Shown here in pieces: positions 1-64,000 of a stretch of DNA of 64,000 nucleotides (positions within the stretch are counted from its first letter, which is position 1; each line of letters opens with the position of its first letter). Source of the DNA: Terriglobia bacterium (GTDB taxonomy: Bacteria > Acidobacteriota > Terriglobia > 20CM-2-55-15). The stretch covers positions 768,001-832,000 of the forward strand of contig CBDAOY010000005.1 in NCBI GenBank assembly GCA_965198225.1, read 5' to 3'. Both the position numbers and the translations under genes were made by a program. The notes below the pieces were generated by a model that saw nothing but the letters and a program-made list of their open reading frames with translations, searched no databases and was not told the origin of the DNA.

Positions 1-2812
<2,812 letters not shown>

Positions 2813-2957
2813 TGGTAAGGTCTTAGCGAGAGTAAGTGCTTCAGGGCCGCTGAAAAGCAGCTCACATTGGGCGCCGGGTCAGGAAATAACATGGTGCAAT
2901 TAATCCCATGTTCATAAACGGCTTGACTTCCCACTCCTAAAGGCACTGGTGAAGCCT

Positions 2958-3138
2958 CTATGGCCCGGCTCTGAGGGCATACTCGCGCACAAGCATGTCG
3001 GCCGGAAGGTTCCATTCAGCCGACAAGCCGGATCATTGGCAGGGTCAGCGGACGGCGACGGTTGAGCACCTCCGAGGCATGAGACTGGGATCCGATCAGG
3101 ACGCCGAGGTCCTTTTGCCGGAGGTTGCAGGCCTCCAT
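2958..3138 (-). pseudogene. HigA-like HTH antitoxin fragment, frameshifted and 5'-truncated
   Basis: Manual translation MEACNLRQKDLGVLIGSQSHASEVLNRRRPLTLPMIR../AEWNLPADML resembles the HigA C-terminal HTH. Confidence 0.65.
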
Positions 3139-3142
3139 TGAG

Positions 3143-3266
3143 CATGTCAGGTTGATGTATACCCTAAACTGATGTCAAGCAACCCCCCGAATCGCGTCGA
3201 ACTAGGCTCGTGTGTTGCATTGATTTACACGCCCCGCCCACGGTCTTAGATTCTTTATTGACAGAT
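3143..3266 (+). promoter_or_regulatory. Tn21/Tn1721-type res site
   Basis: GTCAGGTTGATGTATACCCTAAACTGATGTCA resembles res site I and lies directly upstream of tnpR. Confidence 0.75.
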
Positions 3267-3285
3267 TCGCAGCAGGAGGAACGCC

Positions 3286-4392
3286 GTGCCAGGCCAACGC
3301 ATCGCCTACGTCCGGGTGAGCAGCATCGACCCGAACCCGGAACGCCAACTGGAGCAGCTCCCCCTCGACCAGGTCTTTACCGACCAGGCTTCGGGCAGGG
3401 ACACAGAGCGTCCGGAACTGGAACGGCTGCTCGCCTTCGTGCGCAAAACCGACACGGTGGTGGTCCACAGCATGGATCGGCTGGCTCGCAACCTGGACGA
3501 CCTGCGGCGCATCGTGGGCACGCTGACCGGGCGCGGCGTACGCATCGAGTTCGTCAAGGAGAACCTGACCTTCACCGGCGAGGACTCCCCGATGGAGGAC
3601 CTCATGCTGTCGGTCATGGGGGCCTTCGCCGAGTTCGAGCGGGCCTTGCTCCGGGAACGGCAGCGCGAAGGCATCGCCCTAGCCAAGCAGCGCGGGGCCT
3701 ACCGGGGCCGCAAGAAAACGCTCGCGCCGGCGCAGGCGGCCCAGCTCCGCCAACGGGTCCCGGTCGGAGAGGGAAAGACCCGGCTGGCCCGCGAGTTCGG
3801 CATCAGCCGGCAAACCCTCTACAAATACCTGCGCACAGAAGACTGCCGATGCCTGACCGCAGCTTGCGGACACCCGCTGCGCGGGCTATTTGGGATCCGT
3901 GTCCTTGGCCGCAAGGATGGCGCGGGCCTGTTGGGTGAGGAGTTCCTTCTCTTTGGGCGTAAACCGGATATCTCCGCTGACCCACTTGGTGAGAGCAGCG
4001 AGATCCCGGGTGGCGATCTCGGTGATGCGCATCTCCTCACCCCGAAGAGTGATGGAAATGGCTCCAGCAATCTCAATCGCTTGCTGGCACTCCCGGATGG
4101 ATATCGTTGGCGGGAGAGGAGGAAACCGCTCGAGGAACTGGCGTTCGTCTTCTGCAATGATGGCGCGCGCCTTCCGGGTGAGTTCTTCCCGGCTGGCGCG
4201 CGGAAGCCGGATATCTCCGCAGATCCAGTTCTTCCCATGGACGCGGAGGGCTCTGGTGATGAGCACCTGCTCCCCACGGATCATCACAGGGATGCCAACA
4301 CCGGCGGTTGCGCTCGCCCTTTCCACGAGAGAAATCGCCCTTTGGCAAGTTCCGATGGATATTCTCGGTTTCATCCTTCCGCCGTGGGGTGA
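3286..4392 (+). CDS. tnpR: Tn21-like serine resolvase (about first 186 aa); stop lost, so the ORF reads on antisense to the next gene
   Basis: YVRVSS, VVHSMDRLARN, FAEFERALLRERQREG, C-terminal HTH GISRQTLYKYL. Confidence 0.85.
   Translation: MPGQRIAYVRVSSIDPNPERQLEQLPLDQVFTDQASGRDTERPELERLLAFVRKTDTVVVHSMDRLARNLDDLRRIVGTLTGRGVRIEFVKENLTFTGEDSPMEDLMLSVMGAFAEFERALLRERQREGIALAKQRGAYRGRKKTLAPAQAAQLRQRVPVGEGKTRLAREFGISRQTLYKYLRTEDCRCLTAACGHPLRGLFGIRVLGRKDGAGLLGEEFLLFGRKPDISADPLGESSEIPGGDLGDAHLLTPKSDGNGSSNLNRLLALPDGYRWRERRKPLEELAFVFCNDGARLPGEFFPAGARKPDISADPVLPMDAEGSGDEHLLPTDHHRDANTGGCARPFHERNRPLASSDGYSRFHPSAVG
3886..4374 (-). CDS. Hypothetical repA-coupled protein with an internally duplicated ~70 aa domain
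   Basis: ATGA overlap with the repA stop; three paralogs in this window. Confidence 0.7.
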   Translation of the reverse strand: MKPRISIGTCQRAISLVERASATAGVGIPVMIRGEQVLITRALRVHGKNWICGDIRLPRASREELTRKARAIIAEDERQFLERFPPLPPTISIRECQQAIEIAGAISITLRGEEMRITEIATRDLAALTKWVSGDIRFTPKEKELLTQQARAILAAKDTDPK

Positions 4393-5372
4393 ACCCTCGA
4401 AGCTTTTTCTACAAGCGAAAGCTGCTGAACCGGAGCGATGGCCGGGGCCGAAGGCAACAGGATCAGGACGCCCGGAGCCGTGGTGTAGTTCAACTCCGGC
4501 CAGGCCAGCTTGATCTTCTTCAACTCACGCAGAACATTTTGGCGGAAGCTCCGAACGATGAATTTGTCGCTGGCTTTGGCCGGAGCCGTCCCGAACTGGC
4601 CGTACAGCTGCGGCCAAGGGATGTGGAGCGGAGCGCGCAATGTGGAGATCCGGTAGGCCACCCACAGGTAGAGATCGAGGCACAGCGAAGAGCTTTTGAG
4701 GGCCGTGAGGGTGTTCATGTCGAGCGGCACCGGGCGGTTGACAATCTCATTGAACAAGTCTTCGCTGAGTTCGATCTTGCTCTCCCACAGCATCGGCACA
4801 TCGAGACGCTTCGGATCCCACCAGAGCTCGGTGCGGGCGGCGATCCGCGAGTTTACGGTGGCCTTGCCGCGCTCATCCGAGTAGATCAGCGAAACGTGTG
4901 CGTTGAACAGGCGGTCCATCTGGTTGCAGAGCCTCGATTGGGTTCTCCCGTCAGTGCTGGTGATACCCAGCTTGCGCATGAACTCGGAAAGCGAAGAACC
5001 GAGGATCAGCACATGGCTTTGAGTGCGTACCGCCTCCGTGCAAAGCCAAGCCAGCAGCAGGCGGGAAATATTTCCGTAGGGGAGTTTGGTCTCACCGCTT
5101 GAAAATATGACCAGCTTGTACGTGCCGTTGAGGCGTTGGTATTCCTTCTGGTTGCCGGGGTTGGCGCGGGGCAAGCTGCACAACGCCAGCATTCGCGCCA
5201 TGAAACCCATATCGGGGTCTCTTTCGCTGACCCCGATCAACTGGTCCACTTGATCGGCAATGGTGAAGCTCCGCCGCCGCGGCGGTGATGGGCGGAGCTC
5301 CTGGCCCGGCCCGTCATCCAGGCCGGAGAGGGCATCACCGATCGGAACCAATCCGTCTCGCTTACGCTTCAT
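4371..5372 (-). CDS. repA: Plasmid replication protein RepA (RepA_C/IncW-like)
   Basis: GFMAR..LCSLP, LPYG..RLLLAWLCTEAVRT, DLYLW..YR motifs. Confidence 0.85.
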   Translation of the reverse strand: MKRKRDGLVPIGDALSGLDDGPGQELRPSPPRRRSFTIADQVDQLIGVSERDPDMGFMARMLALCSLPRANPGNQKEYQRLNGTYKLVIFSSGETKLPYGNISRLLLAWLCTEAVRTQSHVLILGSSLSEFMRKLGITSTDGRTQSRLCNQMDRLFNAHVSLIYSDERGKATVNSRIAARTELWWDPKRLDVPMLWESKIELSEDLFNEIVNRPVPLDMNTLTALKSSSLCLDLYLWVAYRISTLRAPLHIPWPQLYGQFGTAPAKASDKFIVRSFRQNVLRELKKIKLAWPELNYTTAPGVLILLPSAPAIAPVQQLSLVEKASRVHPTAEG

Positions 5373-5574
5373 GGCTTTTCATTCTCCCGTGTTCCCGGAC
5401 AAGGCAGGGGAACCACGGGCGTCTATTCCCGGACCCCGAGCGGCAGCCGTGCGAAAAATTACTCTAAGGGTCCGTGTGTGACCCTCCTGGAGTAATTCCC
5501 GCCACCGCTTCCGCTATATGAGAAGCGCCAGTTCTGCGGGGTGTCCAACGTCAATCAAAATTCCCGCCCCTAAC

Positions 5575-6800
5575 CCGACTTCCGCGGTTCTCCCGATTTT
5601 CATCTAATTCCATTTGGAGCACGAATCGCGTTTGTTTTCTGTGCCTTGACCTCCTGGGTGGGCGTGTAGTGCCGACCCCCTTGATTAGTTTTTCGGATAT
5701 GCCGACGATGCGTGCATGTTCGTGCGCTGCAAGAAGCGATTCAAGGACGGCAAGGAGCACCGCTACTGGAGTGTCGTCGAGAGCAGCTTCTCTATCTCGG
5801 GAGAGCCACGGTGGTGCCGCTCGATCGAGGTTCTCAGCGGCGGCGCGGCGCTGCAGCAGATCTGTTTCCCGGACCCCGCGCCGGTGTTGGATTGCGGCAG
5901 CCGTGCAAATCCAGCTCGACAAACTGGAACTGCGCGATCCGCGCCAGTGGGGCGCCTGCTGGCTGGCGCTGGCGTTGTGGGACCGTCTCGGGCTGGACCG
6001 TTTCTGGGGCCCGCGGCTGCCGCCCAGCCGCAAGGGCACCCGATGGCTCGATATCCTCAAGGTGCAGGTCTGTTATCACCTGTGTGACCTGGTATGAACA
6101 CAGCTCCTGGAGTGACCGCGTGATCTCCGAACCGCTTCCCGCCACCGAGTTCTTCTCTTCCTCAAGGCGCGCCGCCCTATGTTCTGCTCTACGATCTGAC
6201 CAGAAGCGCCCTTGGCGGGCAAACGCCAGTTCGGCTACAGCGAAAGCGTCTGCGGGGTGTCCAACGTCAATCGCAATTCCCGACCCCTGGATCATGGATC
6301 GCGGTTCGAGGAGACCCTGGCCAGTGCGCGCCGCCTCGGGCCTGCGATCAAGCTTCCGTCGCTGGTCCGTAGCGAAAAACGGATCTCGAAGGAACGAGCA
6401 TGCGGCGGCGAGAAGAAGCTTCCCGATTCATGACCTGCAGCGACAATCCCTCAGCCGGGATGCGTTGCTGATCAAGCTGGGCGCCGCAAAGAAGGAGGCC
6501 ACGCGCCGTCGAGCCTGTGGGCTTTGCCTTCAACGTGGTAAAGCCGCAGGCTTTTCCAAGCAGCGGCGTTCAAGGAACTCAAGCATCCGTGTTGCCTTTC
6601 GCCTGGTGCCTGCATCACCCTAACCCTCATCCGCCCCCACGCCCCGGGGCTGACACCCCGCGCAATCCTCGACACATTCTCGACCATACAGATGCGGCGT
6701 TGTTCATGTTCCACGGCGCCACCTCGTCCGCCGCTACACCCAACCCAACAGGGACCATCTCTTGCTGCTGCATCATTTTTTGCCGCAACAGCCGACACCG
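5575..6800 (+). pseudogene. IS1634-family transposase remnants, fragmented and mosaic
   Basis: MFVRCKKRFKDGKEHRYWSVVE, RQWGACWLA, LLYDLT, KRQFGYS, MDRG, LLIKLGAAK found in different frames. Confidence 0.7.
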
Positions 6801-6964
6801 CGCATCGCCGTCCTGCCACGGCCCCGATCGCCGACAGCCTTGTCGATTTCTTTGCGGAGTTTCCTTCACCGTCGAGCCTGTGGGAAACGTGGTAAAGCCG
6901 CATGCGGTGGGAATCCGTGTTTTTGCGGATTTCCACGGAGGCGTTTTCCACAGGCGCGTCGCCA

Positions 6965-7640
6965 TCATTTTTTTCGTCCTTTCGATTTCTTTGCGGCTTC
7001 CATGCGGTAGCTGGAGAGATTCAATTCCAGAATGACGCTGTGGTATACGAGGCGGTCAATCGCTGCCGCGGTGGTCATCGGGTCCTTGAAGATCTTTTCC
7101 CAGTCGGAAAAGACCAGGTTCGAGGTGATCAGAATACTGCGACGTTCGTACCGATGGGCGAGCAGAGTGAAGAGCACCGCCATCTCCTCACGGCTGTGCT
7201 GCACGTAACCAATGTCATCGACGATGAGAGCGTCGAACTTGTCGAGTCGCTTCAGTTCCTTCTCGAGCGCGAGCTCGGCCTTGGCTCGCAAGAGCCGCTG
7301 GACTAACAGCGCACATGGAGTGAAGTAGATTCTCCGACCCTTCAGTATCAGTTCGTGGCCGAGGGCACAGAGCAGATGGGTCTTGCCGCTGCCCGGGTTA
7401 CCGAAAGCCAGAACGTTCTCGGTGCGATCCAGAAAGTCTCCCTCGAGCAATGTATCGACGCGTCGATGGACGGTTCGGGGTAGTCGTGATCGTTCAAACG
7501 CCGACCAGGTCTTCTCTCTGGGCAGCTTCGACTCTCGCAGGAGCCGTTCGGTCTTTCGTTGTCGGCGTTCTTCCAGTTCCAGCTCACAGAGCGTCAGCAG
7601 GTAGCGATCGTAGGGCCAGCCGTCATTGGTGGCCAAAGCG
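6965..7640 (-). pseudogene. istB: IS21-family helper ATPase IstB, 5'-truncated, no istA
   Basis: GNPGSGKTHL Walker A, LIVDDIGY, ITSNL, AIDRLVYHS. Confidence 0.85.
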
Positions 7641-7804
7641 GCCTGAAGAAGGATGGATGGTCGGTTCTGATCATTTGGGAATGCCAGACGCAACCTTCCA
7701 ATCTGGATCGACTGGCATCGCGCATCGTTGCGTTTCTCGAGAACCCGACGATGTTGGCGCCCAGGGCACGGGTTGATCGTTGCGAGGACGAGCTGGGCGC
7801 ATGA
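7640..7804 (+). pseudogene. C-terminal fragment of Vsr-like very-short-patch repair endonuclease
   Basis: LKKDGWSVLIIWECQ matches the Vsr GWrVl.vWEC signature. Confidence 0.55.
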
Positions 7805-9195
7805 CACCTAACCAAATTCGAGCTGCGGCCGCGAGGAGCGAGTCCGAAACATTGGAGTTCAAGCACACGACAGGAACGCGCCGCGAGGCGGCCCAAACCG
7901 TGTGCGCCATGCTCAACCAACGCGGTGGGCACGTGCTGTTCGGTGTCACACCGATCGGAGATGTGGTCGGCCAACAGGTGAGCGAACGAACGATTGAGGA
8001 AGTGAGTGCCGAGATCCAACGGGTCGATCCGCCGGCATTCCCGGAGATCGAGCGGGTTCAGGTAGCGGGAGGTCTTGAGGTGATCGCGGTTCGCGTGAAT
8101 CAGGACTCCGCGCGGCCATACCAGTACAGGGGAACCGCCTATCGCCGCGTTGGCAACACCACGGTCGCCATGTCAGCCGACGAGTACAACCGCATGCTCT
8201 TCGAGCGCATGCACAGCGAGCAACGCTGGGAGAACCAACCCGCGACCGGATGGTCGGTCGAAGATCTCGACGTCTCGGAGATCCGACGCACGGTCACGGA
8301 GGCGGTCCGCCGAGGCCGACTAGAGGACCCGGGGACCCAGGAGCCAGCTGAGTTGCTGCGCGGCCTGGGGCTTTTCCGGGACGGGGTCTTGTGGCGCGCG
8401 GCCGTGGTGCTGTTCGGCAACACCGAGCACATCGAGTTCGAGATTCCGCAGTGCCTGCTCCGTGTCGCTCGTTTTCGGGGCATCGACCGCACGGAGTTTC
8501 TGGACAATCGACAATTCCACGGCAACGCCTTCACCCTCCTCTCGAATGCGGAACGCTTCCTGCGCGAGACCTTGCCCATCGCCGGGCGGATCGAGTCGGA
8601 TCGTATTGAGAGGATCGACGAGCCGCTCTACCCACCGCTGGCGACGCGGGAGTCGCTGGCAAACGCCCTGTGTCATCGCGATTACTCCATTGGCGGTGGC
8701 TCTGTTGGCGTCGCGGTCTACGACGACCGCCTGGAGGTGACCTCCTCGGGCACACTGCACTTCGGGTTGACCCCGGAGAAGCTGTTCGCGCCGCATGAGT
8801 CCTTGCCCTGGAACCCGCTGATCGCTCGCACCTTCTATCGGCGTGGCATCATCGAGGAATGGGGCCGCGGGACGCTCAAGATAGCTGAGTTGACGACTTC
8901 CGCAGGCCTTCCTCGTCCCGAGATCGAGGATTCTGGAGGATGCGTGACGGTATGCTTCCGCCACGGTCAGTTCATGCCGCCCCAACGAGACATAAGCGAC
9001 CTCACAGAACGGCAGCGGGCGATACTTGAACTGCTAAATCAGTCAGATCGAGCCTTGGCGTTGCGGGAAATCCGCTCGCAGTTGGGGCCGCAAACCAATG
9101 AGCGGCGACTGCGGGAAGACCTCGCCATTCTAAAAACTCGGGGACTGGCTAGATCCACGGGTCGCGGCCGGGGGGCGCGTTGGAACCACGTGTAA
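7801..9195 (+). CDS. AlbA_2 (Schlafen-like) DNA-binding + RecG-C/HATPase_c_4 + wHTH protein
   Basis: ESETLEFK, CAMLN..GG..LFGV, RESLANALCHRDY, NPLIA, IEEWGRG. Confidence 0.85.
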   Translation: MTPNQIRAAAARSESETLEFKHTTGTRREAAQTVCAMLNQRGGHVLFGVTPIGDVVGQQVSERTIEEVSAEIQRVDPPAFPEIERVQVAGGLEVIAVRVNQDSARPYQYRGTAYRRVGNTTVAMSADEYNRMLFERMHSEQRWENQPATGWSVEDLDVSEIRRTVTEAVRRGRLEDPGTQEPAELLRGLGLFRDGVLWRAAVVLFGNTEHIEFEIPQCLLRVARFRGIDRTEFLDNRQFHGNAFTLLSNAERFLRETLPIAGRIESDRIERIDEPLYPPLATRESLANALCHRDYSIGGGSVGVAVYDDRLEVTSSGTLHFGLTPEKLFAPHESLPWNPLIARTFYRRGIIEEWGRGTLKIAELTTSAGLPRPEIEDSGGCVTVCFRHGQFMPPQRDISDLTERQRAILELLNQSDRALALREIRSQLGPQTNERRLREDLAILKTRGLARSTGRGRGARWNHV

Positions 9196-9335
9196 TACCT
9201 TGGGTTGGCTTATTCTGGCTTATTCTGGCTTATACCAGCGGCAACACAGGGGCGCCGCATGCCACGGCGCCGCAGGCTTCCGAACTCATGGATGATTCCG
9301 GGCGCGATCCCACGGAAAATACTGGCTGACAGCCT

Positions 9336-9790
9336 ATGGCGCAAAACTGGTCCGACAGCGAGATCGACGCCATCGTCGAAAACTACTTCGAAATCCTCGA
9401 GCATGAGCAGGAAGGGCGAGTTTTTAGCAAGGCTGAGCACCGGCGAGCGCTCATGAAAACCATAGCTCGATCAGAGGGCTCAATCGAGCGCAAGCACATG
9501 AATATCAGCGCGGTCCTGGTCGCGGCTCGGTTTGCCTTACGTAGATGGTTACAAGCCGTATAGGAACTACCAGAAGGCGCTGTTCGAGGCAGTTGAAGCA
9601 AGTCTTAGCAGGGACCCCGAGCTTCATTCCCTCCTGAACGGGGAAATCGTGGGGGCCAAGCGTAATTCTTAGGAATCTTTAACCGGACCAGACCTTGTCT
9701 TCGACGATGCTCCGCCGCCACGTGAGACGCGGGAACAAGATGTCCCGGACGACATTCGCCGCATTGTCGGCAGGTTCGAACATCCAGCTG
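9336..9790 (+). pseudogene. DUF3883-type protein N-terminal region, frameshifted
   Basis: WSDSEIDAIVENYF..L..E....FSKAEH...SIERKHMNISAVL, then frame breaks. Confidence 0.55.
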
Positions 9791-10049
9791 AAAGGACATT
9801 ATCATACATATCGAATGGCTCCTGACAAATCCCGGGACCTCGAGCCCGCCCGCCGCTCCGACCCCGTCTCCCTCGATGAGGGCGAGCGCATCAGTATCTG
9901 ACCCCCCGTGCCTCCGCTCGCTGCCGACAAACAGAACGATGATGGGACACAAAGGATACCGGGCGACGGTTACTACACTTGACAAGCCCGATAGTATACA
10001 ATCCGTATAGATTTCTTATATATAAGTCTACTTCTCGATAACGGGCACC

Positions 10050-10685
10050 ATGCAGACCATCGCACTGATTGCACAGAAAGGCGGTACCGGCAAGACGACG
10101 CTTGCACTAGCGTTGGCCGTGGCAGCAGAGCAAGCAGGCAGAAGAACCGTCGTCATTGACCTCGACCCGCAGGCCACCGCCTGTAACTGGGCAGATCGTC
10201 GGGACGCTGACACACCAATAGTCGTCGATGCTCAGCCGACACGGCTTCCCAGGGCGCTTGAAAAGGCGATGGAAGCGGGCGTCAATCTTGCAATCATCGA
10301 TACCCCAGCGCGATCGGAACAGACCGCTTTGGCTGCGGCGAAGTGTGCCAACTTGATAATCATTCCCTGCCGACCGCAGATTTACGATCTCGAAACCGTA
10401 CCCAACAGTCGGGAGCTAATCACTCTTGCCGGTGACATCCCTACCCTGGTTGTCTTAATCGCCGTGCCGGCCCGTGGCGCGCGTGGCGATCAAGCACGAC
10501 ACGCCCTAACAGGCTTCGGTCTTGCAGTGTGTCCCCCGAGCTTAGGCCATCGCGCAGCTTTCGGCGACGCCGGCGTTCGCGGACTCGTGGCGCTCGAACA
10601 TCAACCACTCGGCAAAGCTGCCGATGAAATCAAGAAAGTATATAAGTATATAAGTCTGTTTCTATCGGGGAGGGCGGAGAGGTAA
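10050..10685 (+). CDS. parA: ParA-family (type Ib) partition ATPase
   Basis: QKGGTGKTT, IDLDPQ, IIDTP. Confidence 0.92.
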   Translation: MQTIALIAQKGGTGKTTLALALAVAAEQAGRRTVVIDLDPQATACNWADRRDADTPIVVDAQPTRLPRALEKAMEAGVNLAIIDTPARSEQTALAAAKCANLIIIPCRPQIYDLETVPNSRELITLAGDIPTLVVLIAVPARGARGDQARHALTGFGLAVCPPSLGHRAAFGDAGVRGLVALEHQPLGKAADEIKKVYKYISLFLSGRAER

Positions 10686-10689
10686 GAAA

Positions 10690-12097
10690 CCGACTGCGCC
10701 CCTTCATTGGACATTTTTCCCAAGAATTAGAGAATAGGTGCGGCTTAGCCGGTCCTGCTGCTGGAAGGGGGAATATTATCCCCCCGCCGGCGCTGTGGGA
10801 ACGGTGGGAAAGCGGAGCGTATTGTGCGGAGCTTTTCCACCGTTTCCACAGCGCGTGACGCGCGCCGATTTTTCAGCAGTGGGCCAGGGAGTCCGACACC
10901 GATGGGAAAGATCCGACGGAAGTTTGAAGTGGAATTCAAGCGACGCCTGGTCGAGCAGATTGAAACCGGCCAGATGACGCTGAGCGCGGCAGCGCGGCAG
11001 TACCAGATCTCGCCCAGCGTGATTCAGCGTTGGCGGACGCAGTACGAGGCGAATCAACTGGTGGATAGGCCTTCGAGCCGGGAACGGGCGTTGGAGGCCG
11101 AGAATGAACGCCTGAAGGCGAAGGTTGGGGATCTGGTGATGCAGATCGATCATCAAAAAAAACTGCAGAGCTGGATGAAGCGGAATCGAAACGTCGATAC
11201 TGCCGTAATCACTGGGAAAAACTGGGATCGATATCGAAAGGGTGCGAAATGACGGGCCTGGCACGTAGCACGTATTACTACAGGCCGAAGGTCGATCCCA
11301 AACTGAAAGCGCAACAGGACGCCGATCTGCGCGATCGCATCGAGCGGATCCAGGCCGAATTTCCCGGCTACGGATACCGCCGGGTGTATCGGGAACTGGA
11401 ACGCCAGGGCGAGATCGTCAACACGAAACGGCTTCGGCGCGTGATGAAGCGGTACGGGTTGAAGCCGATCACCTGGCGGAGTTTCCTCCACACGACCGAT
11501 TCCAATCACCGGTTCCGCATCTACCCCAATCTGCTGAAGAGGCACACGGTCACCGGTCTGAATCAAGCGTGGGCAGCCGATATCACTTACATCCGGATAC
11601 GCACCGGATTCGTGTTCCTGGCCGCCATCCTGGATCTCCACTCTCGCAAGGTCATCGGTTGGGCGATCTCGAAACGGATCGACCGCCAGCTCTGCATCGA
11701 GGCGTTACAGATGGCCATCGCAGCGCGTCTCGACACCCGGGGCTGCATCCATCATTCAGATCGGGGCGTGCAGTATGCCTCCGACGACTACATCGACATC
11801 TTGCGAACACACGGCTTCCAGATCAGCATGTCGGCGAAGGGCAATCCCGGGGACAACGCTTTCGTGGAGTCGTTCTTCAAGACGTTGAAGTACGAGGAGA
11901 TCCATCTCTGGAACTACGAGACCTACGAGGACGTGAAGAACGTGTCCCATACTTCATCGAGGAGGTCTACAATCGCAGCGGCTGCACTCCTCAATCGGGG
12001 ATCGTCCGCCGATCGAGTTCGAGCAGCTCGTGAACTTGAAACGCGCCGATCGGCCTATTCTCAATCTTTGACGAAATCTGTCCAGTTTTGGGGGCGG
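10690..12097 (+). mobile_element. IS3-family element (orfA 10902-11252, orfB 11249-12100 with late frameshift) inserted between parA and parG
   Basis: HTH orfA; orfB WAADITYI, HHSDRGVQY, DNAFVESFF; imperfect IRs (GCCCC..TGGACA / TGTCCA..GGGGC). Confidence 0.9.
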
Positions 12098-12103
12098 TAA
12101 GAA

Positions 12104-12403
12104 ATGAGCAAAGTAGACTTATCAGAAGCACTCGTTGATGCCGGCGGAGGCACTCGACGCAAAGCCGCGCCGCAGCCAGTACAAGCGGCAACGCGTCGGC
12201 CGACCGTCGCGACAGCACCACAGCCGAGCAGAATAGGGACCAAACCCATTACCGTTCACTTCCCAAAAGAGGTTCGCGACCAGCTCAAGATTCTGGCCGT
12301 AGAGCAGGGAACTACGCTGCAGACGCTTGTAGGTGAGAGCTTCAACATGCTCTTCGCCAAGTACAGTAAGCCTGAGATCGCACCGGGCGACCAGAGACTT
12401 TAA
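12104..12403 (+). CDS. ParG-like ribbon-helix-helix partner protein
   Basis: KPITVHFPKEVRDQLKILAVE...LVGESFNMLFAKY. Lies 3 nt after the parA stop once IS3 is removed. Confidence 0.8.
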   Translation: MSKVDLSEALVDAGGGTRRKAAPQPVQAATRRPTVATAPQPSRIGTKPITVHFPKEVRDQLKILAVEQGTTLQTLVGESFNMLFAKYSKPEIAPGDQRL

Positions 12404-12841
12404 CGCCTCGTCGAGGAACTGGTTGAGGCCGTGAACGTCGCACGAAGTGCCGAACCGACGCGGGGCGTTTCAGATAGTACTTGCGTGTGTGGTCGTTGTT
12501 GACTCGCGCGATGAAGAACTCCACATGCGTTTAGCGGCCTTGGGAGTCGGCGTGGACAACCATTGGGGAACACCTCAGTCCATTCCAAAGAAAGGCAGTG
12601 ATGGAACCCGTTGATCAATGCTATCACCGGCTCTAGCCGGGCCGTCTTGTGCGGTGCGTTGTTCCTCAGCGCCACTGCGCTGAGGAACAACCATACCATC
12701 CGCCGCCGAACTGCACTTTCCGGGCCGTACTTGAATCGTCCTGAGTGCGACTCTGTATTCCCTGCAGATTTCGTTAAATAATTCTTTTCAACAGACCCCG
12801 CCGTTCCTAATACATGGATTCTTATTACTTGTCTTTATATA

Positions 12842-12932
12842 TGTATGGTGATCCTGTTTCACCGGAAAATGGGCGTGTATAGTGATCCCGTTTCACCGGA
12901 AAATGGGCGTGTATAGTGATCCCGTTTCACCG
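12842..12932. repeat. 34-bp tandem iterons (about 2.7 copies) beside an AT-rich tract; putative oriV
   Basis: TGTATAGTGATCCCGTTTCACCGGAAAATGGGCG units start at 12842, 12876 and 12910. AT-rich 12770-12845; DnaA-box-like TGTGGAAAC at 12961. Confidence 0.8.
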
Positions 12933-13066
12933 TGGAAAACTATGGCAAATCACATAAGCCTGTGGAAACAGAAGATTTGCGGATTCTGACAATTCAGGGG
13001 AGTGTGATGAAGATACTCCCGAAAATCCAACCCGGCGCTGAAACGCCGCTAAGGGCCCGGGAAGGG

Positions 13067-13513
13067 CTATTGGGAAGGCGTGTCCTTGCCCGCAATGATG
13101 GCGCGGGCCTGCTGGGTGAGGAGTTCCTTCTCTTTGGGCGTGAAGCGGATATCTCCGCTGACCCACTTGGTGAGATCCCGGGTTGCGATTTCGGTGATGC
13201 GCATCTCCTCACCCCGAAGGGTGATGGAGATGGCCCCGGCAATCTCCATCGCTTGCTGGCACTCCCGGATCGATATCGTTGGCGGGCGAGGAGGAAACCG
13301 CTCGAGAAACTGGCGTTCGTCTTCTGCAAGGCTGGCGCGCGGAAGCCGGATATCTCCGCCGACCCGGTGCTTCCCATGTACGCGGAGGGCTCTGGTGATG
13401 AGCACCTGCTCCCCACGGATCATCACATGGATGCCAACACCGGCGATCGTACTGGCCCTTTCGACGATAGCAATCGGCCTTAGGCAAGTTCCGATGGATA
13501 TTTTCGGTTTCAT
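13067..13513 (-). CDS. Paralog of the repA-coupled duplicated-domain hypothetical protein (short internal deletion)
   Basis: Near-identical to 3886-4374; overlaps the repA stop. Confidence 0.7.
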   Translation of the reverse strand: MKPKISIGTCLRPIAIVERASTIAGVGIHVMIRGEQVLITRALRVHGKHRVGGDIRLPRASLAEDERQFLERFPPRPPTISIRECQQAMEIAGAISITLRGEEMRITEIATRDLTKWVSGDIRFTPKEKELLTQQARAIIAGKDTPSQ

Positions 13514-14508
13514 CTTTCCTCCGTGGGGTGAACCCTCGGAGCATTTTCTACAAGTGAAAGATGTTGAGTTGGAGGGATCGCGGGGGTCGAAGGCAAGAGG
13601 ATCAAGACCCCCCTGGACGTCGAGTAGTTCAGGCTGGACCAGACGAGCTTGATTTTCTTCAACTCGCGCAGAACCTTGCTACGGAAGTTTCGAACAATGA
13701 ACTTGTCTCTGGATTTGGCTGGGTCCGGTCCGAACTGGAAGTACAACTCTTTCCAGGAGAGCCGTAGCGGCGCACGAAGTGCAAACACCCGGTAGGTGAG
13801 CCAGAGGTACAGATCAAGGCCCAGCGAGGATCGCTTGAGGGCCTTGAGGGTGTTCATGTCGAGTGGAACGGCGTGGCTGATGATCTCGTTGTAGAACTTC
13901 TCTCCGAGTTCGATTTTACTATCCCACAGTGTGCGTTCGTCGGGACGCTTCGGGTCCCACCAAAGCTCGTGAGTATCGGCGACCAAGGAACTAATTCGTT
14001 TGAAGCCTGACGTGTCCTCGTAGATGAGTGACACGGTGCAAGCAAACAGCCGTTTCATCTGGTCTCGGAGCCGGGCACGGTCACCGCGAGGGCTGCCGCT
14101 GTCGTCGCTCATGCCCAGCTTCCGCATGAACTTGGAAAGCGAAGGCCCTAGGATCAGCACACGGCTTTGGGTTCGTACCGCCTCAGTGCAAACCCAAGCC
14201 ATCAGCAGGCGGGGAATGTTCCCATAGGGCAATTTGTTGTCACCACCTGCAATCATGATGAGCTTGTACGGGCCGTTGACGCGCTTGTACTGGAGCTGCT
14301 CGCCGGGATTGGTACGGGGGAGTGAACACAGCGCCAGCAGTCGCCCCATGAAGCCTAGATCGGGGTCCGCTTCGCTGGCGCCGACAAGCTGGTTCATCTG
14401 ATCGGCCAGAGTGAAGTGATGCCGCGCCCGGGGTGGCACCAGCGAGAGCGCAGGTTTTGATTTATCGTTCATGTCTCTAAAATCCCCCTTATTGTTATCG
14501 TTCATCAC
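13510..14508 (-). CDS. repA: Plasmid replication protein RepA (RepA_C), divergent paralog
   Basis: GFMGRLLALCSLP, LPYGNIPRLLMAWVCTEAVRT; near the iterons. Confidence 0.85.
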   Translation of the reverse strand: MMNDNNKGDFRDMNDKSKPALSLVPPRARHHFTLADQMNQLVGASEADPDLGFMGRLLALCSLPRTNPGEQLQYKRVNGPYKLIMIAGGDNKLPYGNIPRLLMAWVCTEAVRTQSRVLILGPSLSKFMRKLGMSDDSGSPRGDRARLRDQMKRLFACTVSLIYEDTSGFKRISSLVADTHELWWDPKRPDERTLWDSKIELGEKFYNEIISHAVPLDMNTLKALKRSSLGLDLYLWLTYRVFALRAPLRLSWKELYFQFGPDPAKSRDKFIVRNFRSKVLRELKKIKLVWSSLNYSTSRGVLILLPSTPAIPPTQHLSLVENAPRVHPTEER

Positions 14509-14679
14509 TAGCCAGCGGGGGTCCGTTAGCCAGAACTTTTTGTTGGCGGCGTAGCTCTTGACAAAGAACGCCTCCTCCAGAAACCGCAGTCCCTAGCGCT
14601 TGGCGACCTGCTTCAGTTCTTCGGCGTGGCGTTCTCCACACCTCCGGCAGGTCGCCTTGTGTCTGGCAGGCAGCGAGCG

Positions 14680-15231
14680 GGTCGACACCGGAGGCCTGGC
14701 GCGCCGCAGCCGCTTGGTGGAGGGTGTCTCCCCCTCCGACGCGTTGGCCGTGCGGGTCCCGCGGCGTCTCCGTCGCCTACCCGGGTGTGGCCACCTTGTC
14801 GGCCGCGCGGATCGACTGAATCGCGTCCAACGCCGCGAGCCGTTCCACGGCGACCAGCGGCAGGTGCGCCCGGATAGCCCGGTACCGCGGCACGCTGTTG
14901 ATCAGTGTGCCGCCCAGGTCCCGGATGCGTGCCAGGACCTCCGGCGTCACGTCGGCCCGGATGTCCACCGTCACCATCTCGGCTGCGGTGTCCGCGCCCG
15001 CCGGTGGGCGACGGCTGCCCGCCACGCGTCCAGAAGCTGGGAACTCACCTTCCGCTGCGCAGCTGTCCGCTGCGCCTTCTCGGCCAGCAGCGCCTCAATC
15101 TGCCGCACGGCCTTCACCGGCAACTCGCCGTCAGTCTGTGCCGACGGTTGCTGCACGCGGCCCTGCCCTTCGACGGCGGGGGTGAGCAGCGACGCCAGCA
15201 ACACGACAGTAACTGCCGCAATGAACCGCAC
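14680..15231 (-). pseudogene. Secreted protein N-terminus resembling an S8 peptidase pro-region, frameshifted and truncated
   Basis: Signal peptide, then VTVDIRADVTPEVLARIRDLGG in a second frame. Confidence 0.45.
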
Positions 15232-15269
15232 GCCGCCCCGCGCACGCCGCCGGGCGGGCGCCGAGATGA

Positions 15270-15372
15270 AGGCGAATCAGATCCTCTGCCTAAACTTGGT
15301 CACGAATGCCATCGTCACCTGGAACACCGTCTACATGAACGCCGCCATTGAACGGCTGCGGGCCGAGGGGAG
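15270..15372 (+). pseudogene. Tn3 transposase C-terminal fragment
   Basis: LNLVTNAIVTWNTVYMNAAIERLRAEG. Confidence 0.7.
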
Positions 15373-15374
15373 GA

Positions 15375-15905
15375 TCCACAGCGTTCTGGCGGGCCGCGCA
15401 AGCGACGGATGTCGACGCGATGAAGCTGCTGGTGGCTTATGGTGCCGATCCGAAGATTCCGTCGGACGACAACTTGACGCCGCTGGCCGTCGCCACGGGA
15501 GTCGGCTGGGCGGGAAACTTTTCCACCAATGCGCCCGACTTGTTCATGGTGGCCATCGAGTATTTGGTCGAGGAAATTGGCATCGACGTGAATGTCGCGG
15601 ACGCTACGGGCTACACCGCACTGATGGGCGCAGCGTGGAGGGGCGACAATGAAATGGTCCAGTACCTGGTGGATCATGGTGCCAGGCTGGACGTGAGGAC
15701 CGAGTTTGGATGGTCGGTCACGGACATGGCCAATGGCCCGTACCTGCGCAGCAGCGTTCCGGTGAAACACCCCAAGACCGTGGCTCTCCTGCGCGAGCTC
15801 GGTGCTCCGGAACTGATCCAGGTCGACGACGAGGAGATACTCGGGATCATCAAGCGGAAGATCGAGATCCCGGAACAGCCACAAAAGCAACCGAACCCGC
15901 GATAG
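15375..15905 (+). pseudogene. Ankyrin-repeat protein, C-terminal part only
   Basis: TAFWRAA, GADP, TPLAVA, GYTALMGAA repeats; N-terminus replaced by the Tn3 fragment. Confidence 0.75.
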
Positions 15906-16220
15906 TTACGCCACGAAACCAGCCACGGAAGGATAGGGCGGGGAGAGGAGGGGAACCGGCATGGTACTCTGACCGGTTCCGCCAAGTTTCACGCTCCCAA
16001 TGGGGTCGGATTTTTCTAGAATCAACCACGTCGAGCATTGTCCACAGGGGATTTAATATCAACGACTTGAAAACGGCCTCGGGCTGTCATTTCCCGCTGT
16101 TCGTTTTTGAAGTATCAAGGACCGCCCCGGATACCTGCTTCTGGCTGTGGTTTAAACCCGGCTCCGCACCCTCGCTCTCCCTCGCTTGAATCCCCACAGT
16201 TCATCGTTTATCTTCACGGC

Positions 16221-18023
16221 ATGAGGCTTCTTGTCGCTGCCTCCGGATTGCTGTGCTTTTCCGTGATCTGGCTGACGGGGCAGCCGGCCCGGTCCGAGGC
16301 GGGGTACGTCGGCGCCGAGGCCTGCTACACGTGTCATGCGACGATCTCGGAGAGTTATGCAACGGTCGGGATGGCGCGGACGTTTGCGCCGGTCAATGCG
16401 GTACAGCCGATCGAAGACTGGACGGTAAACAATCGTTACTACCACCCTCCCTCGGACCAGCACTTTTTGATGACGAGTCGCGACGGGAGGTACTACCAGA
16501 AACGATATCAGTTGGACGAGGACGGCAACGAGACCAACGCGTTCGAGATGGAGATCCACTACGCGCTGGGCTCCGGCTACAAGGAGCGGGACTACCTGGC
16601 CCTGCTTCCCGGCGGGGAACTGGTTCAGATGCCCGTGGTCTGGTATTCGGACGAGGCCTCGTGGTCCATCGCGCCGGGTTACGATCACGCCGATCACGAC
16701 GGGTTTTCCCGCCACATCAACTACCGTTGCGTATTCTGTCATGCCGCCTATCCGGATCTGGAGCCGGGACAGGGACGTTACGAAGCGCAGACCGCGTTCT
16801 TCAGAACCGATGTGGCCCGGGGAGTCGATTGCGAGCGCTGTCACGGCCCGGGAAGCCTACACCTCGAGAGCGCTACGATAGGCGCGTCAACAGACGAGAT
16901 CCGGGGCAGCATCGTCAACCCCTCCCGTCTCGATCGAGACCGACAGATAGACGTCTGCCTCCAGTGCCACCTTGAAACAACCAGCGCTCCCCTTCCGAAT
17001 TCCACGCTGAAGCTCGGGCGCGGCATGTTTTCGTTCCGTCCCGGTGAGCGGCTGACCGATTACGCCGCCTACTTCGACTTCCCGAAGGGTGTCGGACACG
17101 ACGACGACTTCAACATCGTGCATCAGGGCTATCAGCTCGTGCGTTCCGCGTGTTTCAAGAGCAGCGAGATGACCTGTATCACCTGCCACGATCCGCATCG
17201 CACGCCCGACGACCCGAAGGCGTATTTCAGAGCCCGCTGCCTGGCGTGCCACGAGGGCGAGACGGGCTGTTCGCTCGATGCCGCCCGCCGTGCCAGTGCC
17301 AACGGCGACGATTGTACGGCCTGCCATATGCCGCAGCGGCGCACCGACGACATCGTCCAGGTCGTGATGACCAATCATTACATCCAGCGGTTCGCTCCTC
17401 CCGACCCGCTGGCACCGATAGAAGAGAAGGACAATCGTGGTTACAGCGGCGACCTGGTGTTTTACCTTCCGGAGGAGGACGAAGATCTCTACATGGGAAT
17501 CGGACTGATTCGGGGGCCCGATACCCAACGCGGCGTGGAGCTGCTGGAACGGGCGATCGAACGCGCCCCGCCGGCGACGGCCGAACCTTATTTCTATCTG
17601 GGGGCCGCGTACGGGGAACTGGGCCGATCCGCGCAGTCCATCGAAAACTACCGCAGAGCGATAGAGATCGATCCGGCCTACGCGGAAGCCCACTACAACC
17701 TGGGACTCGTCCACCTCCGAGACCGACGTTTTCGGAGGGCCCTGGAGCTGTTCGAGGAGGCCATCCGCCTCCAGCCGAACGGCGCCGACAACCACGTCGT
17801 CGCCGGGGTGGCGCGCGCCCAGTTGGACCGTCCGGAATCGGCGAGGGCAGCTTACCTGAAGGCCCTCGAACTGGATCCTCTCAACACCGTCGCGCTGAGC
17901 AATCTGGGAACGATGGATCTTCAGTCGGGGAACTTGGAGCGGGCGACATCCCACTTCCGCCGGGTCCTGCGAATCAAACCGAACGACGCGATCGCCCGGC
18001 GAATGCTGGAGCAGTTGAAGTGA
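16221..18023 (+). CDS. Multiheme c-type cytochrome with C-terminal TPR repeats
   Basis: Seven CxxCH motifs, signal peptide, TPR helices (AHYNLG, ALSNLG). Confidence 0.88.
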   Translation: MRLLVAASGLLCFSVIWLTGQPARSEAGYVGAEACYTCHATISESYATVGMARTFAPVNAVQPIEDWTVNNRYYHPPSDQHFLMTSRDGRYYQKRYQLDEDGNETNAFEMEIHYALGSGYKERDYLALLPGGELVQMPVVWYSDEASWSIAPGYDHADHDGFSRHINYRCVFCHAAYPDLEPGQGRYEAQTAFFRTDVARGVDCERCHGPGSLHLESATIGASTDEIRGSIVNPSRLDRDRQIDVCLQCHLETTSAPLPNSTLKLGRGMFSFRPGERLTDYAAYFDFPKGVGHDDDFNIVHQGYQLVRSACFKSSEMTCITCHDPHRTPDDPKAYFRARCLACHEGETGCSLDAARRASANGDDCTACHMPQRRTDDIVQVVMTNHYIQRFAPPDPLAPIEEKDNRGYSGDLVFYLPEEDEDLYMGIGLIRGPDTQRGVELLERAIERAPPATAEPYFYLGAAYGELGRSAQSIENYRRAIEIDPAYAEAHYNLGLVHLRDRRFRRALELFEEAIRLQPNGADNHVVAGVARAQLDRPESARAAYLKALELDPLNTVALSNLGTMDLQSGNLERATSHFRRVLRIKPNDAIARRMLEQLK

Positions 18024-18133
18024 GCGGACCGTGGCTATGGGAGTTCTGGAGTTCCCCGTTAAAAATGCAGGTGGCGCCTCTCACGTTCAAGGCGCCACTT
18101 GTCCTTTCCATTACTTTTTGTAGTGCGAAAATC

Positions 18134-18844
18134 CTATTTCTCTTCTGGCACTTTGACAAATTGCCCTGTGACGGGGTCGAACCTGCGGCCCTTGATGATG
18201 CCCAGGATTTCTTCATCGTCGACCTGGATCGGTTCCGGAGCGCCCAACTTCTGCAGCAGAGCGATCGTTTCAGGGTGTTTCCTGGGAACGCTGCTGACCA
18301 GAGATGGACCATTTGCCATGTCCGTCACCGCCCAGCCAAGCTTGGTCCTGACGTCAACCCTGGCACCTTTGTCGACCAGGTATTGGACGAGCTCACTGTC
18401 TCCTCTCCACGCCGCACCCATCAACGCTGTAAAACCGCCCTCATCAGACGCGACGTTGACGTCGAGTCCCAGCTGCTCGACCAGATACCTGGCGGTCTCC
18501 AGGAAACCGTCCGGCGCATTGACGGAGTTTTCTCCCGCCCAGCCGATTCCCGCGGCGACCGCCAGCGGCGTCAAATTGTCGTCCGACGGAATCTTCGGGT
18601 CGGCTCCATAGGCGACCAGAAGTTTCATCGCGCCGATATCCGTCGCTTGCGCTGCCCGCCAAAACGCCGTCGTTCCGGACACCACTTCCCACTCCTCCTT
18701 GTGATGGGGCGGGTTGAACCACACGGAAGCCAGTATCCTGGCGTTCGATTCGGCGCCCTGCTCCAGGAGCGCCTTCATCAGATCCAGATGACTGACCTTC
18801 TCCTGGGCAATACCCGACGCGGAAGTGGCCGGGGTTACCTCCAA
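18134..18844 (-). pseudogene. Ankyrin-repeat protein, C-terminal part (paralog of 15375-15905)
   Basis: Same TAFWRAAQATD..GADPKIPSDDNLTPLAVA core; no plausible N-terminus. Confidence 0.75.
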
Positions 18845-18869
18845 AAGCGGACCGGCCCCTCAGTGAAAT

Positions 18870-18909
18870 AGAGATAACACTTTATTTTGAAAGAGATAAC
18901 ACTTTATTT
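18870..18909. repeat. 18-bp direct repeat AGAGATAACACTTTATTT x2, period 22
   Basis: Exact copies at 18870-18887 and 18892-18909. Confidence 0.85.
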
Positions 18910-19362
18910 CGCCAAATGTTACTCTGCCGATTACCAATCTGCAACGAGAATGAAGTTGATGGCAATAGCGACCCGACGCCGGGTCAGGAAAGCACACGCG
19001 ACCTGAACTTCAGAGCCAAAGCCGGCACCCAAGCTCGTGCCCCTGAAAAACCTTGCCTGGGCACCGTGGTTGTTGTATAAAACGATCAAATTAATCGCAT
19101 ACAACACAAATTCAGGTTACAAGCTGGAAGGAGTAAGTATCTGAAGTGCCTTTTGCACGGTGTCCGTCCAACTGTCCGTTGCGTCCGCCACTGGAGCGTA
19201 ATATCGACTAGCAGCCTGTCGGACTTTCGGCATAAGTCCTTTGTTGTCAACACGGGGTCTTTCCGGAACGAAATTTTAAGTGCAATAATATCAATGAGAT
19301 GGGTCAATCGGCTATCCCTAGTCCGACAGGCTGCTAGAGAACTCATGGAAGGAGGAAACAAC

Positions 19363-22300
19363 ATGAAACGTTTACTTGCGGCGTCCTGCATGATTTTGTT
19401 GCTGGGCACCGGAGCATTCGCTCAGACCGGGACGATCTCTGGAACTGTTTCGGACCCAAGCGGAGCGGTGATACCCGGAGTGGAGGTGACGGCCACTCAC
19501 GTAGGGACGAGCCTGTCCCGGACGGTCCTTACTAACGAGCGAGGCGCTTACGTCATACCGTTGGTGCCGATCGGTGGATACACCGTGTCGGCTGTACTGC
19601 CGGGATTCCAGACCGCTATTCGGACGGGCATTGTGCTGAACAACCAGAGCCGGTCCACGGTTAACCTCCAACTTCAAGTGGGGAATTTAGCGGAGACAGT
19701 CACGGTCACGGATTCGGCTCCTCTGATTCAATCGGAAACTTCCTCTATCGGTACTGTAATCGAGAACCGCAGAGTCACGGAGCTCCCACTAAACTCGCGG
19801 AAGTTTCAGGACCTGACGATGCTGGTGCCGGGAGTGCGACCATCCGCCCAGGGCTCGCACAAGGGGTTCCGTGGAGGGATCTCCGTTGCAGGTGCGCGAG
19901 ATGGCCAGACTCGTTTCAGCTTGGATGGCGTCGACATGGTGACCACTGTGGTGCAGGTAACAACGTTCTACCCATCTGTTGATATGATAGAGGAATTCAA
20001 GGTCGACACGAGCACCTATTCCGCCGAATTTGGTCACAACGCAGGTGGTCAGATAAGGGTTACCACAAAGTCGGGGAGCAACCAAGTGCACGGGACCCTC
20101 TTCGAATTTGTGCGGAATGACATCCTCGAGGCGAAGAATTACTTCCATCCTGAGGGTCAGAAAAAGCCCAAATACAGACGCAACAATTTTGGTGCCAGCA
20201 TCGGCGGTCCGATTGTCCGAGACCGAACCTTCTTTTTTGGAAATTACGATGGCCTGTATTTAAGACAAGGCCAGACGCGGTCCTCTACCGTGCCGATTCC
20301 GGCTATGATAGGGGGAGATTTCTCAAGCTCTTCGAAGCCGGTAAAGGATCCGCTGACGGGCAAACCATTTCCGGGCAACATCATTCCGCAGGACCGGATG
20401 TCCCCCATCGGGAAGACGATCGCTAGCCAATATCCCGCGCCTAATCTCGCCGGAACAGTACGCAACTTCGTTGCATCCCCGATTCTCACTCGGGATGTTT
20501 ACCAGTTCACGGGTAAGATCGATCACCGATTTTCCGATAACAATAATTTGAGTGTGCGTTACACGTTCAATAACAGCAATCAGATCGACCCCTACAACTG
20601 GAGTAGCATGACCAACCTGCCCGGTTACGGGCGAACGGATTATGAGCGGACGATGAATGTCGCGATTTCGGACACGAAGGTATTTAGTCCGACGTTGGTC
20701 GGGGAACTGCGGATCGGATACAACCGTTACACGCAGGTTAGGACGAATCTTGTCCTCGAAGACATCCCGGCGCAGTGGGGTATCACGGGCACGACCAAGA
20801 GCCCAAATCCACGCGACCATGGAGTTCCGGCCATTCGCGTTTCGGGATTCGAATCGATCGGTAAGTTCAATATTCCATCGGATCGCACCGATATCATCTA
20901 CCAGATTGCCGCGAGTCTCAACTACACCAAGGGGGACCACAGCATCAAAGTGGGTGGAGATGCATGGCAGGCTGGAAGCATGCGGATGAACAATGGCGGT
21001 GGCCGAGGGGAATTCCGGTTTACCGGGACATATACGGGTCATGGATTGGGGGATCTCCTCCTGGGATACCCACGACAGACCAAACGCCGCCTAGGCGACA
21101 GCCGGAACCCGATGTGGCACGAGTTCTTTTCCCTATACCTCCACGACGATTGGAAGGTGACGTCGCGTTTGACCCTGAATTTGGGCGTCCGTTATGACGT
21201 GGGTACCACTAATCGGAGCGCACATGACCGTTTGGCCCGTTTCAATCCCGACACTGGAAACATCGAAATTGCGGGAGTTGCCAGTACGCGCCGGGATATT
21301 GACCGGGTGGACAACCCACTGAGCGTCCACTACCGCCCGGAGCTGGCCGAGCTTGCCGCGACGATTCCGATGGTCGATCTGGGGAAGCGGAGCCTTTACA
21401 CTTTTGACCGTAATGACATCGCTCTGCGTCTGGGTCTGGCCTACGGGTTATCAGATCGTATGGCTCTGCGGGCCGGTTGGGGAGTTTTTTACGACCAGGC
21501 CATAGGCAGCAAGGGGGGCAACCACGGGGGGTGGAAGAGTTTCCCATTTTTCATTCAGCAGGATTTTGATGGCGGGCTCAAATTCTCAAACGCAATCTCG
21601 ATGGATGATCCGTTCCCAAGGCGCCTTGCGAAGTCAGCCGTCAGTCCGTCGAGTTCGACCCCTCATTATCGGACCCCTTACGTGCAGCATTACAACTTTG
21701 GAATCCAGTACGAGCCCGCGAACGATATCCTCGTCGACATGGCCTATGTGGGCAGCACTTCGAGGAAGCTGTATGAAAGCCGAAACATAAATCAGCCGAT
21801 TCGTATGTCGGCCACGGAATCCATCGGTTCGCGGCGGCCTTATCAGGGCTTCGGCAACATCAGCTGGGGCGATTCAGTAGCTCCCGCTGTCTTCAACTCG
21901 CTCCAGGCGAGAGTCGAGTCACGGAACGTGGAAGGTTTCACTCTGGCCGGAGCCTATACGTTCGCGAAGTGGATGGACAGATTTCGGGACGGCGCAGGCG
22001 ATGCCTGGGCTCCCAATAATTACGACATCCACGGAACGATGTGGGGGCCAGCGAGCAATGATATTCGCCACCGGTTGGTGATTAGCTACGTCTACGAGGT
22101 GCCTTCTTCAGGCCGCTCGGGGATCGGCTCCTGGTTCATCGACGGGTGGGAATTCTCCGGGATCACCAGCTTACAGTCGGGACCGCCGTTTACCGTCAAG
22201 CTGAACAAGGATGTAAGCAACAACGGTGTACGCAATGATCGTCCGAACTTAGTCGGTGACCCCGTGTTGCCCAAAAGCCAGCGGTCGGTGGATGCCTGGT

Positions 22301-22581
22301 ACAATACGGACGCATTCTCCATCCCTGCGCGGGGGACCTATGGGGACCTGGGTCGCAATACGCTGAGGGGACCAGGTTACAGGAAGATCGATTTTGCGTT
22401 TATCAAGAAAAACCAGATCGGCGATACCTCGGAACTCCAGTTCCGTATAGAAGCGTTCAACGCGTTCAATCGTACCAACTTTCATCTCCCTAACAACAAA
22501 GTCGATACTTCGTCGGCCGGCCACATTTTCACGGCTGCTGAGGGGCGACAGTTTCAATTCGGGTTAAAACTCGTTTTCTGA
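19363..22581 (+). CDS. TonB-dependent receptor with carboxypeptidase-regulatory-like N-domain (Oar-like)
   Basis: GGAGG RBS, signal peptide, ELPLNSR, EEFKV.T..YSAEFG, C-terminal RQFQFGLKLVF. Confidence 0.92.
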   Translation: MKRLLAASCMILLLGTGAFAQTGTISGTVSDPSGAVIPGVEVTATHVGTSLSRTVLTNERGAYVIPLVPIGGYTVSAVLPGFQTAIRTGIVLNNQSRSTVNLQLQVGNLAETVTVTDSAPLIQSETSSIGTVIENRRVTELPLNSRKFQDLTMLVPGVRPSAQGSHKGFRGGISVAGARDGQTRFSLDGVDMVTTVVQVTTFYPSVDMIEEFKVDTSTYSAEFGHNAGGQIRVTTKSGSNQVHGTLFEFVRNDILEAKNYFHPEGQKKPKYRRNNFGASIGGPIVRDRTFFFGNYDGLYLRQGQTRSSTVPIPAMIGGDFSSSSKPVKDPLTGKPFPGNIIPQDRMSPIGKTIASQYPAPNLAGTVRNFVASPILTRDVYQFTGKIDHRFSDNNNLSVRYTFNNSNQIDPYNWSSMTNLPGYGRTDYERTMNVAISDTKVFSPTLVGELRIGYNRYTQVRTNLVLEDIPAQWGITGTTKSPNPRDHGVPAIRVSGFESIGKFNIPSDRTDIIYQIAASLNYTKGDHSIKVGGDAWQAGSMRMNNGGGRGEFRFTGTYTGHGLGDLLLGYPRQTKRRLGDSRNPMWHEFFSLYLHDDWKVTSRLTLNLGVRYDVGTTNRSAHDRLARFNPDTGNIEIAGVASTRRDIDRVDNPLSVHYRPELAELAATIPMVDLGKRSLYTFDRNDIALRLGLAYGLSDRMALRAGWGVFYDQAIGSKGGNHGGWKSFPFFIQQDFDGGLKFSNAISMDDPFPRRLAKSAVSPSSSTPHYRTPYVQHYNFGIQYEPANDILVDMAYVGSTSRKLYESRNINQPIRMSATESIGSRRPYQGFGNISWGDSVAPAVFNSLQARVESRNVEGFTLAGAYTFAKWMDRFRDGAGDAWAPNNYDIHGTMWGPASNDIRHRLVISYVYEVPSSGRSGIGSWFIDGWEFSGITSLQSGPPFTVKLNKDVSNNGVRNDRPNLVGDPVLPKSQRSVDAWYNTDAFSIPARGTYGDLGRNTLRGPGYRKIDFAFIKKNQIGDTSELQFRIEAFNAFNRTNFHLPNNKVDTSSAGHIFTAAEGRQFQFGLKLVF

Positions 22582-22603
22582 TTTCTCTGAATTACCACCA
22601 ACA

Positions 22604-22636
22604 CGGCCCTGCGAGCCCATGTGGGCCGCAGGGCCG
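22604..22636 (+). terminator. GC-rich stem-loop after the receptor gene
   Basis: CGGCCCTGCG...CGCAGGGCCG; no U-tract. Confidence 0.45.
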
Positions 22637-22698
22637 ACCTCCCATAGCTGAAGATCCAGCCGGAGCCGAGCGAAGGCTATCCCTCATTTTGATATTAG

Positions 22699-23325
<627 letters not shown>

Positions 23326-23329
23326 TTCC

Positions 23330-23572
23330 ATGCTCGTGAAGCTTGACGAGAATCTCGGCCGTTCCCACGTTGCGCTGCTGTTAGAGGCAGGCCATCAAAC
23401 AGACCGAGTGCATGATCAGGGCCTTTCAGGAGCGGCTGATCCGGTTGTCTGGGAGCGTGTTTCTAGCGAAGGACGGTTCTTCATCACCATGGATTTGGGC
23501 TTTGCCGATGTTCGCCGGTACAAGCCCGGATCTCATCCCGGGATCTTGCTCCTGCGCGCACGCAATCGGAGC
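23330..23572 (+). pseudogene. DUF5615 PIN-like toxin, 3'-truncated
   Basis: KLDENL, GLSGAAD, FITMDLGF, HPGILLLR, then joined to the coupling-protein sequence. Confidence 0.8.
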
Positions 23573-25256
23573 CGACCCCTTATGGCTCACCGTCCCGGAG
23601 CGGGGCTTGTATACCGGAGTCGCCATTTTCGGAGCGGTCGGATCGGGGAAAACCTCGGCTTGCATGCACCCGTTCGCCTCGCAGCTTCTCGGCTGGCAAG
23701 CCGAGAATTCACAGAAGCGGGCGACCGCTCTGGTGCTGGAAGTGAAGGGCGATTTCTGCCACGACATACGCCGGATTCTCACCGACGCGGGCCGGGGATC
23801 GGATTACCTCGAGTTGAGCATGGACGGGCCTTGGCGCTGGAATCCCCTCTCGGCAACGTGGCTGGATTCCTACTCGCTGGCTTACACCGTTTCCAGCTTG
23901 CTCAACCAGTTGTTCGGCAAGGGCAAGGACCCGTTCTGGCAGCAAGCCTATACGAATGTCGTCCGCTGGGTGATCGAGCTTCACCGGGCGTTGCCCGGAG
24001 GCTGGGTCACGTTGCAGGACGTTTACCGGTGCACGATCAGCCCGGACGAGCTCAAGCGAAAGATCGAACAGGCCGAGATGTGGGCCGGTCGGAACCATAA
24101 GCGCTGGCTGCAAATATCGGCGGAAGCGTTTGGGAAACAGAGCGAGGCGTTGTCGGAGTGGAACTGGACCCCTGCCGGGGACACGCTGGAATATCTCCGG
24201 GCCAATTTTTCGCCGGAACTGAAAGCCACACTCGAAAAGCTAAAGATTGGGGCCGAGGGAAAATGGACCGGCTACGCCGACGCCGAAGCCCTGGAGCGCG
24301 TGACGGCAATCAAACGCCGGCACGATAACGACTGGTTGCAGCTGGATCACAAGGTCCGCACTTCCGTTGTTGAAGGCGTGGCTGTCTTCCTGTCCATGTT
24401 CGATCTCCCCGAAGTGGCGCGTGTGTTCTGTCCGCCCCCGCCCCCGACAGGGGAGGCGGAGCCGGGGCCGGAGGAACCAGTCACGAGCGGCGGCGGACTC
24501 GGAGCGCTGACAATCAGACGCCATCTGCCCCCGCTCGATGAACTGATCGAGGACGGGAAGGTGCTGGCCCTGAACATGCCGGTCGGAACCAATCCGGCGC
24601 TGGCCCGCGCCATCGGCGTGATGCTCAAGAACGCATGGCTCCAATCCCTCTTGCGGCGTCCGGCATGGAGGAAGGAATCGCCGGAGCGCTACTTCCGTCC
24701 CGCCGTCTTCATGTGCGACGAGTATCAATCGTTCGCCTCGGTCGGCGAGGACGACCCATCGGGCGATGAAAAAGCGTTCGCTCTCACCCGCCAATGCCGC
24801 GTCATTCCGATTGTCGCCACCCAATCTATTTCCTCTCTGCGGTCGGTGCTGGGGAGTTCAGAGGCGTGGCGGACCCTGCTTCAGACGTTGCGGACCCGGA
24901 TTTTCCTGTCCCTGAGCGATGACGCCTCGGCCCGCATCGCATCGGAGTTGTGCGGCCAGGTGGCGAAGATCAAGGGATCGTACACGATCAGCGAATCGTC
25001 GAAGCGGGCCGGAATCTCCCCGCTGTCGGGACGCGCCGGGGGCGGGGGCGGACACATCGGGGCCACGAAATCCTTTCAGGAGCGCCGGGAGGCCGTCTTT
25101 CATCCACGGGACTTCGCCCTGCTCTCGAACTGCCAGGCGATCTGTCTCCCCTATGACGGGGCGCAGTCGCTTGAACCCCGGCGTGTCTATCTCAAACCGC
25201 ACTACCTTCCCCGCGATGAATCCTATTGGGCGGCGTGGCGGGCCGGGCAGATATGA
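23573..25256 (+). CDS. VirD4/TraD-like coupling ATPase lacking its native N-terminus (ORF called from 23412)
   Basis: GAVGSGKT, VLEVKGD, FWQQA, CDEYQ, IVATQSISSL. Confidence 0.8.
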
Positions 25257-26239
25257 GCGGGGCCAGCGGACTGGAATATCTTAAGCCGTTCCTGCCGGGA
25301 CTGGAACCCGTGCTGGCGGACCCGGACGTGAGCGAGATCATGATTAACGGCCCGGATAACGTCTGGATCGAGCGGGACGGGAAGCTCGAACCCCATGCGG
25401 CCCCCCGGCTCGACCAGAGAGCGCTCGAACGGGCGGCCATCCATATCGCGCGGCCTCTCGGTCTGGACCCGGCGCAAAACCCCATTGTGGACGCACGGCT
25501 CGAAGACGGATCGCGCGTGGCGATATCGGTCCCCCCGGCCAGACCCAGGGTGGCCATCACCGTCCGGCGGTTCGGCAAACGGAGCTTTTCGCCCGAGGAT
25601 CTGGTGCGGATGGGCTCGCTGCCCGGCGCAGTACTGGACCAGGCGCGGGCCGTGCTGCAGGGGCGGCAAAACATCCTGGTCTCGGGCGGGACAGGATCGG
25701 GCAAGACCACCCTGCTCAACGCGCTGATCGAACTGCTGCCCGAAGACGAACGCATTGTCGCTATCGAGGACACGCTGGAGCTTCGCATTGAGCAGTCGAA
25801 TTGCGTCCGCTTCGAGGCTCGCGGCTTGCAGGAAGGAGCGGTGACGATCCGGGACCTGGTGCGCCACGCACTGCGGCACCGCCCGGATCATATCGTGGTC
25901 GGTGAGGTCCGGGGCGGGGAGGCCGCCGATCTGCTCCAGGCGCTCAACACCGGACATGGCGGCTCACTCACCACCCTCCACGCCAATAATGCCGAGTCCG
26001 CCCTGTCCCGGCTGGCCAGTTGCGCCATGCAGGGCGGCGGGGATCTTCCGTGGGAAGTCACCTGTAGGGGTGTGACGGACGGAATCTCGATGGTGATTCA
26101 CATGACACGGAGCGAGGGACAGCGGTACGTGGAAGAAGCGCTCCACGTCGGCGATTACGACGTGGACAAGCGGCGGTGGGACTCCAGGCCCGTGCCCTTC
26201 CCGACTTCACCCACACCACTCAGAGAGGTAAAGCCATGA
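25253..26239 (+). CDS. CpaF/VirB11/TrbB-family secretion ATPase
   Basis: SEIMING, GGTGSGKTT, IEDTLEL, LRHRPD..VVGEVRG, NTGH.GS.TTLHA. Confidence 0.9.
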   Translation: MSGASGLEYLKPFLPGLEPVLADPDVSEIMINGPDNVWIERDGKLEPHAAPRLDQRALERAAIHIARPLGLDPAQNPIVDARLEDGSRVAISVPPARPRVAITVRRFGKRSFSPEDLVRMGSLPGAVLDQARAVLQGRQNILVSGGTGSGKTTLLNALIELLPEDERIVAIEDTLELRIEQSNCVRFEARGLQEGAVTIRDLVRHALRHRPDHIVVGEVRGGEAADLLQALNTGHGGSLTTLHANNAESALSRLASCAMQGGGDLPWEVTCRGVTDGISMVIHMTRSEGQRYVEEALHVGDYDVDKRRWDSRPVPFPTSPTPLREVKP

Positions 26240-26739
26240 TGACAACAGCGCAGCGATTGCGGAAGCAACGGGCCGCATGGATCGGCGGGTTGATGTGTCT
26301 GGCCGGGATTCTGGCGCTGGCCGCTCAACAGGCTCCAGTCACCGCCCAGGTCGAGCGGGTGATCGATGGAGATACGCTCGTTGTGCGGCATGCAGGCGAG
26401 AGTTACACCATCCGGCTCATCGGAGCCGACACCCCGGAGACGGTCGATCCCACCCGGCCCGTCGAGTATTTCGGGGCGGAAGCATCCGCTTTCACCAGGG
26501 CACGGCTGGACGGCCTGACGGTGCTCCTGGTGCCCGACCGTACCGGAGACACACGGGACGCCTACGGGCGGCTATTGCGGCATGTCTATCTCGGAGGCGG
26601 TGAGAACTTCAATGCCATTCTGATCCGCGAAGGCTACGCCCACGCGATTCGCGGTTTCGACTACGCCACGCGGCGGGAGTTCATTGCCCTTGAGAATCAG
26701 GCCCGCGCCGGGGGCCGGGGCTTGTGGGGCCGCCGATGA
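26236..26739 (+). CDS. Secreted thermonuclease (SNase-like)
   Basis: RVIDGDT, IRLIGADTPE, DAYGRLL, GRGLW; signal peptide. Confidence 0.9.
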   Translation: MMTTAQRLRKQRAAWIGGLMCLAGILALAAQQAPVTAQVERVIDGDTLVVRHAGESYTIRLIGADTPETVDPTRPVEYFGAEASAFTRARLDGLTVLLVPDRTGDTRDAYGRLLRHVYLGGGENFNAILIREGYAHAIRGFDYATRREFIALENQARAGGRGLWGRR

Positions 26740-26834
26740 ATCCAACCGGGCTTTGTCGGCTACTCCAATTCCGGCGAAGGTCCGTATGCCATCGGAATGG
26801 CTACGGTCTTAATAATCGGACGGGCCGCCACCAA

Positions 26835-29800
26835 ATGAACATGGCTGCGGGGCGCATCTTGCTAATTCTTTCAATTGCGGCCGGTGCCAGCCAGGTCGCG
26901 GCCGCTCAAACCCCTCAACTAAGTATCAGCTCCAGCACGTCGACGCTGGAGCGCGGGGACAACGCCACGATCACCGTCAGCGTCCCGGCCGGGTCGGAGC
27001 CCACGAGCAATCTGACCGTGAGTTTTTCCTTTGGGGGAACTGCGACGCGTGGCGGAGTCGGGCTTGGCGATTACCAGATGACCGGGTCAGGTCACTATTA
27101 CCGCAGGCGAAAGCACGGCGACTCAGACGCTCTCAACGTGGACAAGATCCGGGTGGCACCCCGAGGAAACAATCATCCTCACGGCCAGTGCGACGGGGTA
27201 CCAAGACAGCAGCTCGCTCACCCTCACCCTCGAACACGGCGACCCTCCGTTATACGTCACCGCTGGATCGACCACTCTTATAGAGGGCAGCAGTACGACC
27301 ATTACTGTCCGTATCGAAAGCGCGGCACCCGCGCCCGGGTCTAACGTGACAGTGAGTTTCTCCTTCGGGGGAACTGCAAGCGAAGGATGCCCGGCAAGCC
27401 CGATCCACAGCTTCGATTACTGTATGGACGACTCGCTGACAATTCTAGCGGGCAACCACTCGGCCAGCACCACCCTCAACACATACCCGCAGGGGAACAG
27501 CAGCAACGTGACGGCGGTGATTAGAGCCAGCGCCGCGGGATATCAAAGCCGCTCCCGGACCATCACCATCCGGCCGACGCCATCCTTGACGCTGACGGCG
27601 GCGGATTCCAGCGTGTCCGAGCCCGATGGCACCACAACCCTCACCGTCAGTGTTCCCAGCGGCGACGAGCCCAGCAGCAACCTTTCCGTCTCGTTGACTC
27701 ACTCCGGTTCGGCCACCCACACCGACGACTACACCGTCGGCACGCTCACCATCGCGGCGGGACAAAGCTCGGAGACCGCCACGCTCACCGTTACCGACGA
27801 TTCCACCTATGAAGGCAACCAGACGATCCGGCTTCGGGCCAGCGCCACCGGCTATACGACGAGCGCGATTCTTTCGATTACCCTCGCGGATGACGACCCC
27901 GAACCGGAGCCGGACCCGGCTACCTTAACGCTCACTGCCGCCCCGTCCACCGTCTCCGAACCCTTCGGGAGCACGACCCTCACCGTGAGCGTTCCCAGCG
28001 GCGACGAGCCCAGCAGCAACCTGACCGTCTCGCTGACTCACTCCGGTTCGGCCGCCCACCCGGATGACTACACAGTGGGGACATTGACCATCGCGGCTGG
28101 GCAGCGGACAGGCACCGCGACCCTGACAGCCGCCGATGATTCCACCTATGAAGGGAATGAGACGATTCGGCTCCGGGCCTCCGCCACCGGCTATACCAAC
28201 AGCACGTTTGTATCGATCACGCTGAGCGATGACGACACCGCCACGTTGAGCCTGGCCGCCGCCGATACCAGAGTCTCCGAACCGAGCGGCGCGACCACCC
28301 TGACCGTTAGCATCCCGACGGGACAGGAACCCGGTAGTGACCTCACCGTTACGCTGACCCATTTCGGCTCGGCCGCCAACTCCGACGACTACACCGTCGC
28401 CACGTTGACCATCCTGGCCAGCCAGGGTTCGGGGACCGCGACGCTCAGCGTTGTGGACGACAGTGCTGTTGAGGGAGATGAAACGATTACGCTGGTAGCC
28501 TCCGCCACCGGGTATACCGACAGCGCGTCCCTGTCGCTGACCCTCACCGACAACGACGGCACTCCATTGACCTTGACCGCCGCCGATACCAGCGTGGCCG
28601 AGCCGGACGGGACGACGACTCTAACCGTCAGCGTTCCCACCGGCGCGGAACCGAGCAGCGACCTCAGCGTGACGTTGACCCACACGGGGAGCGCCGTACA
28701 GTCCACCGACTACACCGTCGGCACGCTCACCATCGCGGCGGGTCAGAGCTCCGGCACCGCCACGCTCAGCGTTGCCGACGACAGCGCTTTTGAGGGAGAT
28801 GAAACAATTACCCTGGTGGCCTCCGCCACCGGGTACACCTCCAGCACGGCGCTCTCGATCACCCTGAGCGATGACGATGCCCCTTCGTTGAGCCTGGCCG
28901 CGGCCGATACCAGCGTCTCCGAACCGAGCGGCGCGACCACCTTGACCGTGAGCGTTCCCGCGGGCGCGGAACCGAGTAGCGACTTGGCCGTTACGCTGAC
29001 CCATTCCGGCTCCGCCACGCATCCTGATGACTACACCGTCGCGGCGCTGACCATCCTGGCGGGACAGAGCTCGAGGACCGCCACGCTCACCGTCGTCGAT
29101 GATTCCACCTATGAAGGGGACGAGACGATCCAGCTCACAGCCTCCGCCACCGGCTATACCGACAGCGCGTCCCTGTCGCTGACCCTCACCGATGACGACG
29201 GCGCGGCGTTGACGTTGATCTCCAATGCCACGACGTTCGAGCGCGGTGAGAACGCGACAATCACCATCCGCGTCCCCGCTGGCGCGGAGCTCACCACCGA
29301 CTTGACCGTCACGTTTGCCTTCGGCGGCACGGCCACACGCGGGGGCTCCGGGCGCGGGGATTACCAGGTCAACGGTTTACTCACCATTCCGGCGGGACTC
29401 GCCTCTGCGAGTACAACGCTGCTGACGTGGCAACGAGGGGGCTGGGACGACGAGGATACGATTGTCATCATAGCCAGTGCCACCGGATATACGACCAGCA
29501 GCCCGCTCACCCTCACTCTCCTCGGCGACGCCGAGCCGCCGTTATACGTCATTCCCGAGGCGACTACGCTCATCGCCGGAAATAGTACGGCGATCACTGT
29601 TTGGATCGACACGGCCGCGCCCGCACCCGAGTCCGACGTGACGGTGACCCTCTCCTTCGGGGGAACGGCAAACAGAGGCTGTTCGCAAGGCGCGGTTGCA
29701 CCCTTCGATTATTGCGCCCCCGGCTTGCTCACGATTGCCGCGGCAGCGATTGACCGCCTGGTATACCACAGCGTCATTCTGGAATTGAATCTCTCCAGCT

Positions 29801-29844
29801 ACCGCATGGAAGCCGCAAAGAAATCGAAAGGACGAAAAAAATGA
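26835..29844 (+). pseudogene. Calx-beta/Ig-like repeat surface protein; frameshift near 27090; C-terminus replaced by an istB tail
   Basis: Five ~100-aa repeats (VSEP..TTTLTVS..DYTV..DDSTYEGNETI) flanked by two repeated domain pairs. Confidence 0.8.
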
Positions 29845-30029
29845 TGGCGACGCGCCTGTGGAAAACGCCGCATCCGTGGAAATCCGCAAAAACACGGATT
29901 CCCACCGCTGCTTGGAAAAGCCTGCGGCTTTACCACGTTTCCCACAGGCTCGACGGTGAAGGAAACTCTCTACTCGAATCGGGAATTTTCTTTGTCGTTA
30001 GGGGCGGGAATTTTGATTGACGTTGGACA
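29739..30029 (+). mobile_element. IS21 right-end remnant (istB last codons, structured 3' region, terminal ..GACGTTGGACA)
   Basis: Matches the reverse complement of the istB end at ~6860-7070; repeated GGGAATTTT motifs. Confidence 0.8.
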
Positions 30030-30198
30030 CCCCGCAGAACTGGCGCTTCTCATATAGCGGAAGCGGTGGCGGGAATTACTCCAGGAGGGTCACACACGGA
30101 CCCTTAGAGTAATTTTTCGCACGGCTGCCGCTCGGGGTCCGGGAATAGACGCCCGTGGTTCCCCTGCCTTGTCCGGGAACACGGGAGAATGAAAAGCC

Positions 30199-31200
30199 AT
30201 GAAGCGTAAGCGAGACGGATTGGTTCCGATCGGTGATGCCCTCTCCGGCCTGGATGACGGGCCGGGCCAGGAGCTCCGCCCATCACCGCCGCGGCGGCGG
30301 AGCTTCACCATTGCCGATCAAGTGGACCAGTTGATCGGGGTCAGCGAAAGAGACCCCGATATGGGTTTCATGGCGCGAATGCTGGCGTTGTGCAGCTTGC
30401 CCCGCGCCAACCCCGGCAACCAGAAGGAATACCAACGCCTCAACGGCACGTACAAGCTGGTCATATTTTCAAGCGGTGAGACCAAACTCCCCTACGGAAA
30501 TATTTCCCGCCTGCTGCTGGCTTGGCTTTGCACGGAGGCGGTACGCACTCAAAGCCATGTGCTGATCCTCGGTTCTTCGCTTTCCGAGTTCATGCGCAAG
30601 CTGGGTATCACCAGCACTGACGGGAGAACCCAATCGAGGCTCTGCAACCAGATGGACCGCCTGTTCAACGCACACGTTTCGCTGATCTACTCGGATGAGC
30701 GCGGCAAGGCCACCGTAAACTCGCGGATCGCCGCCCGCACCGAGCTCTGGTGGGATCCGAAGCGTCTCGATGTGCCGATGCTGTGGGAGAGCAAGATCGA
30801 ACTCAGCGAAGACTTGTTCAATGAGATTGTCAACCGCCCGGTGCCGCTCGACATGAACACCCTCACGGCCCTCAAAAGCTCTTCGCTGTGCCTCGATCTC
30901 TACCTGTGGGTGGCCTACCGGATCTCCACATTGCGCGCTCCGCTCCACATCCCTTGGCCGCAGCTGTACGGCCAGTTCGGGACGGCTCCGGCCAAAGCCA
31001 GCGACAAATTCATCGTTCGGAGCTTCCGCCAAAATGTTCTGCGTGAGTTGAAGAAGATCAAGCTGGCCTGGCCGGAGTTGAACTACACCACGGCTCCGGG
31101 CGTCCTGATCCTGTTGCCTTCGGCCCCGGCCATCGCTCCGGTTCAGCAGCTTTCGCTTGTAGAAAAAGCTTCGAGGGTTCACCCCACGGCGGAAGGATGA
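30199..31200 (+). CDS. repA: RepA (identical protein to 4371-5372)
   Basis: Identical translation. Confidence 0.85.
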   Translation: MKRKRDGLVPIGDALSGLDDGPGQELRPSPPRRRSFTIADQVDQLIGVSERDPDMGFMARMLALCSLPRANPGNQKEYQRLNGTYKLVIFSSGETKLPYGNISRLLLAWLCTEAVRTQSHVLILGSSLSEFMRKLGITSTDGRTQSRLCNQMDRLFNAHVSLIYSDERGKATVNSRIAARTELWWDPKRLDVPMLWESKIELSEDLFNEIVNRPVPLDMNTLTALKSSSLCLDLYLWVAYRISTLRAPLHIPWPQLYGQFGTAPAKASDKFIVRSFRQNVLRELKKIKLAWPELNYTTAPGVLILLPSAPAIAPVQQLSLVEKASRVHPTAEG

Positions 31201-32276
31201 AACCGAGAATATCCATCGGAACTTGCCAAAGGGCGATTTCTCTCGTGGAAAGGGCGAGCGCAACCGCCGGTGTTGGCATCCCTGTGATGATCCGTGGGGA
31301 GCAGGTGCTCATCACCAGAGCCCTCCGCGTCCATGGGAAGAACTGGATCTGCGGAGATATCCGGCTTCCGCGCGCCAGCCGGGAAGAACTCACCCGGAAG
31401 GCGCGCGCCATCATTGCAGAAGACGAACGCCAGTTCCTCGAGCGGTTTCCTCCTCTCCCGCCAACGATATCCATCCGGGAGTGCCAGCAAGCGATTGAGA
31501 TTGCTGGAGCCATTTCCATCACTCTTCGGGGTGAGGAGATGCGCATCACCGAGATCGCCACCCGGGATCTCACCAAGTGGGTCAGCGGAGATATCCGGTT
31601 TACGCCCAAAGAGAAGGAACTCCTCACCCAACAGGCCCGCGCCATCCTTGCGGCCAAGGACACGGATCCCAAATAGCCCGCGCAGCGGGTGTCCGCAAGC
31701 TGCGGTCAGGCATCGGCAGTCTTCTGTGCGCAGGTATTTGTAGAGGGTTTGCCGGCTGATGCCGAACTCGCGGGCCAGCCGGGTCTTTCCCTCTCCGACC
31801 GGGACCCGTTGGCGGAGCTGGGCCGCCTGCGCCGGCGCGAGCGTTTTCTTGCGGCCCCGGTAGGCCCCGCGCTGCTTGGCTAGGGCGATGCCTTCGCGCT
31901 GCCGTTCCCGGAGCAAGGCCCGCTCGAACTCGGCGAAGGCCCCCATGACCGACAGCATGAGGTCCTCCATCGGGGAGTCCTCGCCGGTGAAGGTCAGGTT
32001 CTCCTTGACGAACTCGATGCGTACGCCGCGCCCGGTCAGCGTGCCCACGATGCGCCGCAGGTCGTCCAGGTTGCGAGCCAGCCGATCCATGCTGTGGACC
32101 ACCACCGTGTCGGTTTTGCGCACGAAGGCGAGCAGCCGTTCCAGTTCCGGACGCTCTGTGTCCCTGCCCGAAGCCTGGTCGGTAAAGACCTGGTCGAGGG
32201 GGAGCTGCTCCAGTTGGCGTTCCGGGTTCGGGTCGATGCTGCTCACCCGGACGTAGGCGATGCGTTGGCCTGGCAC
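31179..32276 (-). CDS. tnpR: Tn21-like resolvase, second copy (res site ~32296-32419, HigA fragment 32424-32604)
   Basis: Resolvase part identical to the 3286 copy. Confidence 0.85.
   Translation of the reverse strand: MPGQRIAYVRVSSIDPNPERQLEQLPLDQVFTDQASGRDTERPELERLLAFVRKTDTVVVHSMDRLARNLDDLRRIVGTLTGRGVRIEFVKENLTFTGEDSPMEDLMLSVMGAFAEFERALLRERQREGIALAKQRGAYRGRKKTLAPAQAAQLRQRVPVGEGKTRLAREFGISRQTLYKYLRTEDCRCLTAACGHPLRGLFGIRVLGRKDGAGLLGEEFLLFGRKPDISADPLGEIPGGDLGDAHLLTPKSDGNGSSNLNRLLALPDGYRWRERRKPLEELAFVFCNDGARLPGEFFPAGARKPDISADPVLPMDAEGSGDEHLLPTDHHRDANTGGCARPFHERNRPLASSDGYSRFHPSAVG
31197..31676 (+). CDS. repA-coupled duplicated-domain hypothetical protein
   Basis: Copy of 3886-4374 minus 3 aa. 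Confidence 0.7.
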   Translation: MKPRISIGTCQRAISLVERASATAGVGIPVMIRGEQVLITRALRVHGKNWICGDIRLPRASREELTRKARAIIAEDERQFLERFPPLPPTISIRECQQAIEIAGAISITLRGEEMRITEIATRDLTKWVSGDIRFTPKEKELLTQQARAILAAKDTDPK

Positions 32277-32749
32277 GGCGTTCCTCCTGCTGCGAATCTG
32301 TCAATAAAGAATCTAAGACCGTGGGCGGGGCGTGTAAATCAATGCAACACACGAGCCTAGTTCGACGCGATTCGGGGGGTTGCTTGACATCAGTTTAGGG
32401 TATACATCAACCTGACATGCTCAATGGAGGCCTGCAACCTCCGGCAAAAGGACCTCGGCGTCCTGATCGGATCCCAGTCTCATGCCTCGGAGGTGCTCAA
32501 CCGTCGCCGTCCGCTGACCCTGCCAATGATCCGGCTTGTCGGCTGAATGGAACCTTCCGGCCGACATGCTTGTGCGCGAGTATGCCCTCAGAGCCGGGCC
32601 ATAGAGGCTTCACCAGTGCCTTTAGGAGTGGGAAGTCAAGCCGTTTATGAACATGGGATTAATTGCACCATGTTATTTCCTGACCCGGCGCCCAATGTGA
32701 GCTGCTTTTCAGCGGCCCTGAAGCACTTACTCTCGCTAAGACCTTACCA

Positions 32750-34073
32750 CTACGATTTCAGATCGAAGCGGTCCAGGGTCATCACCTTGGTCCATGCCTC
32801 AACGAAGTCATGCACGAACTCTTCCTGCGCGTCGTCCGCGGCATAGAACTCAGCAACAGCGCGCAGCTCAGAGTTAGAACCAAAGATCAAGTCAACCGGA
32901 GTAGCTGTCCACTTGAGCTCGCCGGTGGCGCGATCAGAGCCCTCGTAAATGCCCTCGGTGGATGACTCGGTCCACTGGGTTGACATGTCGATCAGGTTGA
33001 CAAAGAAGTCGTTGCTCAGTGTGCCAGGACGGTCTGTGAACACGCCGTGAGCAGAGCCTCCAGCATTGGCATTCATCGCTCGCATGCCGCCGACAAGTGC
33101 GGCCATTTCAGGAACGGTCAGGTTCAGCAGAGCCGCCTTCTCCACCAGCATTTCCGCCGGAGATCGGGGGTTAACGCTGGCGAAGTAGTTGCGGAACCCA
33201 TCCGCAGTCGGCTCGAGCAGAGCAAAGGAGTCCACATCGGTCTGCCCCTCGGAGGCGTCCATGCGACCAGGTACAAAGGGCACATCCACGTCGACCCCGG
33301 CCCTTGCAGCCGCTTGCTCAATGGCAACAGCACCTCCGAGAACGATCAGGTCGGCAAGAGAGATTCGCTTGCCGCCTGATTGCGCGCTGTTGAAATCACT
33401 CTGGATCTCCTCCAGGGCCTCCACCACGCGGTCCAGTTCAGCCGGATCGTTTACAGCCCAGTCATTCTGGGGCGCGAGACGAATACGGCCCCCGTTGGCG
33501 CCTCCGCGCATATCGGTCCCGCGGAAAGTGGATGCCGAGGCCCAGGCGATCCTGACTAATTCAGCGGTAGACAACCCGGAATCAAGAATCTCAGCTTTCA
33601 GCTCGACCGCATCCTGTGCATTGATCACGGTGTGATCCACTTCAGGAATGGGGTCTTGCCATACGAATTCCTGGTCCGGTACCAGATCACCGAGGTAACG
33701 CGACGCCGGACCCATGTCGCGGTGAGTCAGCTTGAACCAGGCCCGGGCGAAAGCGCCTTCGAACTCTTCCGGGTTCTCGAGCCAGCGCGAAGTGATCTCA
33801 CGATAGGCCGGGTCCACCTTCAGTGCAAGGTCGGTGGTCAACATCATTGGCGCATGCCGTTCGGACGGATCGCGGGCATCCGGCACTAAATTCGATGCAG
33901 CCCCGCCAGCGGGCTCCCACTGGATTGCACCGGCAGGGCTTCGAGTCTGCACCCACTCATAGGCGTACAAAGTTTCAAGGTAGTTATGGGTCCAGGCTGC
34001 GGGGTTGATCGTCCACGCACCTTCCAGGCCACTGGTGATCGTGTCGCCGCCATTGCCACTGTCGTAGCTGTTT
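32750..34073 (-). pseudogene. katG: katG 3' portion fused to IS256 transposase sequence
   Basis: Junction GAAGGT|AAACAGC at 34074/34073; heme-site N-terminal motifs absent. Confidence 0.9.
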
Positions 34074-34636
34074 ACCTTCGAGAGGCATCGGTTCGCAGTC
34101 GCAGAGCAGAGAAGGGAGACTTCCACTGGATTGGTAGTCCGCAGATGTTTCCACTGCTGTTTGGGATAGTTGTAAAACGTCACCATCCGATCCCAGTCCT
34201 GGTCGATCAGATCAGCCGCTGCCTCCAGTCCTCTCTTGCCACACCAATGTTGGAATCGTCCTTTGACTTGCTCGGCTTCCTGCCGTGTTTCTGCATAAGG
34301 GATCTGCCGCAACATCAACAACGCCGCTTTGTGCCGACCCTTGGGGATCTTAGCCAGCAAGTTGACGATGCGATGATTCCAGCATCTCTGCTCGTCGGCT
34401 TCTGGGAAAACGTTGCGCAACGCTCCCCAGATCCCCAGATGCCCGTCAGCCATCACCAGTCTCGGTGGGTTCATCCCCCGCTCTTTGAGATCCCTCAGCA
34501 CTTCGGACCAGCTCTGGGTCGATTCTCGATAACCACTACTGACCGACACCACCACTTTAGTGCCATCACTTAAAGCGGCGATCACTACCAGGATCACGGC
34601 CTTTTCCTTCTCCAGCCCTGCTTTGATGTACACACA

Positions 34637-37600
34637 CCTCGGCGGTCACCCAAAACCGGCCAATGGTGGTCACCTGAAAACCGGCCAACGAACATAGATA
34701 AGCCCGGGACATTGACACCGACGGGAAGCCGAAACAGGCTCCGTCGGCATGAGCAATGTCTTGAGCACAGAAAAGAGAGAGCAAGTTGTTGCATTGGGGC
34801 GGCTTGGATGGCCGCTGCGTCGGATCGAACAGACCACCGGCGTGCGTCGTGAGACGGCCAGTGCGTATCTGAGAGCGGCCGGAATCCCCATTCGGCCGCC
34901 CGGGAGTTGGGGCCGGCGACCGGCAAAACCGGCCAACGAGGTGACCACCGACCCGGACGGCGTAAATGGTGTCGTTGAGGGGTTTGGCGGTTCCGATACT
35001 TCAAAACCGGCCAACGAAGTGACCACCGACCCGGAGGCCGAGAATCCGGTCTCGGCAGAGTCGTCGGCTCCCCCTCCAAGCCCACCGTCGGGCAGTTCCT
35101 GCGAGCCGTACCGGGAGACCATCCAACAGGCGCTGGAGCGTGGCCGCAACGCGATGGCGATCTGGCAGGACCTGGTCACGGATCACGGTTTTGTCGGCAG
35201 CTACGAATCGGTCAAGCGTTTCGTTCGCAAACTCCGGGGAGTGCGATCCCCGGAAGCGGTCGGAATCATCCAGACCGGAGCTGGAGAGGAAGCGCAGGTC
35301 GACTACGGGACCGGACCGATGGTCCGGGATCCGAAGACGGGCAAGTACCGACGGACGCGGCTGTTCGTGATGACGTTGGGCTACAGCCGCAAATCGGTCC
35401 GGCTGCTGACGTTCAAGTCCAGTTCCCGCATCTGGGCCCAGTTGCACGAGACCGCGTTCCGCCGACTCGGCGGCACTCCCCGCCTCATCGTGCTGGATAA
35501 CCTGCGCGAAGGCGTGATCGTCCCGGACCATTACGACCCCACCCTGAATCCGTTGTTTCGAGATGTCCTGACCCATTACGGCGTGGTGGCCATGCCATGC
35601 CGGGTGCGCGATCCAGACCGCAAAGGCAAAGTCGAATCCGGTGTCGGGCACGCCCAGAAGACCCCATTGAAGGGACAGCGCTTCGAGAGCCTCGACCAGG
35701 CCCAGGGGTATCTGGATCGCTGGGAAGTCCGATGGGCCGACACCCGCATCCACGGCACGACCAAGCGGCAGGTGGCGGCCATGTTCGCCGAAGAGAAACC
35801 ATCTCTTAAGCCGCTGCCGATCGAACCGTTTCGCTATTACCAATTCGGTGAACGTGTCGTCCATCTCGACGGTTGCGTCGAAGTCGAAGCCGCCTATTAC
35901 AGTGTACCGCCGGGCTGGATCGGACGGGGTGTCAAGGTCCAGTGGGACACGCTTCACGTCCGGATCCTGGACCCAAACACCTATCCACTCCTCCGCGAGC
36001 ATGTCCGCCAGAAGCGGGGTGGATACCGTGTCCGTGCTGAAGACAACCCGAAGAAAACCCCGTTAACGACGGTGCAACTGCTGGCCCGAGCCCGCCGCGC
36101 TGGCACCCACATCGGCACACTCTGTGACGCCATTCACCGCCGACTGCGTATTCCGCCGATCATGAACGCCAGTTCCGGGCAACGTGAACACGGATTCCGG
36201 TGATGGTGAACGCTCGCCGGAGCGAAGCGACGATTAGGGTCTCAGTTCTTGCCTCCAGAGTCCAGGGTTGCAGTCTTGATCCTCGTTTCCCATGGTCGTG
36301 TTACGGAGCCGCCGCCGGGTCTGTGGGAACTGTGCGAAAGCCGGAGCGTTGGTTGCGGAGGCTTTTGCAAACAGCGGTGGGAATGATTCTGAAGAAGTCG
36401 GCCGAAGGCCCTCCATATTCATTTCCACGGCTGTGGCAGTTTCCACAGGCCACCTGTTGCGGGAGCATCCTGCAGCCCGGAGCGGGTGCGTACGTGCCGG
36501 TTCCTGCAATTACTTCGCGCGAGGGCGACCGAGGAGCGACGATTCGGTTCCGGTCCGAGCTGGAGTAGCCCCTGAGCCAGGATGCCGTGACAGTCATCGG
36601 GATACCTTCGACTTCTTCGGTGCGGATTTAGTCTGCCGCATCGACGCCCCCTTCAGTTCGATCCGGTGCGCGTTGTGTAAGAGACGGTCGCAGATGGCAT
36701 CGGCCTGGTTCGGATCACCGATGACGCCGTGCCAGTCCGAGACGGGGAGTTGGCTGGCGATCAGGGTCGAAGAGCGTTCGCTGCGTTCCTCGATGACCTC
36801 GATCAGGTCGCGGCGTTCACTATCGCGCAGAGGCGCCAGGAGCCAGTCGTCGATAGCCAGCAGATCGAGCTTGCCCAAACGTGTCAGCAGTCGGGTATAA
36901 GAGCCATCGCCGCGACCGACCCCCAGGTCGTGAAGGAGGCGTGGCATGCGGGTGTAGGCGGCGGCGCAGCCGCTACGGCAAGCCCGCTCGACGAATGCCG
37001 AGCACAGGAAGCTCTTTCCGATGCCGGTGGGCCCGGTCACGATCAGATTGTGCCGCTCCGAGATCCACCCACAGGTTCCCAGAGCCAGGACTTGGGAACG
37101 GTCCAGGTCCCGTCGATGTTTGAAGTTGACGTTTTCCAGTGAAGCCGGATAGCGGAGCTTGGCCGAGCGGAGACGGCGGGTGAGCTTGCGCTGCTCACGG
37201 GCGGTCCATTCCGCATCCACGAGCAGACCCAGCCGTTCGTCAAAGCTGAGTTCCGGGTACTGGGATGACTGGCGTTGTTGGGTGACGGCCTCGGCCATCC
37301 CGGCCAGTTTCATGGCGTGCATCTTCTCCAGGGTTTGTTCAATGAGCATGGAAGAGGTCCTCCTCGGGGTTGGTGTAGTAAGCGGCGCCACGGATGTTGG
37401 CGTGATGCGGCGTCGGATCGATTTCGGTGTCCTGGAACGGCAACCGGTCCTGGGCGGATGCCAGGATGTTCTTGACGGTGCGGTAGCTGTAAGAGTTCAA
37501 GCGCAAGGCCCGGGCGCTGGCGGCCTCCAAACGGTCGGTGCCGTACTGGCGGCCCAGCCGCATCAGTCCCAGGCAGGCGCGGTAGCCTTGTTCCGGATGC

Positions 37601-39891
37601 GGCCGGCGATCGAGAATCCCGGCAACGAGCCGGCCTGTGTCCGGACCGGCTTGTTGTGCCCAACCGATTAACCGCGACGGGGTCCACTCGGCATGGGCCC
37701 GGTGCGCGCTGGGCATGTGCTCGGGAAGGGTCGAGGGCTGGCGGTCATAGCGGCGGCGATGGGACGCTACCCGCCGGTTCTTGAAGTAAATCTCGACAAT
37801 ATTGGCCGTATAGCGGGCTTCCAGCCCCTCCCCGCGCAACTGGTACGGGACGCTGTAGAGGTGGCTGTCCACGTCCACGTGGTAGTCGATGTTGGCGCGG
37901 CAGATCTTCCACTCGGCGGCTTCATACCGGCCCGCCGGCAACGGCTGTAAGGCCGGCCGGTCCAGCCGTTCGAACAGCTCCCGGCGGGATGCGCCGAGTT
38001 GTTGCATCGGCCGCCGGTTCAGTTCCACCAGCAGTTCGCCGATGGCGGTGTTGAGCGCCCCCAGACTGAAGAAGGTGCGATTGCGCAGCCGCGCCAGGAT
38101 CCAGCGCTGGGCGACCAAGACCCCAACTTCGACTTTCGCCTTGTCCCGGGCCTTGCGGGGCCGGGCGGGAATGACCACGGCGCCGTAGTGTTGGGCGGCT
38201 TCTTGATACGTGCGGTGGATACCCGGTTCGTACCGGCATGGAACCGTCACGCCGCTCTTGAGCTGGTCGGGGACCCAGATCCGGCCGGATCCACCAAAGC
38301 ACTCCACCATCCGGTTGTGCGCGCCGATCCAATCGTGGAGTTGTTGGCTCGGCAAGGCTTCGGCGTAAGTGTAGTTGCTGGCGCCCAGCACGGCCACGAA
38401 CAGCTCGGCGGCAACGGTGTCGCCGGTCCGGGGGTTCACCCAGTGCGGTCGCTTGCCCGAGAAGTCGATAAAGACCTTCTCCCCGGCGCGATGCACCTGC
38501 CGCATTGAGGGCCTCAGCTTCTTGGCCCAACGCCGGCAGATCTCACAGAACCGGCTGTACCCGTATCCGTCTGGATGCGTTTCCCGATACTCTTCCCAGA
38601 GCAGATGCAGGGTGACGCCGACCCGCTTCAGCTCCTGGTGGATGTGCTCCAGATCCGGAGGCACACGCTCTCGAGAAGTCGATCCTGAGGGCGGGAACAG
38701 CCGCGCTTCCAGCGCCGTATCGTCCAGCTCCACCGGTAGTGGCCAGGCCAGACCCGCCCGCCTGCTCCGTCCCAGGTACTCCGACACCGTTCCCAGGCTC
38801 ACCTGGCACGCACCTGCGATCGCCCGATGGCTGAACTGCTGCTCGTACTTGAGTCGTAGAATCTCGCGTATCTGTCTCATCAGTAGTCGTTTCGTTGCCA
38901 TCACAGCCTCCTGTGCTGCAGGAGAACCTGACGGCTCCAAACTTCGCTACCAACGAGTGTTCACGATCCCCGGAATCCGCGTTCAGGATGCCCGGAATCG
39001 ATGTTCACGATGGATTGGAATCAGTGTTCAGGATGGGCCGGAATACGCAACCGACAAGGGGAAGCTGCGGTCCGCCGCATCCTGGGTGTGCTCTCCCTGG
39101 CCAAGAAGTACGGTGTCTCCGCCGTGGAGGATGCTTCGGCTGCGGCACTGGAACTCCACGTCTACGAGTATCGTTTCGTCCGCCGCTATCTGGAGCTGGT
39201 CTCTCGTCTGGTCTCGGATGAACTGGACCGTCGCAGCATCCGGTTGTTGGAACGGCGTCGGAAACAGGCCCGGTTCCGCGATCCCCAGAAGACGCTCGAC
39301 TCCTTCGACTTTACTTTCAACAAGAAGATGAATCGTAGTCTGGTCTTCGACCTGGCGACGGGCGCCTTCATCTCCAGGCACGACGATGCCTTGTTTCTCG
39401 GTCCTCCTGGCACCGGCAAGAGTCATCTGGCTCAGGCCATCGGCTTGGCTGCGATTGAGCAGGGCTATCGGGTCGTCTACCGTGAAACTCATGCGCTTCT
39501 CGACGACATCGCCGAAGCCACCATTGACGGTACCCGAAAGGAGTGCATGGAAGCTTTGGCGACGGTCCCGCTGCTGATCATCGACGATCTGGGGATGCGG
39601 AAGCTTCCTCCCACTGCAGCAGAGGAACTCCTCGAGATCGTGATGCGACGCTATGAACGGACCAGTACGTTACTGACATCGAATCGACCCGTCCAAGACT
39701 GGGGAAAACTACTGGGTGATAGCGCCGCCGTCACAGCCATGCTGGACCGGCTGCTCCATCACGGCCACATCCTCAAATGCGGCCCTCGGAGTTGGAGGAC
39801 TAAAACGGGCTTGCCGAGTCCAGTCCCAAAGAGGTAGAACAACACCGTCCCGGGCCATCCCCGTTGGCCGGTTTTGAAGTGACCACTGAGG
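34637..39891 (+). mobile_element. IS21-family element 1 (istA from 34749; istA tail fused by deletion to istB ending 39837)
   Basis: IRs CCTCGGCGGTCACCCAAAACCGGCCAA / TTGGCCGGTTTTGAAGTGACCACTGAGG; AQVDYG, DNLREGV, KGKVE; GPPGTGKSH. Confidence 0.9.
36145..39049 (-). mobile_element. IS21-family element 2, apparently intact (istA 37339-38901, istB 36594-37349), inside istA of element 1
   Basis: Ends TGCGTATTCCG / CGGAATACGCA, CCGAC duplicated at the flanks, sub-terminal GTTCA repeats. Confidence 0.92.
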
Positions 39892-40750
39892 CACCGTCTG
39901 CCCACAGATACACCACTTCCAGATCGTCCAGCCGACGGCTTTGCCAGGCCTCCATTTCTCCCTGCCACTTCTCCTTCAACCGGGCTACGGTGCTGGGGGA
40001 CAGCGGCGCTTCTTCCCCTAAAAGCCCTCTTAAGGCCAGATCGAAATCCCCCTCGGCCAGACCATGCAAATAGAGTTCTGGAATCAAGTCTCGTACCTCT
40101 TGCGTCCGCTTGGCAAACAGCGGCAAGACCCGGCTCTCAAAACGCTCTTCCAGATCCCGCACTCGGGGACGCCGCAGCTTGATCGTTCCGCAACTCAGCG
40201 TCAGTCGCCGCTCCTTACCGTAGCCGTTGCGATAGCCCCCGGGTGCGTCCACTTCTCGGCGACGCTCATTCTTTCTTCGTCCCAGCAGCTGTGTCACTTC
40301 ATCCTCCAACAGTTCCTGTACGTAAAACTGGATCTGCTCTCGCACCCACTCTTCCAGCTGTTCAAAGCAGACTCTTGACTCCACACTTCGATCAATGTTC
40401 TTCTTGCTCATGGCGGTGTGACTCCTTCCTTTCGGGCTCTTCCGCCCGGGTTTTTATTTCACCCGGAAGGATAATCACCGCCTATGCTATTTACACACCT
40501 TTTGAGGGTAGCTCCTGGACAGGAGCGAAGCTTGACAGCTCGGACTGTTGTGTGTGAGCTGTGGCGCGGATGGCGAGAACCCCCACGATCGTCGTGCAGA
40601 CTGCAACGACTGGCAGCCCACGATACTTGCTTCGTAACATTGACGACCTCCTACCGCTTAGTCTGCGCCTGGCGTGCTGATCCGTCTAAGACTTTGTTTC
40701 TATCTTCCGAATAGGCATTTCTATCAGCATGAAGACCTACGATTTCACTC

Positions 40751-41133
40751 TCAGACGCCAGCCCGCATCAGCGGAAACACGACGTGTGGAACTGGCTGAT
40801 CTAGAGTGACGTCGATAGTCGCGGTTGGCCGATCCGGTGTCGTTTGTCCGTATTGTTGTGGCACGTAGGCCGCGTGTTGAGCCTGAAGTCGGTAGCGCCC
40901 GGGCTCGAGTTCCTCAATCCGAAAACGCCCCCCGCCCCGCTTCTTGTGTCCCACTCGGCCCGACTTTCTAGTCGGGTGAGAACTAGTCTCGCACCCCGGA
41001 CAGGCTGACCCCCGGAGTCCAGGGTCACGCCTGAAATTGATCCTACCTGCGGTTCCGCCAAAGGTTGCTGTGCCATCCCCGCAGGGGTAACTACCAGCAG
41101 ACAAAGGAGGGTGGCCAGAATCGATCGGATCAT
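40751..41133 (-). pseudogene. Carboxypeptidase-regulatory-like domain protein fragment, frameshifted
   Basis: Signal peptide + GSISGVTLDSGGQPVRGA; second frame GRFRIEELEPGRYRLQA. Confidence 0.6.
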
Positions 41134-41747
41134 AGTGCCCTCATTTGTCGGTTACCAACCTCATTCCTTCTCTCCGGTCCGCGCGAAACCTTATTCGGTA
41201 AGACTTCCCTCTTTGTCCCAGCCGGAGCGCGAAGGCATTTGGGGTCGCCCCGGCCGTGCCGATCCATAGGTGGGACCGTACAGGACCGGGAAACAATGGT
41301 CGGCGCGCAGCGGGAGGAAAGTACGTGACCCGGCCCGTGGGTATGACGCCATAAGCACTAGCGGGGAGAGCCGTGACTTCAGGGTGCAACGATCATGTAT
41401 CCAGGCGTCTCGCCCACGTTCTGAATCTCGTTGATTTTCTTGCCCGTCAATATATCGATGACGACAACGCTTCCAGCGTTCAAATTGGTCGCGTACAGGT
41501 ATTTCCCGGCAGGATCTATGGCGAGATTTCGGAACTTATCCGCAGTCCTGATCCGTGGCAGCCGCGCTAAATCGTCCCACATCACTCCTCCAATCACTGT
41601 AGTCGCTTTAAGCGCGCTTAGAAAGTGGCCAAAAGTGTGCCCCGCAATATCGTTGAAAGGATTTCGATTTGAGAGAAAATGGAAGGGGAACGGCCACGGC
41701 ACTCGTGTCCAGCAACCGGCGGAATCTTGGAGAAAGGAGCGCAAAAG

Positions 41748-41993
41748 ATGGTAGAGGAATATCGGCTGCATCTTCAGATCAGGCGAGTCGAAAATGGCCA
41801 GCACCTCGCTACCTCAGATGATCTTCCTGGTCTGGTCGCTCAAGGGAGAACCGTGGCTGAAGCGGCTGAAATTGCTAGAGATGTGGCAAGGAAACTCATC
41901 GAATCCTACCGGGAACATGGCGATCTTCTTCCGAAGGGGCTGCATGCCATGGATGCGGAGATCGTTGAGTTAGACGTTCCCGTAAGCGGCTGA
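41748..41993 (+). CDS. hicB: HicB-family antitoxin
   Basis: ATSDDLPGLVAQGRTVAEA; AAGGAG RBS. Confidence 0.85.
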   Translation: MVEEYRLHLQIRRVENGQHLATSDDLPGLVAQGRTVAEAAEIARDVARKLIESYREHGDLLPKGLHAMDAEIVELDVPVSG

Positions 41994-42217
41994 TGGGTCG
42001 GCTGGCAGGTTGTACTGGCCGCCAGGTGACCCGCAAATTGCGGCGGTTGGGGTTTGAGTTCGACCGGCAAGCACGAGGAAGTCACGAGATCTGGTGGAAT
42101 CCTACTACGCGCCGTCGAACCACTGTTCCCAATCACCCTGGAGATTTGCCGGAAGGAACGTTATCGGCGGTTCTGAAGCAAGCAGGTGTAACAACAGAAG
42201 AATTCCTTGAAGCATAG
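41993..42217 (+). CDS. hicA: HicA-family toxin
   Basis: LGFEFDRQARGSHEIW..TTVPNH..GTLSAVLKQAG. Confidence 0.9.
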   Translation: MGRLAGCTGRQVTRKLRRLGFEFDRQARGSHEIWWNPTTRRRTTVPNHPGDLPEGTLSAVLKQAGVTTEEFLEA

Positions 42218-42479
42218 GATTACCCAGGAGCTAGAAAACGATAGCTCTTCCTGCCGTGGATGGCATGGAGCACCTTCGGGGCGAGCGGGGGCCAGTTCCT
42301 CGACGGACCGGAAGTGCCGGATCCAGAGCAGTTGGACCTGAAGCGATCAGGCAGTGTCCGACTTGAAGGGTTCGTTGAAATAATTGGGCTATGTCGTGAT
42401 TCTTTGGGGTTTCTGTGAGCCCCAGAGTGCCCGATTTGATCGACCGATGAAATCGTACATAATGGTCGGGTGAACCTCC

Positions 42480-42697
42480 GGGCCATCGCCGTCTATCTCC
42501 GGGTATCCACGAGCCGCCAAAACCTCCGATTCTCAGGAGCCCGAACTCCAGACTTGGCTTCAGACCAACGCCGGCAGCGCTCTACGGCCACCTCAACCCC
42601 TACGGGAAGTACCCGCTTCGACTTGGACGAGGACCTCCACGGAGCCGCATTGAGACCGCTAAGGACACAAGGCGACGCCCCTTAGCGTTGGATTTTG
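42480..42697 (+). pseudogene. Collapsed Tn3 remnant: resolvase N-terminal fragment, TnpA C-terminus, inner 17 bp of the TIR
   Basis: AVYLRVST; HLNPYGKY/RFDL..LRPLR..P* with the stop inside CTTAGCG. Confidence 0.75.
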
Positions 42698-43188
42698 GTG
42701 CGCCGTGAAAGGCGCCATTCCCCAGCGGGTGCGAACCCCGCCCGGCAACTGTCGCTCCAGCCGGTAGCAGTCGGAGCGGACGATGGAGGTAACGACATCG
42801 GCTGAAGCACTCCGATGACAAAGGGCCGCCCTGGGCGGTTCAGCGACCACGCGGGCCGCAACGATGTGAACGCTGCGCAGGCCTCGTAACGAAGCGATGC
42901 GGAAGCCGATCCGCCCGGAATACGGGGAAGGCTGCCAGCGGTCGGGAAGCGAGCGACGCGAGCACCGACCGGTTCCGCCGGGGTAGTAGCGGCGGCACGT
43001 GTGGAAGGGGGGGATGGACGCAACACGGGAAGCCCTGCCGGTGGCGTGGCATGCGCCAACCGACAGCCCGCGAGGGTCAGGTTGGGCCGACAGGGTGGCG
43101 GAGAGGTCCGCAGTACCAGGGAAGCCGGGTAATGCCGGTGGAGGGAAGGGACCTCAGTTCGAGAGCAGCGCATGACGGAGGAAGGGAC

Positions 43189-44415
43189 ATGAGGACTGGC
43201 GAGAGCCTAACAGCCTCGGAGAGAGTTCAGCGACTCCAGACGGCGCTACATGCGAAAGCGAAGGAAGCTCTGGGCTTCCGGTTCTACTCTCTGAGCGACA
43301 AGGTGTGGCGCGACGACGTGCTCGCAGTCGCCTGGCAGGCCGTGCGCCGCAACGGCGGCGCGGCCGGGGTGGACGGCGAGACGGTCGGAGACATCGAGGC
43401 GCTTGGGGTAGACCGGTGGCTGGGAGCACTGGCGCGGGACCTGAAGGAAGGGACCTATCGGCCGCATGCGGTTCGGCAGGTTCTCATCCGAATGCCGAAG
43501 AAGCAACGAGGGAAGTTCCGGCCGTTGGGCATTCCGTGTCTCCGGGATCGGGTGGTGCAGACGGCGGCGATGCTGGTGTTATCGCCGATCTTCGAAGCCG
43601 ACCTGCAACCGGAGCAGTATGCGTACCGGCCGGGCCGAGACGCGCATGATCGCAGGACGGGCCACCGGCGATCTGGTGTTACGCGCGTGCCATCGGCTGC
43701 TGAGGACGGGCCACCGGGAGGTGGTGGACGCCGCCGCACGAACCGGGCGCGTCACGAGCGGAAGGGGACCCCGCAAGGGTCTCCGATCTCGCCGCTGTTC
43801 AGCAACATCTACATGCGGCGCTTCATTCTGGGCTGGAAGGTGCTGGGCTACGCCCGGCACTTCAAGGCGGAAATCGTCAACTACGCGGATGACTTCGCGG
43901 TTCTCTGTCGCGCGCCGGCAGCGGTAATGCTAGCGGCGGTCGAAGCCCTGATGAAACGTCTGAAGTTGGCGATGAACGTTGAGAAGACCCGCTGCTGCCG
44001 GGTGCCGGAGGAATCGATGACGTTCCTCGGCTACCGGATTGGTTGCAACTACCGGCCGGACACGGGTACCGCCTACATAGGCACACGTCCGAGCCGGGAA
44101 AGCGTCCAGAGCATCTGCCGTCGTGTGAGCGAGTTGACCACGCCGCGTCACGCGCTCCTGCCGCCGGAGGTCGTAGTGGGACGCCTCAACCGGTTGCTGA
44201 CCGGTTGGGCGAACTACTTCACCCTGGGACAGGTCAGCCCGGCCTACGAGGCGATTGACCGGCACGCAACTCGGCGGCTGCGCCAGTGGCTCTGCCGTAA
44301 GCACAAGGTGCGGACCGGGAAACACGTGCGCTTCCCGGTCGAGCGGCTCTGGTCCGATTACGGGCTCACGCATCTTGCGCCGCGTACGGCGAGCTTTCCG
44401 TGGGCGAAGGCATGA
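43189..44415 (+). pseudogene. Intron A reverse transcriptase/maturase, internally deleted
   Basis: RPLGIP, GTPQGSPISPL, YADD, GWANYF; the RT3-RT4 region is largely missing. Confidence 0.85.
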
Positions 44416-44867
44416 TCTCGTCCGAGAGCCGGATGCGGGAAATCTGCATGTCCGGTTCGATGAGCGTTGCGCCTTGCAAGCGCATGAGATCCAGTCGCCT
44501 GAGATGGCGGCCGTGGCAGAGCCTAGCCGGCAGCCACGTACCGAGTCTTGCGTGGTGGTCGGTGACGGACACTGCGAAGCGTAGACAGGGAGGGAGTAGG
44601 CCGGAACACCAGTGAACGGAAAGATAGCCCCGAAATCGAACGTGGTTGAAGTAGCCGACCCTGTCGCTCTAGGGGGAAGGCGGAATCGCAGGGCACGCAA
44701 TGGCAAGTGCCCTGGGGTGCTTCCGGGGTTCGTACCGCCGGCATGCAACCAAGGATTTCATGGGAACAAGGGAGATCCGTCAGGTTCAAGCGGAGCTTGT
44801 AGGGTTGGACAAGCCAACAACGCGAGGAAGACCCGAAGGCCTGTCGGAAGTCAGACTGGCTGATAGT

Positions 44868-46096
44868 GCGTGCCTGGCAGCACGCGTTTCCGGCGGGTTA
44901 AAGTCCCGCTCGGCCCGAGGCCACGGGTCGATATCCAACAAGTGGGGGTAATGCCTCACTGGCCGAAGTGTAGACAGGTAGTGCAGATGCCTAAACGGGC
45001 ACGAAGGCGAAAGCCGGATACGGCCAAGGCAAAGCTGGAGCCAGCTACGGAAACTTTGGAGGGCAGGGCGCCCACCGCGAGGTGGGGTCTGAAGGGCATG
45101 AGGAGAACCACCGGGTCGTAATCGACGGGAGCCATCCCGAGGATGAACCGGTCGGCCAAAGATGGGGAATGGTCGAGCCCGCACTATTGGGGCGAAGGCG
45201 CATTGGTTCCACCCCATCGCACCAAGGTGTGTGCGGGCGACACGGTGGAGAAGAGACGCGAGTGACCCAGGGAGGCCTGGTATCGTCCGAGCGGAAGGTA
45301 AGGTCGAGATGATGTGGCACCCGCAGACGAAAGGGCGGGCAACCGAGAAGACAAACATCGACCTAGAGCCCTGCGCGGTAGGTGCGGATATAAGCGAGAG
45401 CGAAATTCCGGCCGACGCGGTGTCAGGAATCGGATCGGGGAATAGTACTCAGGAACGAGACGGCAAACATAAGGTCTCGGATCGTTGCTTCGAGCAGCGG
45501 CGCTGGCGGGTCCAAAAGGCCCGTTGGAGGGGGAAGTCCCCGTACTCAGTCGTGAATGTGCGAGCGATGGGAAACGCGGAGATATCGTGAACTTGGATAG
45601 TTCCCTTAGCGAAAGACCCAAACGCGGTACGAACGAAGCCGCCACCTGCCGCCACACAGCGAATTCCGAACGAGGAGCAACTGAGGAAAGCGGCTTGCGG
45701 GAAAACCGCACGAGCCGTTTGATTGAGCGGACGGTGGAAGGGCCGATCGGCCCGACCACTTTCGACTCTACACTCAGGAACGAGACGGCAAACATAAGGT
45801 CTCGGATCGTTGCTTCGAGCAGCGGCGCTGGCGGGTCCAAAAGGCCCGTTGGAGGGGGAAGTCCCCGTACTCAGTCGTGAATGTGCGAGCGATGGGAAAC
45901 GCGGAGATATCGTGAACTTGGATAGTTCCCTTAGCGAAAGACCCAAACGCGGTACGAACGAAGCCGCCACCTGCCGCCACACAGCGAATTCCGAACGAGG
46001 AGCAACTGAGGAAAGCGGCTTGCGGGAAAACCGCACGAGCCGTTTGATTGAGCGGACGGTGGAAGGGCCGATCGGCCCGACCACTTTCGACTCTAC
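44868..46096 (+). ncRNA. ORF-less group II intron C (904 nt, 44868-45771) plus a tandem copy of its 3' 325 nt
   Basis: DV AAAGCGGCTTGCGGGAAAACCGCACGAGCCGTTT, end GACTCTAC, EBS1 ACTATT at 45183-45188; 45447-45771 equals 45772-46096. Confidence 0.85.
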
Positions 46097-46222
46097 ACTC
46101 CGAGGTCGGGAGAGCCGATCACATGGGGAAGCGGCCAGCAGAAGTGGACTCGTTCTTGGGAAACATGAGCTCCATGCAACGGGAGGATACGGTCCTCTAT
46201 GCAACGAGAGGAACAACCAGTC

Positions 46223-47545
46223 ATGGAAACGAAACTGGAACGAATAGCGGCGAAAGCTCGGAGTGAGCCAAAGCTCCGGTTCACGTCACTGGCGCATCAT
46301 GTCACCCGAGAGCGTGTGTGGAAGAACCTGTGTCAAGTGCCCCGCAACACGGCTCCCGGATGTGATGGTCAGAGGGTACCGGAGGCGAAGGAGGAATTCG
46401 GAGTCTGGGTGGAGCCAATGCTCCAGTCTGTTCACCAGAAGGGATATCGCGCTCCGCCGATTCGGCGGGTGTATATCCCCAAGCCCGGCAAGCAGGAGAA
46501 ACGTCCCCTGGGCGTGCCCTGTGTTCAAGATCGGGCCCTTCAGCGCAGCGTGGCCGAGGTATTGGTCGCCATCTACGAGCAGGACTTCTTGCCCTGTTCC
46601 TTTGGTGGCCGGCCTGGGCTGGGCGCCCACAATGCACTGGCAACCCTCCATGAGGTGATTTCCGGATGCAAGGTGAGTTGGGTGTTGGAGGCGGACTTGA
46701 AGAACTTTTTCGGGAGTTTAGACCATGGATGGCTACTCCGCTTTGTGGAGCATCGAGTCGGAGATCCGCGGATCATCAGTCTGATACGACGATGGTTAAA
46801 GGCGGGCGTTTTCGAAGACGGGGAATTGCATTCGAACGAAGAGGGAACCCCGCAAGGTGGGTCGATCAGCGTTCTGCTGAGCAATCTGTACCTGCATTAT
46901 GTGCTTGACCTGTGGTTTGACCGGATGGTCCGGCCACGCCTGAAGGGTGAAGCGTATCTGGTGCGGTACATCGACGACTTTGTCGTGTGTTTCCAATATC
47001 GGGACGATGCGCTTCGTTTCCAGAACGTTCTGCGCAAGCGACTGGGAAAGTTTGGACTGGTTCCGGAGCCGACCAAGACGAAGCTCGTCGAATTCGGCCG
47101 CTATGCCCAGCGCGATGTCGTCCGGCGCGGGAGAAAACGTCCAGAGACGATCTATTTTCTGGGCATGACCCTGTACTGTACGCGTAATCGCAAAGGCAAT
47201 TTTAGAGTGGGACTGCGAACAGAGAAGTCTCGACTTCGACGCAGTCTGGCTCATCTACGCGGCGTGATGAGGCGAATGCGTCACTTGCCGGTCCGGGAGC
47301 AAGTGCACAATCTGAACCGAGTCTTGCGCGGGCACTACGCCTACTATGGCATTGCCGGGAACCTCCGGGCTCTGCAGCACGTCGCTCGGGCCGTGGAACG
47401 TTACTGGCGCCAAATGCTCAGCAGTCGTAGTCGTGCAGGCTTCGTCCGGTGGGAAGTATTCAACCGGATTCAGCTGCACTTTCCGTTACAGCGTCCCAAG
47501 TTGGCTCTCCGCTATCGGGAGTTCCAGTCTCTCGCTGTGCTGTAA
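46223..47545 (+). CDS. ltrA: Intron B reverse transcriptase/maturase (no En domain)
   Basis: YIPKPG..RPLGVP, EADLKNFF, GTPQGG, RYIDDF, RGHYAYY. Confidence 0.93.
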   Translation: METKLERIAAKARSEPKLRFTSLAHHVTRERVWKNLCQVPRNTAPGCDGQRVPEAKEEFGVWVEPMLQSVHQKGYRAPPIRRVYIPKPGKQEKRPLGVPCVQDRALQRSVAEVLVAIYEQDFLPCSFGGRPGLGAHNALATLHEVISGCKVSWVLEADLKNFFGSLDHGWLLRFVEHRVGDPRIISLIRRWLKAGVFEDGELHSNEEGTPQGGSISVLLSNLYLHYVLDLWFDRMVRPRLKGEAYLVRYIDDFVVCFQYRDDALRFQNVLRKRLGKFGLVPEPTKTKLVEFGRYAQRDVVRRGRKRPETIYFLGMTLYCTRNRKGNFRVGLRTEKSRLRRSLAHLRGVMRRMRHLPVREQVHNLNRVLRGHYAYYGIAGNLRALQHVARAVERYWRQMLSSRSRAGFVRWEVFNRIQLHFPLQRPKLALRYREFQSLAVL

Positions 47546-47631
47546 ATCCAATTCTGAAGAGCGCAGTGCGGGAAATCCGCACGCTGCGTTCTGTGGGAGC
47601 CGGAGGCGGGCAACTGCCTCCGGCCACCCGG

Positions 47632-49038
47632 GCGGATTCGGGCGCCGATTTTGAGAAGCTTCAGACGGATGGTCCCGCACTGGGCATGGGCCATCGCGGT
47701 ATCTTTGAGCCCGAGGCGTCGCAGGGCATGCATGAGCATGTACGCAGCTGAGGAGAGATAGAGCCGGAGCTGATTGGCGCGCATGGTCGCCGCGCTGGTC
47801 CGGTCCGCAAATAGGTCCAACTGCTGTTCCTTGATACGGTTCTCCATGTCGCCCCGCGCGCAGTAGAAGTCCTCATACAAAGCGCGGGCTTGGAAGCGTT
47901 CCGGCGGCAGGGAGGTCACGATGAATCGGGGATTGGCGCCCTTGTCCAGGAACTCCGCCTTGCCGACGACGCGTCGCGCGCGGGTCCAGCTGTTTAGAGT
48001 CCGGTACTGGAAATCCTTAAACACCCGCGCCGGTTTCCCGGTGGCGTTAAACTCCGCTTCCGCCTGAACCATTTCTTCAGCGATTTCTTGCTTGAGACGA
48101 CTGTTCTTGGCCAACCCGATCACATAATCGACCGGATGGGATTCACACCAGGCGAGCAGTTCATCCCTGCAAAAGCCCGAGTCGGCCCGGATGATGATCG
48201 ATACTGTGGGCCACACCTGTCGGATCTGACCGACGATGCGCTCTAACTCATCCACCGCTCCGTCGGCCCCGTCAATGTTGGAACGCCGGAGCCGGGCGCA
48301 CAGCAGATGTTCTCCCGAGAAGATGTACAACGGCAGGTAGCAGTAGTTGCCGTAGTAGCCGTGAAAGAACCGTCCTTCCTGGTTGCCATGGATCGTATCG
48401 TCGGTGGCATCCAGGTCCAGAACGATCTCAGAGGGCTCCGATTCGTGGGCCGCGATAAACGCGTCGACCATCCACCGGTCGATCTTGTCGCCATCCATGG
48501 CGATCTTCTTGTACCGCTCCTGGCCATCGACCTGCTCTGCGGTCAGTTCCAACCGGTTCAGCGTGCACTTGCCTGCCAACGCCTTTCCCCGGTCTCCGGC
48601 CTGCCGCCGGTTTTTTCCCAGTGGATCGGCCTTCTCCACCGCCACGGCCAGCATCGGATCGGTCCGTAGCTGGTCGTGGTCGTTCAGGTCCTCATAGCCC
48701 AAGCACAGTCCATAAATCCGCTGGCCCAACAACTCCTTCACGCTGTGTTCGATCAACCTCGGGTCCCGGTGATCGGTAAAACACTGCTCCAGTCCGGCGA
48801 TCAAACCCGTCCGCTTCTCGACTTCCCTCAACAGCAGAACACCCGCGTCGGAGGTGATCTTTCCGCCGTCGAATCGCGCCTTCACTTTCCGTTGAAAAAG
48901 TCCGTGAAATTCGAACGTGGCTTGCTTACACTCTGTTCTCATAAGGGCCGTCTCCGTTTGGGTTTTTAAACGTTTCTCGTCAAACGCTTTATGCCAAACA
49001 GGGCGGCCTTTTCTGGTCCTATCCGTGAAATATAGGGG
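47632..49038 (-). mobile_element. IS1380-family element, 3'-truncated (transposase from 48942)
   Basis: FDGGKITSDAG, LDLDATDD, RADSGF, RGDMENRIKE; left end CCCCTATATTTCACGGAT. Confidence 0.9.
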
Positions 49039-50769
49039 CTAGCCGGCAGCCACGTACCGAGTCTTGCGTGGTGGTCGGTGACGGACACTGCGAAGCGTAG
49101 ACAGGGAGGGAGTAGGCCGGAACACCAGTGAACGGAAAGATAGCCCCGAAATCGAACGTGGTTGAAGTAGCCGACCCTGTCGCTCTAGGGGGAAGGCGGA
49201 CACTCCGAGGTCGGGAGAGCCGATCACATGGGGAAGCGGCCAGCAGAAGTCGACTTCGGATCTTGGGACTCCCGAGCTCAATGCATTCCGGGACACGGGT
49301 CTATGCAACGAGTCGGCTACAACGTCCAGATCGCTGAAACGACACTGAGCACGAACCTGATCGCCGAACAGCAGGTCGGAGTGAGCCAAGGTCTCCGGTT
49401 CTCGGTCACTGCTCGCATCATGTCACGGCGACAGCGGTCGTGGAAGAACCTGTGGCAAGTGCGACGCAGATCGACGGTCGCGGATGTGATGGCTCTACAA
49501 GTATCGAAGACGATTGAGGACTTCGAAGCCGCCGTGGAGCCAATGCTCCTAGTCTGTTCCAGAAGCCCGATATCGGCGCACGGCCAGATTCGGCGGGTGT
49601 ATATCCCCAAGCCCGGCAAGCAGGAGAAACGTCCCCTGGGCGTGCCCTGTGTTCAGCGATCGGGCCCTTCATCGCGCAGCGTGGCCGAGGTATTGGTCGC
49701 GCATCTACGAGCACGTACTTCTTGTCAGTTACTTTGGTGGCCGGCCTGGGCTGGGCGCCCGCAATGCAGAGGCTGCGGTCATGACGCGATTTCCGGATGT
49801 ACCAAGAACACCTATCGGCGCATGGACGCGACTTCGAAGAACTTTTTCGGAAGTTTAGACGATGGATGGCTACTCCGCTTTGTGGAGCATCGAGTCGGAG
49901 ATCCGCGGATCATCAGTCTGATACGACGATGGTTAAAGGCGGGCGTTTTCGAAGACGGGGAATTGCATTCGAACGAAGAGGGAACCCCGCAAGGTGGGTC
50001 GATCAGCGTTCTGCTGAGCAATCTGTACCTGCATTATGTGCTTGACCTGTGGTTTGACCGGATGGTCCGGCCACGCCTGAAGGGTGAAGCGTATCTGGTG
50101 CGGTACATCGACGACTTTGTCGTGTGTTTCCAATATCGGGACGATGCGCTTCGTTTCCAGAACGTTCTGCGCAAGCGACTGGGAAAGTTTGGACTGGTTC
50201 CGGAGCCGACCAAGACGAAGCTCGTCGAATTCGGCCGCTATGCCCAGCGCGATGTCGTCCGGCGCGGGAGAAAACGTCCAGAGACGATCTATTTTCTGGG
50301 CATGACCCTGTACTGTACGCGTAATCGCAAAGGCAATTTTAGAGTGGGACTGCGAACAGAGAAGTCTCGACTTCGACGCAGTCTGGCTCATCTACGCGGC
50401 GTGATGAGGCGAATGCGTCACTTGCCGGTCCGGGAGCAAGTGCACAATCTGAACCGAGTCTTGCGCGGGCACTACGCCTACTATGGCATTGCCGGGAACC
50501 TCCGGGCTCTGCAGCACGTCGCTCGGGCCGTGGAACGTTACTGGCGCCAAATGCTCAGCAGTCGTAGTCGTGCAGGCTTCGTCCGGTGGGAAGTATTCAA
50601 CCGGATTCAGCTGCACTTTCCGTTACAGCGTCCCAAGTTGGCTCTCCGCTATCGGGAGTTCCAGTCTCTCGCTGTGCTGTAAATCCAATTCTGAAGAGCG
50701 CAGTGCGGGAAATCCGCACGCTGCGTTCTGTGGGAGCCGGAGGCGGGCAACTGCCTCCGGCCACCCGGT
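49039..50769 (+). mobile_element. Group II intron B copy 2: 5'-clipped, domain I-III deletion, RT with a scrambled 5' part
   Basis: 49039-49200 matches 44523-44684; from about 49862 identical to copy 1. Confidence 0.85.
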
Positions 50770-51037
50770 GCGACTGGAAACGAAGCCACGGCGAGGAGTG
50801 AGGCACCGGAATCGGCGAAAGCCACCGGCAACAGCTACCCCCTTTGCCTACCGCCACCGCGCCAGTCGTCGACTCTACCCCCCTGCCGGACTCGACCCCT
50901 TCCTACATCGAGGTGGAGCAGCCCCACAATAGCTTCAACGAGTTCGCCTGCGGCGCACTTGGAAAACCGCATCAGATTTTCTGGTTCCCCTCAGTTTCCA
51001 GCTGGAAGCTCAAGCCGCCGGGGGGGGAGCAACGCTG

Positions 51038-51391
51038 TTAATCCAGGAGCGTCGTCTGTTTCTTGGCCGCTGGCTGCGCATAGGTCAGTCCGAAGACGTT
51101 ATCCGTCAGCCATCGCCGGAATTCCTCGTTGTCTGTGAACTGCTTGAAGAGCTGCATGTCGTCGTTGAGCACGGCGGTCATCACGCGCCTCAGAGCTTCG
51201 TCATGTTCGATCCGGGCGTTCTGCCTGTCGGAGTTTTCCCTGGCGTTGCGGTAGGCAGTGTCCTCAGCAACCTTGGCCGGAATCTCCTCCGTAATGAGGC
51301 GGCGGACGCGGTCCTCGTCTTCCCAGGAGATATCCCTGAACTGGTCGTTGAAGGCCTTGAGGATGCTCGAGAGACGGTCGAGTTCAGGTTC
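51038..51391 (-). pseudogene. Type I restriction enzyme HsdR C-terminal fragment
   Basis: EPELDRLSSILKAFNDQF..NSDRQNARIEHDEAL..QLFKQFTDNEEFRRWL. Confidence 0.7.
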
Positions 51392-52663
51392 CGATCGCGG
51401 CGAACACGCATCCGGATCACGACACGATCGCGGCGTTTCGGAAGCGGTTTCTGAAGCAGTTGAAGCCGTTGTTCGTGCAGATTCTTCTGCTGGCGCGGAC
51501 GATGGGATTTTTGAAGCTGGGGAAGATCAGTCTGGATGGGAGCAAGGTCGAGGCGAATGCATCGAAACATAGCGCGTTGAGCTGGGGGCACGCGACGGAG
51601 TTGGAAGAAGAGTTGAAGGCCGAAGTCGCGCGCCTGATGGAGTTGGCGGCGGCGGCCGACGCGGAAGTGCCGGAGGGAATCGACATCCCGGCCGAACTGA
51701 AGCGGCGCGAGGACCGGCTGAAAGCGATCGCCGAGGCGAAAGCGAAGATCGAGGCGCGCGCTGCGGAACGCCATGCGGCCGAGCAGGCCGAGTAGGAGGC
51801 CAAGATGGCCCAACGCAAGGCCCGGGCCAAAGCGACCGGGAAACGGCCGGGAGGCAAGCCGCCGCAACCGCCCCAATCGGGCGTGCGCCCGAACGACCAG
51901 ATCAATCTGACCGACGAGGAATCGCGCATCATGCCGGCGGGCGGGAAGAGTTTCCAGCAAGCCTATAACGTGCAGGCGGGGGTCGACACCGAGACCCTGC
52001 TCATCGTCACCGAATCCGTCACAACGCACGCCAACGACAAACAGGAATCGAACCGGCGCTCGGGACTCTCGATGCACTGCCTCAACCGCTGGGAAAGGTC
52101 GAGGCGATACTGGTCGACAATGGCTACTACAGCGAAGGGAACGTGAAGGCGTGCGAAACGGCCGGCGTGATGCCCTACATCGCCATGGGCCGTGAGCGCC
52201 ATCATCCACCGGTGGAACAGCCTTGGACCGAACCGCCACCGCTGTCGCCCGACGCGAACCCGGTCGACGCCATGGCCCATCGGCTATCGACGATCGAGGG
52301 CCGGGCCGTTTACGCTCAGCGCAAATCCACGGTCGAGCCGGTGTTTGGAATCGTCAAATCCGTGCTGGGATTCCGGCAGTTTCACCTCAGGGGACTCGAC
52401 CCGGTATCCGGTGAATGGACGCTGGTCAGCATCGCCTGGAACCTGAAACGCCTGTTCAATCTCTCCGGGCAGGTCTCCTGCCCGACTGATCCCCGCTCCA
52501 GCCGCCCGTCCGGACGCCAAAAACGCGACTCCGGGCTCCTGCGTGGATCTCCGGCGTCCGAATCCGGCTCTCTCTTGCGACGTCTCAGGTCGATGGTCTC
52601 GTCAATGTTCAATCACACGCTCGGAGACGCGCCGTTGCTACGGTCAAGTCCGACAGGCTGCTA
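51392..52663 (+). pseudogene. IS1182-family transposase, 5'-truncated, with internal stop and frameshift
   Basis: PDHDTIAAFRKR, LDGSK, YNVQAGVD, RKSTVEPVFG; end GACAGGCTGCTAG. Confidence 0.85.
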
Positions 52664-52754
52664 GGGTAAAGTGTTTACCCAAGCAGGAGGGGTAAGGGGT
52701 AACAGCGGGTTACGAAGCGGGGTCCGACACATGGCGTATCCGTCGGTCGACGCA

Positions 52755-53516
52755 CTACCACTGGGCTGGATCCTGCCTGTAGAAACCTCGAAGTTGGTCG
52801 TAGAGTTCCTGGTGACGTCGACGTAATTCGCGGGGACGTTCGAAGAAGCATTCGGTCGCTACCGCAAAGAACTCCGAAGGGCTCTCGGCTCCGTAAGGGT
52901 CGAGTACACTCGGGCGGCCCAGGTCGGCGGCGTTCTGAAGTTCTCCGTATTCGTGCTCGAATACCCGCACCCATTCTCGCCACTTGTCGCGTCCTTCCAG
53001 AGGCGGGGTGCCGTCCCCCGCGCCGGATTCGTCGTCGAGTTGGTGAGCGAACTCGTGGAATACGACGTTTTCTCCTTCCGCAGGGTCATCCGCACCCCGC
53101 CGGACGTCCTTCCAAGAGAGAACCATGGAGCCCCGGTACCAGGATTCGCCTTCGCGCACTTCTGTGCCTTCTTCGACCAGGTAGTCTCCGTGGTGGCGTT
53201 CGCTTGGCGCTTGGTAGGCGTGCGGGTAAACGAGAATGCTTTCCAGTTGCGGGTAATAGTCGGTATTCCGGTGTAGCAGAAGGACCGAGGCATAGGCGGC
53301 GATCGTGACTCGTATGCGATCGTCGAGCTCCAGACCTCCGCAGCCTTCAAAGCGCTTTTCTTCGAGGAAGATCTGGATGTGCCCTCCCAGCTCGTCGCGA
53401 TCCTCTTCGGGAAGCCGCGAGTAGATCGGGAGCGCTTCAAGCACCGAACTCCAGGCCAAGGGAAACGGACTCGCCCGGATCCTCGCGCGCCGCTTATTTC
53501 GAAACCAGCCGAACAT
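52755..53516 (-). CDS. MtfA-like zinc peptidase (M90)
   Basis: NVVFHEFAHQLD, DPYGAESPSEFFAVATECFFERP. Confidence 0.9.
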   Translation of the reverse strand: MFGWFRNKRRARIRASPFPLAWSSVLEALPIYSRLPEEDRDELGGHIQIFLEEKRFEGCGGLELDDRIRVTIAAYASVLLLHRNTDYYPQLESILVYPHAYQAPSERHHGDYLVEEGTEVREGESWYRGSMVLSWKDVRRGADDPAEGENVVFHEFAHQLDDESGAGDGTPPLEGRDKWREWVRVFEHEYGELQNAADLGRPSVLDPYGAESPSEFFAVATECFFERPRELRRRHQELYDQLRGFYRQDPAQW

Positions 53517-53517
53517 A

Positions 53518-53721
53518 TCAATATATCTCCGGATAAATGTCGAAGAATGCTTCGAGACTTTGAGCGAGTTGCTTCTGGATACTGCTCGGGTCTCCGTTAA
53601 GCAAGTGCATGCTGACACGGGCAGTCTTCCCGTTTTTTAACTTAACAACCGCATCCTCGACAGCATCCAGATCCTCAGTTGGCAACAGCCGCAAACCATA
53701 GATCAAAGCCAAATCAGCCAT
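53518..53721 (-). CDS. Small hypothetical protein
   Basis: GAGGAGAAGG RBS; ends 1 nt before the peptidase start. Confidence 0.6.
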   Translation of the reverse strand: MADLALIYGLRLLPTEDLDAVEDAVVKLKNGKTARVSMHLLNGDPSSIQKQLAQSLEAFFDIYPEIY

Positions 53722-54105
53722 ACCTTCTCCTCAATTTCTGCCGACGGTCGCAACGCAATCGACACCCCACCGTCTGGGCTCAAAAAGGTTGTTTAGACTC
53801 GACGGACTTGGGCCTCAGTTCATGCGACCGTCAACATGTCGCCCATTGATGAAGTGGGTGCAGTGGACCGCAGCCATTGGATGCTCAATATGGCGGCCAA
53901 AGTGGTCTGGTTTGTCGCATAGCGGATGTTCCGGTTGATCGACCATATCGTGCGACCTCATTTGCTGGCAGTGAGGACGCCGTAAAACAGCTAGGAGCGC
54001 GTCGATCTATTAGACACTGGCAAGCGGCGCGTTCCAAGGATCTCACGTTTCCAACTTCATATCCCACGGGATTGCGGTCTGAATTGGGGGTAACATAAAG
54101 CGCCT

Positions 54106-56850
54106 ATGATCGCAGTCTTTCTTGCTCTCTTTGCCGGGCTCACAGTCCACCTGCCCCAGTCGGTCGCGGACCTGACGCTCGTCGTTGTCGACGATTCAGG
54201 GAAGGTTGTCTATAAACTTCCGGCGCCCGAACCCGGCGAATACAGCTTCGACCTTGCCGACGGCGCCTACACGATCCGCGCGATGGTTCGAGACACCGTC
54301 CTCGCGTCGGTTCCCGAGATCAAGGTTCCCGAGATCCTGTCGATCGAGGTGACCTTCCCGCAGGGCGCCGGAGCGGCCGAGGCTGCGAACCGGCCCGCTC
54401 CCACAGGTGCGCGTCGCAATCAGAACATCCAGGTCAACCTGGTCGACAACCAGGAGCTGACAGAGTCTCTCGGCCGGCAGGGAGCGCAGGTTTCCCCGAT
54501 CACGGAGTTCAGTGCGGCCCAGGGCAACTACGCCATCGAGCTGGGCGGCATCGGTCGCCAACCGCAGATACTGCGCGCCGCGAGGGCGAGCGGAATGCGC
54601 GGAGAATTCTACGGGACGCACAACAACAACATCCTGAACGCGCGGACGTTCTTCCAGGTGGGGGACGTCAAGCCGTCCCGGCGAAATCAATACGGTTTCC
54701 GCATCGGAGGGCCCCTGGGCTCGGACCGTCTCTCGTTCCTGCTGACGTTGGAGGAGACACGCGAGTCCGGCTTTGTGAACGGGAACGTTCTTGTGCCCAT
54801 GCCGGGCGACCGCACGGCCCTGGCCGAAGACCCGGCGATCCGCGCGCTCATACAGAGTTGGCTCGACGCCTATCCGGTGGAGGCGCCGAACCGGCCCGAG
54901 ATCGACCCGAACCTCCTGAACACCAATGCCCTTCAGGTCGTCCACAACACCGGGGGCTCGTTCCGGATGGACTGGGAAGCGGACCCGGGACGCCGCTTCT
55001 CGGCGCGGTACTCGCTGAACGACAACTTCATCGATTCCTTTGAGTTTGTTGTCGGCCAGAACCCGAATCAACGATTGAAGCCACAGACGGCGAGTTTGGC
55101 GTGGGAGGAGGCGCTTTCCCCCCAGACCACACTGCGGGTCGGCGTGAATTACGTCCGCGCCAACGTCGATGTCCTCGTGCCCCCGGGCTCGGTGGGTCAG
55201 TGGGTTCACTTCGGCCGGGACTTCGAGCATCTTGGCCCCTCATGGGATTTCCCAATTCACCGGGCCGACAACAGCTTCCAGTACCTTGTCGCCGGGGCCA
55301 CTAGTCTTGGCCGCCACCAGTTCGACTGGGGCGCCGAGGTCATCCGGACGCAGGCCAACGAGTTCCAGGCCGACGGATCGCGCGGGATGATGCAGTTCGG
55401 CAACAACTACGGCCGTTCTGCGATCGACAACTTCCGACACGGGGCGCCGTCGCGCTATTCGATCGTGATCGGCGAGCTCTACCGGGGGTTCCGGCGGTGG
55501 GATGTCCACGGGTACGTGAACGACCGGTTCGCGCTGACGCCGAACCTGACCGTGTCGCTCGGGCTGCGTTACGAGTTCGCGGGCAAGCCGACGGAAGTCA
55601 ACAACCTGACCGAGTTCCCCTACGATTCGGACGCGAACAACTTCGCCCCGCGAATCGGCCTGGCCTGGTCGCGCGCGCGGACGGTCGTCCGCGCAGGCTA
55701 CGGCATTGCTTACGGCAGGATATTTCCGGCCACGTACCGCGTCGGACGCCTCAACCCTCCGGCGGTCGTCCGGATCGACGCCAACTTCCCCGATCCGTCC
55801 ACCGCCGACGGCACCGGACCCAACCTGCTGGAGCCTCTGCGGGGTCTCGACGTGAGCGGGGCGAACGCGCGGTCCGCGCTCAATCTGCTCTACCCCGACC
55901 TGGTCACGCCCTACATGCAGCAGTACGCGCTGGAGATCGAACAGGAGCTGGCGGGCGATTTCAAAGTCACGGCGGCGTACGCCGGCAGCCGCATGTGGAA
56001 GCTGATCCGAAACACGCGCTCGAACCGCGCACGGCGCGTCGACGGCGTACCCACGAAAACCAGCACGATCAACCTCCGGCGCCCAGACTCCCGATTCCTC
56101 TCGGTCGGGCAGATGCGGAACGGCGCGCGCGCCTATTTCGATGCGGCGCAGCTGCGCTTCGAGAAGGTCATGGGGCAGGGCTTCTTCCGCGGGACGTACA
56201 CTTTCAGCAAGGCCCTCGATACCGGCGCCGATTTCTCCTCGACGGCTGTCGGGAAGGACGAACAGCGAGCCCAGATCGAGGCTCTGGCCGACATCGATCT
56301 GAAGCAGCACAGCCGCTTCGACGCTCCCCACGCGTTCACACTGGCATACGCCCATCGCCTGCCGCGCTGGCTCGGCGGCCTGACGCTGTCCGGCTCGACG
56401 ATCCTCAAGGACGGCACGCCGTTTAACGTCGAAACCGGGACCGACGCACCGCCGTTCGGCAACGCGGACGGCGAGCGGAGCGACCGCCCGTCGATCCTCG
56501 ATATCAGCATCCTGGGAGCGAGCGTCGACGATCCCGACACGGCGCTCAGCATCCTGCGCCGGGACGCCTTCGACGCGGAAGCCGGGTTCCGAGAAGGCCA
56601 CGGCAACTTGGCCCGGGGGGCGTTCCGGAAGGACGGGACAACGAACTTCAACGTCGGTGTGTCGCGCGCCTTCGCGCTTTCCTCCGATCAGACCCGGACG
56701 CTGCTCATCCGAACCGAGTTGATCAACGCGTTCAACCACCCGCAGTTCGACAGCCCGAACTCGAACCTCACCTCCCCGTCGTTCGGACAGATCACCAACA
56801 CACTGAACGACGGCCGGATCATCCAGGTCCACGTTCGCTTCAGTTTTTAG
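54106..56850 (+). CDS. TonB-dependent receptor (Oar-like)
   Basis: NARTFF, RNQYGF, FAPRIGLAW, NAFNHPQF, terminal RFSF. Confidence 0.9.
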   Translation: MIAVFLALFAGLTVHLPQSVADLTLVVVDDSGKVVYKLPAPEPGEYSFDLADGAYTIRAMVRDTVLASVPEIKVPEILSIEVTFPQGAGAAEAANRPAPTGARRNQNIQVNLVDNQELTESLGRQGAQVSPITEFSAAQGNYAIELGGIGRQPQILRAARASGMRGEFYGTHNNNILNARTFFQVGDVKPSRRNQYGFRIGGPLGSDRLSFLLTLEETRESGFVNGNVLVPMPGDRTALAEDPAIRALIQSWLDAYPVEAPNRPEIDPNLLNTNALQVVHNTGGSFRMDWEADPGRRFSARYSLNDNFIDSFEFVVGQNPNQRLKPQTASLAWEEALSPQTTLRVGVNYVRANVDVLVPPGSVGQWVHFGRDFEHLGPSWDFPIHRADNSFQYLVAGATSLGRHQFDWGAEVIRTQANEFQADGSRGMMQFGNNYGRSAIDNFRHGAPSRYSIVIGELYRGFRRWDVHGYVNDRFALTPNLTVSLGLRYEFAGKPTEVNNLTEFPYDSDANNFAPRIGLAWSRARTVVRAGYGIAYGRIFPATYRVGRLNPPAVVRIDANFPDPSTADGTGPNLLEPLRGLDVSGANARSALNLLYPDLVTPYMQQYALEIEQELAGDFKVTAAYAGSRMWKLIRNTRSNRARRVDGVPTKTSTINLRRPDSRFLSVGQMRNGARAYFDAAQLRFEKVMGQGFFRGTYTFSKALDTGADFSSTAVGKDEQRAQIEALADIDLKQHSRFDAPHAFTLAYAHRLPRWLGGLTLSGSTILKDGTPFNVETGTDAPPFGNADGERSDRPSILDISILGASVDDPDTALSILRRDAFDAEAGFREGHGNLARGAFRKDGTTNFNVGVSRAFALSSDQTRTLLIRTELINAFNHPQFDSPNSNLTSPSFGQITNTLNDGRIIQVHVRFSF

Positions 56851-57312
56851 GAACGCCGCTTCGTCCGCCGGAGCGAGCATCACCGTGACAGGTTCAGCGG
56901 AACCGCAGGCCAGGCCTCGTCGGGAACACTCACTTTTACCGATGCGTCCGGTCAACCGCTGGCTCTACCCATCACCCGAGCCCAACCCTGAGAGGCTAGG
57001 GCGTGTGTGGAACAACGGCCAGCGGATAGCCGTGGCCGGCCGGCAAGGCAGGGGTGCCCACTGGAGAAGCCGCAGTCAAGGCGGCGTGTTGTCGTTCTGG
57101 AGCCGGACAATAGTTACCTGAACCGCCCCGGGTTTTCCGGCGTACTGGTCGTAGAGAATGACGTTGTCCCATTCGATCGGGCTGACGTGCTGGAGCAGGG
57201 TTGCGTCAATGCCTTCCTTGGTGACAGCCCTCGTTCACACCGTCCGCGTGAGTTGCTTGGCTAGCCAATTGGCTTCGAGACGGAAAGAGCATGGCCAGGT
57301 GTCTACCTTTTC

Positions 57313-57936
57313 TTGGACGCCGCCTTGAAAACCGTCGCTTACCTCCGCGTCTCCACTCGTTCGCAGGACCTCGCCAACCAGAAGCTGGCGATCCTCGAGT
57401 TCAGCCAGAAACGCCGATTCCCGATCGACCAATTCATCGAGTCCCGGATCTCGTCGCGCAAGAGTCCGCTCGAGCGCCGCATTGACGAGATGTTGGGGAC
57501 GCTTCAGCCCGGCGACCGTCTGCTGGTCAGCGAGTTGTCGCGGCTCGGCCGCAGCCTCTCTCAGGTGATCCAGCTCGTGGAGACCCTGGTCCGGCGCAAG
57601 ATCCGCTTCATCGCCATCAAGGAGGCGATCGAGTTCGACGGCAAGCAGGACCTGCGGACTAAGGTGATGATCGCGCTGTTCGGATTGTTTGCCGAGGTCG
57701 AGCGGGACCTGATCTCAGAACGGACCAAGGAAGGACTCGCCTCTGCCAAAGCCAAGGGGAAACGGCTCGGCCGACCCAAGGGGGCCTTGGGAACATCCAG
57801 GCTCGACGGCAAGGAGCAAGACATCCGGGCGCTGTTGGGCAAGGATGTCTCCAAGGCCTCGATCGCCAAGATCCTGAACGTCTCCCGCTCCGCCCTCTAC
57901 CACTTTATCGAGACCCGCAAGATCGCTCCGGGCTGA
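57313..57936 (+). CDS. Serine recombinase/resolvase
   Basis: YLRVST, SELSRLGRS, AEVERDLISERTKEG, C-terminal HTH. Confidence 0.9.
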   Translation: MDAALKTVAYLRVSTRSQDLANQKLAILEFSQKRRFPIDQFIESRISSRKSPLERRIDEMLGTLQPGDRLLVSELSRLGRSLSQVIQLVETLVRRKIRFIAIKEAIEFDGKQDLRTKVMIALFGLFAEVERDLISERTKEGLASAKAKGKRLGRPKGALGTSRLDGKEQDIRALLGKDVSKASIAKILNVSRSALYHFIETRKIAPG

Positions 57937-57973
57937 CCCCAAGGCTCGGACCGCACTTATGTTGTATTTCAAC

Positions 57974-58166
57974 GTGCACCGTGAGAAGGCGCCAATCCTC
58001 AGCGGGTGCGAATCCCGCCCGGCAACTGTCGCTCCAGTCGGTAGCAATCGGAGCGGATGGTGGAGGTAACAACATCGTCTGAAGCACTCCGATGACAAAG
58101 GGCCGCCTCGGGCGGCTCAGCGACCACACAGGCCACAACGCGAGTAAACGCCGAGCAGGCCTCGTA
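57974..58166 (+). mobile_element. 5' fragment of a group II intron related to intron A (intron D)
   Basis: Collinear with 42698-42888; broken by IS1111. Confidence 0.85.
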
Positions 58167-59304
58167 TGTGGACGCCCCCCTGGTTGGCAAGCCTGACTTC
58201 GAACCGAGGATCGGTGGCATTCAGGTCAGGTACGGTCGTATGTGCGGCCTCTTGATGCGGCACTTGCTGGCCGCGGGCCCGTATGGTGTTCGTGAGATCG
58301 GATCCAAATCGAAACGACGGGCTCGATGGCCCTTCGAGGCCTACTGGTTTTTCCGATCCCGTCTTGTCGACCGTTTGCCCCTACCTTGTCCGACGTCCTG
58401 CTTGCACTCTCCAGTTGGAACCTCCGTGGCCCGTGTCCATCCGCCCAGGCTGCCAGCCGAACGAGTTCCTCTCTCTTCTCCGCGTTTCTGATCTCGCCGA
58501 CCCTTCTTCGCTCCACTGATCTGACTCGCAACCCTACGCTGTAGCCGCAACGGCCTTTGTCATTCCCCGTGCCCTGTAGCTCTCCACCTTCACCGTCATG
58601 GCCCAGATGATGCGTGCCATCCTGTTGGCCAGAGCCACCGCAACCACCTTCCTCGGCTTTTCGTCCAGCATCCGGCCAAGCCAGGGATCGGGGACCTCCC
58701 TCCGCCGGATGGCACTCGAGATGACCGCCGTCGCCCCCAGGCACAGGAGCCTCCGGATGTCGCGCTGTCCCATCTTTGTGATCCCCCCCAGCCGTTGGCG
58801 ACCACCCGTCGAGGATTCACGCGGCGTGATCCCGACCCATGCCGCAAAGTCACGTCCATTACGGAAGCTCTCCATTGGTGGCGCGAACGCGTGCACCGCC
58901 ATTGCCGTGAGCTCTCCCACCCCTGGGATCGTCATCAGGCGCCCGAGCGCCTCATCTTCCCTCACGATGTGCCGGATCTCCCGGTCCAGCTCATCGATCT
59001 CCGCATCCAGATCGTGGGTCCGCTCGATGAGGCGGCGTATAGCGGGAGGCACCAGCGCCGGGAAACACTCTTCACGCTCCGCGAACACCTCCTCCAGCCT
59101 CCCGACGTTGTGGGTCCCAAGCGGAGCGACGAGTCCGAACTCCGCGAGATGACCCCGCAGCGCGTTGATCGTCTGTGTCCGCTGGTGCACCAGCATTGCC
59201 CGGGCCCGGAACACCACCGATCGTGCCTGCTCCTCCTCGGTCTTCACGGCCACGAACCGCATCGTCGGCCGCTGGGCCGCCTCGACGATCGCTCCCGCGT
59301 CGTT
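58167..59304 (-). mobile_element. IS110/IS1111-family element, 5'-truncated (transposase to 58534; ~370-nt 3' non-coding region)
   Basis: LMTIPGVG, FAAWVGITP.ESSTGG, VAVALANRMAR; sub-terminal GGGGCGTCCACAT. Confidence 0.88.
58170..58530 (-). ncRNA. Putative IS1111 seekRNA/bridge RNA
   Basis: Guide-hairpin-guide loop at 58310-58342 matching both flanks of the target. Confidence 0.7.
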
Positions 59305-61722
59305 GGGGTCATCGCAAGGTTTGTACCTGAAATTACTCTAAGGGAGGATCTGGCGAATAATTGGACTGCGGAGCCTCGTTGATCAATCCGATCAGGATGC
59401 TGCGGCCCTCGTCGGTATGGAATGCCGCCCGGGCGGCGAGATCAATCGCCGTTCCCCTGTCGTCGGGCACGAAGGGCCGCAGCCCAAGGTGCCGGATGGC
59501 CAACTGCCTGTGGGACGAACGCGTCGCGTTCCGGGTGCCGTAACCAGCCAGGGCCGAGGTGACGAAGAAGCGCGATATGAATCGCCAATCCAAGCCGGTT
59601 TTCAGCGCTTCTCCGCGTGCAGATCAGATCCAGATCGTCATCGGCCAGAACGTAATTCCGTTCCAGCGAGGCGGTGTCGGAGAGAACCCCGAACAAGGTT
59701 TCGCGAACGGAGGCCGACACTAGATGTCGTGAAGCCATGGCATGTCCCAAAAATGCTGGGGTCTATTTTGAGACTGCCCATAATATAGAAACGAATAAAG
59801 AGACACTTCGAAAGCCCGGAATGGAGGTGAAATGGCCCATCCTGAAACCGTCCCTGAAACGAACCAGACTGTGTGAAAAGTCCAAGTCGTGGATCGCTGA
59901 TCCGGCAACACCGAAGGGCAAGCACGATGACGGACCCGTGGCGACGCAGATCACTCGGGGCTGCCAGCCTTTTCGGTGGCGTGAGGTGTTGCTGTGACTG
60001 GGAAACGCGGGATGGAGGCGGATTGTTGCGCCAAAAACAGGCGGATTACCCGGTCAAACCGCTGCGACGGCAATCAAGGCGGGAATTCCTACGAGGTTGA
60101 TTGCGCGGCGCATGTTGTAGGCCAAGGCGGTGAGGCTGAACTCCCCGCGGACATTGCCGAGTCGGCGCGTCAGGAACGCGCCTTGGCCCATCCACTGCTT
60201 GATCGAACCGAAGGGATGCTCGACCGACTCCCGGCGACGATCCATCACCTCGGGCCGGGCGGCGAGACGGTTCGCCATGCGCTCCATCGTTGCTTCGTTC
60301 TCGAAGCGCGTGATGCGCCGATAGGTGTTCTTGGTACATCGTTCGCGTAGACCGCAGCCTCTGCATGCGGCGCGGTTGGCGTAACTGACAAGATACGTGC
60401 CTGTGCGCGACTTACCGACGCTTCCGCGATACAACGGCACCAGGCGCTCACCAGCGGGGCACCGGTAGGTGTCCGTGGAGTCGTCGTATTGGAAATCGGA
60501 CTTCGGAAAGTGGCCACTGCGTCTGGCCGTGCTCCGGTCGGGCTTCGGAACGTAGGGCGTGATCCCGGCGGCTTCGCAGTCCTCAATGTCTTCGATCTTG
60601 TAGTAGCCTCGGTCCGCGACCGCGTCGATCTCGTCGACAGCCAAGTTCTCCCGAGCCGCTGTGGCCGTCTCCGCGAGCAGACCGAGGTCCGAGACCTTGC
60701 TATGGACCTGCTGTTCGGCGATCAGGTTGTGCTCAGTGTCGACAGCGATCTGGACGTTGTAGCCGACTCCGACCCGTGTCCCGGAATGCATTGACCGGGA
60801 GTCCGGATCCGTAAGCGACAGCTGGGCTTCTCCGGTATCGTCCAGCGTCTGCCGATGCCCCTCCAAGGTCTCCTTTCTCTTACGGATCGATGCGATCTTC
60901 TCCTGAAGATCCGCCACGGCAGCCGCTCTGCCGCCGGCATCATCCGCGTCGGCCTCGTTCACCTGGTCGAGGTAGCGGTCGAGTCGGTCGTCGATACGCT
61001 GCAGGTCCGTCTTCAGCTTGGCCCGCGTGAAGTTGCGGTCCCGGTGGTTCACCGCCTTGATGCGCGTGCCGTCCACGGCGATCAACTCCCGCCCGTACAG
61101 GTCGAGTTCCCGGCACAACCGCACGAACCGCCGAAACACCGCCCGGAACGCATGCCGATTGTCGCGCCGGAAGTCGGCGATCGTCTTGAAGTCGGGCTTC
61201 AGCTGGCGTAGCAGCCAGATCGCCTCGAGGTTGCGATGCGTCTCTGTCTCCAGCCTGCGGCTCGACCGAATACGATTCAGATACCCGTAGATATACAGCT
61301 TCAGCAGATCCGCGGGATCGTAGCCTGGACGGCCCTTGTCGTTGGGCCGAACGCGCTGGAATCCAGCCGCCTCAAGGTCGAGACCGTCGACGAATGCATC
61401 AATGAAACGGACCGGGTTGTCCGGTCCCACGTAGTCGTCCACAGTATCGGGCAGAAGCAGAAGCTGGGAACGGTCTTCACCGGTGATATGTGCCATGACA
61501 CATTTTACCAACCGCCATGGGGAACCTGATGCCAGTTCACCGACTCCCGCCCGGCTGTCGCCGACTTTTCACACAGTCTGGAACGTTAAAGAGACGGACG
61601 GCCCGGCCCGCAACGGTGACATCCTCGGTTATGCCCGGGTCTCGACTGCGGCACAGGATGCCGCCAGCCAGCAGGATCGGCTGCGGGAGGCCGGCGCCAT
61701 TCGCGTGTTCGTCGACGTGATT
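59305..61722. mobile_element. Tn3-family remnant: 38-bp TIR 59305-59342, tnpA N-terminal fragment (-, from ~59740), res region, tnpR N-terminal fragment (+, ~61610-61722)
   Basis: GGGGTCATCGCAAGGTTTGTACCTGAAATTACTCTAAG; RRSAENRLGLAIHIALLRH; GYARVST. Confidence 0.8.
59865..61580 (-). mobile_element. IS1182-family element, apparently intact (transposase 60054-61496)
   Basis: IRs CAGACTGTGTGAAAAGTC / GACTTTTCACACAGTCTG; GAAC duplication; VDGTRI, ADRGY, VEHPFG. Confidence 0.93.
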
Positions 61723-62145
61723 CTGGATGTTTACGAGGAGCCGGACGACGAGATACCCACCGACAGTGGAACGTACGACGAAACGTACTGGCGTGAAAGG
61801 TCCAAAGAGGCACTGGAAGCTGCCCAGTATCTTTTTGAGCTCACGAGTTCCGTCTACACCGATCCTGAACTGCGATACAACAAGATCGCAATCGTTATCC
61901 GATCTCGAATGCACGCGGGATATAACCAGTTATCTATACGAAAAGGTGCTGGAAAGAATGTGCTCTTGAGATTCAGATACGGCGCGAAGCGTGATGAGAT
62001 GCAGGAGTTGCTTGAATCTAACGGCATTAGCTTCCAAGAACGTCGATCCGCTTTCAGATTCCAAATGACAACGGAGATGGTCAAGAGCAAGCGCGAGATG
62101 CTTGAACAGATCGCTCGGCTGAACAAGGAATGGTGGACCCACTGA
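61723..62145 (+). pseudogene. C-terminal part of an unknown protein fused to the tnpR fragment
   Basis: Open frame with lower GC; no own start. Confidence 0.4.
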
Positions 62146-62853
62146 CAAGAAGATGCGGCAGCCAGTCTCCTTTTGTTACACCATTCTGGGCGGGTCGGTG
62201 AAAGCGATCCGCGTCGGAATACGCATCCCAGTTGCGGCGGCGCGAGCCGAATGCCGGTTTCCTCGCCCTGGAGCGTGGCCGCGCCCATAAGCGAGCGGAA
62301 AAGCAGAGCGCAGACTCGATCGTCGATGCGGAAGTTGTGTTTGCGTGCTACTCGAGGATGGCGGGGGGGCAGAGTCGTAAAGATGGCCCCTTCGAATTGC
62401 AGTCCGATAACCGAGACTCCCTGATCGCAAGACATGGTCGCGGATCCTTCGCTGAAGCCGTCTGGTATGGGAATGGCCTCGTCTCGGTCACGCGCTTCAC
62501 TGCAAGTCCAATCCCCATTCCCGTTGGCGTCCCAGTACGCGAAATCGTCCTTCGTTTGTCCCTCCGCCGCCACCAATGCCCCGGCCGCCAGAGTCACACC
62601 CAGCACACGGGTCATTTTCCGAAGCTATGCCGCTGGCCAGGCTCGGTCAAGTAGGCGAGTATCTGTCATTGGGTTCTCCTTCGCTGCTGTGTTGCCTGAC
62701 CCATATCAATAGAGAAACAGAAGGGATTATTGGCTCCGCGCTGGATCGTTTTTGGCCCAGATCTCCCGATCCACCAGTTCACCGCCCGAGATCGCACACA
62801 AGGCACCACAATGATGTACGATAGAGTGTTCAACAAAAGAAAAGGACACGATC

Positions 62854-63141
62854 ATGGCTCAGGCGAACGTGACCAAGAGCGAGCGAGTAAATCTAAGGCT
62901 CAACGCGACGGCGAAGCTGCGGATCGAACGGGCGGCTTCGTTTGAAGGGAAAACCGTCAGCGGCTTTATTGTGTCGAGCGCCCTGGAAAACGCAGAGAAG
63001 GCCATCCAGAAGCACGAAACGATGGCTCTCGACCAGCGTGATGCCAAGCGCTTCTTCGATGTCATCATCAATCCGCCAGCCTTGAACAATAGACTCCGCA
63101 CGGCTATGGATGAGCATGGGAAACGCGTTGCCTCGCGATGA
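62854..63141 (+). CDS. DUF1778 (TacA-like) antitoxin
   Basis: KSERVNLRL..IERAA..TVSGFI..F..I.NPP. Confidence 0.9.
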   Translation: MAQANVTKSERVNLRLNATAKLRIERAASFEGKTVSGFIVSSALENAEKAIQKHETMALDQRDAKRFFDVIINPPALNNRLRTAMDEHGKRVASR

Positions 63142-63641
63142 GAGACCTGGACGCGCTCATTATAGAGCCGCTCGGGAAGCGACATGACCGAGCGGCTTTT
63201 TCTTGTGGGCTTCCAGAATTAGACCGCTACCTTGCTCGGCAGGCTGGGCAGGATGTTCGTCGTCGTATTGCCAGGGTGTTTGTCTGCACTACCGATGGTT
63301 CCAATACCATCCTCGGCTTCTACACGTTGAGCGCCCTCGCGATAGACCTGAGTTCTCTACCCGAAGAGCTGTCTCGAAAGCTACCCCGACATCCGGTGCC
63401 CTGTGCCCTTATCGGTCGACTTGCTGTCGACCAGTCAGTACGGGGGCACGGTTTGGGGCGTATGCTTCTCGTCGATGCGATCAAGCGAACCATGGGCGCT
63501 AGTGACGTTATGGCAATCCATGCCGTGATCGTAGATGCCAAGAATAATGCAGCGAAACAGTTCTACGAGGTGTATGGTTTCGCCCCGATGCAGGACGATC
63601 CCATGCGGCTCTTTTTACCGCTCGGCTCGATCCCTCTTTAA
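63138..63641 (+). CDS. GNAT acetyltransferase toxin (TacT-like)
   Basis: HDRAAFSCG..LDRYL, LIGRLAVD..RGHGLG, VDAKN..A..FY..YGF. Confidence 0.92.
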   Translation: MRDLDALIIEPLGKRHDRAAFSCGLPELDRYLARQAGQDVRRRIARVFVCTTDGSNTILGFYTLSALAIDLSSLPEELSRKLPRHPVPCALIGRLAVDQSVRGHGLGRMLLVDAIKRTMGASDVMAIHAVIVDAKNNAAKQFYEVYGFAPMQDDPMRLFLPLGSIPL

Positions 63642-63827
63642 GATCACTCAATTTCTGACCTAGGAGCCTGCGCCGTAGGAGGATTTTCGACTCGGCGACT
63701 TACGCGAGATGGCGATCAATCGGCATCGGTGACCGGGGAATGGGCGTTTTGGACGACGCCGCGCCGCTGGGTGCGCCACAGGTGCTTGAATCGGCCCTCG
63801 TTCAGCCTGATTTGCGGGCGGTATGCC

Positions 63828-64000
63828 TGTCATCAGGCTTGATTTCGATAACGTAAAAAGGATCCACCAAACGGGGTTCTGATCGAGGAAACGGGACCCA
63901 CCCCTGATAGCCTCCCCCGGCGAGTGCCTGGATGAACCGGCACGGCGGAGGGAGGATAAGGAGTTGTTAGGGATGGATCAGTACGAATGGGTCAGGACCG
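63828..64000 (+). mobile_element. Probable left end of another IS21-family element (istA start near 63973)
   Basis: TGT start, repeated GGAYCCACC motifs, RBS, MDQYEWVRT running off the window. Confidence 0.5.

What the first reader, a model, noticed from the sequence alone, without database searches (positions are those of the whole stretch)
42681..50899. Group II intron inserted inside a Tn3-family 38-bp terminal inverted repeat
Seen: joining the exons (42681-42697 + 50879-50899) gives the reverse complement of GGGGTCGAGTCCGGCAGGGGGCAAAATCCAACGCTAAG. That is exactly 38 bp with the GGGG..ACGCTAAG signature, directly after a TnpA C-terminus. I found no EBS1 complementary to ATTTTG. Known: IS4321/IS5075 target Tn21 TIRs and IIC introns target hairpins; I know of no TIR-targeting intron class. 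Inference: an intron lineage that homes to transposon ends, perhaps by structure or protein recognition, and immobilises the transposon.
Basis: partly seen in the sequence, partly recalled or inferred. Interest (0 to 1): 0.82.

Follow-up and report, generated by a model that had tools for sequence, protein, structure and literature searches.

The report
Group II introns splitting transposon ends
A self-splicing mobile intron has inserted by ordinary RNA-DNA base pairing into the 38-bp end repeat of a Tn3-type transposon and was later invaded itself; this intron lineage uses such transposon ends as a home site, which is new in detail but resembles a published case.

Summary
42681-42697 and 50879-50899 are the inner 17 and outer 21 bases of a Tn3-family 38-bp inverted repeat (IR). 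Intact, intron-free homologues of the same IR, joined at exactly that point, occur in related genomes.

The 8.2 kb between the halves is a nest, not one intron. It holds an outer endonuclease-less group II intron 'A' (42698-44466 plus tail 50770-50878), a second intron 'B' in A's domain VI, a 1.24-kb repeat, a complete IS1380-family IS, and a second B fragment.

A hairpin loop at 42916-42922 (CGGAAUA) pairs with AUUUUG through two G·U pairs. A sister sublineage has GUUGAAA and sits after UUUCAAC in a second Tn3-type IR. Loop and exon covary across 59 introns.

Sites in or beside Tn3-type IRs are found in this genome and in three unnamed related genomes (IR rejoined in two of them); one named MAG shows a matching 3' exon. 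Most members of the wider clade (57-80% RT identity) sit in other short targets.

A precedent exists: RmInt2 targets the IRs of ISRm17 (PMC4615759). I rate this a new variant of a known kind. Immobilisation of the transposon is inferred, not shown.

The parts
42325..42680 (+). Interior of a miniature Tn3-family derivative: the 5' end of a resolvase gene fused to the 3' end of tnpA. Its left IR is missing in the window.
   Evidence: 90% identical to C5:762072-762391, where an intact left IR is present. The C8 copy runs on into a serine-recombinase gene.
42570..42685 (+). Frameshifted tnpA C-terminal remnant, with its stop codon TAG at 42683-42685 inside the IR.
   Evidence: Three-frame translation compared with the C-terminus of the PF01526 TnpA at C5:523796-524899.
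42681..42697 (+). Inner 17 bases of the 38-bp Tn3-family IR. This is the 5' exon and holds IBS1 (AUUUUG, -6 to -1) and a candidate IBS2 (CGUUG, -12 to -8).
42698..44466 (+). Outer intron A, sublineage T1: domains I to V and the 5' strand of domain VI.
   Evidence: GTGCG start. RF02003 scores 80.9 bits against a cut-off of 49. Copies without intron B continue straight into the tail.
42916..42922 (+). EBS1 loop CGGAAUA in a conserved hairpin of domain I.
   Evidence: Alignment. RNAalifold stem with 5 of 16 sequences changed on both sides at the closing pair. Permutation test.
43189..44415 (+). Intron A reverse transcriptase/maturase ORF, damaged by an internal deletion of about 38 aa. No endonuclease domain.
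   Evidence: RVT_1 in two stretches plus GIIM. The sequence is garbled compared with the intact 446-aa copy at C5:760219-761559.
44426..44458 (+). Domain V of intron A.
   Evidence: RF00029 match 44424-44485, 39.3 bits, just under the cut-off of 40 because domain VI is interrupted.
44467..47631 (+). Inner intron B1, inserted in the stem of A's domain VI. It starts TTGCGCC and lacks its last base or two.
   Evidence: Comparison of A copies with and without B. RF02005 137.2 bits and RF00029 46.5 bits. Its RT (46199-47545) scores TIGR04416 317.2 bits.
44863..46100 (.). A repeat of unknown kind, about 1.24 kb, inserted in B1, with a 329-bp tandem duplication.
   Evidence: Self-BLAST. Many separate copies in the genome. 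No Pfam hit for the two reverse-strand ORFs tested that lie wholly or partly in it (43930-44748, 45449-46216).
47632..49042 (-). Complete IS1380-family insertion sequence.
   Evidence: PF13701 at E 3.7e-150. NF033539 388 bits against a cut-off of 180. Four full-length copies at 95-99.6% identity (and two at 81-84%) elsewhere in the genome.
49039..50769 (+). Intron B2: a second B copy lacking its first 56 bases and an internal segment. It is 91.5% identical to B1 over the RT.
50770..50878 (+). 3' tail of intron A: the distal part and 3' strand of a long domain VI, with an inferred branch A at 50872. It ends CTAC.
   Evidence: 100% identical to 10 other tail copies (9 full-length, 1 partial), two of which directly follow A's domain V. 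A contig joint 44466->50770 was seen in one run.
50879..50899 (+). Outer 21 bases of the IR (the 3' exon). The transposon ends at 50899.
57313..57936 (+). Serine resolvase (tnpR-like) gene of a second Tn3-type element.
   Evidence: PF00239 at E 2.5e-34. 58.6% identical to the resolvase upstream of a related intron in L112.
57955..58166 (+). Second site: the inner half of a 'delta' IR (57955-57973, ACTTATGTTGTATTTCAAC), followed by a 5' fragment of the sister intron sublineage T2 (57974-58166), which is cut by an IS110-family element.

Best explanation
The region is a decayed nest of mobile elements built on the right end of a miniature Tn3-family transposon.

Shown. An endonuclease-less, IIB-like group II intron (A, sublineage T1) lies between IR positions 17 and 21. 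It is in sense orientation, 12 bases downstream of the tnpA stop codon, and points out of the transposon. Its EBS1 loop (CGGAAU) is complementary to the last six exon bases (AUUUUG). A sister sublineage (T2, about 90% identical) carries GUUGAAA and lies after UUUCAAC in a second, homologous Tn3-type IR, beside a tnpR gene or a tnpA remnant. Both IR types exist uninterrupted, joined at exactly the insertion point.

Inferred. The intron ribonucleoprotein retrohomed into the IR by reverse splicing guided by EBS1/IBS1, probably also by EBS2/IBS2 and a protein contact near -15. Because it has no endonuclease, it would prime cDNA synthesis at a replication fork, as described for RmInt1 and RmInt2.

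Later events. Intron B homed into A's domain VI, a 1.24-kb repeat and an IS1380-family IS landed in B, and recombination left B1-IS-B2.

Inferred consequence. The insertion separates the outer 21 bp of the IR from the inner 17 bp, so this end can no longer serve the transposase. RNA splicing cannot repair the DNA.
For: Anatomy:
- Intron ends and Rfam/Pfam/NCBIfam hits.
- A copies without B, and 11 tail copies at 100% identity.

IR identity:
- A PF01526 TnpA followed by an intact homologous IR.
- 7 uninterrupted IRs with the same or a near-identical inner half in the genome.
- By my count, 11 of 12 distinct places in relatives have inner and outer halves contiguous. Four genomes hold inverted pairs.
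- An uninterrupted delta IR lies at C5:752393.

Base pairing:
- T1 and T2 loops differ exactly where their exons differ.
- Across 59 non-redundant intron/exon rows the mean EBS1-IBS1 helix is 5.75, against 3.53 for 500 permutations (maximum 3.86; 0 of 500 reach the observed value).
- The loop is closed by a stem with compensatory changes.

Recurrence:
- 6 of 11 tail copies are followed by a 19-21-nt IR outer half and then divergent flanks.
- 5' junctions lie after a tnpA remnant (window; C5:762050; C4:145572) or a tnpR gene (window 57974).
- Relatives L113 and L114 rejoin to delta-like IRs. L091, L106 and L112 follow a tnpR C-terminus. L001 has the same kind of 3' exon.

Precedent for mechanism and consequence: passages of PMC4615759 and PMC5894124.
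Against: - No uninterrupted copy of the window's exact 17 + 21 combination was found. Own-genome IRs with the identical inner half have a different outer half (11 of 21 identical by eye). Relatives' IRs with the same outer half differ at 2 of 17 inner positions.
- The nest is rearranged. B1 stops at the IS and B2 restarts at B base 57. At the other two loci with this outer half, the upstream side is not intron A. The two halves here may therefore stem from different loci.
- Three own-genome IRs have an inner half that is identical (two copies) or differs at one base (C8:82872), with C at +1, yet are unoccupied.
- T2 also sits in a host ORF and in other non-IR sites, so specificity is set by about 15 bases of exon, not by 'being a TIR'.
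- EBS2 and EBS3 are not firmly placed. The EBS2 signal is weak: 3.98 against 3.57.
- The window copy is dead: its RT carries a deletion and the inner intron is truncated.
- Related sequences are not independent, so the permutation test overstates the support.
- No activity data exist.
Confidence: 0.8

Rival explanations
1. The 38-bp join is accidental. The 5' and 3' flanks belong to unrelated loci brought together by recombination between intron or IS copies, or by mis-assembly, and no intron ever entered an IR.
For: The nest is chimeric at the IS. No locus with this outer half has a clean link to intron A's 5' end. No contig joins 42697 to 50879 in the four runs laid (contigs only, so this is no proof of absence).
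Against: Both junction types recur independently, and the geometry fits to the base. The tail is followed by exactly 21 nt up to the element's end at 3 loci. Intact IRs in relatives have exactly 21 nt after the homologous inner half. The delta IR gives the same picture, with an uninterrupted copy in this genome and rejoinable copies in G024 and G015.
Confidence: 0.05
2. Passive accumulation. The introns insert widely and persist only in dispensable DNA such as dead transposon ends, so the IR association reflects survival, not targeting.
For: The genome is full of decayed mobile elements. T2 has ectopic sites, including a host ORF. The wider clade has many unrelated targets.
Against: Insertions lie at one fixed position and orientation within each IR type. 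EBS1 matches that position in two sublineages. The same site recurs in other genomes.
Confidence: 0.08
3. One reading: the intron recognises the transposon end by DNA structure or by its protein, in the way IIC introns use hairpins, not by base pairing.
For: A conserved TA[A/G] about 13-17 nt upstream of many insertion sites has no assigned RNA partner. Distal 5'-exon positions are read by the protein in RmInt1/RmInt2.
Against: Six to seven base pairs of EBS1-IBS1 covary. The 58 nt upstream of the site fold weakly: -8.9 kcal/mol, z -1.89, with 11 of 200 shuffles as good. The protein has no DNA-binding or endonuclease domain by Pfam.
Confidence: 0.05

Closest known systems
[quoted passage not shown] 2014, PMC4615759; passages read)
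   Same: An endonuclease-less IIB-type group II intron that uses terminal inverted repeats of a transposable element as its natural target. Recognition is by EBS/IBS pairing plus a few distal exon positions. Two inverted target copies per element are available.
   Different: The target here is the 38-bp IR of Tn3-family replicative transposons, not an IS. The C-terminal class D motif quoted in that paper is not present in this protein. Two sublineages with different EBS1 occupy two IR subfamilies. Nothing has been tested experimentally. The figures showing RmInt2 sites are supplements that I could not open.
RmInt1 in ISRm2011-2 (PMC5894124; passages read)
   Same: An intron that colonises a multicopy mobile element. 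That paper states the insertion blocks the element's spread.
   Different: RmInt1 sits inside the IS, not in its terminal repeat.
IS4321/IS5075 (IS1111 family), which target the 38-bp IRs of Tn21-family transposons (Partridge and Hall 2003, seen only as a reference; IS5075 splitting the IR of Tn1696, figure legend in PMC5725488)
   Same: Another mobile element that inserts site-specifically inside the same kind of 38-bp repeat and splits it.
   Different: Those are DNA transposons with a DEDD transposase. Here the invader is a retroelement guided by RNA pairing.
Group IIC and IIC-attC introns (Kl.pn.I3 in an attC site, PMC5725488)
   Same: Bacterial introns that settle in conserved non-coding features of mobile DNA, just downstream of genes.
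   Different: By recalled knowledge, IIC introns read a hairpin plus a short IBS1. Here there is a 6-7-bp IBS1, a likely IBS2 and no convincing hairpin.
Twintrons (introns within introns; PMC7049729, title and abstract seen in a search listing only)
   Same: Intron B sits inside domain VI of intron A in 4 of 6 B 5' junctions in this genome.
   Different: This is a bacterial case. The inner intron starts UUGCG and also occurs at two sites outside A.

Membership tests
Group II intron (bacterial, with RT/maturase ORF in domain IV) | Conserved 5' GUGYG and 3' AY ends, and a domain VI with a bulged A near the 3' end | tested here: met
   GTGCG at 42698 and CTAC at 50875-50878. Both ends are conserved in relatives: 75 of 79 loci gave a BLAST hit to the intron's 5' 200 nt (most starting GTGCGCC) and about 74 of 78 with a D5 anchor show the GACTCTAC-type end. 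The bulged A at 50872 was placed by hand pairing and is an inference.
Group II intron (bacterial, with RT/maturase ORF in domain IV) | RNA domains matching curated covariance models | tested here: met
   RF02003 scores 80.9 bits (cut-off 49) for A. A's D5-D6 scores 39.3 against 40, just below, because D6 is interrupted. B scores RF02005 137.2 bits and RF00029 46.5 and 47.1 bits.
Group II intron (bacterial, with RT/maturase ORF in domain IV) | Intron-encoded reverse transcriptase with a maturase domain | tested here: met
   RVT_1 + GIIM. TIGR04416 scores 313.9 and 317.2 bits against a cut-off of 300. YADD is present in the intact copy.
Group II intron (bacterial, with RT/maturase ORF in domain IV) | EBS1-IBS1 pairing with the 5' exon | tested here: met
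Group II intron (bacterial, with RT/maturase ORF in domain IV) | Splicing and retrohoming activity | not testable with these tools
   No ligated-exon or empty-site joint was seen in contigs of 4 runs, which cannot show absence.
Bacterial class D introns (RmInt1/RmInt2 type) | Protein lacks DNA-binding and endonuclease domains | tested here: met
   Only RVT_1 and GIIM are found in the 446-aa protein.
Bacterial class D introns (RmInt1/RmInt2 type) | C-terminal class D motif LX3AX3PXLF[V/A]HW, as quoted in PMC4615759 | tested here: not met
   The C-terminus reads ...LTHLAPRTASFPWAKA. L and A fit; P, LF and HW do not. This was compared by eye with the motif quoted.
Bacterial class D introns (RmInt1/RmInt2 type) | Phylogenetic placement of the RT among class D reference proteins | not tested
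   No reference set was at hand. The best plasmid-borne relatives are below 50% identical.
Group IIC introns | Insertion just after a stem-loop such as a terminator or attC (feature recalled from knowledge) | tested here: inconclusive
   The fold of 42640-42697 gives -8.9 kcal/mol, z -1.89, with 11 of 200 shuffles as good.
Tn3-family terminal inverted repeat | About 38 bp, with GGGG at the outer end and ...CTAAG at the inner end overlapping the stop codon of tnpA (signature recalled from knowledge, then checked in this genome) | tested here: met
   The two halves. An intact paralogue directly after a PF01526 TnpA, with its stop in CTTAG. Further intact copies. The regex count had no shuffle control.
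Tn3-family terminal inverted repeat | Marks the end of a mobile element: flanks differ between copies immediately outside it, and it occurs as inverted pairs | tested here: met
   Flanks diverge after CCCC in 3 of 3 own copies and in relatives. Inverted pairs 0.8-1.8 kb apart occur in G024, G015, G006 and G027. A left IR faces the occupied right IR at C5:762051-762427.
Tn3-family terminal inverted repeat | Full-length Tn3-type transposase next to this particular IR | tested here: not met
   Only a remnant of about 40 aa lies upstream in the window. The genome's PF01526 hits are two truncated genes and fragments elsewhere.
Tn3-family terminal inverted repeat | 5-bp target-site duplication | not tested
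   The left IR is missing in the window.

The most novel reading that the evidence does not exclude
T1/T2 and their near relatives form a lineage of endonuclease-less group II introns that specialises as a hyperparasite of Tn3-family transposon ends. It always enters the 38-bp IR at the same place and orientation, just after the tnpA or tnpR stop, and so rides the transposon's own transcription. Each insertion permanently disables one transposon end, so the intron would act as a natural brake on Tn3-type elements.
Probability: 0.35. Interest if true: 0.65.

Novelty: new variant of a known kind. Interest (0 to 1): 0.5.

Why it matters
Tn3-family transposons are major carriers of accessory genes, and their 38-bp ends are the one sequence they cannot change freely. 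A retroelement that homes into that sequence by a few RNA-DNA base pairs would be a natural, reprogrammable antagonist of these transposons. It offers a clean system for studying parasite-on-parasite dynamics: intron in intron in transposon end.

There is also a practical point. IRs split by several kilobases hide transposon boundaries from annotation pipelines. The two sublineages give a ready-made natural experiment on how EBS1 changes retarget an intron.

The idea that an intron can target terminal repeats of a mobile element is already published for RmInt2/ISRm17, so the advance is in the target family, the recurrence across genomes and the covariation, not in the principle.

Tried and rejected
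- BLAST of an intact IR with flanks against plasmids gave only chance-level hits.
- The RT against plasmids gave only relatives below 50% identity, with no informative context.
- tblastn of two own-genome TnpA proteins against L001-L079 gave 0 of 79 hits. The window's resolvase gave 1 of 79, and that hit was not next to the intron.
- EBS2: a candidate single-stranded segment upstream of EBS1 pairs only slightly better with real exons than with permuted ones (3.98 against 3.57). I do not rely on it.
- EBS3/IBS3 were not located.
- The class D motif is not met.
- An IIC-like hairpin target is not convincing.
- Reads: 4 runs (two of unknown kind, two RNA libraries labelled sponge metagenome) were laid as contigs. 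No joint 42697->50879 appeared, so there is neither support for nor evidence against splicing or an empty site. One RNA-library contig joins 44466->50770, which fits the B-less A copies present as DNA and does not show splicing of B.
- Attempts to link the window's outer IR half to intron A's 5' end at the other two loci failed: both are rearranged or truncated.
- No Tn3-type TnpA was found for the delta element. Only a C-terminal remnant of about 25 aa was seen, judged by eye.
- Literature searches for a group II intron in a Tn3-family IR found none in the held library (passages). Subscription journals are not covered, and the supplements of PMC4615759, which show the RmInt2 sites, were closed.

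Full report
**1. The observation**

The window reads CTTAGCGTTGGATTTTG at 42681-42697, followed by GTGCGCC at 42698. It reads ...GTCGACTCTAC up to 50878, followed by CCCCCTGCCGGACTCGACCCC at 50879-50899. The two flanks add up to 38 bases, with CTTAG at one end and CCCC at the other. Each half occurs once in the window.

Upstream, a frameshifted remnant of about 40 aa (ALYGHLNPYGKY / RFDLDEDLHGAALRPLRTQGDAP*) resembles the C-terminus of a PF01526 transposase elsewhere in the genome. Its TAG stop lies inside the repeat.

**2. The flanks are a real Tn3-family terminal repeat**

- The genome (6.4 Mb, 9 contigs; the window is C5:768001-832000) holds a truncated Tn3-type tnpA at C5:523796-524899. 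It ends in an uninterrupted 38-bp repeat with a near-identical inner half, and its stop codon lies in CTTAG.
- The 17-mer with up to 3 mismatches gives 11 rows in the genome. Two are occupied by the intron, 7 are inner halves of uninterrupted 38-bp repeats ending in CCCC, and 2 do not look like IRs.
- The 21-mer occurs 3 times, always directly after the intron tail. The flanks diverge right after CCCC, as expected for the end of a mobile element.
- No uninterrupted copy of this outer half exists in this genome, but such copies exist in relatives. By my count, 11 of 12 distinct places in 7 related genomes have the 21-mer (up to 2 mismatches) preceded, without a gap, by CTTAGCGTAGGATTT[C/G]G-like inner halves.
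- In G024, G015, G006 and G027 these repeats form inverted pairs 0.8-1.8 kb apart, as miniature Tn3-derived elements would.

The element in the window is itself a miniature derivative: the 5' end of a resolvase gene fused to the 3' end of tnpA. Its left repeat is lost here but is present in the sister copy at C5:762390-762427.

**3. What lies between the flanks**

It is not one intron.

- Rfam finds three sets of group II domains, and Pfam finds three RT/maturase ORFs.
- Comparison with other copies in the genome resolves the order.
- The outer intron A runs 42698-44466 and resumes at 50770-50878. Two copies elsewhere (C6:7952-5959 and C5:~748255-743295) go straight from domain V into this 109-nt tail.
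- All 11 tail copies in the genome are 100% identical (10 full-length, 1 partial).
- Intron B (44467 onward, starting TTGCGCC) is inserted in the stem of A's domain VI.
- B1 carries a 1.24-kb repeat with a 329-bp tandem duplication (44863-46100).
- B1 stops at 47631 against a complete IS1380-family IS (47632-49042; NF033539 388 bits; four other copies at 95-99.6% and two at 81-84%).
- After the IS comes B2, a second B copy. It starts at B base 57, lacks an internal segment and is 91.5% identical to B1 over the RT.
- This B1-IS-B2 order cannot come from a single insertion. It needs recombination between two copies, so the window's two repeat halves may derive from two occupied loci.
- The window's A protein has an internal deletion. 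An intact 446-aa copy (RVT_1 + GIIM, YADD, no endonuclease domain; TIGR04416 313.9 bits) exists at C5:760219-761559.

**4. How the target is recognised**

Alignment of the genome's A copies shows two sublineages about 90% identical in domain I.

- T1 (the window and C5:762050) has ...CCGCC CGGAAUA CGGGG... and follows ...GGAUUUUG.
- T2 has ...CCGCC GUUGAAA CGGGG... and follows ...AUUUCAAC.
- CGGAAU pairs with AUUUUG through four Watson-Crick and two G·U pairs. GUUGAAA is the exact complement of UUUCAAC.

I tested this on 79 loci encoding RT relatives of 57-80% identity, together with own-genome copies.

- The variable 7-nt loop and the last bases of the 5' exon covary.
- Over 59 non-redundant rows the mean helix is 5.75 bp, against 3.53 for 500 permutations. 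None of the 500 reached the observed value.
- RNAalifold places the loop on a conserved 4-bp stem whose closing pair changes on both sides in 5 of 16 sequences.
- A candidate EBS2 segment gives only a weak signal. EBS3 was not found.
- The DNA upstream of the site has no convincing hairpin.

Recognition is thus the ordinary group II kind. The relatedness of the sequences inflates the permutation result, but the T1/T2 contrast stands on its own.

**5. Is this a lineage that homes to transposon ends?**

In this genome:

- Of 11 tail copies, 3 are followed by the window-type outer half. Three more are followed by a 19-nt 'delta' outer half (ACGAAT...ACCC) and then divergent flanks. Two, which are duplicates of each other, lie in a host ORF, and 3 lie elsewhere.
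- An uninterrupted delta repeat exists at C5:752393, split by the intron elsewhere at exactly 19|19.
- Delta inner halves with T2 lie 18 bases after a resolvase gene (window 57313-57936 and 57955-57973). One also lies after a remnant that looks like a TnpA C-terminus (judged by eye).
- The intron always points outward, in the sense of the upstream gene.

In near relatives (DNA search of 100 genomes, 22 with a match counting the window's own genome):

- L113 (G024) and L114 (G015) rejoin to delta-like repeats.
- L106 and L113 are the same G024 site.
- L091, L106 and L112 lie directly after a resolvase C-terminus. L112 has a full resolvase 58.6% identical to the window's.
- L084/L115 lies in an ORF.
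- L001, from a MAG labelled Latescibacterota and the closest RT relative at 80%, has the same kind of 3' exon.

In the wider clade the picture differs:

- 0 of 79 loci have a TnpA match.
- Copies within one genome mostly share only 6-18 nt upstream and fewer than 10 nt downstream.
- Many targets carry TA[A/G]CCC some 12-17 nt upstream.
- One family (L071/L072) sits 17 nt inside the end of an IS with a DDE_Tnp_1 transposase.

So TIR use is a trait of the T1/T2 subclade, not of the whole clade.

**6. Consequence**

The insertion separates the outer 21 bp from the inner 17 bp by at least 2 kb. From what is known of Tn3-family repeats (recalled knowledge), the transposase needs the whole repeat, so the end should be dead. 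Splicing acts on RNA and cannot restore the DNA.

A review of RmInt1 states the analogous conclusion for ISRm2011-2 (PMC5894124, passages). This step is inferred here.

Three repeats in this genome have an identical or near-identical inner half and C at +1, yet are empty. Either distal 3' positions or strand orientation matter, or the intron is no longer active.

**7. Comparison with what is known**

- RmInt2, a class D intron of S. meliloti, has all its copies in the inverted repeats of ISRm17. That paper argues this gives it a target on the lagging-strand template at one end or the other (PMC4615759 and PMC5894124, passages).
- The present protein lacks the class D C-terminal motif quoted there, so I do not file it under class D. 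Its class is open.
- IS4321/IS5075 target the same kind of 38-bp repeat, but they are DNA transposons.
- My four searches found no paper describing a group II intron in a Tn3-family repeat. The library lacks most subscription journals, and supplements were closed.

**8. Verdict**

This is a real feature and was correctly spotted.

- Novelty: a new variant of a known kind.
- Interest: moderate (0.5). A specialist would find the recurrence across genomes, the EBS1 switch between two repeat families and the intron-in-intron-in-repeat nesting attractive, but not very surprising.

Noticed in passing
window 44467-47631 and 49039-50769: Intron B begins UUGCG instead of the usual GUGYG in all 6 copies whose 5' end is present. 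Four of the 6 sit in domain VI of intron A. The other two follow unrelated sequence that also ends in GAGCG, which fits a short IBS1.
   Followed up: partly
window 44863-46100: A repeat of about 0.9-1.24 kb with a 329-bp tandem duplication. It has many separate copies on 6 contigs, with sharp common boundaries and no Rfam hit. The two ORFs tested that lie in or overlap it (43930-44748, 45449-46216, both reverse strand) have no Pfam hit. Its nature is unknown.
   Followed up: partly
window 58166-59312; also C4:145764 and C5:748063: An element encoding an IS110-family transposase (Transposase_20, 58534-59262, reverse strand) interrupts the T2 intron at the same intron position (about base 190) at three loci. 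This reflects either site-specific targeting of the intron or copying of one composite.
   Followed up: no
L020, L021, L037, L045, L062, L067, L071: Head-to-tail tandem copies of related introns (...GACTCTAC directly followed by GTGCGCC) occur in several genomes, with up to four in a row in L067.
   Followed up: no
L023-L027, L035, L041, L045, L058, L070-L073 and others: Targets of many clade members in different phyla share TA[A/G]CCC about 12-17 nt upstream of the insertion site. This overlaps a likely IBS2 (ACCC[G]) and may include a protein-read position like T-15 of RmInt1/RmInt2.
   Followed up: partly
L071:4499-6570, L072:4499-6574: A related intron (62-63% RT identity) lies about 17 nt inside the left end of a 2-kb repeated element that encodes a 607-621-aa DDE_Tnp_1 transposase. 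This is another case of an intron near a transposable element's terminus, in the opposite orientation.
   Followed up: partly
L114 (G015:C29), locus positions 100-964 on the reverse strand: An ORF-less derivative of the T2-like intron, 865 nt long, sits in a delta-like repeat.
   Followed up: no
C8:82800-82835 (own genome): Directly outside an uninterrupted repeat lies CTAGCCCGCATGTTTCA. This closely resembles the 5' exon of a third intron subtype at C8:1286858 and of L092 in a relative, and may be an empty target.
   Followed up: no
window 34749-40411 and 60054-61511: The window is dense in other insertion sequences. There are two IS21-like transposases with an IstB helper (34749-36203, 37339-38940, 39001-39837), a Mutator-family fragment (39800-40411) and a DDE_Tnp_1 transposase (60054-61511).
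   Followed up: no

Follow-up and report, generated by a model that had tools for sequence, protein, structure and literature searches.

Organization of the window

The window, which is the whole stretch of 64,000 nucleotides that was analyzed, contains group II introns and insertion sequences (ISs) stacked in and around Tn3-type terminal inverted repeats (TIRs). Element boundaries were set by comparing filled and empty copies. The features are as follows.

42681-42697, plus strand: inner 17 nt of a 38-bp Tn3-family TIR, the 5' exon of intron A; the same 17-mer occurs intron-free elsewhere in the genome
42698-44466, plus strand: 5' part of intron A, from domain I to domain V plus an 8-nt linker
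43051-44415, plus strand: RT/maturase ORF of intron A with about 135 bp deleted; Pfam RVT_1 as two stretches plus GIIM, compared with other copies
44467-44867, plus strand: 5' part of intron B copy 1 (B1), B positions 1-399 plus GT; from filled and uninterrupted A copies and Rfam
44868-45771, plus strand: ORF-less intron C within the putative domain III of B; from empty B sites in relatives, junctions, and folds
45772-46096, plus strand: 3' fragment of C, a second copy of its last 325 nt; 100% tandem repeat
46097-47631, plus strand: 3' part of B1 with the RT/maturase ORF and domains V and VI; Pfam RVT_1 1-205 plus GIIM, Rfam Intron_gpII 46.5 bits
47632-49042, minus strand: IS1380-like IS with a truncated left end; PF13701, E 3.7e-150
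49039-50769, plus strand: intron B copy 2 (B2), decayed; Rfam D1D4-6 78 bits, DV/DVI 47 bits
50770-50876, plus strand: 3' part of intron A (domain VI region), ending ...GACUCUAC; contiguous with 44466 in uninterrupted copies
50877-50897, plus strand: outer half of a Tn3-type TIR, ending GACCCC
57313-57936, plus strand: resolvase gene of a Tn3-family remnant, immediately before the second TIR; PF00239, E 2.5e-34
57956-57973, plus strand: inner 18 nt of the second Tn3-type TIR, the 5' exon of a second A-type intron
57974-58164, plus strand: first 191 nt only of the second A-type intron; Rfam D1D4-4, 82.8 bits
58165-59312, minus strand: IS110/IS1111-type IS, 1146 of 1507 nt, with the C-terminal part of the transposase (58534-59262) and the guide-RNA region
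59305-59342, plus strand: intact 38-bp Tn3-type TIR (GGGG...TAAG) of another element; read directly, with a copy at C5:619857

Intron A consists of 42698-44466 and 50770-50876, and the insert within it spans 44467-50769. Rfam matched group II intron parts of type A (D1D4-4) at 42723-42866 (80.9 bits) and 58000-58143 and of type B (D1D4-6) at 44502-44736 (137 bits) and 49013-49221. Domain V/VI matches lie at 47557-47633 and 50694-50769. The match to domain V of intron A, at 44424-44485, scored 39.3 bits against a cutoff of 40 bits, and the fold places this domain at 44426-44458.

B1 and B2 are adjacent and connected via the left-truncated IS1380-like IS; neither is nested in the other. B1 lacks a 3' exon and the last nucleotide of the intron. 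B2 is composed of B positions 57-218, 1 leftover nt of C, and B positions 400-1935, with 181 nt missing. Its B(400-1935) segment is 91.5% identical to other copies. The N-terminal part of its RT (49249-49842) is scrambled and forms a mosaic with transposase-like sequence. A diversity-generating retroelement was ruled out as the source of this patch because the changes are of all kinds, indels included. The stack in the window is dead wreckage, a decayed mosaic. Most likely, two separate insertions of B into A were fused by a deletion that would also have truncated the IS1380-like element.

Intron A and Tn3 terminal repeats

A 38-bp Tn3-type inverted repeat is split in the middle by intron A. 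The 17-mer that precedes the intron recurs intron-free at three places in the genome; there, a further 21 nt that end in CCCC complete a 38-bp GGGG...TAAG repeat. The genome contains seven such repeats without an intron, one of them just beyond a DDE_Tnp_Tn3 match at C5:523835-524833. No intact transposase was found near the first repeat in the window, and the second repeat follows the resolvase gene. The position of these repeats beside Tn3-type genes identifies them as Tn3-family TIRs, and the intron-free copies confirm the TIR around intron A that the preliminary description had named. The outer half at 50877-50897 differs in sequence type from the outer half that is paired with this inner half elsewhere.

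Eight intact 5' junctions of intron A were found in the genome (six valid of eight matches in one comparison and two from another). They have seven different flanks, all of TIR-like sequence. At the 3' junctions, CCC(C) occurs within 18-21 nt downstream in 8 of 11. The EBS1 candidate is CGGAAU near 42918-42923. Among 18 distinct flank/loop pairs from relatives of intron A, EBS1 pairing was 6/6 in 11 and at least 5/6 in 17. No shuffle (0/2,000) reached 11 full pairs. In the sequences compared, the relatives of intron A show EBS1/exon covariation of the same kind as the relatives of intron B described below.

The RT ORF of intron A is intact at three other loci of the genome, and RVT_1 and GIIM are present in A copies elsewhere. 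Two copies of A are not interrupted by B (C6:5959-7952 and C5:743295-744856) and carry their own domain VI at the site of B. Intron A would retrohome to the center of Tn3-family terminal repeats via EBS1-IBS1 pairing.

Intron B and domain V

Intron B is inserted 8 nt past domain V of intron A. This agrees with its earlier assignment to the DV/DVI junction, and empty A copies exist. Its 5' end is UUGCG, and its EBS1 is CGCUC at about 44669-44673. The RT/maturase of B1 is whole (448 aa, 46199-47545, RVT_1 and GIIM). Six 5' junctions of B were found in the genome, four in A and two with other flanks, and all end in ...GAGCG.

The best 80 of 505 relatives of B were taken, from several phyla, and 64 were analyzable. 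A bulged DV-like hairpin ends 8 nt upstream in 52 of the 64, compared with 131 of 1,280 shuffles; the hairpin test failed in the other 12. EBS1 pairs with the last 5 exon nt at 5/5 positions, with covariation, in 49 of the 64 rows and falls short of 5/5 in 15. Shuffles reached at most 25 fully pairing rows, and 0 of 2,000 reached 49. At least 10 different domain V sequences precede B across genomes, with compensating changes in EBS1. A host D1D4 match was present upstream at 6 of the 10 B-lineage loci scanned with Rfam.

A circularly permuted intron, which would also place domain V before domain I, was rejected because uninterrupted A has its own domain VI and the hosts have their own upstream D1D4. 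Compared with solved structures, the four best matches to the B RT were IIC RTs, marginally ahead of LtrA, with E values so close (3e-36 for IIC RTs and 3e-34 for IIA RTs) that solved structures do not decide the class.

The widespread B lineage would retrohome into other group II introns, at a point 8 nt downstream of their domain V hairpin. The target would be recognized by the 5-bp EBS1-IBS1 pairing and probably also through the hairpin, in the way that terminators serve IIC introns.

Intron C and its parent

Intron C is a net insertion of 904 nt with a putative GCGUG start, and it contains no RT. Folding gives it a canonical domain V and a domain VI whose bulged A is 7 nt from the 3' end (z -5.5). 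These domains were visible by folding only; Rfam gave a weak D1D4-3 match (E 0.23). C was found in the putative domain III of B and in C itself, as originally described. The site is constant, and B copies with an empty site are present in the genomes of four relatives. Every B copy in this genome that retains the site carries C. The fragment at 45772-46096 is what is left of one C nested in another; the 5' part of the outer C is absent here. The complete arrangement, C(1-581)+C+C(582-906), occurs at C6:840161-841975 and again, with part of the inner copy deleted, at C8:158735-160383.

The genome contains 20 C junctions in 10 contexts. Six of the eight contexts other than B and C itself have an Rfam D1D4 match 90-290 nt upstream on the same strand. 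C is also present within intron A and at least four other intron types. The nesting of TIR, A, B, and C given in the preliminary description stands, but its strict linearity does not, since C has these other hosts.

The full-length parent of C encodes a 425-aa ORF with RVT_1 and GIIM. It was found at three loci of the genome, one of them partial. C would be an ORF-less deletion derivative, probably mobilized in trans by the RT of this parent. Its landing site would be between (A/G)UAGU and AC, within the J2/3-domain III region, and at least five intron types would serve as hosts, its own among them. B is the only element with an intact RT inside the window, as first noted, but not genome-wide, where intact A RTs and the RT-bearing parent of C are found.

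The EBS1 candidate of C, ACUAUUGG at 45183-45190, matches the B site over 8 bp and other sites over a 5-bp core. No clean covariation of this candidate was found within the genome; its two loop variants, ACTATTGG and ACTATGGG, show no association with exon base -6. Only the 5-bp core of the EBS1-IBS1 pairing is claimed, and an RNA guide for C is plausible. In genome G027, C-like copies (94% identical, 7 loci) lie directly after ...GUAGU with no recognizable host intron and no Rfam match in the flanks. No intron specificity is therefore claimed for C lineage-wide.

All three elements have the features of group II introns. Ribozyme domains are present in A, B, and C (in C by folding), as are RT and maturase domains (for C via its parent). 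EBS1-IBS1 pairing was found for A and B. As in twintrons, whole inner introns lie at constant sites, and outer copies with empty sites exist.

Insertion sequences in and beside the introns

Full copies of both IS110/IS1111-type elements contain PF01548 and PF02371 (DEDD and Transposase_20). The type present in the window occupies the same intron A site in 3/3 copies, and the window copy breaks off at the TIR at 59305-59342. Its two guide stretches (minus strand, 58333-42 and 58309-16) are located within an internal loop. They match the target over 10 nt and 8 nt that straddle the cut, which 0 of 5,000 shuffles reached. The second IS (X) has a guide match of 6 nt and 8 nt, which was reached by 12 of 5,000 shuffles. 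In the guide RNAs of IS110/IS1111 elements, a second loop matches the element's own ends (the donor). No such donor-binding loop was found here: nothing matched a computed circle junction over 7 nt or more, for IS ends that are themselves uncertain.

The IS1111 element in an A-type intron with a visible guide, as first described, is borne out by the fixed site and by the match to both target halves. RNA guides had been described as visible for this element and for C. The guide of the IS holds up, and that of C is only plausible, without covariation; guides are visible for A and B as well. Each of the two IS110-family elements would find its fixed site in intron A through a 3' guide RNA of its own.

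The right end of the IS1380-like element lies at the CTAG of B positions 57-60. Other copies extend at least 40 nt further left, and loose ends in public runs show the same continuation. The DDE_Tnp_1_4 domain is present and the left end is missing, which makes the window copy a truncated member of the IS1380 family. Only one of the six copies examined is inside an intron. The preliminary description had made this IS a specific targeting layer in B. It abuts B2 and shows no intron specificity.

Origin of the nesting

Mobile elements are stacked here at fixed, specific sites within one another. The sites are constant across loci of this genome and recur in other genomes. Very probably, the stack arose as site-specific selfish elements accumulated, each having landed on a conserved piece of another such element. 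Specific targeting of one element by another, lineage-wide, is strongly supported, with RNA guides visible for A, B, and the two IS110-type elements. To judge from their flanking sequences, at least two intron lineages specialize across many bacteria in parasitizing other selfish elements. Safe-haven selection may explain this mutual targeting most economically because such sites are multicopy, mobile, and harmless to the host.

A wider reading takes B as a large multiphylum lineage of group II introns that live as obligate parasites on other group II introns. Their DNA target would be the catalytic domain V hairpin of the host plus 8 nt, and each insertion would put the host ribozyme out of action until B splices out. 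Together with A, C, and the IS110 guides, B would form an undescribed RNA-guided food web. We offer this tentatively, as somewhat less likely than not. If true, such a web could limit or regulate the spread of introns and transposons.

Composites such as B with C or A with B might also have been copied as a block, at the DNA or RNA level, without targeting by the inner element. Apart from the decayed B2, all full-length copies have B(400-1935) and A(1886-1994) segments with 100% identity, and the C-in-C junction is identical at four loci. Another genus (G020) has the B::C composite, also at 100% identity. Because the 3' segments are identical and all Bs that retain the site carry C, many nests here may be copies of a composite. 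Block copying is nevertheless unlikely as a replacement for targeting. B follows at least 10 domain V sequences with compensating EBS1 changes, and C has 10 different contexts in this genome. B is without C in four relatives, and A is without B at two loci. Given these varied contexts and empty sites, block copying adds to site-specific insertion and cannot replace it.

The preliminary description proposed a programmed hyperparasite network, an ordered and regulated nest whose layers are each expressed only once the layer inside has spliced out. The positions do make ordered splicing a logical need, as B parts domain V of A from domain VI and C splits the putative domain III of B. Passages in Zimmerly & Semper (2015, PMC4424553) and Pfreundt & Hess (2015, PMC4649490) describe twintrons elsewhere that splice inside-out. 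In an RNA library, one contig runs from 44867 straight into B position 400, giving B without C; the two DNA-type runs showed no such contig. However, the contig has a depth of 2 and a 30-nt side. It could also come from a C-less DNA copy in a relative, and a same-genus genome has the identical C-less B site as DNA. The stack in the window cannot work, with a deletion in the RT of A, no 3' exon or last nucleotide in B1, and 181 nt missing and a scrambled RT in B2. Unspliced precursors can yield RT translation, so expression need not await splicing, and there was no sign of a host-level function. A programmed network is improbable, and we favor accumulation by site-specific insertion.

An assembly artefact of collapsed or chimeric repeats is highly improbable: the B1-IS (47631) and IS-B2 (49039) junctions join repeated elements and are bridged by no listed contig from four public runs (in which uncovered parts or the lack of a contig over 47631/49039 prove nothing), but all other junction types recur at several loci of this 9-contig genome and in the separately assembled genomes G020 and G024, and the 47631 junction has no shared repeat able to cause a chimera.

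Significance

Nested introns are already known from Methanosarcina and Thermosynechococcus, and the choices of target described here look like new variants of such nesting. Among the papers listed by full-text literature searches, none concerned an intron homing to Tn3 repeats, an intron lineage homing to the DV/DVI junction, or an IS110 element aimed at an intron. Earlier work by Michel et al. from 2007, Simon et al. from 2008, and Dai and Zimmerly from 2003 may already contain a description of such lineages.

Nested introns have so far been treated as curiosities of a few genomes. The nesting here is based on target choices that hold lineage-wide and are legible in the base pairing. The catalytic hairpin of other introns would be the address of one intron family, and the center of Tn3 transposon ends that of another. 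RNA-guided IS110 recombinases would be aimed at intron RNA genes. These examples, testable and programmable, bear on the way in which selfish elements reach harmless landing sites and compete with one another. The natural target rules could be tried in targetron or bridge-recombinase engineering.

Comparison with known systems

Dai and Zimmerly reportedly described nested group II introns of Methanosarcina acetivorans in 2003. In that species, up to five introns are nested by repeated site-specific homing into other introns, according to a section of Zimmerly & Semper (2015, PMC4424553). As far as that account goes, the nests resemble those described here in having ORF-less members, no host genes in the exons, and deletions that balance insertions. 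The homing sites in Methanosarcina are described as lying within related intron ORFs (PMC4424553), whereas here they are in the ribozyme core (the DV/DVI linker and J2/3-domain III). Unlike in the nests outlined there, several Rfam intron types serve as hosts here, and the end of a transposon is the outermost target.

In Thermosynechococcus elongatus, ORF-less introns are mobilized in trans by a related RT, as they probably are here, and a conserved site in another intron or IS serves as a proliferation strategy (parts of Mohr et al. 2010, PMC2882425). The same parts of that paper describe an active intron whose 5' residue is U, as in B, and an IS inside an intron ORF. The site used there lies between two start codons in domain IV and leaves the outer ribozyme intact (PMC2882425), whereas the inserts here break the outer ribozyme.

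Group IIC introns insert after terminator or attC hairpins, as stated in a portion of Gomes et al. (2025, PMC12584367). B resembles them, on the features given there, in the hairpin at a fixed upstream distance, the 5-bp EBS1-IBS1 pairing, and the RT without an endonuclease domain. The hairpin used by B is the catalytic domain V of another intron and not a terminator, and the class of B is not established by this likeness.

The IS110-family elements found here resemble the IS110/IS1111 bridge RNA/seekRNA elements, as far as these were covered by the accounts compared, in several ways. They share DEDD and Transposase_20 domains, subterminal inverted repeats, and one fixed target. Downstream of the gene, both also have a noncoding RNA region in which two guide stretches match the target halves around a shared core. 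Their targets lie inside a group II intron ribozyme, unlike those of the elements in these accounts. The IS1111 relatives IS4321 and IS5075 target Tn21-type TIRs, the structure that is targeted by intron A here.

Nested elements in the window

The nested arrangement of mobile elements was confirmed. Its interpretation in the preliminary description, a hierarchy in which elements target one another and expression of each layer depends on inside-out splicing, was partly supported. At the Rfam gathering score the window contains 6 group II intron pieces, all on the plus strand between 42.7 and 58.2 kb. It contains 11 Rfam intron pieces at E values up to 1. The following genes were identified with Pfam.

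43051-44415, RT/maturase ORF
46199-47545, RT/maturase ORF
47512-48942, minus strand, IS1380-type transposase
49228-50682, RT/maturase ORF
57313-57936, resolvase
60054-61511, minus strand, IS5/IS1182-type transposase

The genome comprises 6.4 Mb in 9 contigs. Because each element is multi-copy in it, boundaries were read from filled versus empty copies and not guessed. The same nesting recurs at further loci; in the whole genome, B is in A at four junctions and C in B at six. Elsewhere, the window contains a large inverted duplication within 1-34327 (1489-5574 versus 34073-29997, 99.8% match) and a tandem array at 26941-29671 (units of ~330-660 nt, roughly 70-75% identical).

Intron B

Compared with two uninterrupted copies of intron A (contig C6, 5959-7952; contig C5, 743295-744856), the window copy holds a 6303-nt insert exactly 8 nt past A domain V (44466|50770). 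This agrees with the described position of B at the junction of domains V and VI (DV/DVI). B begins with UUGCG; a 5' U is on record for an active Thermosynechococcus intron (PMC2882425). Four of the six B 5' junctions in the genome lie in A, and the other two follow different sequences likewise ending GAGCG.

At least 505 relatives of the B RT are present in the species collection, from Terriglobia, other Acidobacteriota, and Alpha-, Beta-, Gamma-, and Deltaproteobacteria. The best 80 of these, only the closest, were kept, and 64 were analysable; 7 had no 5' match, 8 were too close to a contig end, and the alignment of 1 did not start at position 1. Of the 64, 52 have a bulged domain-V-like hairpin whose end lies 8 nt upstream of the intron, versus 131 of 1280 shuffled controls. 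All 5 nt of the loop at B 203-207 pair with the five terminal exon nt in 49 of 64 rows (25 by Watson-Crick pairs only; 21 distinct combinations), although the rows are kin among the best 80 of at least 505 and not independent. The shuffle maximum was 25, and 49 was reached in 0 of 2000 shuffles. An Rfam scan of 10 B-lineage loci found a host D1D4 match (5' intron model; type -6, -3, or -4) upstream in 6. The hairpin, the pairing, and the upstream D1D4 together argue that B belongs to a lineage that homes to other introns at their DV/DVI junction. At three B-lineage loci of other genomes (L098, L067, and L056), the host D1D4 lies only about 600-750 nt upstream of its DV. These host introns appear to be ORF-less.

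Intron A and the Tn3 repeats

The 17 nt upstream of A (42681-42697) are present intron-free at three places in the genome. At these places, 21 nt ending CCCC come next and complete a classical 38-bp GGGG...TAAG Tn3-family terminal inverted repeat; counted from the inner end, A thus follows position 17. Another four variant repeats, built alike, were found, one directly after a DDE_Tnp_Tn3 match. A second A-type intron (57974) follows 18 nt of another Tn3-type repeat, itself downstream of the resolvase gene. Genome-wide, A has 8 intact 5' junctions; their 7 different flanks are all repeat-like, and the placement of A in the Tn3 repeat stands. CCC(C) occurs within 18-21 nt after 8 of 11 A 3' junctions.

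The EBS1 loop of A, which pairs with the last exon nt (IBS1), varies with the target and reads GUUGAA where the exon ends in UUCAAC. The genomes of relatives yielded 18 distinct flank/loop pairs, of which 11 match at 6/6 positions and 17 at 5/6 or more, with the loop unreadable at 11 of 32 junctions. The window copy itself (loop CGGAAU, exon end AUUUUG) escaped the pattern. Shuffling loops among loci gave at most 7 full matches, and 11 was reached in 0 of 2000 shuffles. The statement that only B has an intact RT holds for the window, where the A RT is deleted, but the A RT is whole at three other genome loci.

The 109-nt A 3' segment (e.g., 50770-50876) is 100% identical at all 11 genome places, one of which (contig C4, 95723-95831) follows a B preceded by sequence other than A. 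A possible reason for the identity is that B homing co-converted the 3' exon. An intact 38-bp GGGG...TAAG repeat at 59305-59342 starts where the IS110-type element breaks off. It indicates a further Tn3-family element or remnant to the right, and the IS5/IS1182-type IS at 60054-61511 lies inside it.

Intron C

Of the 20 C 5' junctions in the genome, B contains 6 (at B399) and C itself 4; the remaining 10 are spread over 8 other contexts. In six of these 8 contexts, a same-strand Rfam D1D4 match (types -6, -3, and -2) lies 90-290 nt upstream. One A copy also holds C (contig C6, 408324). The described insertion of C into B and itself is therefore borne out, with further hosts added. The assignment to domain III comes from an MFE fold, in which the C site lies in an internal loop of a hairpin between the GUCAGA motif and domain IV of B; this fits a predicted domain III target.

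C-free B sites in four relatives' genomes read ...GAUAGU|ACUC, as do 14 of 15 matches to the C internal site, the remaining one being unrelated sequence. The net insertion is thus 904 nt starting GCGUG. These empty sites speak against a 906-nt C starting GUGCG. A guide for C had been described as visible. ACUAUUGG at 45183-45190 is able to pair with CUGAUAGU, but no covariation backs this pairing, so ACUAUUGG stays a candidate.

In C, DV is canonical and DVI carries a bulged A at -7. Three genome loci contain 1250 additional nt at C 797|800, which encode a 425-aa RVT_1+GIIM protein. C itself is a deletion derivative, and this protein of the full-length loci is likely its source of RT. A complete C-in-C nest is present at contig C6, 840161-841975. 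The 325-nt repeat at 45772-46096 is the remnant of such a nest. In a genome of another genus (G020), B carries a full C-in-C nest with 99-100% identity to the window elements (L022 and L044, contig C24), which suggests that the composite spread horizontally not long ago.

Insertion sequences

The element at 58165-59312 is a 1507-bp IS, cut short, with a DEDD and Transposase_20 transposase. All three copies occupy one A site, GGCCUCG|AAACGC. The 3' non-coding region contains two guide stretches with a small hairpin between them, both in one internal loop. The first, a 10-mer, has the top-strand sequence that spans the cut; the second, an 8-mer, is complementary across it. This match was reached in 0 of 5000 shuffles, and a looser 6+8 criterion in 21 of 5000. 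The reported IS1111 element with a visible RNA guide in an A-type intron is upheld.

Another element, X (1451 bp), also of IS110 type, is at A433 in two of four copies. Its guide layout is the same, and its 6+8 match was reached in 12 of 5000 shuffles. For the copies outside intron A (contig C5, 838650-840100; contig C4, 355363-356813), similarity of the surrounding sequence to the A site is limited to the core GAGCC(C)G|GGUAA(U/G)GC.

The described IS1380 insertion in B is only partly retained. The intact right end of the IS1380-like element adjoins the second B copy (B2) at B57, but the element is truncated. Its other copies lie outside introns and extend at least 40 nt further left.

History of the stack

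The first B copy (B1) lacks its last nt and adjoins the truncated IS1380-like element. B2 keeps one nt of C and is missing B219-399. The outer half of the window repeat is of a type other than the usual partner of its inner half. The simplest account would be two A::B insertions in two repeats, then fused by deletion.

The N-terminal third of the B2 RT ORF (49249-49842) is a mosaic of transposase-like stretches interleaved with true RT motif sequence. The stretches are 71-78% identical to IS5/IS1182-type transposase genes (e.g., 60522-60819). BLASTP aligned RT aa 6-199 with transposase aa 229-400 at 33% identity (E 7e-11). The mosaic may have arisen by template switching of an RT onto a transposase transcript.

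RNA

Of sampled words, 41-44% were present in four metatranscriptome runs. Contigs of two of these four runs were compared together with those of two DNA-type runs. In one RNA contig, of depth 2 and with a 30-nt side, 44867 runs straight on to B400. This corresponds to a C-less B that retains GU, and neither DNA-type run contains it. Another joins 44466|50770. Because the genome also contains this form as DNA, and an identical C-less site is present in a same-genus genome, the RNA contigs do not demonstrate splicing.

Comparison with known systems

A full-text literature search, with key older work outside its reach, found nothing on these particular targets. Published accounts already describe nested intron-into-intron homing, ORF-less introns mobilised in trans, and introns that home into IS elements (PMC4424553; PMC2882425), and RNA-guided IS110 elements are likewise published.

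Follow-up and report, generated by a model that had tools for sequence, protein, structure and literature searches.

What is a group II intron without an ORF doing inside another group II intron, and why does it carry its own 3' half twice? The question is raised by element C, found at 44868-46096 of the window, the 64,000-nt stretch of Terriglobia bacterium DNA that was analysed here (contig CBDAOY010000005.1, positions 768,001 to 832,000; the genome is referred to as G000). C lies within intron B, which is inserted in intron A. Very probably, C is a non-autonomous group II intron whose EBS1 pairs with a conserved (A/G)UAGU^A loop in domain III (D3) of other introns (^ marks an insertion point or joint throughout), and invasion of C by C gave the form seen in the window.

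Architecture and boundaries of the nested introns

The features on which the argument draws are as follows, in window coordinates.

42698-44466, plus strand: intron A, the outermost, from its 5' end GTGCGCC to the B insertion point; Rfam D1D4-4 at 42723-42866
43051-44415, plus strand: RT ORF of intron A, with RVT_1 and GIIM
44467-44867, plus strand: 5' segment of intron B (TTGCGCC...), D1 to the D3 5' strand; Rfam D1D4-6 at 44502-44736, 137 bits
44862-44867, plus strand: GATAGT, IBS1 of the C insertion, in the D3 internal loop of B
44868-45446, plus strand: 5' part of C, 579 nt, with the GCGUG end, D1, D2, and its own D3 5' strand ending in AAUAGU
45177-45193, plus strand: EBS1 hairpin, a stem of GCCC (45177-45180) and GGGC (45190-45193) with the 9-nt loop GCACUAUUG
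45183-45188, plus strand: putative EBS1, ACUAUU, within the hairpin loop, assigned from sequence and covariation
45441-45446, plus strand: AAUAGU, the D3 loop of C itself, a self-homing site and perfect EBS1 complement
45447-45771, plus strand: unit 1, 325 nt, covering the apical part of D3 with its 3' strand, ORF-deleted D4, D5 (45688-45720), and D6 (about 45725-45771)
45772-46096, plus strand: unit 2, with the same sequence as unit 1; its D5 lies at 46013-46045 and its 3' end is CUCUAC
46097-47631, plus strand: 3' segment of intron B, D3 remainder (...GAAG-CGGCCAG), D4, and D5-D6, with the RT ORF at 46199-47545
47512-48942, minus strand: IS transposase (DDE_Tnp_1_4) that abuts the B 3' end and stands where the rest of A would be
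49013-50770, plus strand: B', a second copy of B without the equivalent of 44685-46095, reading GGCGGA^CACTCCGAGG

The limits of B were taken from filled versus empty A sites, the empty A copies reading GATGAGCG^GCGACTGG, and its D3 was taken from the fold of the reconstituted site, in which the AUAGU loop comes directly after CUGGCUG, one strand of the basal stem. B reads GCTGATAGT at 44859-44867, the GCGTG of C begins at 44868, and after the 3' end of C (...GACTCTAC at 46096) B resumes as ACTCCGAGG (46097-46105). Three independent routes fix the boundaries of C and, with them, the non-canonical GCGTG 5' end that an earlier note on this DNA had proposed. Self-nested copies read ...GGGGAATAGT^GCGTG...CTCTAC^ACTCAGG versus the uninterrupted GGGGAATAGTACTCAGG; one host family has seven empty sites that read GTCATAGT^AGCCCGG and one filled site; and RNA contigs skip exactly 904 nt, which corresponds to a single-unit C. 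The rejoined B site had no match as DNA within G000. The GCGUG end aligns with GUGUG or GUGCG in 23 relatives, and its second position is C in 20/20 of the G000 5' parts and also at locus L038.

The 1,229 nt of C are made up of the 579-nt 5' part, which can be aligned to ORF-containing relatives, and two identical 325-nt units, each spanning the D3 3' strand through D6. Tandem Repeats Finder placed a repeat at 45447-46100 (period 325, 2.0 copies, 100% matches), and a second repeat search agreed. With AATAGT at 45441-45446 and ACTC directly 3' of it, the repeat therefore begins at C's own AATAGT^ACTC site and stops at the intron 3' end, exactly as had been read from the sequence before.

The D5 of C (unit 1) folds into 13 bp with a 5-nt loop and a CG bulge and carries an AGC triad at 45689-45691; it shares 75% identity with the D5 of A and is similar to those of B and B'. 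RF00029 gave no match to C even at E<=10, while the homologous D5-D6 regions of relatives (L056, L058, and L062) do pass it. The best Rfam D1-D4 score for C was 24.5 bits for RF02001 (D1D4-3), below the cut-off of 32, a gathering score that is a detection threshold and not a structural criterion. An rmf match to C in the same Rfam scan was rejected as spurious. For D6, a hand-drawn pairing gives a bulged A 7 nt from the end and the MFE helix has no bulge; the MFE fold of the whole of C served for D5 and local hairpins and not as a domain model.

An exon-exon joint skipping exactly 904 nt of C was present in 2/2 RNA runs and 0/2 DNA runs (Logan contigs, single-unit reference L005), and the RNA contig joint across C links the B exons exactly. 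RNA and DNA were sequenced in separate studies, and the joint could also stem from a strain with an empty site or from DNA in the RNA libraries.

C is a deletion derivative of an RT-encoding intron

G000 contains 18 C loci. Full-length siblings of 2153-2154 nt are found at C5:501714-503866 and C6:343788-345941, each with an open 479-codon ORF for an RT/maturase without an endonuclease domain (RVT_1, 2.8e-33; GIIM, 1.5e-19). Aligned to the full-length copies, C shows a single 1249-nt gap and 96.1-96.8% identity across the other 904 columns, and it retains D4 sequence flanking the ORF deletion on both sides. No RT remnant was found in C by tblastn with three RTs (best E = 0.47). C is an ORF-deletion derivative of these copies lacking 1249 nt of D4, which bears out its earlier description as ORF-less; an autonomous parent of 2153-2154 nt would thereby have become a 904-nt C.

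Because several near-identical copies occupy different sites, C is probably mobilised in trans by its cognate RT, and a full-length cognate copy is the likeliest donor, rather than intron B. That the RT of B does this work seems unlikely to us, even though its ORF is open, contains RVT_1 and GIIM, and is transcribed in cis, and promiscuous IEPs are documented in Thermosynechococcus elongatus by Mohr et al. (2010, PMC2882425). Two open cognate RT copies are present, the D4 flanks of the deletion have been kept, and C-family copies are also found in hosts of D1D4 types -3 and -2, i.e., not in B.

EBS1 covaries with the target

The earlier note had placed EBS1 in the GCCC/GGGC hairpin and paired ACTATT with GATAGT in B and, perfectly, with AATAGT in C itself. 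The sequence agrees on both pairings, the one with B including a G.U wobble at -6, and covariation supports the assignment. Among 20 G000 5' parts, the hairpin holds ACTATT in 14 and ACTATG in 5 and was unmatched in 1. ACTATT occurs in all three inner copies that retain the hairpin and in all copies within B, and CATAGT precedes 3/5 of the ACTATG copies. For the relatives, 24 of 44 loci were counted; the other 20, which include those of the verrucomicrobial RT relatives (about 41% identity), lacked a 5' end and EBS1 hairpin recognisable by regular expression and were excluded. ACTATG was found in 23/24 of those counted, and the base at -6 is C in 21/21 with sufficient flank. The single ACTATC relative (L058) has an upstream exon end of GATAGT. 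A homolog in genome G032 has CCAAAG in the same hairpin and is preceded by CTTTGG; since this target is not D3, the homolog is a covariation control outside the D3-homing set. A copy with ACTATG in genome G020 is preceded by CGTAGT. The exceptions to the covariation are one full-length ACTATG copy after GATAGT and two ACTATT copies after CGTAGT, both at recombinant loci. By chance, any one 6-mer should occur about 0.14 times in 579 nt, and the covariation between EBS1 and -6 rules out chance as the source of the match.

The probable target, a domain III loop of diverse introns

By its position, its folding, and the D3 loop consensus of the Oceanobacillus iheyensis intron, the target appears to be domain III, being a D3-type stem/loop context. 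The C-family hosts in G000 belong to three Rfam D1D4 types, and every insertion is at (N)(A/G)UAGU^A, within an internal loop; the stem-loop concerned is the last one preceding D4, and the site lies 68-306 nt upstream of host ORFs. The hosts have D1D4 upstream of the insertion and an RT or D5 downstream: a D1D4 match (types -6, -3, and -2) lies upstream of C at 12/14 G000 loci scanned with Rfam, and one of types -6, -3, -2, or -4 at 15/20 of the relatives' loci. When sites were reconstituted, 8/21 folded into a basal stem closing an internal loop, with AUAGUA on its 5' side, GAAG on its 3' side, and an apical hairpin between them. The basal stems covary, with CUGGCUG/CGGCCAG in B and UCCGCUC/GGGCGGA, GGUC/GACC, CCGCGUC/GACGCGG, CUCCGGC/GCCGGGG, and CAUCGGC/GCCGGUG at other C-family sites. 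At least four Rfam D1D4 types share the conserved C-type D3 site, and the invader has it too. A search for homologs and their exons, as suggested in the earlier note, recovered RT relatives from several phyla that use a common target, with TAGT ending the 5' exon in 22/23.

The proposal that C targets domain III of group II introns, its own included, is upheld by the D1D4 matches at 12 of 14 hosts and by four self-nests. The further proposal that C is intron-specific held for these 12 of 14 G000 loci, but one copy, at C5:3834, occupies a non-intron site whose empty paralog is C8:20138, and intron specificity is therefore not absolute. A 6-7-nt target cannot by itself account for that specificity. 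Matching D3 sites are often empty (7/8 in one host family and all A copies among those listed). The IIC-like host family inserts after hairpins with T runs.

Self-insertion and the origin of the two-unit form

Exact C-in-C twintrons (5'-5'-3'-3') are found at four G000 loci, C4:150750, C5:62160, C6:840163, and C8:158737. The 5'-5' junction pattern is found at four G000 sites and one G020 site, i.e., in 2/400 genomes of the class. At C8:158737, identity of the inner copy (C8:159308) to the reference is only 88.6%/80.9%, which makes it an insertion rather than a duplication. A second 5'-3'-3' copy, the one at C5:3834, has two units of different haplotype, the second of which is truncated. Because of the C-in-C nests, the diverged inner copy, and the two-haplotype copy, the 5'-3'-3' form in the window most likely reflects a self-insertion after which one of the two 5' halves disappeared. 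The inner copy would then have contributed its 3' half as unit 1, and the outer copy its own as unit 2.

We infer the following order of events at the window locus. A single EBS1 change, ACUAUG to ACUAUU, would have occurred in most C copies, after which position 6 could pair with A or G at -6. ACUAUU fits GAUAGU by wobble and AAUAGU perfectly, so C would have invaded B and itself, the target presumably being recognised as DNA. Self-invasion would have produced C-in-C twintrons, and one 5' half would then have been lost, most likely by homologous recombination between the directly repeated, near-identical 579-nt halves.

Of these steps, self-retrohoming, which the earlier note had also put forward, is borne out by the four exact nests in the same genome. 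The subsequent loss of a 5' half has a competitor that would leave the same sequence, with unit 1 again inner and unit 2 outer: the 5'-3'-3' form may have arisen as RNA, through use of the inner 5' splice site and the outer 3' splice site, and the product may have retrohomed into the D3 of B. DNA recombination would then be unneeded and the two-unit form would itself be mobile. This route is more parsimonious at C5:3834, an unrelated site with an empty paralog, because it requires one two-unit insertion versus three successive events, and in Clostridium tetani C.te.I1, as outlined in PMC4424553, repeats of the DV/VI unit give the intron more than one 3' splice site to use. On the other hand, recombination among C copies is clearly active, as is evident from chimeric loci in which the left flank is E-type and the right flank comes from B. 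We regard the RNA-level route as possible, though the less probable of the two for the window copy.

Self-insertion with loss of a 5' half also has to be weighed against a misassembly, in which the real structure would be a simple C or a full twintron. The A-B-C block is near-identical at several loci, B with C recurs at 99-100% identity, and the two window units are 100% identical. Furthermore, the unit-unit junction has no match in the run contigs, where no "goes back" joint marking a 3'-3' junction was found in four runs (single-unit reference L005), or in metagenome contigs, where the 5'-5' junction has none either. An artefact is nevertheless improbable. There are 3'-3' junctions at five loci besides the window, whole 3' units differ at C6:840163 and C8:158737 (in the latter, the inner unit is the one 80.9% identical to the reference), and the haplotypes differ at C5:3834. 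A self-twintron is also present in the separate assembly G020, and the G000 genome was assembled in 9 contigs despite many kb-scale repeats.

Least probable of all, to the point that we give it hardly any weight, is slippage during replication at a 4-nt microhomology, ACTC (45447-45450 and 46097-46100), which would have duplicated the unit locally with no retrohoming involved. The microhomology is present and the units are identical, but the ends of the duplication match the self-homing site and the 3' splice site to the nucleotide, and exact C-in-C nests exist at four loci. Slippage is further disfavoured because the units at C5:3834 differ in haplotype, which slippage cannot give.

Relation to known introns

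In class C (IIC) introns, EBS1 pairs with IBS1 over a short stretch, the RT lacks an endonuclease domain, and the target is set by a structured nucleic-acid context rather than by a long sequence. C appears to resemble them in its short pairing, in the RT of its family, and in this kind of target. It differs in having an AGC rather than a CGC D5 triad, a pairing of 5-6 bp, and insertion in a loop between stems rather than after a terminator hairpin. Since C inserts into loops within D3, we do not assign it to IIC.

There are precedents for introns that home into introns, for ORF-less introns mobilised in trans, and for pruning by recombination. In Methanosarcina acetivorans (Dai and Zimmerly 2003, as summarised in PMC4424553), nests up to five deep, recombinational deletions, and a perpetual homing site are described. 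C shares with that system repeated site-specific homing into other group II introns, ORF-less ones included, but its site is a D3 ribozyme loop, whereas the sites in M. acetivorans are, to judge from the title, in related intron ORFs. In Thermosynechococcus elongatus, according to PMC2882425, TeI3 introns are mobilised and spliced in trans and proliferate by inserting in TeI4, a single related family, at a DIV site that separates its first ATG from its second. There, as for C, ORF-less deletion derivatives accompany RT-encoding copies and the site is a conserved one in another mobile intron; unlike TeI3, C uses a site in D3, has hosts of unrelated classes, and inserts into itself. C.te.I1, as portrayed in PMC4424553 (see also PMC3919590 and PMC4024640), likewise has one 5' half and repeated 3' units, each with DV/DVI and a 3' splice site. 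Its repeats serve alternative splicing of a host gene (PMC4424553), whereas the repeat of C is probably a by-product of self-insertion inside another intron. The Trichodesmium twintron is also a bacterial intron within an intron, with sequential splicing seen in RNA (Pfreundt and Hess 2015, PMC4649490); it has only one host, whose domain I holds the inner intron, whereas C exists in many copies that share a conserved target motif. None of the literature searched, supplements and the group II intron database aside, describes the D3 target, a range of hosts across intron classes, or an EBS1 variant that targets its own intron.

A wider reading, which we consider an even bet, is that C is a member of a widespread, undescribed clade of hyperparasitic introns that home to the D3 loop and that self-immunity was lost here by an EBS1 G to U change. 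The catalytic constraint on the D3 loop would give such introns a host range across intron classes and phyla, and hosts could not easily mutate the target away. Most members would protect themselves by a diverged D3 loop of their own (CGAGGUA, CGCGGUA, or CAUAUUA) or by a -6 mismatch. The ORF-less derivative, now able to nest in itself, would give rise to new forms such as the two-unit copy in the window.

Group II introns are thought to persist in harmless locations, and other mobile elements are known refuges. If true, homing to a ribozyme motif that no host intron can afford to lose would represent a general form of intron-on-intron parasitism. Three consequences would follow, each of them visible here. 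Host introns would neither fold nor move until the guest had spliced out, recombination between guest copies would shuffle unrelated host introns, and a one-base EBS1 change would turn the guest on itself. The family would also offer a natural series of EBS1/-6 variants with which to study how RTs lacking an endonuclease domain recognise their targets, and it would illustrate how DV/DVI units can become repeated in a single step in nature.

Nested introns in the window

The region is made up of group II introns nested in one another: A, B and C from the outside in, with a second B-like copy, B'.

42698: 5' end of intron A
42723-42866: D1D4-4 of intron A (Rfam match)
44467-47631: intron B, beginning TTGCGCC (judged from the other genomic copies)
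44502-44736 and 47557-47633: D1D4-6 and D5-D6 of intron B (Rfam matches)
44868-46096: intron C, inside B
47512-48942, minus strand: insertion sequence (IS) with DDE transposase, adjoining the 3' end of B, between B and B'
49013-50769: B' (Rfam scan)
58000-58143: further D1D4-4 (A-like) intron 5' region
60054-61511, minus strand: second DDE transposase gene

Each of A and B has an ORF for an RVT_1+GIIM protein. The insertion point of B is the D5-D6 region of A, and empty A copies elsewhere in the genome read GATGAGCG/GCGACTGG (slashes mark junctions and cut sites). The nest is three deep, A > B > C, and B has a noncanonical UUGCG 5' end (window 44460-44470; C5:743404 and C6:6068 in the source genome, G000). 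B with C seems to transpose as one unit into A copies. G000 contains about 35 RT loci (tblastn, three queries), and the end sequence of the IS is found again at C8:201963, C9:18301 and C6:491191. B' has no equivalent of 44685-46095 and reads GGCGGA/CACTCCGAGG (49190-49215 versus 44680-44690 and 46090-46105). Because the single base before its ACTCC is C, as is the last base of intron C, where T is expected in an empty B, B' may derive from a C-containing B by imprecise deletion.

C is skipped in RNA contigs

Sixteen public runs, including two metatranscriptomes, covered 50% or more of the words of 44600-46300. Contigs, not reads, from two RNA and two DNA runs were aligned to a single-unit C in B (L005:1100-2800). 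In both RNA runs, contigs joined L005 position 1504 to 2409, skipping exactly the 904 nt of C, at depths of 11.7 and 5.4 and with 30 nt on the shorter side. Since G000 has no empty B site, although empty A copies exist, the most plausible reading of this joint is B exons ligated after splicing at the predicted boundaries. It may instead come from DNA in the RNA libraries; the joint was seen in neither DNA run despite far higher depth, the RNA and DNA runs being from different studies. Loose contig ends in the same alignment corresponded to the ORF junctions of a full-length copy and to other host flanks.

The C family and its RT-bearing copies

The G000 assembly (9 contigs, 6.4 Mb) yielded 31 BLAST matches to C across the whole genome, which collapsed to 18 loci. 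Five are simple 904-nt copies, with one more carrying a small internal duplication; several are fragments, and the composite copies are as follows.

C5:62160-64012: C nest 5'-5'-3'-3', exact
C6:840163-841975: C nest 5'-5'-3'-3', exact
C8:158737-160383: C nest 5'-5'-3'-3', exact
C4:150750-152235: C nest 5'-5'-3', exact
Window copy, and C5:3834-4942 (truncated): 5'-3'-3'

At three loci D4 holds a 1251-nt segment, the RT gene. Each of the two complete RT-bearing copies (2153 and 2154 nt) contains an open frame of 479 codons, which encodes RVT_1 (2.8e-33) and GIIM (1.5e-19) domains and no endonuclease domain. Over 904 aligned columns, C matches them at 96.1 to 96.8% identity, the sole gap being 1249 nt after C position 795, and nothing of the RT is left in it (best tblastn E = 0.47). 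On this comparison, C is an ORF deletion derivative. The earlier note had C borrowing an RT in trans and named that of B; the cognate RT, available in trans, is a more likely source, and we lean toward its being supplied in this way. Partial internal duplications that self-homing does not explain occur at C4:97368-98438 (unit 1-292 followed by 132-325) and C8:902508-903484 (5' part 1-520 followed by 455-578).

Probable self-insertion and loss of a 5' half

Checked against the window, the sequence statements of the earlier note on C were all correct. The 325-nt unit occurs twice with 100% identity (45447-45771 and 45772-46096), starting at C's own AATAGT/ACTC and ending at the intron 3' end. 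D5 (45688-45720; AGC triad, CG bulge, GAAAA loop) and the long D6 that follows both lie within the unit, and therefore the window copy is one 5' half with two complete 3' halves.

The note had read this as C retrohoming into itself, and the wider search supports that interpretation while confirming the observation. G000 has four instances of the 5'-5' junction (...GGGGAATAGT/GCGTGCC...), and one further instance lies in G020, which belongs to another genus; within the class, 2 of 400 genomes have it. In the nest at C8:158737, identity to the reference is 98 to 99% for the outer copy, versus 88.6% (5' part) and 80.9% (unit) for the inner, a divergence that insertion accounts for and duplication does not. 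Inner and outer units differ at 10 aligned positions at C6:840163 (5 substitutions and a 5-nt insertion) and in haplotype at C5:3834 (144A/146C versus 144G/146A), differences that, with those at C8:158737, argue for insertion rather than duplication. The paired units are identical to each other in the window copy and in the C5:62160 twintron. We consider it probable that the tandem unit originated by self-insertion. The simplest history of the window copy would be that C entered B, a second C then inserted into the first, and one 5' half was lost afterward. The two-unit form may alternatively have been made at the RNA level, the inner 5' site being joined to the outer 3' site and the two-unit RNA then retrohomed, a simpler account of a two-unit copy at an ectopic non-intron site for which an empty paralog exists.

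C copies plainly recombine with one another, to judge from flanking sequence: two loci (C4:150750-152235 and C5:889958-890863) combine a D1D4-2-type host on the left with B on the right; halves of unrelated host introns have apparently been fused. In M. acetivorans, according to the Zimmerly and Semper review (PMC4424553), nesting is likewise balanced by deletion through recombination. In G020, a C copy whose EBS1 is ACTATG (L035) sits in the D1D4-2-type host in its intact, unrecombined form. A C-in-C twintron in B in that genome (L034, G020:C24:1863-3670) is 98 to 100% identical to those of G000, which points to a recent transfer or to contigs common to both bins.

EBS1 pairing and its variants

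Assignment of the EBS1 loop rests on covariation. An ORF-containing homolog in genome G032 (77% identical in D1, RT 54% identical) has CCAAAG in the loop of the same hairpin and the 5' exon CTTTGG. From 44 loci of RT relatives, we used the 24 with a recognizable 5' end and hairpin. EBS1 is ACTATG in 23 of these, with C at exon position -6 in all 21 with enough flank; the single ACTATC relative has the exon GATAGT. The note had asked what exons homologs use: the TAGT end is kept in 22 of 23, the other being TAGG. Both the EBS1 assignment and a D3-homing lineage seem to us very likely.

G000 5' parts carry ACTATT (14/20) or ACTATG (5/20, including both full-length copies). The exons of the ACTATG copies are CATAGT (three), CGTAAT (one) and GATAGT (one, a mismatch); those of the ACTATT copies are GATAGT (eight), AATAGT or AGTAGT (four) and CGTAGT (two, both recombinant loci). 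ACTATT is present in every inner nest copy that retains the hairpin. There is thus a correlation between the G-to-U change and insertion at B and at C's own loop.

Many relatives have a changed D3 loop of their own (CGAGGTA, CGCGGTA, CACGGTA or CATATTA), and those that keep AATAGTA have EBS1 ACTATG, mismatched to A at -6. Either state looks like, and is possibly, protection from self-insertion, absent in the ACTATT variant. The AAUAGUA loop is replaced in L044, L047, L048, L063, L064, L068 and L078. A C-like intron without the EBS1 loop, its hairpin closed as GUCCGCC/GGCGGAC (the two strands), lies in L033 (G032:C65) at 778-870; it begins immediately downstream of the D5-D6 of another intron, in tandem rather than nested.

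Domain III as the probable target

At 12 of 14 G000 loci a host D1D4 match (types -6, -3 and -2) immediately precedes C. At 15 of 20 loci of relatives, the inner intron has such a match (types -6, -3, -2 and -4) 60 to 400 nt upstream, and in several of them a host D5 lies about 1.3 to 1.5 kb downstream. In eight of 21 reconstituted sites the fold runs from one strand of a basal stem through an (N)AUAGUA loop, an apical hairpin and GAAG to the opposite basal-stem strand; the remainder have a domain longer than the 75-nt folding window or chimeric flanks. Basal stems vary in sequence between sites while pairing is kept, and the target is the last stem-loop before D4 and the ORF. We take its loop to resemble the D3 internal loop of the O. 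iheyensis intron. According to PMC4476101, two paired adenosines supplied by DIII stack beneath DV.

Introns house nearly all C copies, though a 6- to 7-nt target is expected hundreds of times per 6.4-Mb genome. Recognition of structure, hitch-hiking on host introns and selection against insertions elsewhere are each possible reasons. Sites with AG after the cut are mostly empty (7/8 in a IIC-like family, both site-bearing A copies, and C4:105887) and most filled sites have AC, which hints at recognition of position +2. The IIC-like family (D1D4-3) sits after hairpin and T-run terminators (...TTTCTTTG/GTGCGCC); one of its eight D3 sites (CATAGT/AG) is occupied, by a diverged C copy.

IIC-like family in G000: C5:717015, C7:488848, C7:1072107, C8:882678, C8:1094046, C9:612217, C9:337212, C7:81384

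Homing into other group II introns, trans-served ORF-less copies and pruning by recombination are already known (PMC4424553, PMC2882425; other twintrons in PMC4649490, PMC4476101). The intron-in-intron sites so documented lie in D1, DIV or the ORF. The accessible main texts searched did not describe homing into the D3 loop, hosts from several intron classes or an EBS1 variant directed at its own intron.

D3-homing relatives were found in Terriglobia, Desulfobacterales and other "delta" MAGs, Alpha- and Gammaproteobacteria, Nitrospinota, Neomarinimicrobiota and Ignavibacteriaceae, and in the isolates Desulforhopalus sp. IMCC35007 and Sedimenticola hydrogenitrophicus. C very likely targets domain III, a habit both ancient and widely distributed.

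Follow-up and report, generated by a model that had tools for sequence, protein, structure and literature searches.

Near the end of the 64,000-nt stretch of DNA analysed here (the window), an insertion sequence that we call IS-1 lies inside a copy of a group II intron. This raises the question of whether the element is programmed, by an RNA that it encodes, to enter the intron, or has come to lie there in another way. We suggest that IS-1 is RNA-guided and programmed to a 13-bp site of the group II intron. This is the best overall explanation of our findings, and we hold it to be highly probable.

The element and its host intron

The locus is made up of the following features.

57974-58164, plus strand: 5' fragment (191 nt) of a group II intron copy, 'D', interrupted by the IS
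58163-58164, no strand: CG core common to the target and the IS ends, placed from both junctions of the full-length copies against empty sites
58165-59306, minus strand: IS-1 copy, IS1111-type and 5'-truncated, with 1142 of 1512 bp and 98.3% identity to the full-length copies
58168-58180, minus strand: right subterminal inverted repeat GGGGGGCGTCCAC, then a 3-nt extension ATA; its partner GTGGACGCCCCC is at the left end of the full-length copies
58534-59262, minus strand: open frame of a transposase remnant, 242 aa from an internal Met, with the C-terminal domain alone
59305-59342, no strand: 38-bp GGGG...TAAG terminal repeat of a putative Tn3-family element; it cuts the 5' end of IS-1, and homology to the full-length IS stops here

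Intron copy D begins at 57974 with GTGCA and shares 99.5% identity with five further copies in the genome, and the remainder of it is absent from the locus. The IS-1 copy is antisense to the intron and differs from the full-length copies by 19 mismatches in 1142 positions, with zero gaps. In a Pfam search its transposase remnant matches PF02371 (E 1.7e-21) and not PF01548. Because it is without the DEDD domain, the window copy cannot make transposase and is non-autonomous. A DUF4158 fragment is found at 59442-59750, near the Tn3-type repeat.

The genome holds three IS-1 copies in total, the remnant in the window and two full-length copies of 1512 bp, and all three share one intron position and are antisense to the intron. 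The full-length transposase has 348 aa with both PF01548 and PF02371 (E 2.9e-15 and 1.2e-21 at L003:1218-2264), and it scores 319.8 bits on NF033542, 'IS110 family RNA-guided transposase', for which the cut-off is 140 bits. The nearest solved structures are those of ISCro4 (E 3.3e-14) and IS621 (E 5.6e-11). Its translation contains the motif GITPRESSTG; the passages of PMC11187229 that define IS1111 elements give the motif as GL-P----S(t)G, or G-x-x-P-x4-(S/T)G, in a transposase of 330-350 aa. The subterminal inverted repeats GTGGACGCCCCC and GGGGGCGTCCAC are 12-13 bp long and inset from both tips, the range for the group being 7-17 bp. The non-coding region 3' of the transposase gene measures 369 nt versus about 90 nt on the 5' side, and the relevant part of PMC11208160 places the bridge RNA of IS1111 elements in the right end. 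Judged by its sequence, IS-1 belongs to the IS1111 group of the IS110 family. The initial annotation had proposed this membership together with a two-guide loop in the non-coding region 3' of the transposase gene, and the domains, NF033542 and the predicted fold bear it out.

The host intron is recognised in Rfam by RF02003, at 58000-58143 (82.8 bits) in copy D and at 42723-42866 in copy A, whose open reading frame (43051-44415) encodes RVT_1 and GIIM domains. An uninterrupted intron of the same subtype (L106) carries both RF02003 and RF00029, the latter covering domains V-VI. Minus-strand open reading frames at 44786-46216, within intron B, have zero Pfam family matches. The three occupied introns are at distinct loci with distinct upstream DNA. 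A second element, IS-2, uses the same intron, so that one intron holds IS-1 only, one IS-1 and IS-2, one IS-2 only, and one has both sites empty. IS-2 is also present at two non-intron sites; the flanks of its non-intron target contain stop codons in the expected frame. Among three genomes of the same genus (G001-G003) no IS-1 was found; G002 and G003 each have one related intron (76-77% identity), and none was found in G001.

Target site and putative guide RNA

In IS orientation the 13-bp target of IS-1 reads CGTTT-CG-AGGCCT (CGTTTCGAGGCCT for the D-type site), and uninterrupted introns of the IS-carrying subtype read AGGCCTCGAAACG in intron orientation. The target occupies nt 184-196 of an intron of about 1.9-2.0 kb, in one group II intron subfamily and antisense to the intron. 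It lies 14 nt beyond the RF02003 match, a position from which it is likely to be within domain I. Comparison of occupied with empty sites limits the target duplication to the core, since CG alone is common to both IS-1 junctions. The exact 13-mer occurs three times in the 6.4-Mb genome (0.27 expected), always in this intron subtype, of which three sites are empty and three are occupied by IS-1. As the 13-mer is found nowhere else in the genome, every IS-1 copy is found in such an intron. The 15 sites with one mismatch are all unoccupied. Intron A offers a site of this kind.

42879-42891, plus strand: near-cognate unoccupied site AGGCCTCGTAACG in intron A, with one mismatch beside the core

This site, which reads CGTTACGAGGCCT, had been presented in the initial annotation as an empty target. 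It is near-cognate rather than cognate, and the cognate empty targets lie beyond the window.

The following parts of the putative guide RNA were located in the non-coding region.

58232-58374, minus strand: bridge/seekRNA region with both loops inside, its outer stem running from ACGGUCG to the partner CGACCGU
58335-58342, minus strand: T guide, AGGCCU + CG (AGGCCUCG), complementary to the right flank CG-AGGCCT on the top strand (IS orientation)
58319-58332, minus strand: hairpin between the guides, GGGC-loop-GCCC, from the fold and the consensus structure
58310-58316, minus strand: B guide, CGUUU + CG, identical to the left-flank top strand CGTTT-CG and pairing with the bottom strand
58236-58293, minus strand: candidate donor-binding loop, with a 3' strand GCACAUACGA identical to the right IS end together with the core

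The T guide lies 5' of the B guide CGUUUCG and the two overlap on CG. The same geometry, with the top-strand match 5' of the bottom-strand match and an overlap in the target, is given for IS1111 seekRNAs in the part of PMC11187229 on guide arrangement. The T guide occupies the homologous variable position in relatives, and the B guide was set from the left junction of the full-length copies and from the empty sites. All 11 variable guide positions of IS-1 match its site.

The strings on which the initial annotation relied are where it had put them, namely AGGCCTCGTA at 58157-58166, AGGCCTCGTAACGAAGCGA at 42879-42897, AGGCCUCG at 58335-58342 (minus strand), the hairpin at 58319-58332 and UCGUUUCG at 58310-58317, and it correctly paired the first guide with the flank CGAGGCCT adjoining the IS. 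Its reading of the junction has to be revised. The TA of 'AGGCCTCG-TA' is the end of the IS (...CACATA), and placing the second guide on CGAAGCGA, with a TAA spacer and one G-U pair, puts it in the wrong register. Because empty introns read AGGCCTCGAAACG, the second guide fits, without a mismatch, seven bases that share the CG with the first guide, which leaves no spacer. The register AGGCCTCG-TAA-CGAAGCGA on intron A is ruled out by the empty sites of the same subtype and by the 18 relatives described below.

Folding, which had been suggested as a check for 58170-58530, places the guides in an internal loop of the structure predicted for 58232-58374 (minimum free energy z = -2.68; 0 of 200 shuffles fold equally well). 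In a consensus structure of 32 pairs from 19 sequences, 98.4% of cells are paired, against 25-44% in slid controls. Compensatory changes are seen in six of these pairs versus 2.6 in shuffles, none of 500 of which reach six, and pair 53:68 of the hairpin changes from GC to UA or AU in three sequences. Mean column identity in the scaffold alignment is 78%, and the guide columns are variable. Rfam returned no match at gathering thresholds, and none up to E = 1 on 58150-58560. A promoter scan of 58100-58700 gave no sigma-70-like site, a result that is uninformative for this organism. In contigs assembled from RNA libraries of public runs the 5' part of the intron is present at high depth and the IS non-coding region at a depth of only about 3-4 (58163-58380, 58351-58423 and 58385-58561), which is no proof of transcription.

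The second loop is a candidate for binding the ends of the IS. Throughout five clades its 3' strand reproduces the right end together with the core. Its 5' strand ACACCAUACG is an imperfect match to the left end of IS-1, with one mismatch and an extra A beside the core as aligned by eye; in L017 and L027 this strand matches the left end over 10 nt, and in L085 over 7 nt.

Relatives of IS-1 and rival explanations

Covariation of guides with targets in homologous elements, also proposed as a check in the initial annotation, was clear. Across 18 relatives, a set without the IS-1 copies of this genome, agreement between the guides and the flanks of the same element comes to 9.0 of 11 positions, compared with 4.09 after permutation, and 0 of 20,000 permutations reach 9.0. 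The input was 22 loci with ends found plus L004, from which five were dropped: L004 itself (a full-length IS-1 of this genome that misfits the scaffold regular expression), L048 (flank beyond the contig) and L056, L060 and L087 (duplicates). The ends were found by regular expression, which failed in 8 of 34 and then in 44 of 66 loci; these loci were omitted, the failures being due to contig ends, to nested insertions and to remoter relatives whose end motifs differ. Of the 22 clade members with ends found, 20 have CG at both junctions. One exception is L095, retained for the covariation in spite of a right end that is probably misplaced. A conflict between guides and flanks is seen in L057 (3 of 11 match) and, in part, in L053 (8 of 11) and L102 (7 of 11), and therefore either the rule is not absolute or the RNAs act in trans between sibling copies. 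A chance match between guides and target is excluded, because all 11 positions match, and in the 18 relatives these positions vary in step with the flanks.

Anatomy, target, occupied and empty sites and covariation were all read directly from sequence. We propose the following mechanism. The 369-nt non-coding region 3' of the gene would encode an RNA that guides the DEDD transposase. In a target-binding internal loop closed by two stems, the 5' strand AGGCCU+CG would pair on the right half of the target with the top strand and the 3' strand CGUUU+CG on the left half with the bottom strand, so that both strands would span the common CG core. A second loop further 3', matching the IS's own ends, may act as the donor loop. 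By analogy with published work on the family, we infer that this RNA is transcribed and bound by the transposase, and that it directs recombination by way of a circular intermediate. Insertion splits the 5' ribozyme part of the intron. The term 'RNA-guided recombinase', used in the initial annotation, probably suits IS-1 as an element, whose guides match the intron site and whose relatives covary, but not the window copy with its missing domain.

The same mechanism could operate with only an incidental link to the intron, if the 13-mer merely happens to lie there and no lasting relationship exists. This is possible, although we lean against it. Scanning the loci of 20 relatives gave no group II intron (0/20), the guides are different in close relatives with 87-88% protein identity, and IS-2 of the same intron has its non-intron sites, all of which favor an incidental link. 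However, another genome contains an orthologous IS, 81.5% identical in nucleotides, with identical 6 + 5 variable guide positions. Two copies of it occupy the same site in an intron of about 80% identity, beside RF02003 matches; four unoccupied intron copies of that genome reach the site, each with at least one mismatch to the guides. The guides and the site have been kept in two genomes despite the divergence of IS and intron, the site is conserved across intron variants, and IS1111 members are known to favor repeated mobile DNA (works cited in PMC11208160). The specialisation on introns that had been claimed for the recombinase stands for this guide pair and not for the whole clade.

A single ancestral insertion, with the composite of intron and IS then copied by retrohoming, segmental duplication or gene conversion, would make the guide match uninformative on targeting. 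The flanks of the three copies are almost identical (the window and L002 differ at one of 193 nt), and because of this, flank sequence cannot separate insertion events. The genome also has only three insertions in nearly identical intron copies, for each of which recombination between copies is possible. We nevertheless consider such copying very improbable. The three introns have separate loci and differ in their upstream DNA, IS-1 and IS-2 are combined differently from intron to intron, and the IS copies differ more (19/1142) than their flanks do. In addition, the guide match recurs in the 18 relatives and in the ortholog of another genome. A 1.5-kb antisense insert in the 5' ribozyme part should also block splicing, and hence the retrohoming of an intron loaded with the IS.

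That the transposase reads the site by protein-DNA contacts, like classical site-specific recombinases, with the complementary RNA segments as bystanders, is equally hard to credit. In its favor, RNA binding by the IS-1 transposase is proposed by analogy with the family, and the strong conservation of the IS ends within the clade leaves room for recognition by protein. Against it, transposases 60-88% identical to that of IS-1 sit at unrelated targets, and these change together with the two variable RNA segments. The nearest relative at the protein level (88%) differs from IS-1 in its guides and in its target. The experiments described in PMC11187229 on four IS1111 members found the seekRNA to be required and reprogrammable.

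Known systems and wider meaning

We therefore favor the reading of IS-1 as an RNA-guided element programmed to the intron site. IS-1 is known from its sequence alone, and it is likened here to the seekRNA elements ISEc11, ISPa11, ISKpn4 and ISPst6 through the features that Siddiquee et al. 2024 (PMC11187229) give in their description of them. It shares with them a DEDD transposase of 330-350 aa with G-x-x-P-x4-(S/T)G, subterminal repeats with short terminal extensions, a long non-coding region 3' of tnp, and two short overlapping RNA segments with an own target for each IS. Unlike theirs in that description, its target is a group II intron and not a REP, attC or Tn21-type terminal repeat. IS621 and the bridge RNA recombinases of the IS110 group (Durrant et al. 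2024, PMC11208160; structures 8wt6, 9t56) belong to the same protein family and likewise have two internal loops, for the target and the IS ends, each reading both strands around a core dinucleotide; in contrast to their left-end RNA, that of IS-1 lies in the right end, 3' of the gene. IS-1 differs from IS621 further in its CG core, its long subterminal repeats and a donor loop that is partly matched. The core of IS621 is CT. As with IS4321/IS5075, which use Tn21-family ends, and the IS1111-attC elements, a conserved sequence of another mobile element serves as the landing site, but here the host element is a retroelement ribozyme whose 5' catalytic RNA part is split. The mechanism is already known, and the group II intron is a new class of target. 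A full-text literature search gave no report of a DNA transposon programmed against a retroelement ribozyme; its scope was the main texts, and the supplementary tables of PMC11187229 and PMC11208160 may list intron targets.

RNA-guided recombinases of the IS110/IS1111 type are under development as genome-writing tools, so natural examples that reveal the targeting rules are useful. The clade of IS-1 gives a read-out of such rules, with a CG core, 6 + 5 variable guide positions and the top-strand guide 5' of the bottom-strand guide. It also offers natural near-cognate sites that were left empty, and apparent mismatched insertions where sibling copies coexist.

For the biology of these elements, a DNA transposon programmed against a retroelement ribozyme is a case of one selfish element landing in another, which fits the idea that such IS choose repeated, dispensable mobile DNA for landing. 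Each insertion should kill an intron copy, and so the IS and the intron may shape each other's copy number. More tentatively, and with considerable doubt on our side, the IS lineage could be a persistent parasite of one intron family, keeping its guide pair while IS and intron diverge and its closest relatives reprogram freely. The intron would then be a renewable safe harbour in which each entered copy is inactivated. If this is true, the IS would be a natural brake on the spread of the intron.

IS-1 and its target in the group II intron

IS-1 is an IS1111-type element of 1512 bp at full length, which starts with CG-ATGGAGTGGACGCCCCC, ends with GGGGGGCGTCCACATA(-CG) and has subterminal inverted repeats of 12-13 bp. 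Its full-length protein of 348 aa carries PF01548 (DEDD) and PF02371, scores 319.8 bits against NCBIfam NF033542 ('IS110 family RNA-guided transposase') and has the ISCro4 and IS621 transposases as its nearest solved structures by sequence. The non-coding regions are about 90 nt (5') and 369 nt (3') long. The window corresponds to C5:768001-832000 in an assembly of nine contigs and 6.4 Mb. The features in and around the window copy are as follows.

58000-58143 and 42723-42866: matches to Rfam RF02003 (group II intron 5' region), in introns D and A
58165-59306 (minus strand): IS-1, 1142 of 1512 bp
58534-59262 (minus strand): remaining IS-1 frame, with solely the C-terminal IS110-family domain PF02371
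59305-59342: 38-bp GGGG...TAAG repeat, in place of the 5' third of IS-1
59305-59750: this repeat together with the DUF4158 fragment that follows it

The window copy has 19 mismatches to the IS-1 at L003, another locus of this genome, and the 1134 bases adjoining the intron occur twice more in the genome at 98% identity, both times in full-length elements. The 38-bp repeat and the DUF4158 (Tn3 transposase N-terminal) fragment probably mark where a Tn3-family element ends. The remainder of intron D and the left end of IS-1 are gone at this repeat, and a search of the genome for the missing left end did not find it elsewhere. With its 5' part truncated, the window copy is a non-autonomous remnant; its RNA region is intact.

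All three IS-1 copies of this genome lie at the identical position in a D-type intron, antisense to it. The site is likely in domain I, from position 184-196 of an intron of ~1.9-2.0 kb. An intron search of the genome gave three D-type copies that are uninterrupted across the site (C5:610252, C6:7952 and C6:838810), and comparison with the junctions, in IS orientation, gives the following.

Empty site: ...GCGTTT-CG-AGGCCT...
Left junction: GCGTTT-CG-ATGGAG...
Right junction: ...CACATA-CG-AGGCCT

Only the CG is present at both junctions; it forms the core that target and IS ends have in common. The first (5') guide of the predicted 3' non-coding RNA, AGGCCU+CG, can pair with the top strand CG+AGGCCT, and the second (3') guide, CGUUU+CG, is identical to the top strand CGTTT+CG, so that both span the core. 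IS1111 seekRNAs have been described with just this layout: the segment matching the top strand is 5' of the one matching the bottom strand, and they share part of the target (PMC11187229).

The strings from which the initial annotation proposed an intron-directed seek/bridge RNA are all in place: AGGCCTCGTA at 58157-58166, AGGCCTCGTAACGAAGCGA at 42879-42897 and, on the minus strand, AGGCCUCG at 58335-58342, a GGGC...GCCC hairpin at 58319-58332 and UCGUUUCG at 58310-58317. The register it used in intron A, which left a TAA spacer and needed one G-U pair, has to be corrected, as the guides overlap on CG in the empty D-type sites. Read correctly, intron A has CGTTACGAGGCCT, with one mismatch adjoining the core, and is not the empty cognate target it was thought to be.

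The exact 13-mer target occurs three times in 6.4 Mb, against 0.27 expected from base composition, and always in D-type introns. IS-1 is present at 3/6 cognate sites (occupied ones counted) and at none of 15 one-mismatch sites, three of which lie in introns of the other subtype; these counts are too few for a statistical test of discrimination. In contigs from public runs on other samples, uninterrupted introns read AGGCCTCG|AAACG.

The predicted 3' non-coding RNA and its covariation with targets

Minus-strand 58230-58375 (146 nt) has a better predicted fold than any of 200 shuffles (z = -2.68). In this fold, UAGGCCU and UUUCGAU face each other across an internal loop, closed on the outside by CCAG/UUGG and GGGAUCGG/UCCGAUC and on the inside by CGA/UCG and the GGGC hairpin. 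We aligned 19 such sequences (the window copy, one full-length copy of this genome and 17 relatives). The consensus structure has 32 pairs with 98.4% of cells paired, a figure favoured by deriving the structure from the same alignment. With this same structure, both-sided changes are seen in 6 pairs against 2.6 in shuffles, and none of 500 shuffles reaches 6; sliding the partners by 1-3 columns leaves pairing of only 25-44%. The scaffold is strongly conserved, and its most variable columns are the two guide segments.

Downstream of the target loop is a second internal loop (58236-58293), which is probably the donor-binding loop. The sequence of its 3' strand, GCACAUACGA, is that of the right IS end followed by the core, and this strand tracks the right end across five clades (CACAUACGA, AGAUACG, ACAUAUG, AUACAUU and AUAUAUG). 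The 5' strand can pair with the left end along 10 nt in L017 and L027 and along 7 nt in L085, all loci of related IS; in IS-1 it has one mismatch and an extra A. With this candidate loop, the RNA would have both loops of a bridge RNA, which in IS1111 elements is placed in the right end (PMC11208160). Donor loop aside, IS-1 agrees at the level of sequence with the IS1111 group and with seekRNA/bridge RNA elements in every feature tested. A sigma-70-like scan of 58100-58700, with a consensus that may not suit this host, found no promoter-like site. A low-depth metatranscriptome contig (X20 record 26, 58163-58380) is related to the 3' region of the IS. It has 15 differences, which cluster in the first guide and hairpin, and hence it represents a differently programmed sibling in another sample.

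Scanning genome contigs with the IS-1 protein gave 66 loci, in 22 of which both ends were located by a regular expression for the clade ends; CG is beside both ends in 20. Duplicates and one locus with a flank off the contig were removed, leaving 18 distinct guide/flank sets. The full-length IS-1 of this genome (L004) was also dropped because it did not fit the scaffold expression, and thus the test contains no copy from this genome. Over six positions 5' of CG in the first guide and five 5' of CG in the second, the mean match to cognate flanks is 9.0 of 11, compared with 4.09 when permuted (maximum 6.28; none of 20,000 permutations is as high as the observed mean). The outcome is unchanged over 16 distinct guide pairs.

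Four loci go against the rule: L057 (3/11), L095 (5/11, its right end probably mis-set), L102 (7/11) and L053 (8/11), the last with the guides of L050 and the target of L051. L053 and L057 come from one assembly (MAG record CBDCSZ01) that has many sibling copies with differing guides. Their own flanks misfit their own guides, and a sibling's guides fit or nearly fit, which suggests that copies in one genome may use each other's guide RNAs in trans. A more distant clade, among 150 related genomes, has the same layout on a different scaffold. Junction-adjacent matches of 8-11 nt are found there at L013, L015, L016, L020, L023, L024, L026, L027, L036, L037 and L039; the top-strand guide match is weaker or absent at L007, L008, L010, L019, L031, L035 and L038, and the ends are uncertain at L011 and L032.

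Intron targeting in relatives and by a second element

One MAG record holds two IS copies (L041 and L042) that share 81.5% nucleotide and 85% protein identity with IS-1. They lie between ...CCGTTT-CG and CG-AGGCCTGCTCGG, with RF02003 matches immediately adjacent. Their guides read AGGCCU+CG and CCGUUU+CG, and in L042 the IS is itself interrupted by an additional insertion of about 1.5 kb. The introns of that genome are about 80% identical to those of the source genome, and all four unoccupied ones reaching the site have at least one guide mismatch (AGACCTCGAAACGG once, AGGCCTCGAAACAT once, AGGCCTCGAAACAC twice). The closest protein relatives of IS-1 (87-88%) have different guides and different targets, and Rfam detects no group II intron at 20 further relatives' loci. 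The proposed specialisation on introns therefore holds for the guide pair, in two genomes, and not for the clade.

The closest of these relatives (87-88%), in MAG record OZ242253.1, has the guides GCAUUG/GGCAU, for which the left non-coding region of its own IS family offers the match GGCAT-CG-CAATG. Its copies are nested in or stacked on siblings, so this IS targets its own kind.

OZ242253.1 relative: L040 2383-2440 and 3850-5330; L069 2384-2440

A second IS1111-type element, IS-2, is about 1455 bp long. Its transposase shares 37% identity with the IS-1 transposase and scores 307.3 bits against NF033542.

IS-2, four identical copies (L007-L010): C5:608362-609820, C5:744853-746311, C5:838642-840100 and C4:355363-356821

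Its site, AAAGCCG|GGTAATG, is ~245 bp deeper in the intron and is occupied in two intron copies; the other two IS-2 copies are in non-intron DNA at the similar sequence TTACC-CG-GCT. The second guide, UUACCCGG, matches all four sites, and the first has its better fit at the two sites outside the intron. The intron is, for IS-2, one of several acceptable sites. The non-intron host DNA contains an 'ADGAYD'-like frame interrupted by stop codons.

The simplest reading of these sequences is that the three IS-1 insertions are independent. The three host introns are at different loci with differing upstream DNA, and occupancy is combinatorial: IS-1 only at L002, IS-1 and IS-2 at L003, IS-2 only at C5:610252 and neither at C6:7952 (the IS-2 site of the window copy is lost). 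In addition, the IS-1 copies differ by 8-19 substitutions and their flanks are nearly identical. Any single copy may instead have spread through recombination between intron copies.

Intron surroundings and the novelty of the target

Similar 17-nt sequences (TTATGTTGTATTTCAAC or variants) precede several D-type introns (window 42698 and 57974; L002; C5:610252) and are presumably homing sites. Intron D begins with GTGCA, not GTGCG, and the L003 intron is without its first two bases. Intron B directly follows intron A, and the order A/D-then-B recurs at L107. In intron B, about 1.4 kb separates its 5' ribozyme part from its ORF, and Pfam gives no family for the minus-strand ORFs in this stretch.

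44502-47633: intron B, with RF02005 (44502-44736), RT ORF (46199-47545) and domains V-VI (47557-47633)
47512-48942, 57313-57936, 60054-61511 and 62854-63641: many mobile and accessory genes

The latter include a DDE_Tnp_1_4 transposase, a serine resolvase immediately upstream of intron D, a putative 485-aa transposase-like ORF and a small ORF pair resembling a putative antitoxin and GNAT-toxin module.

According to titles cited in PMC11208160, IS1111 elements are known to target, among others, REP elements, attC sites and Tn21-type terminal repeats. In open-access full texts, we found no published case of a group II intron as the target of an IS110/IS1111 element. The mechanism proposed for IS-1 is already known, and the group II intron is a new class of target. 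IS-1 is a well-supported and tidy natural example of this mechanism, though one that will not surprise the field.
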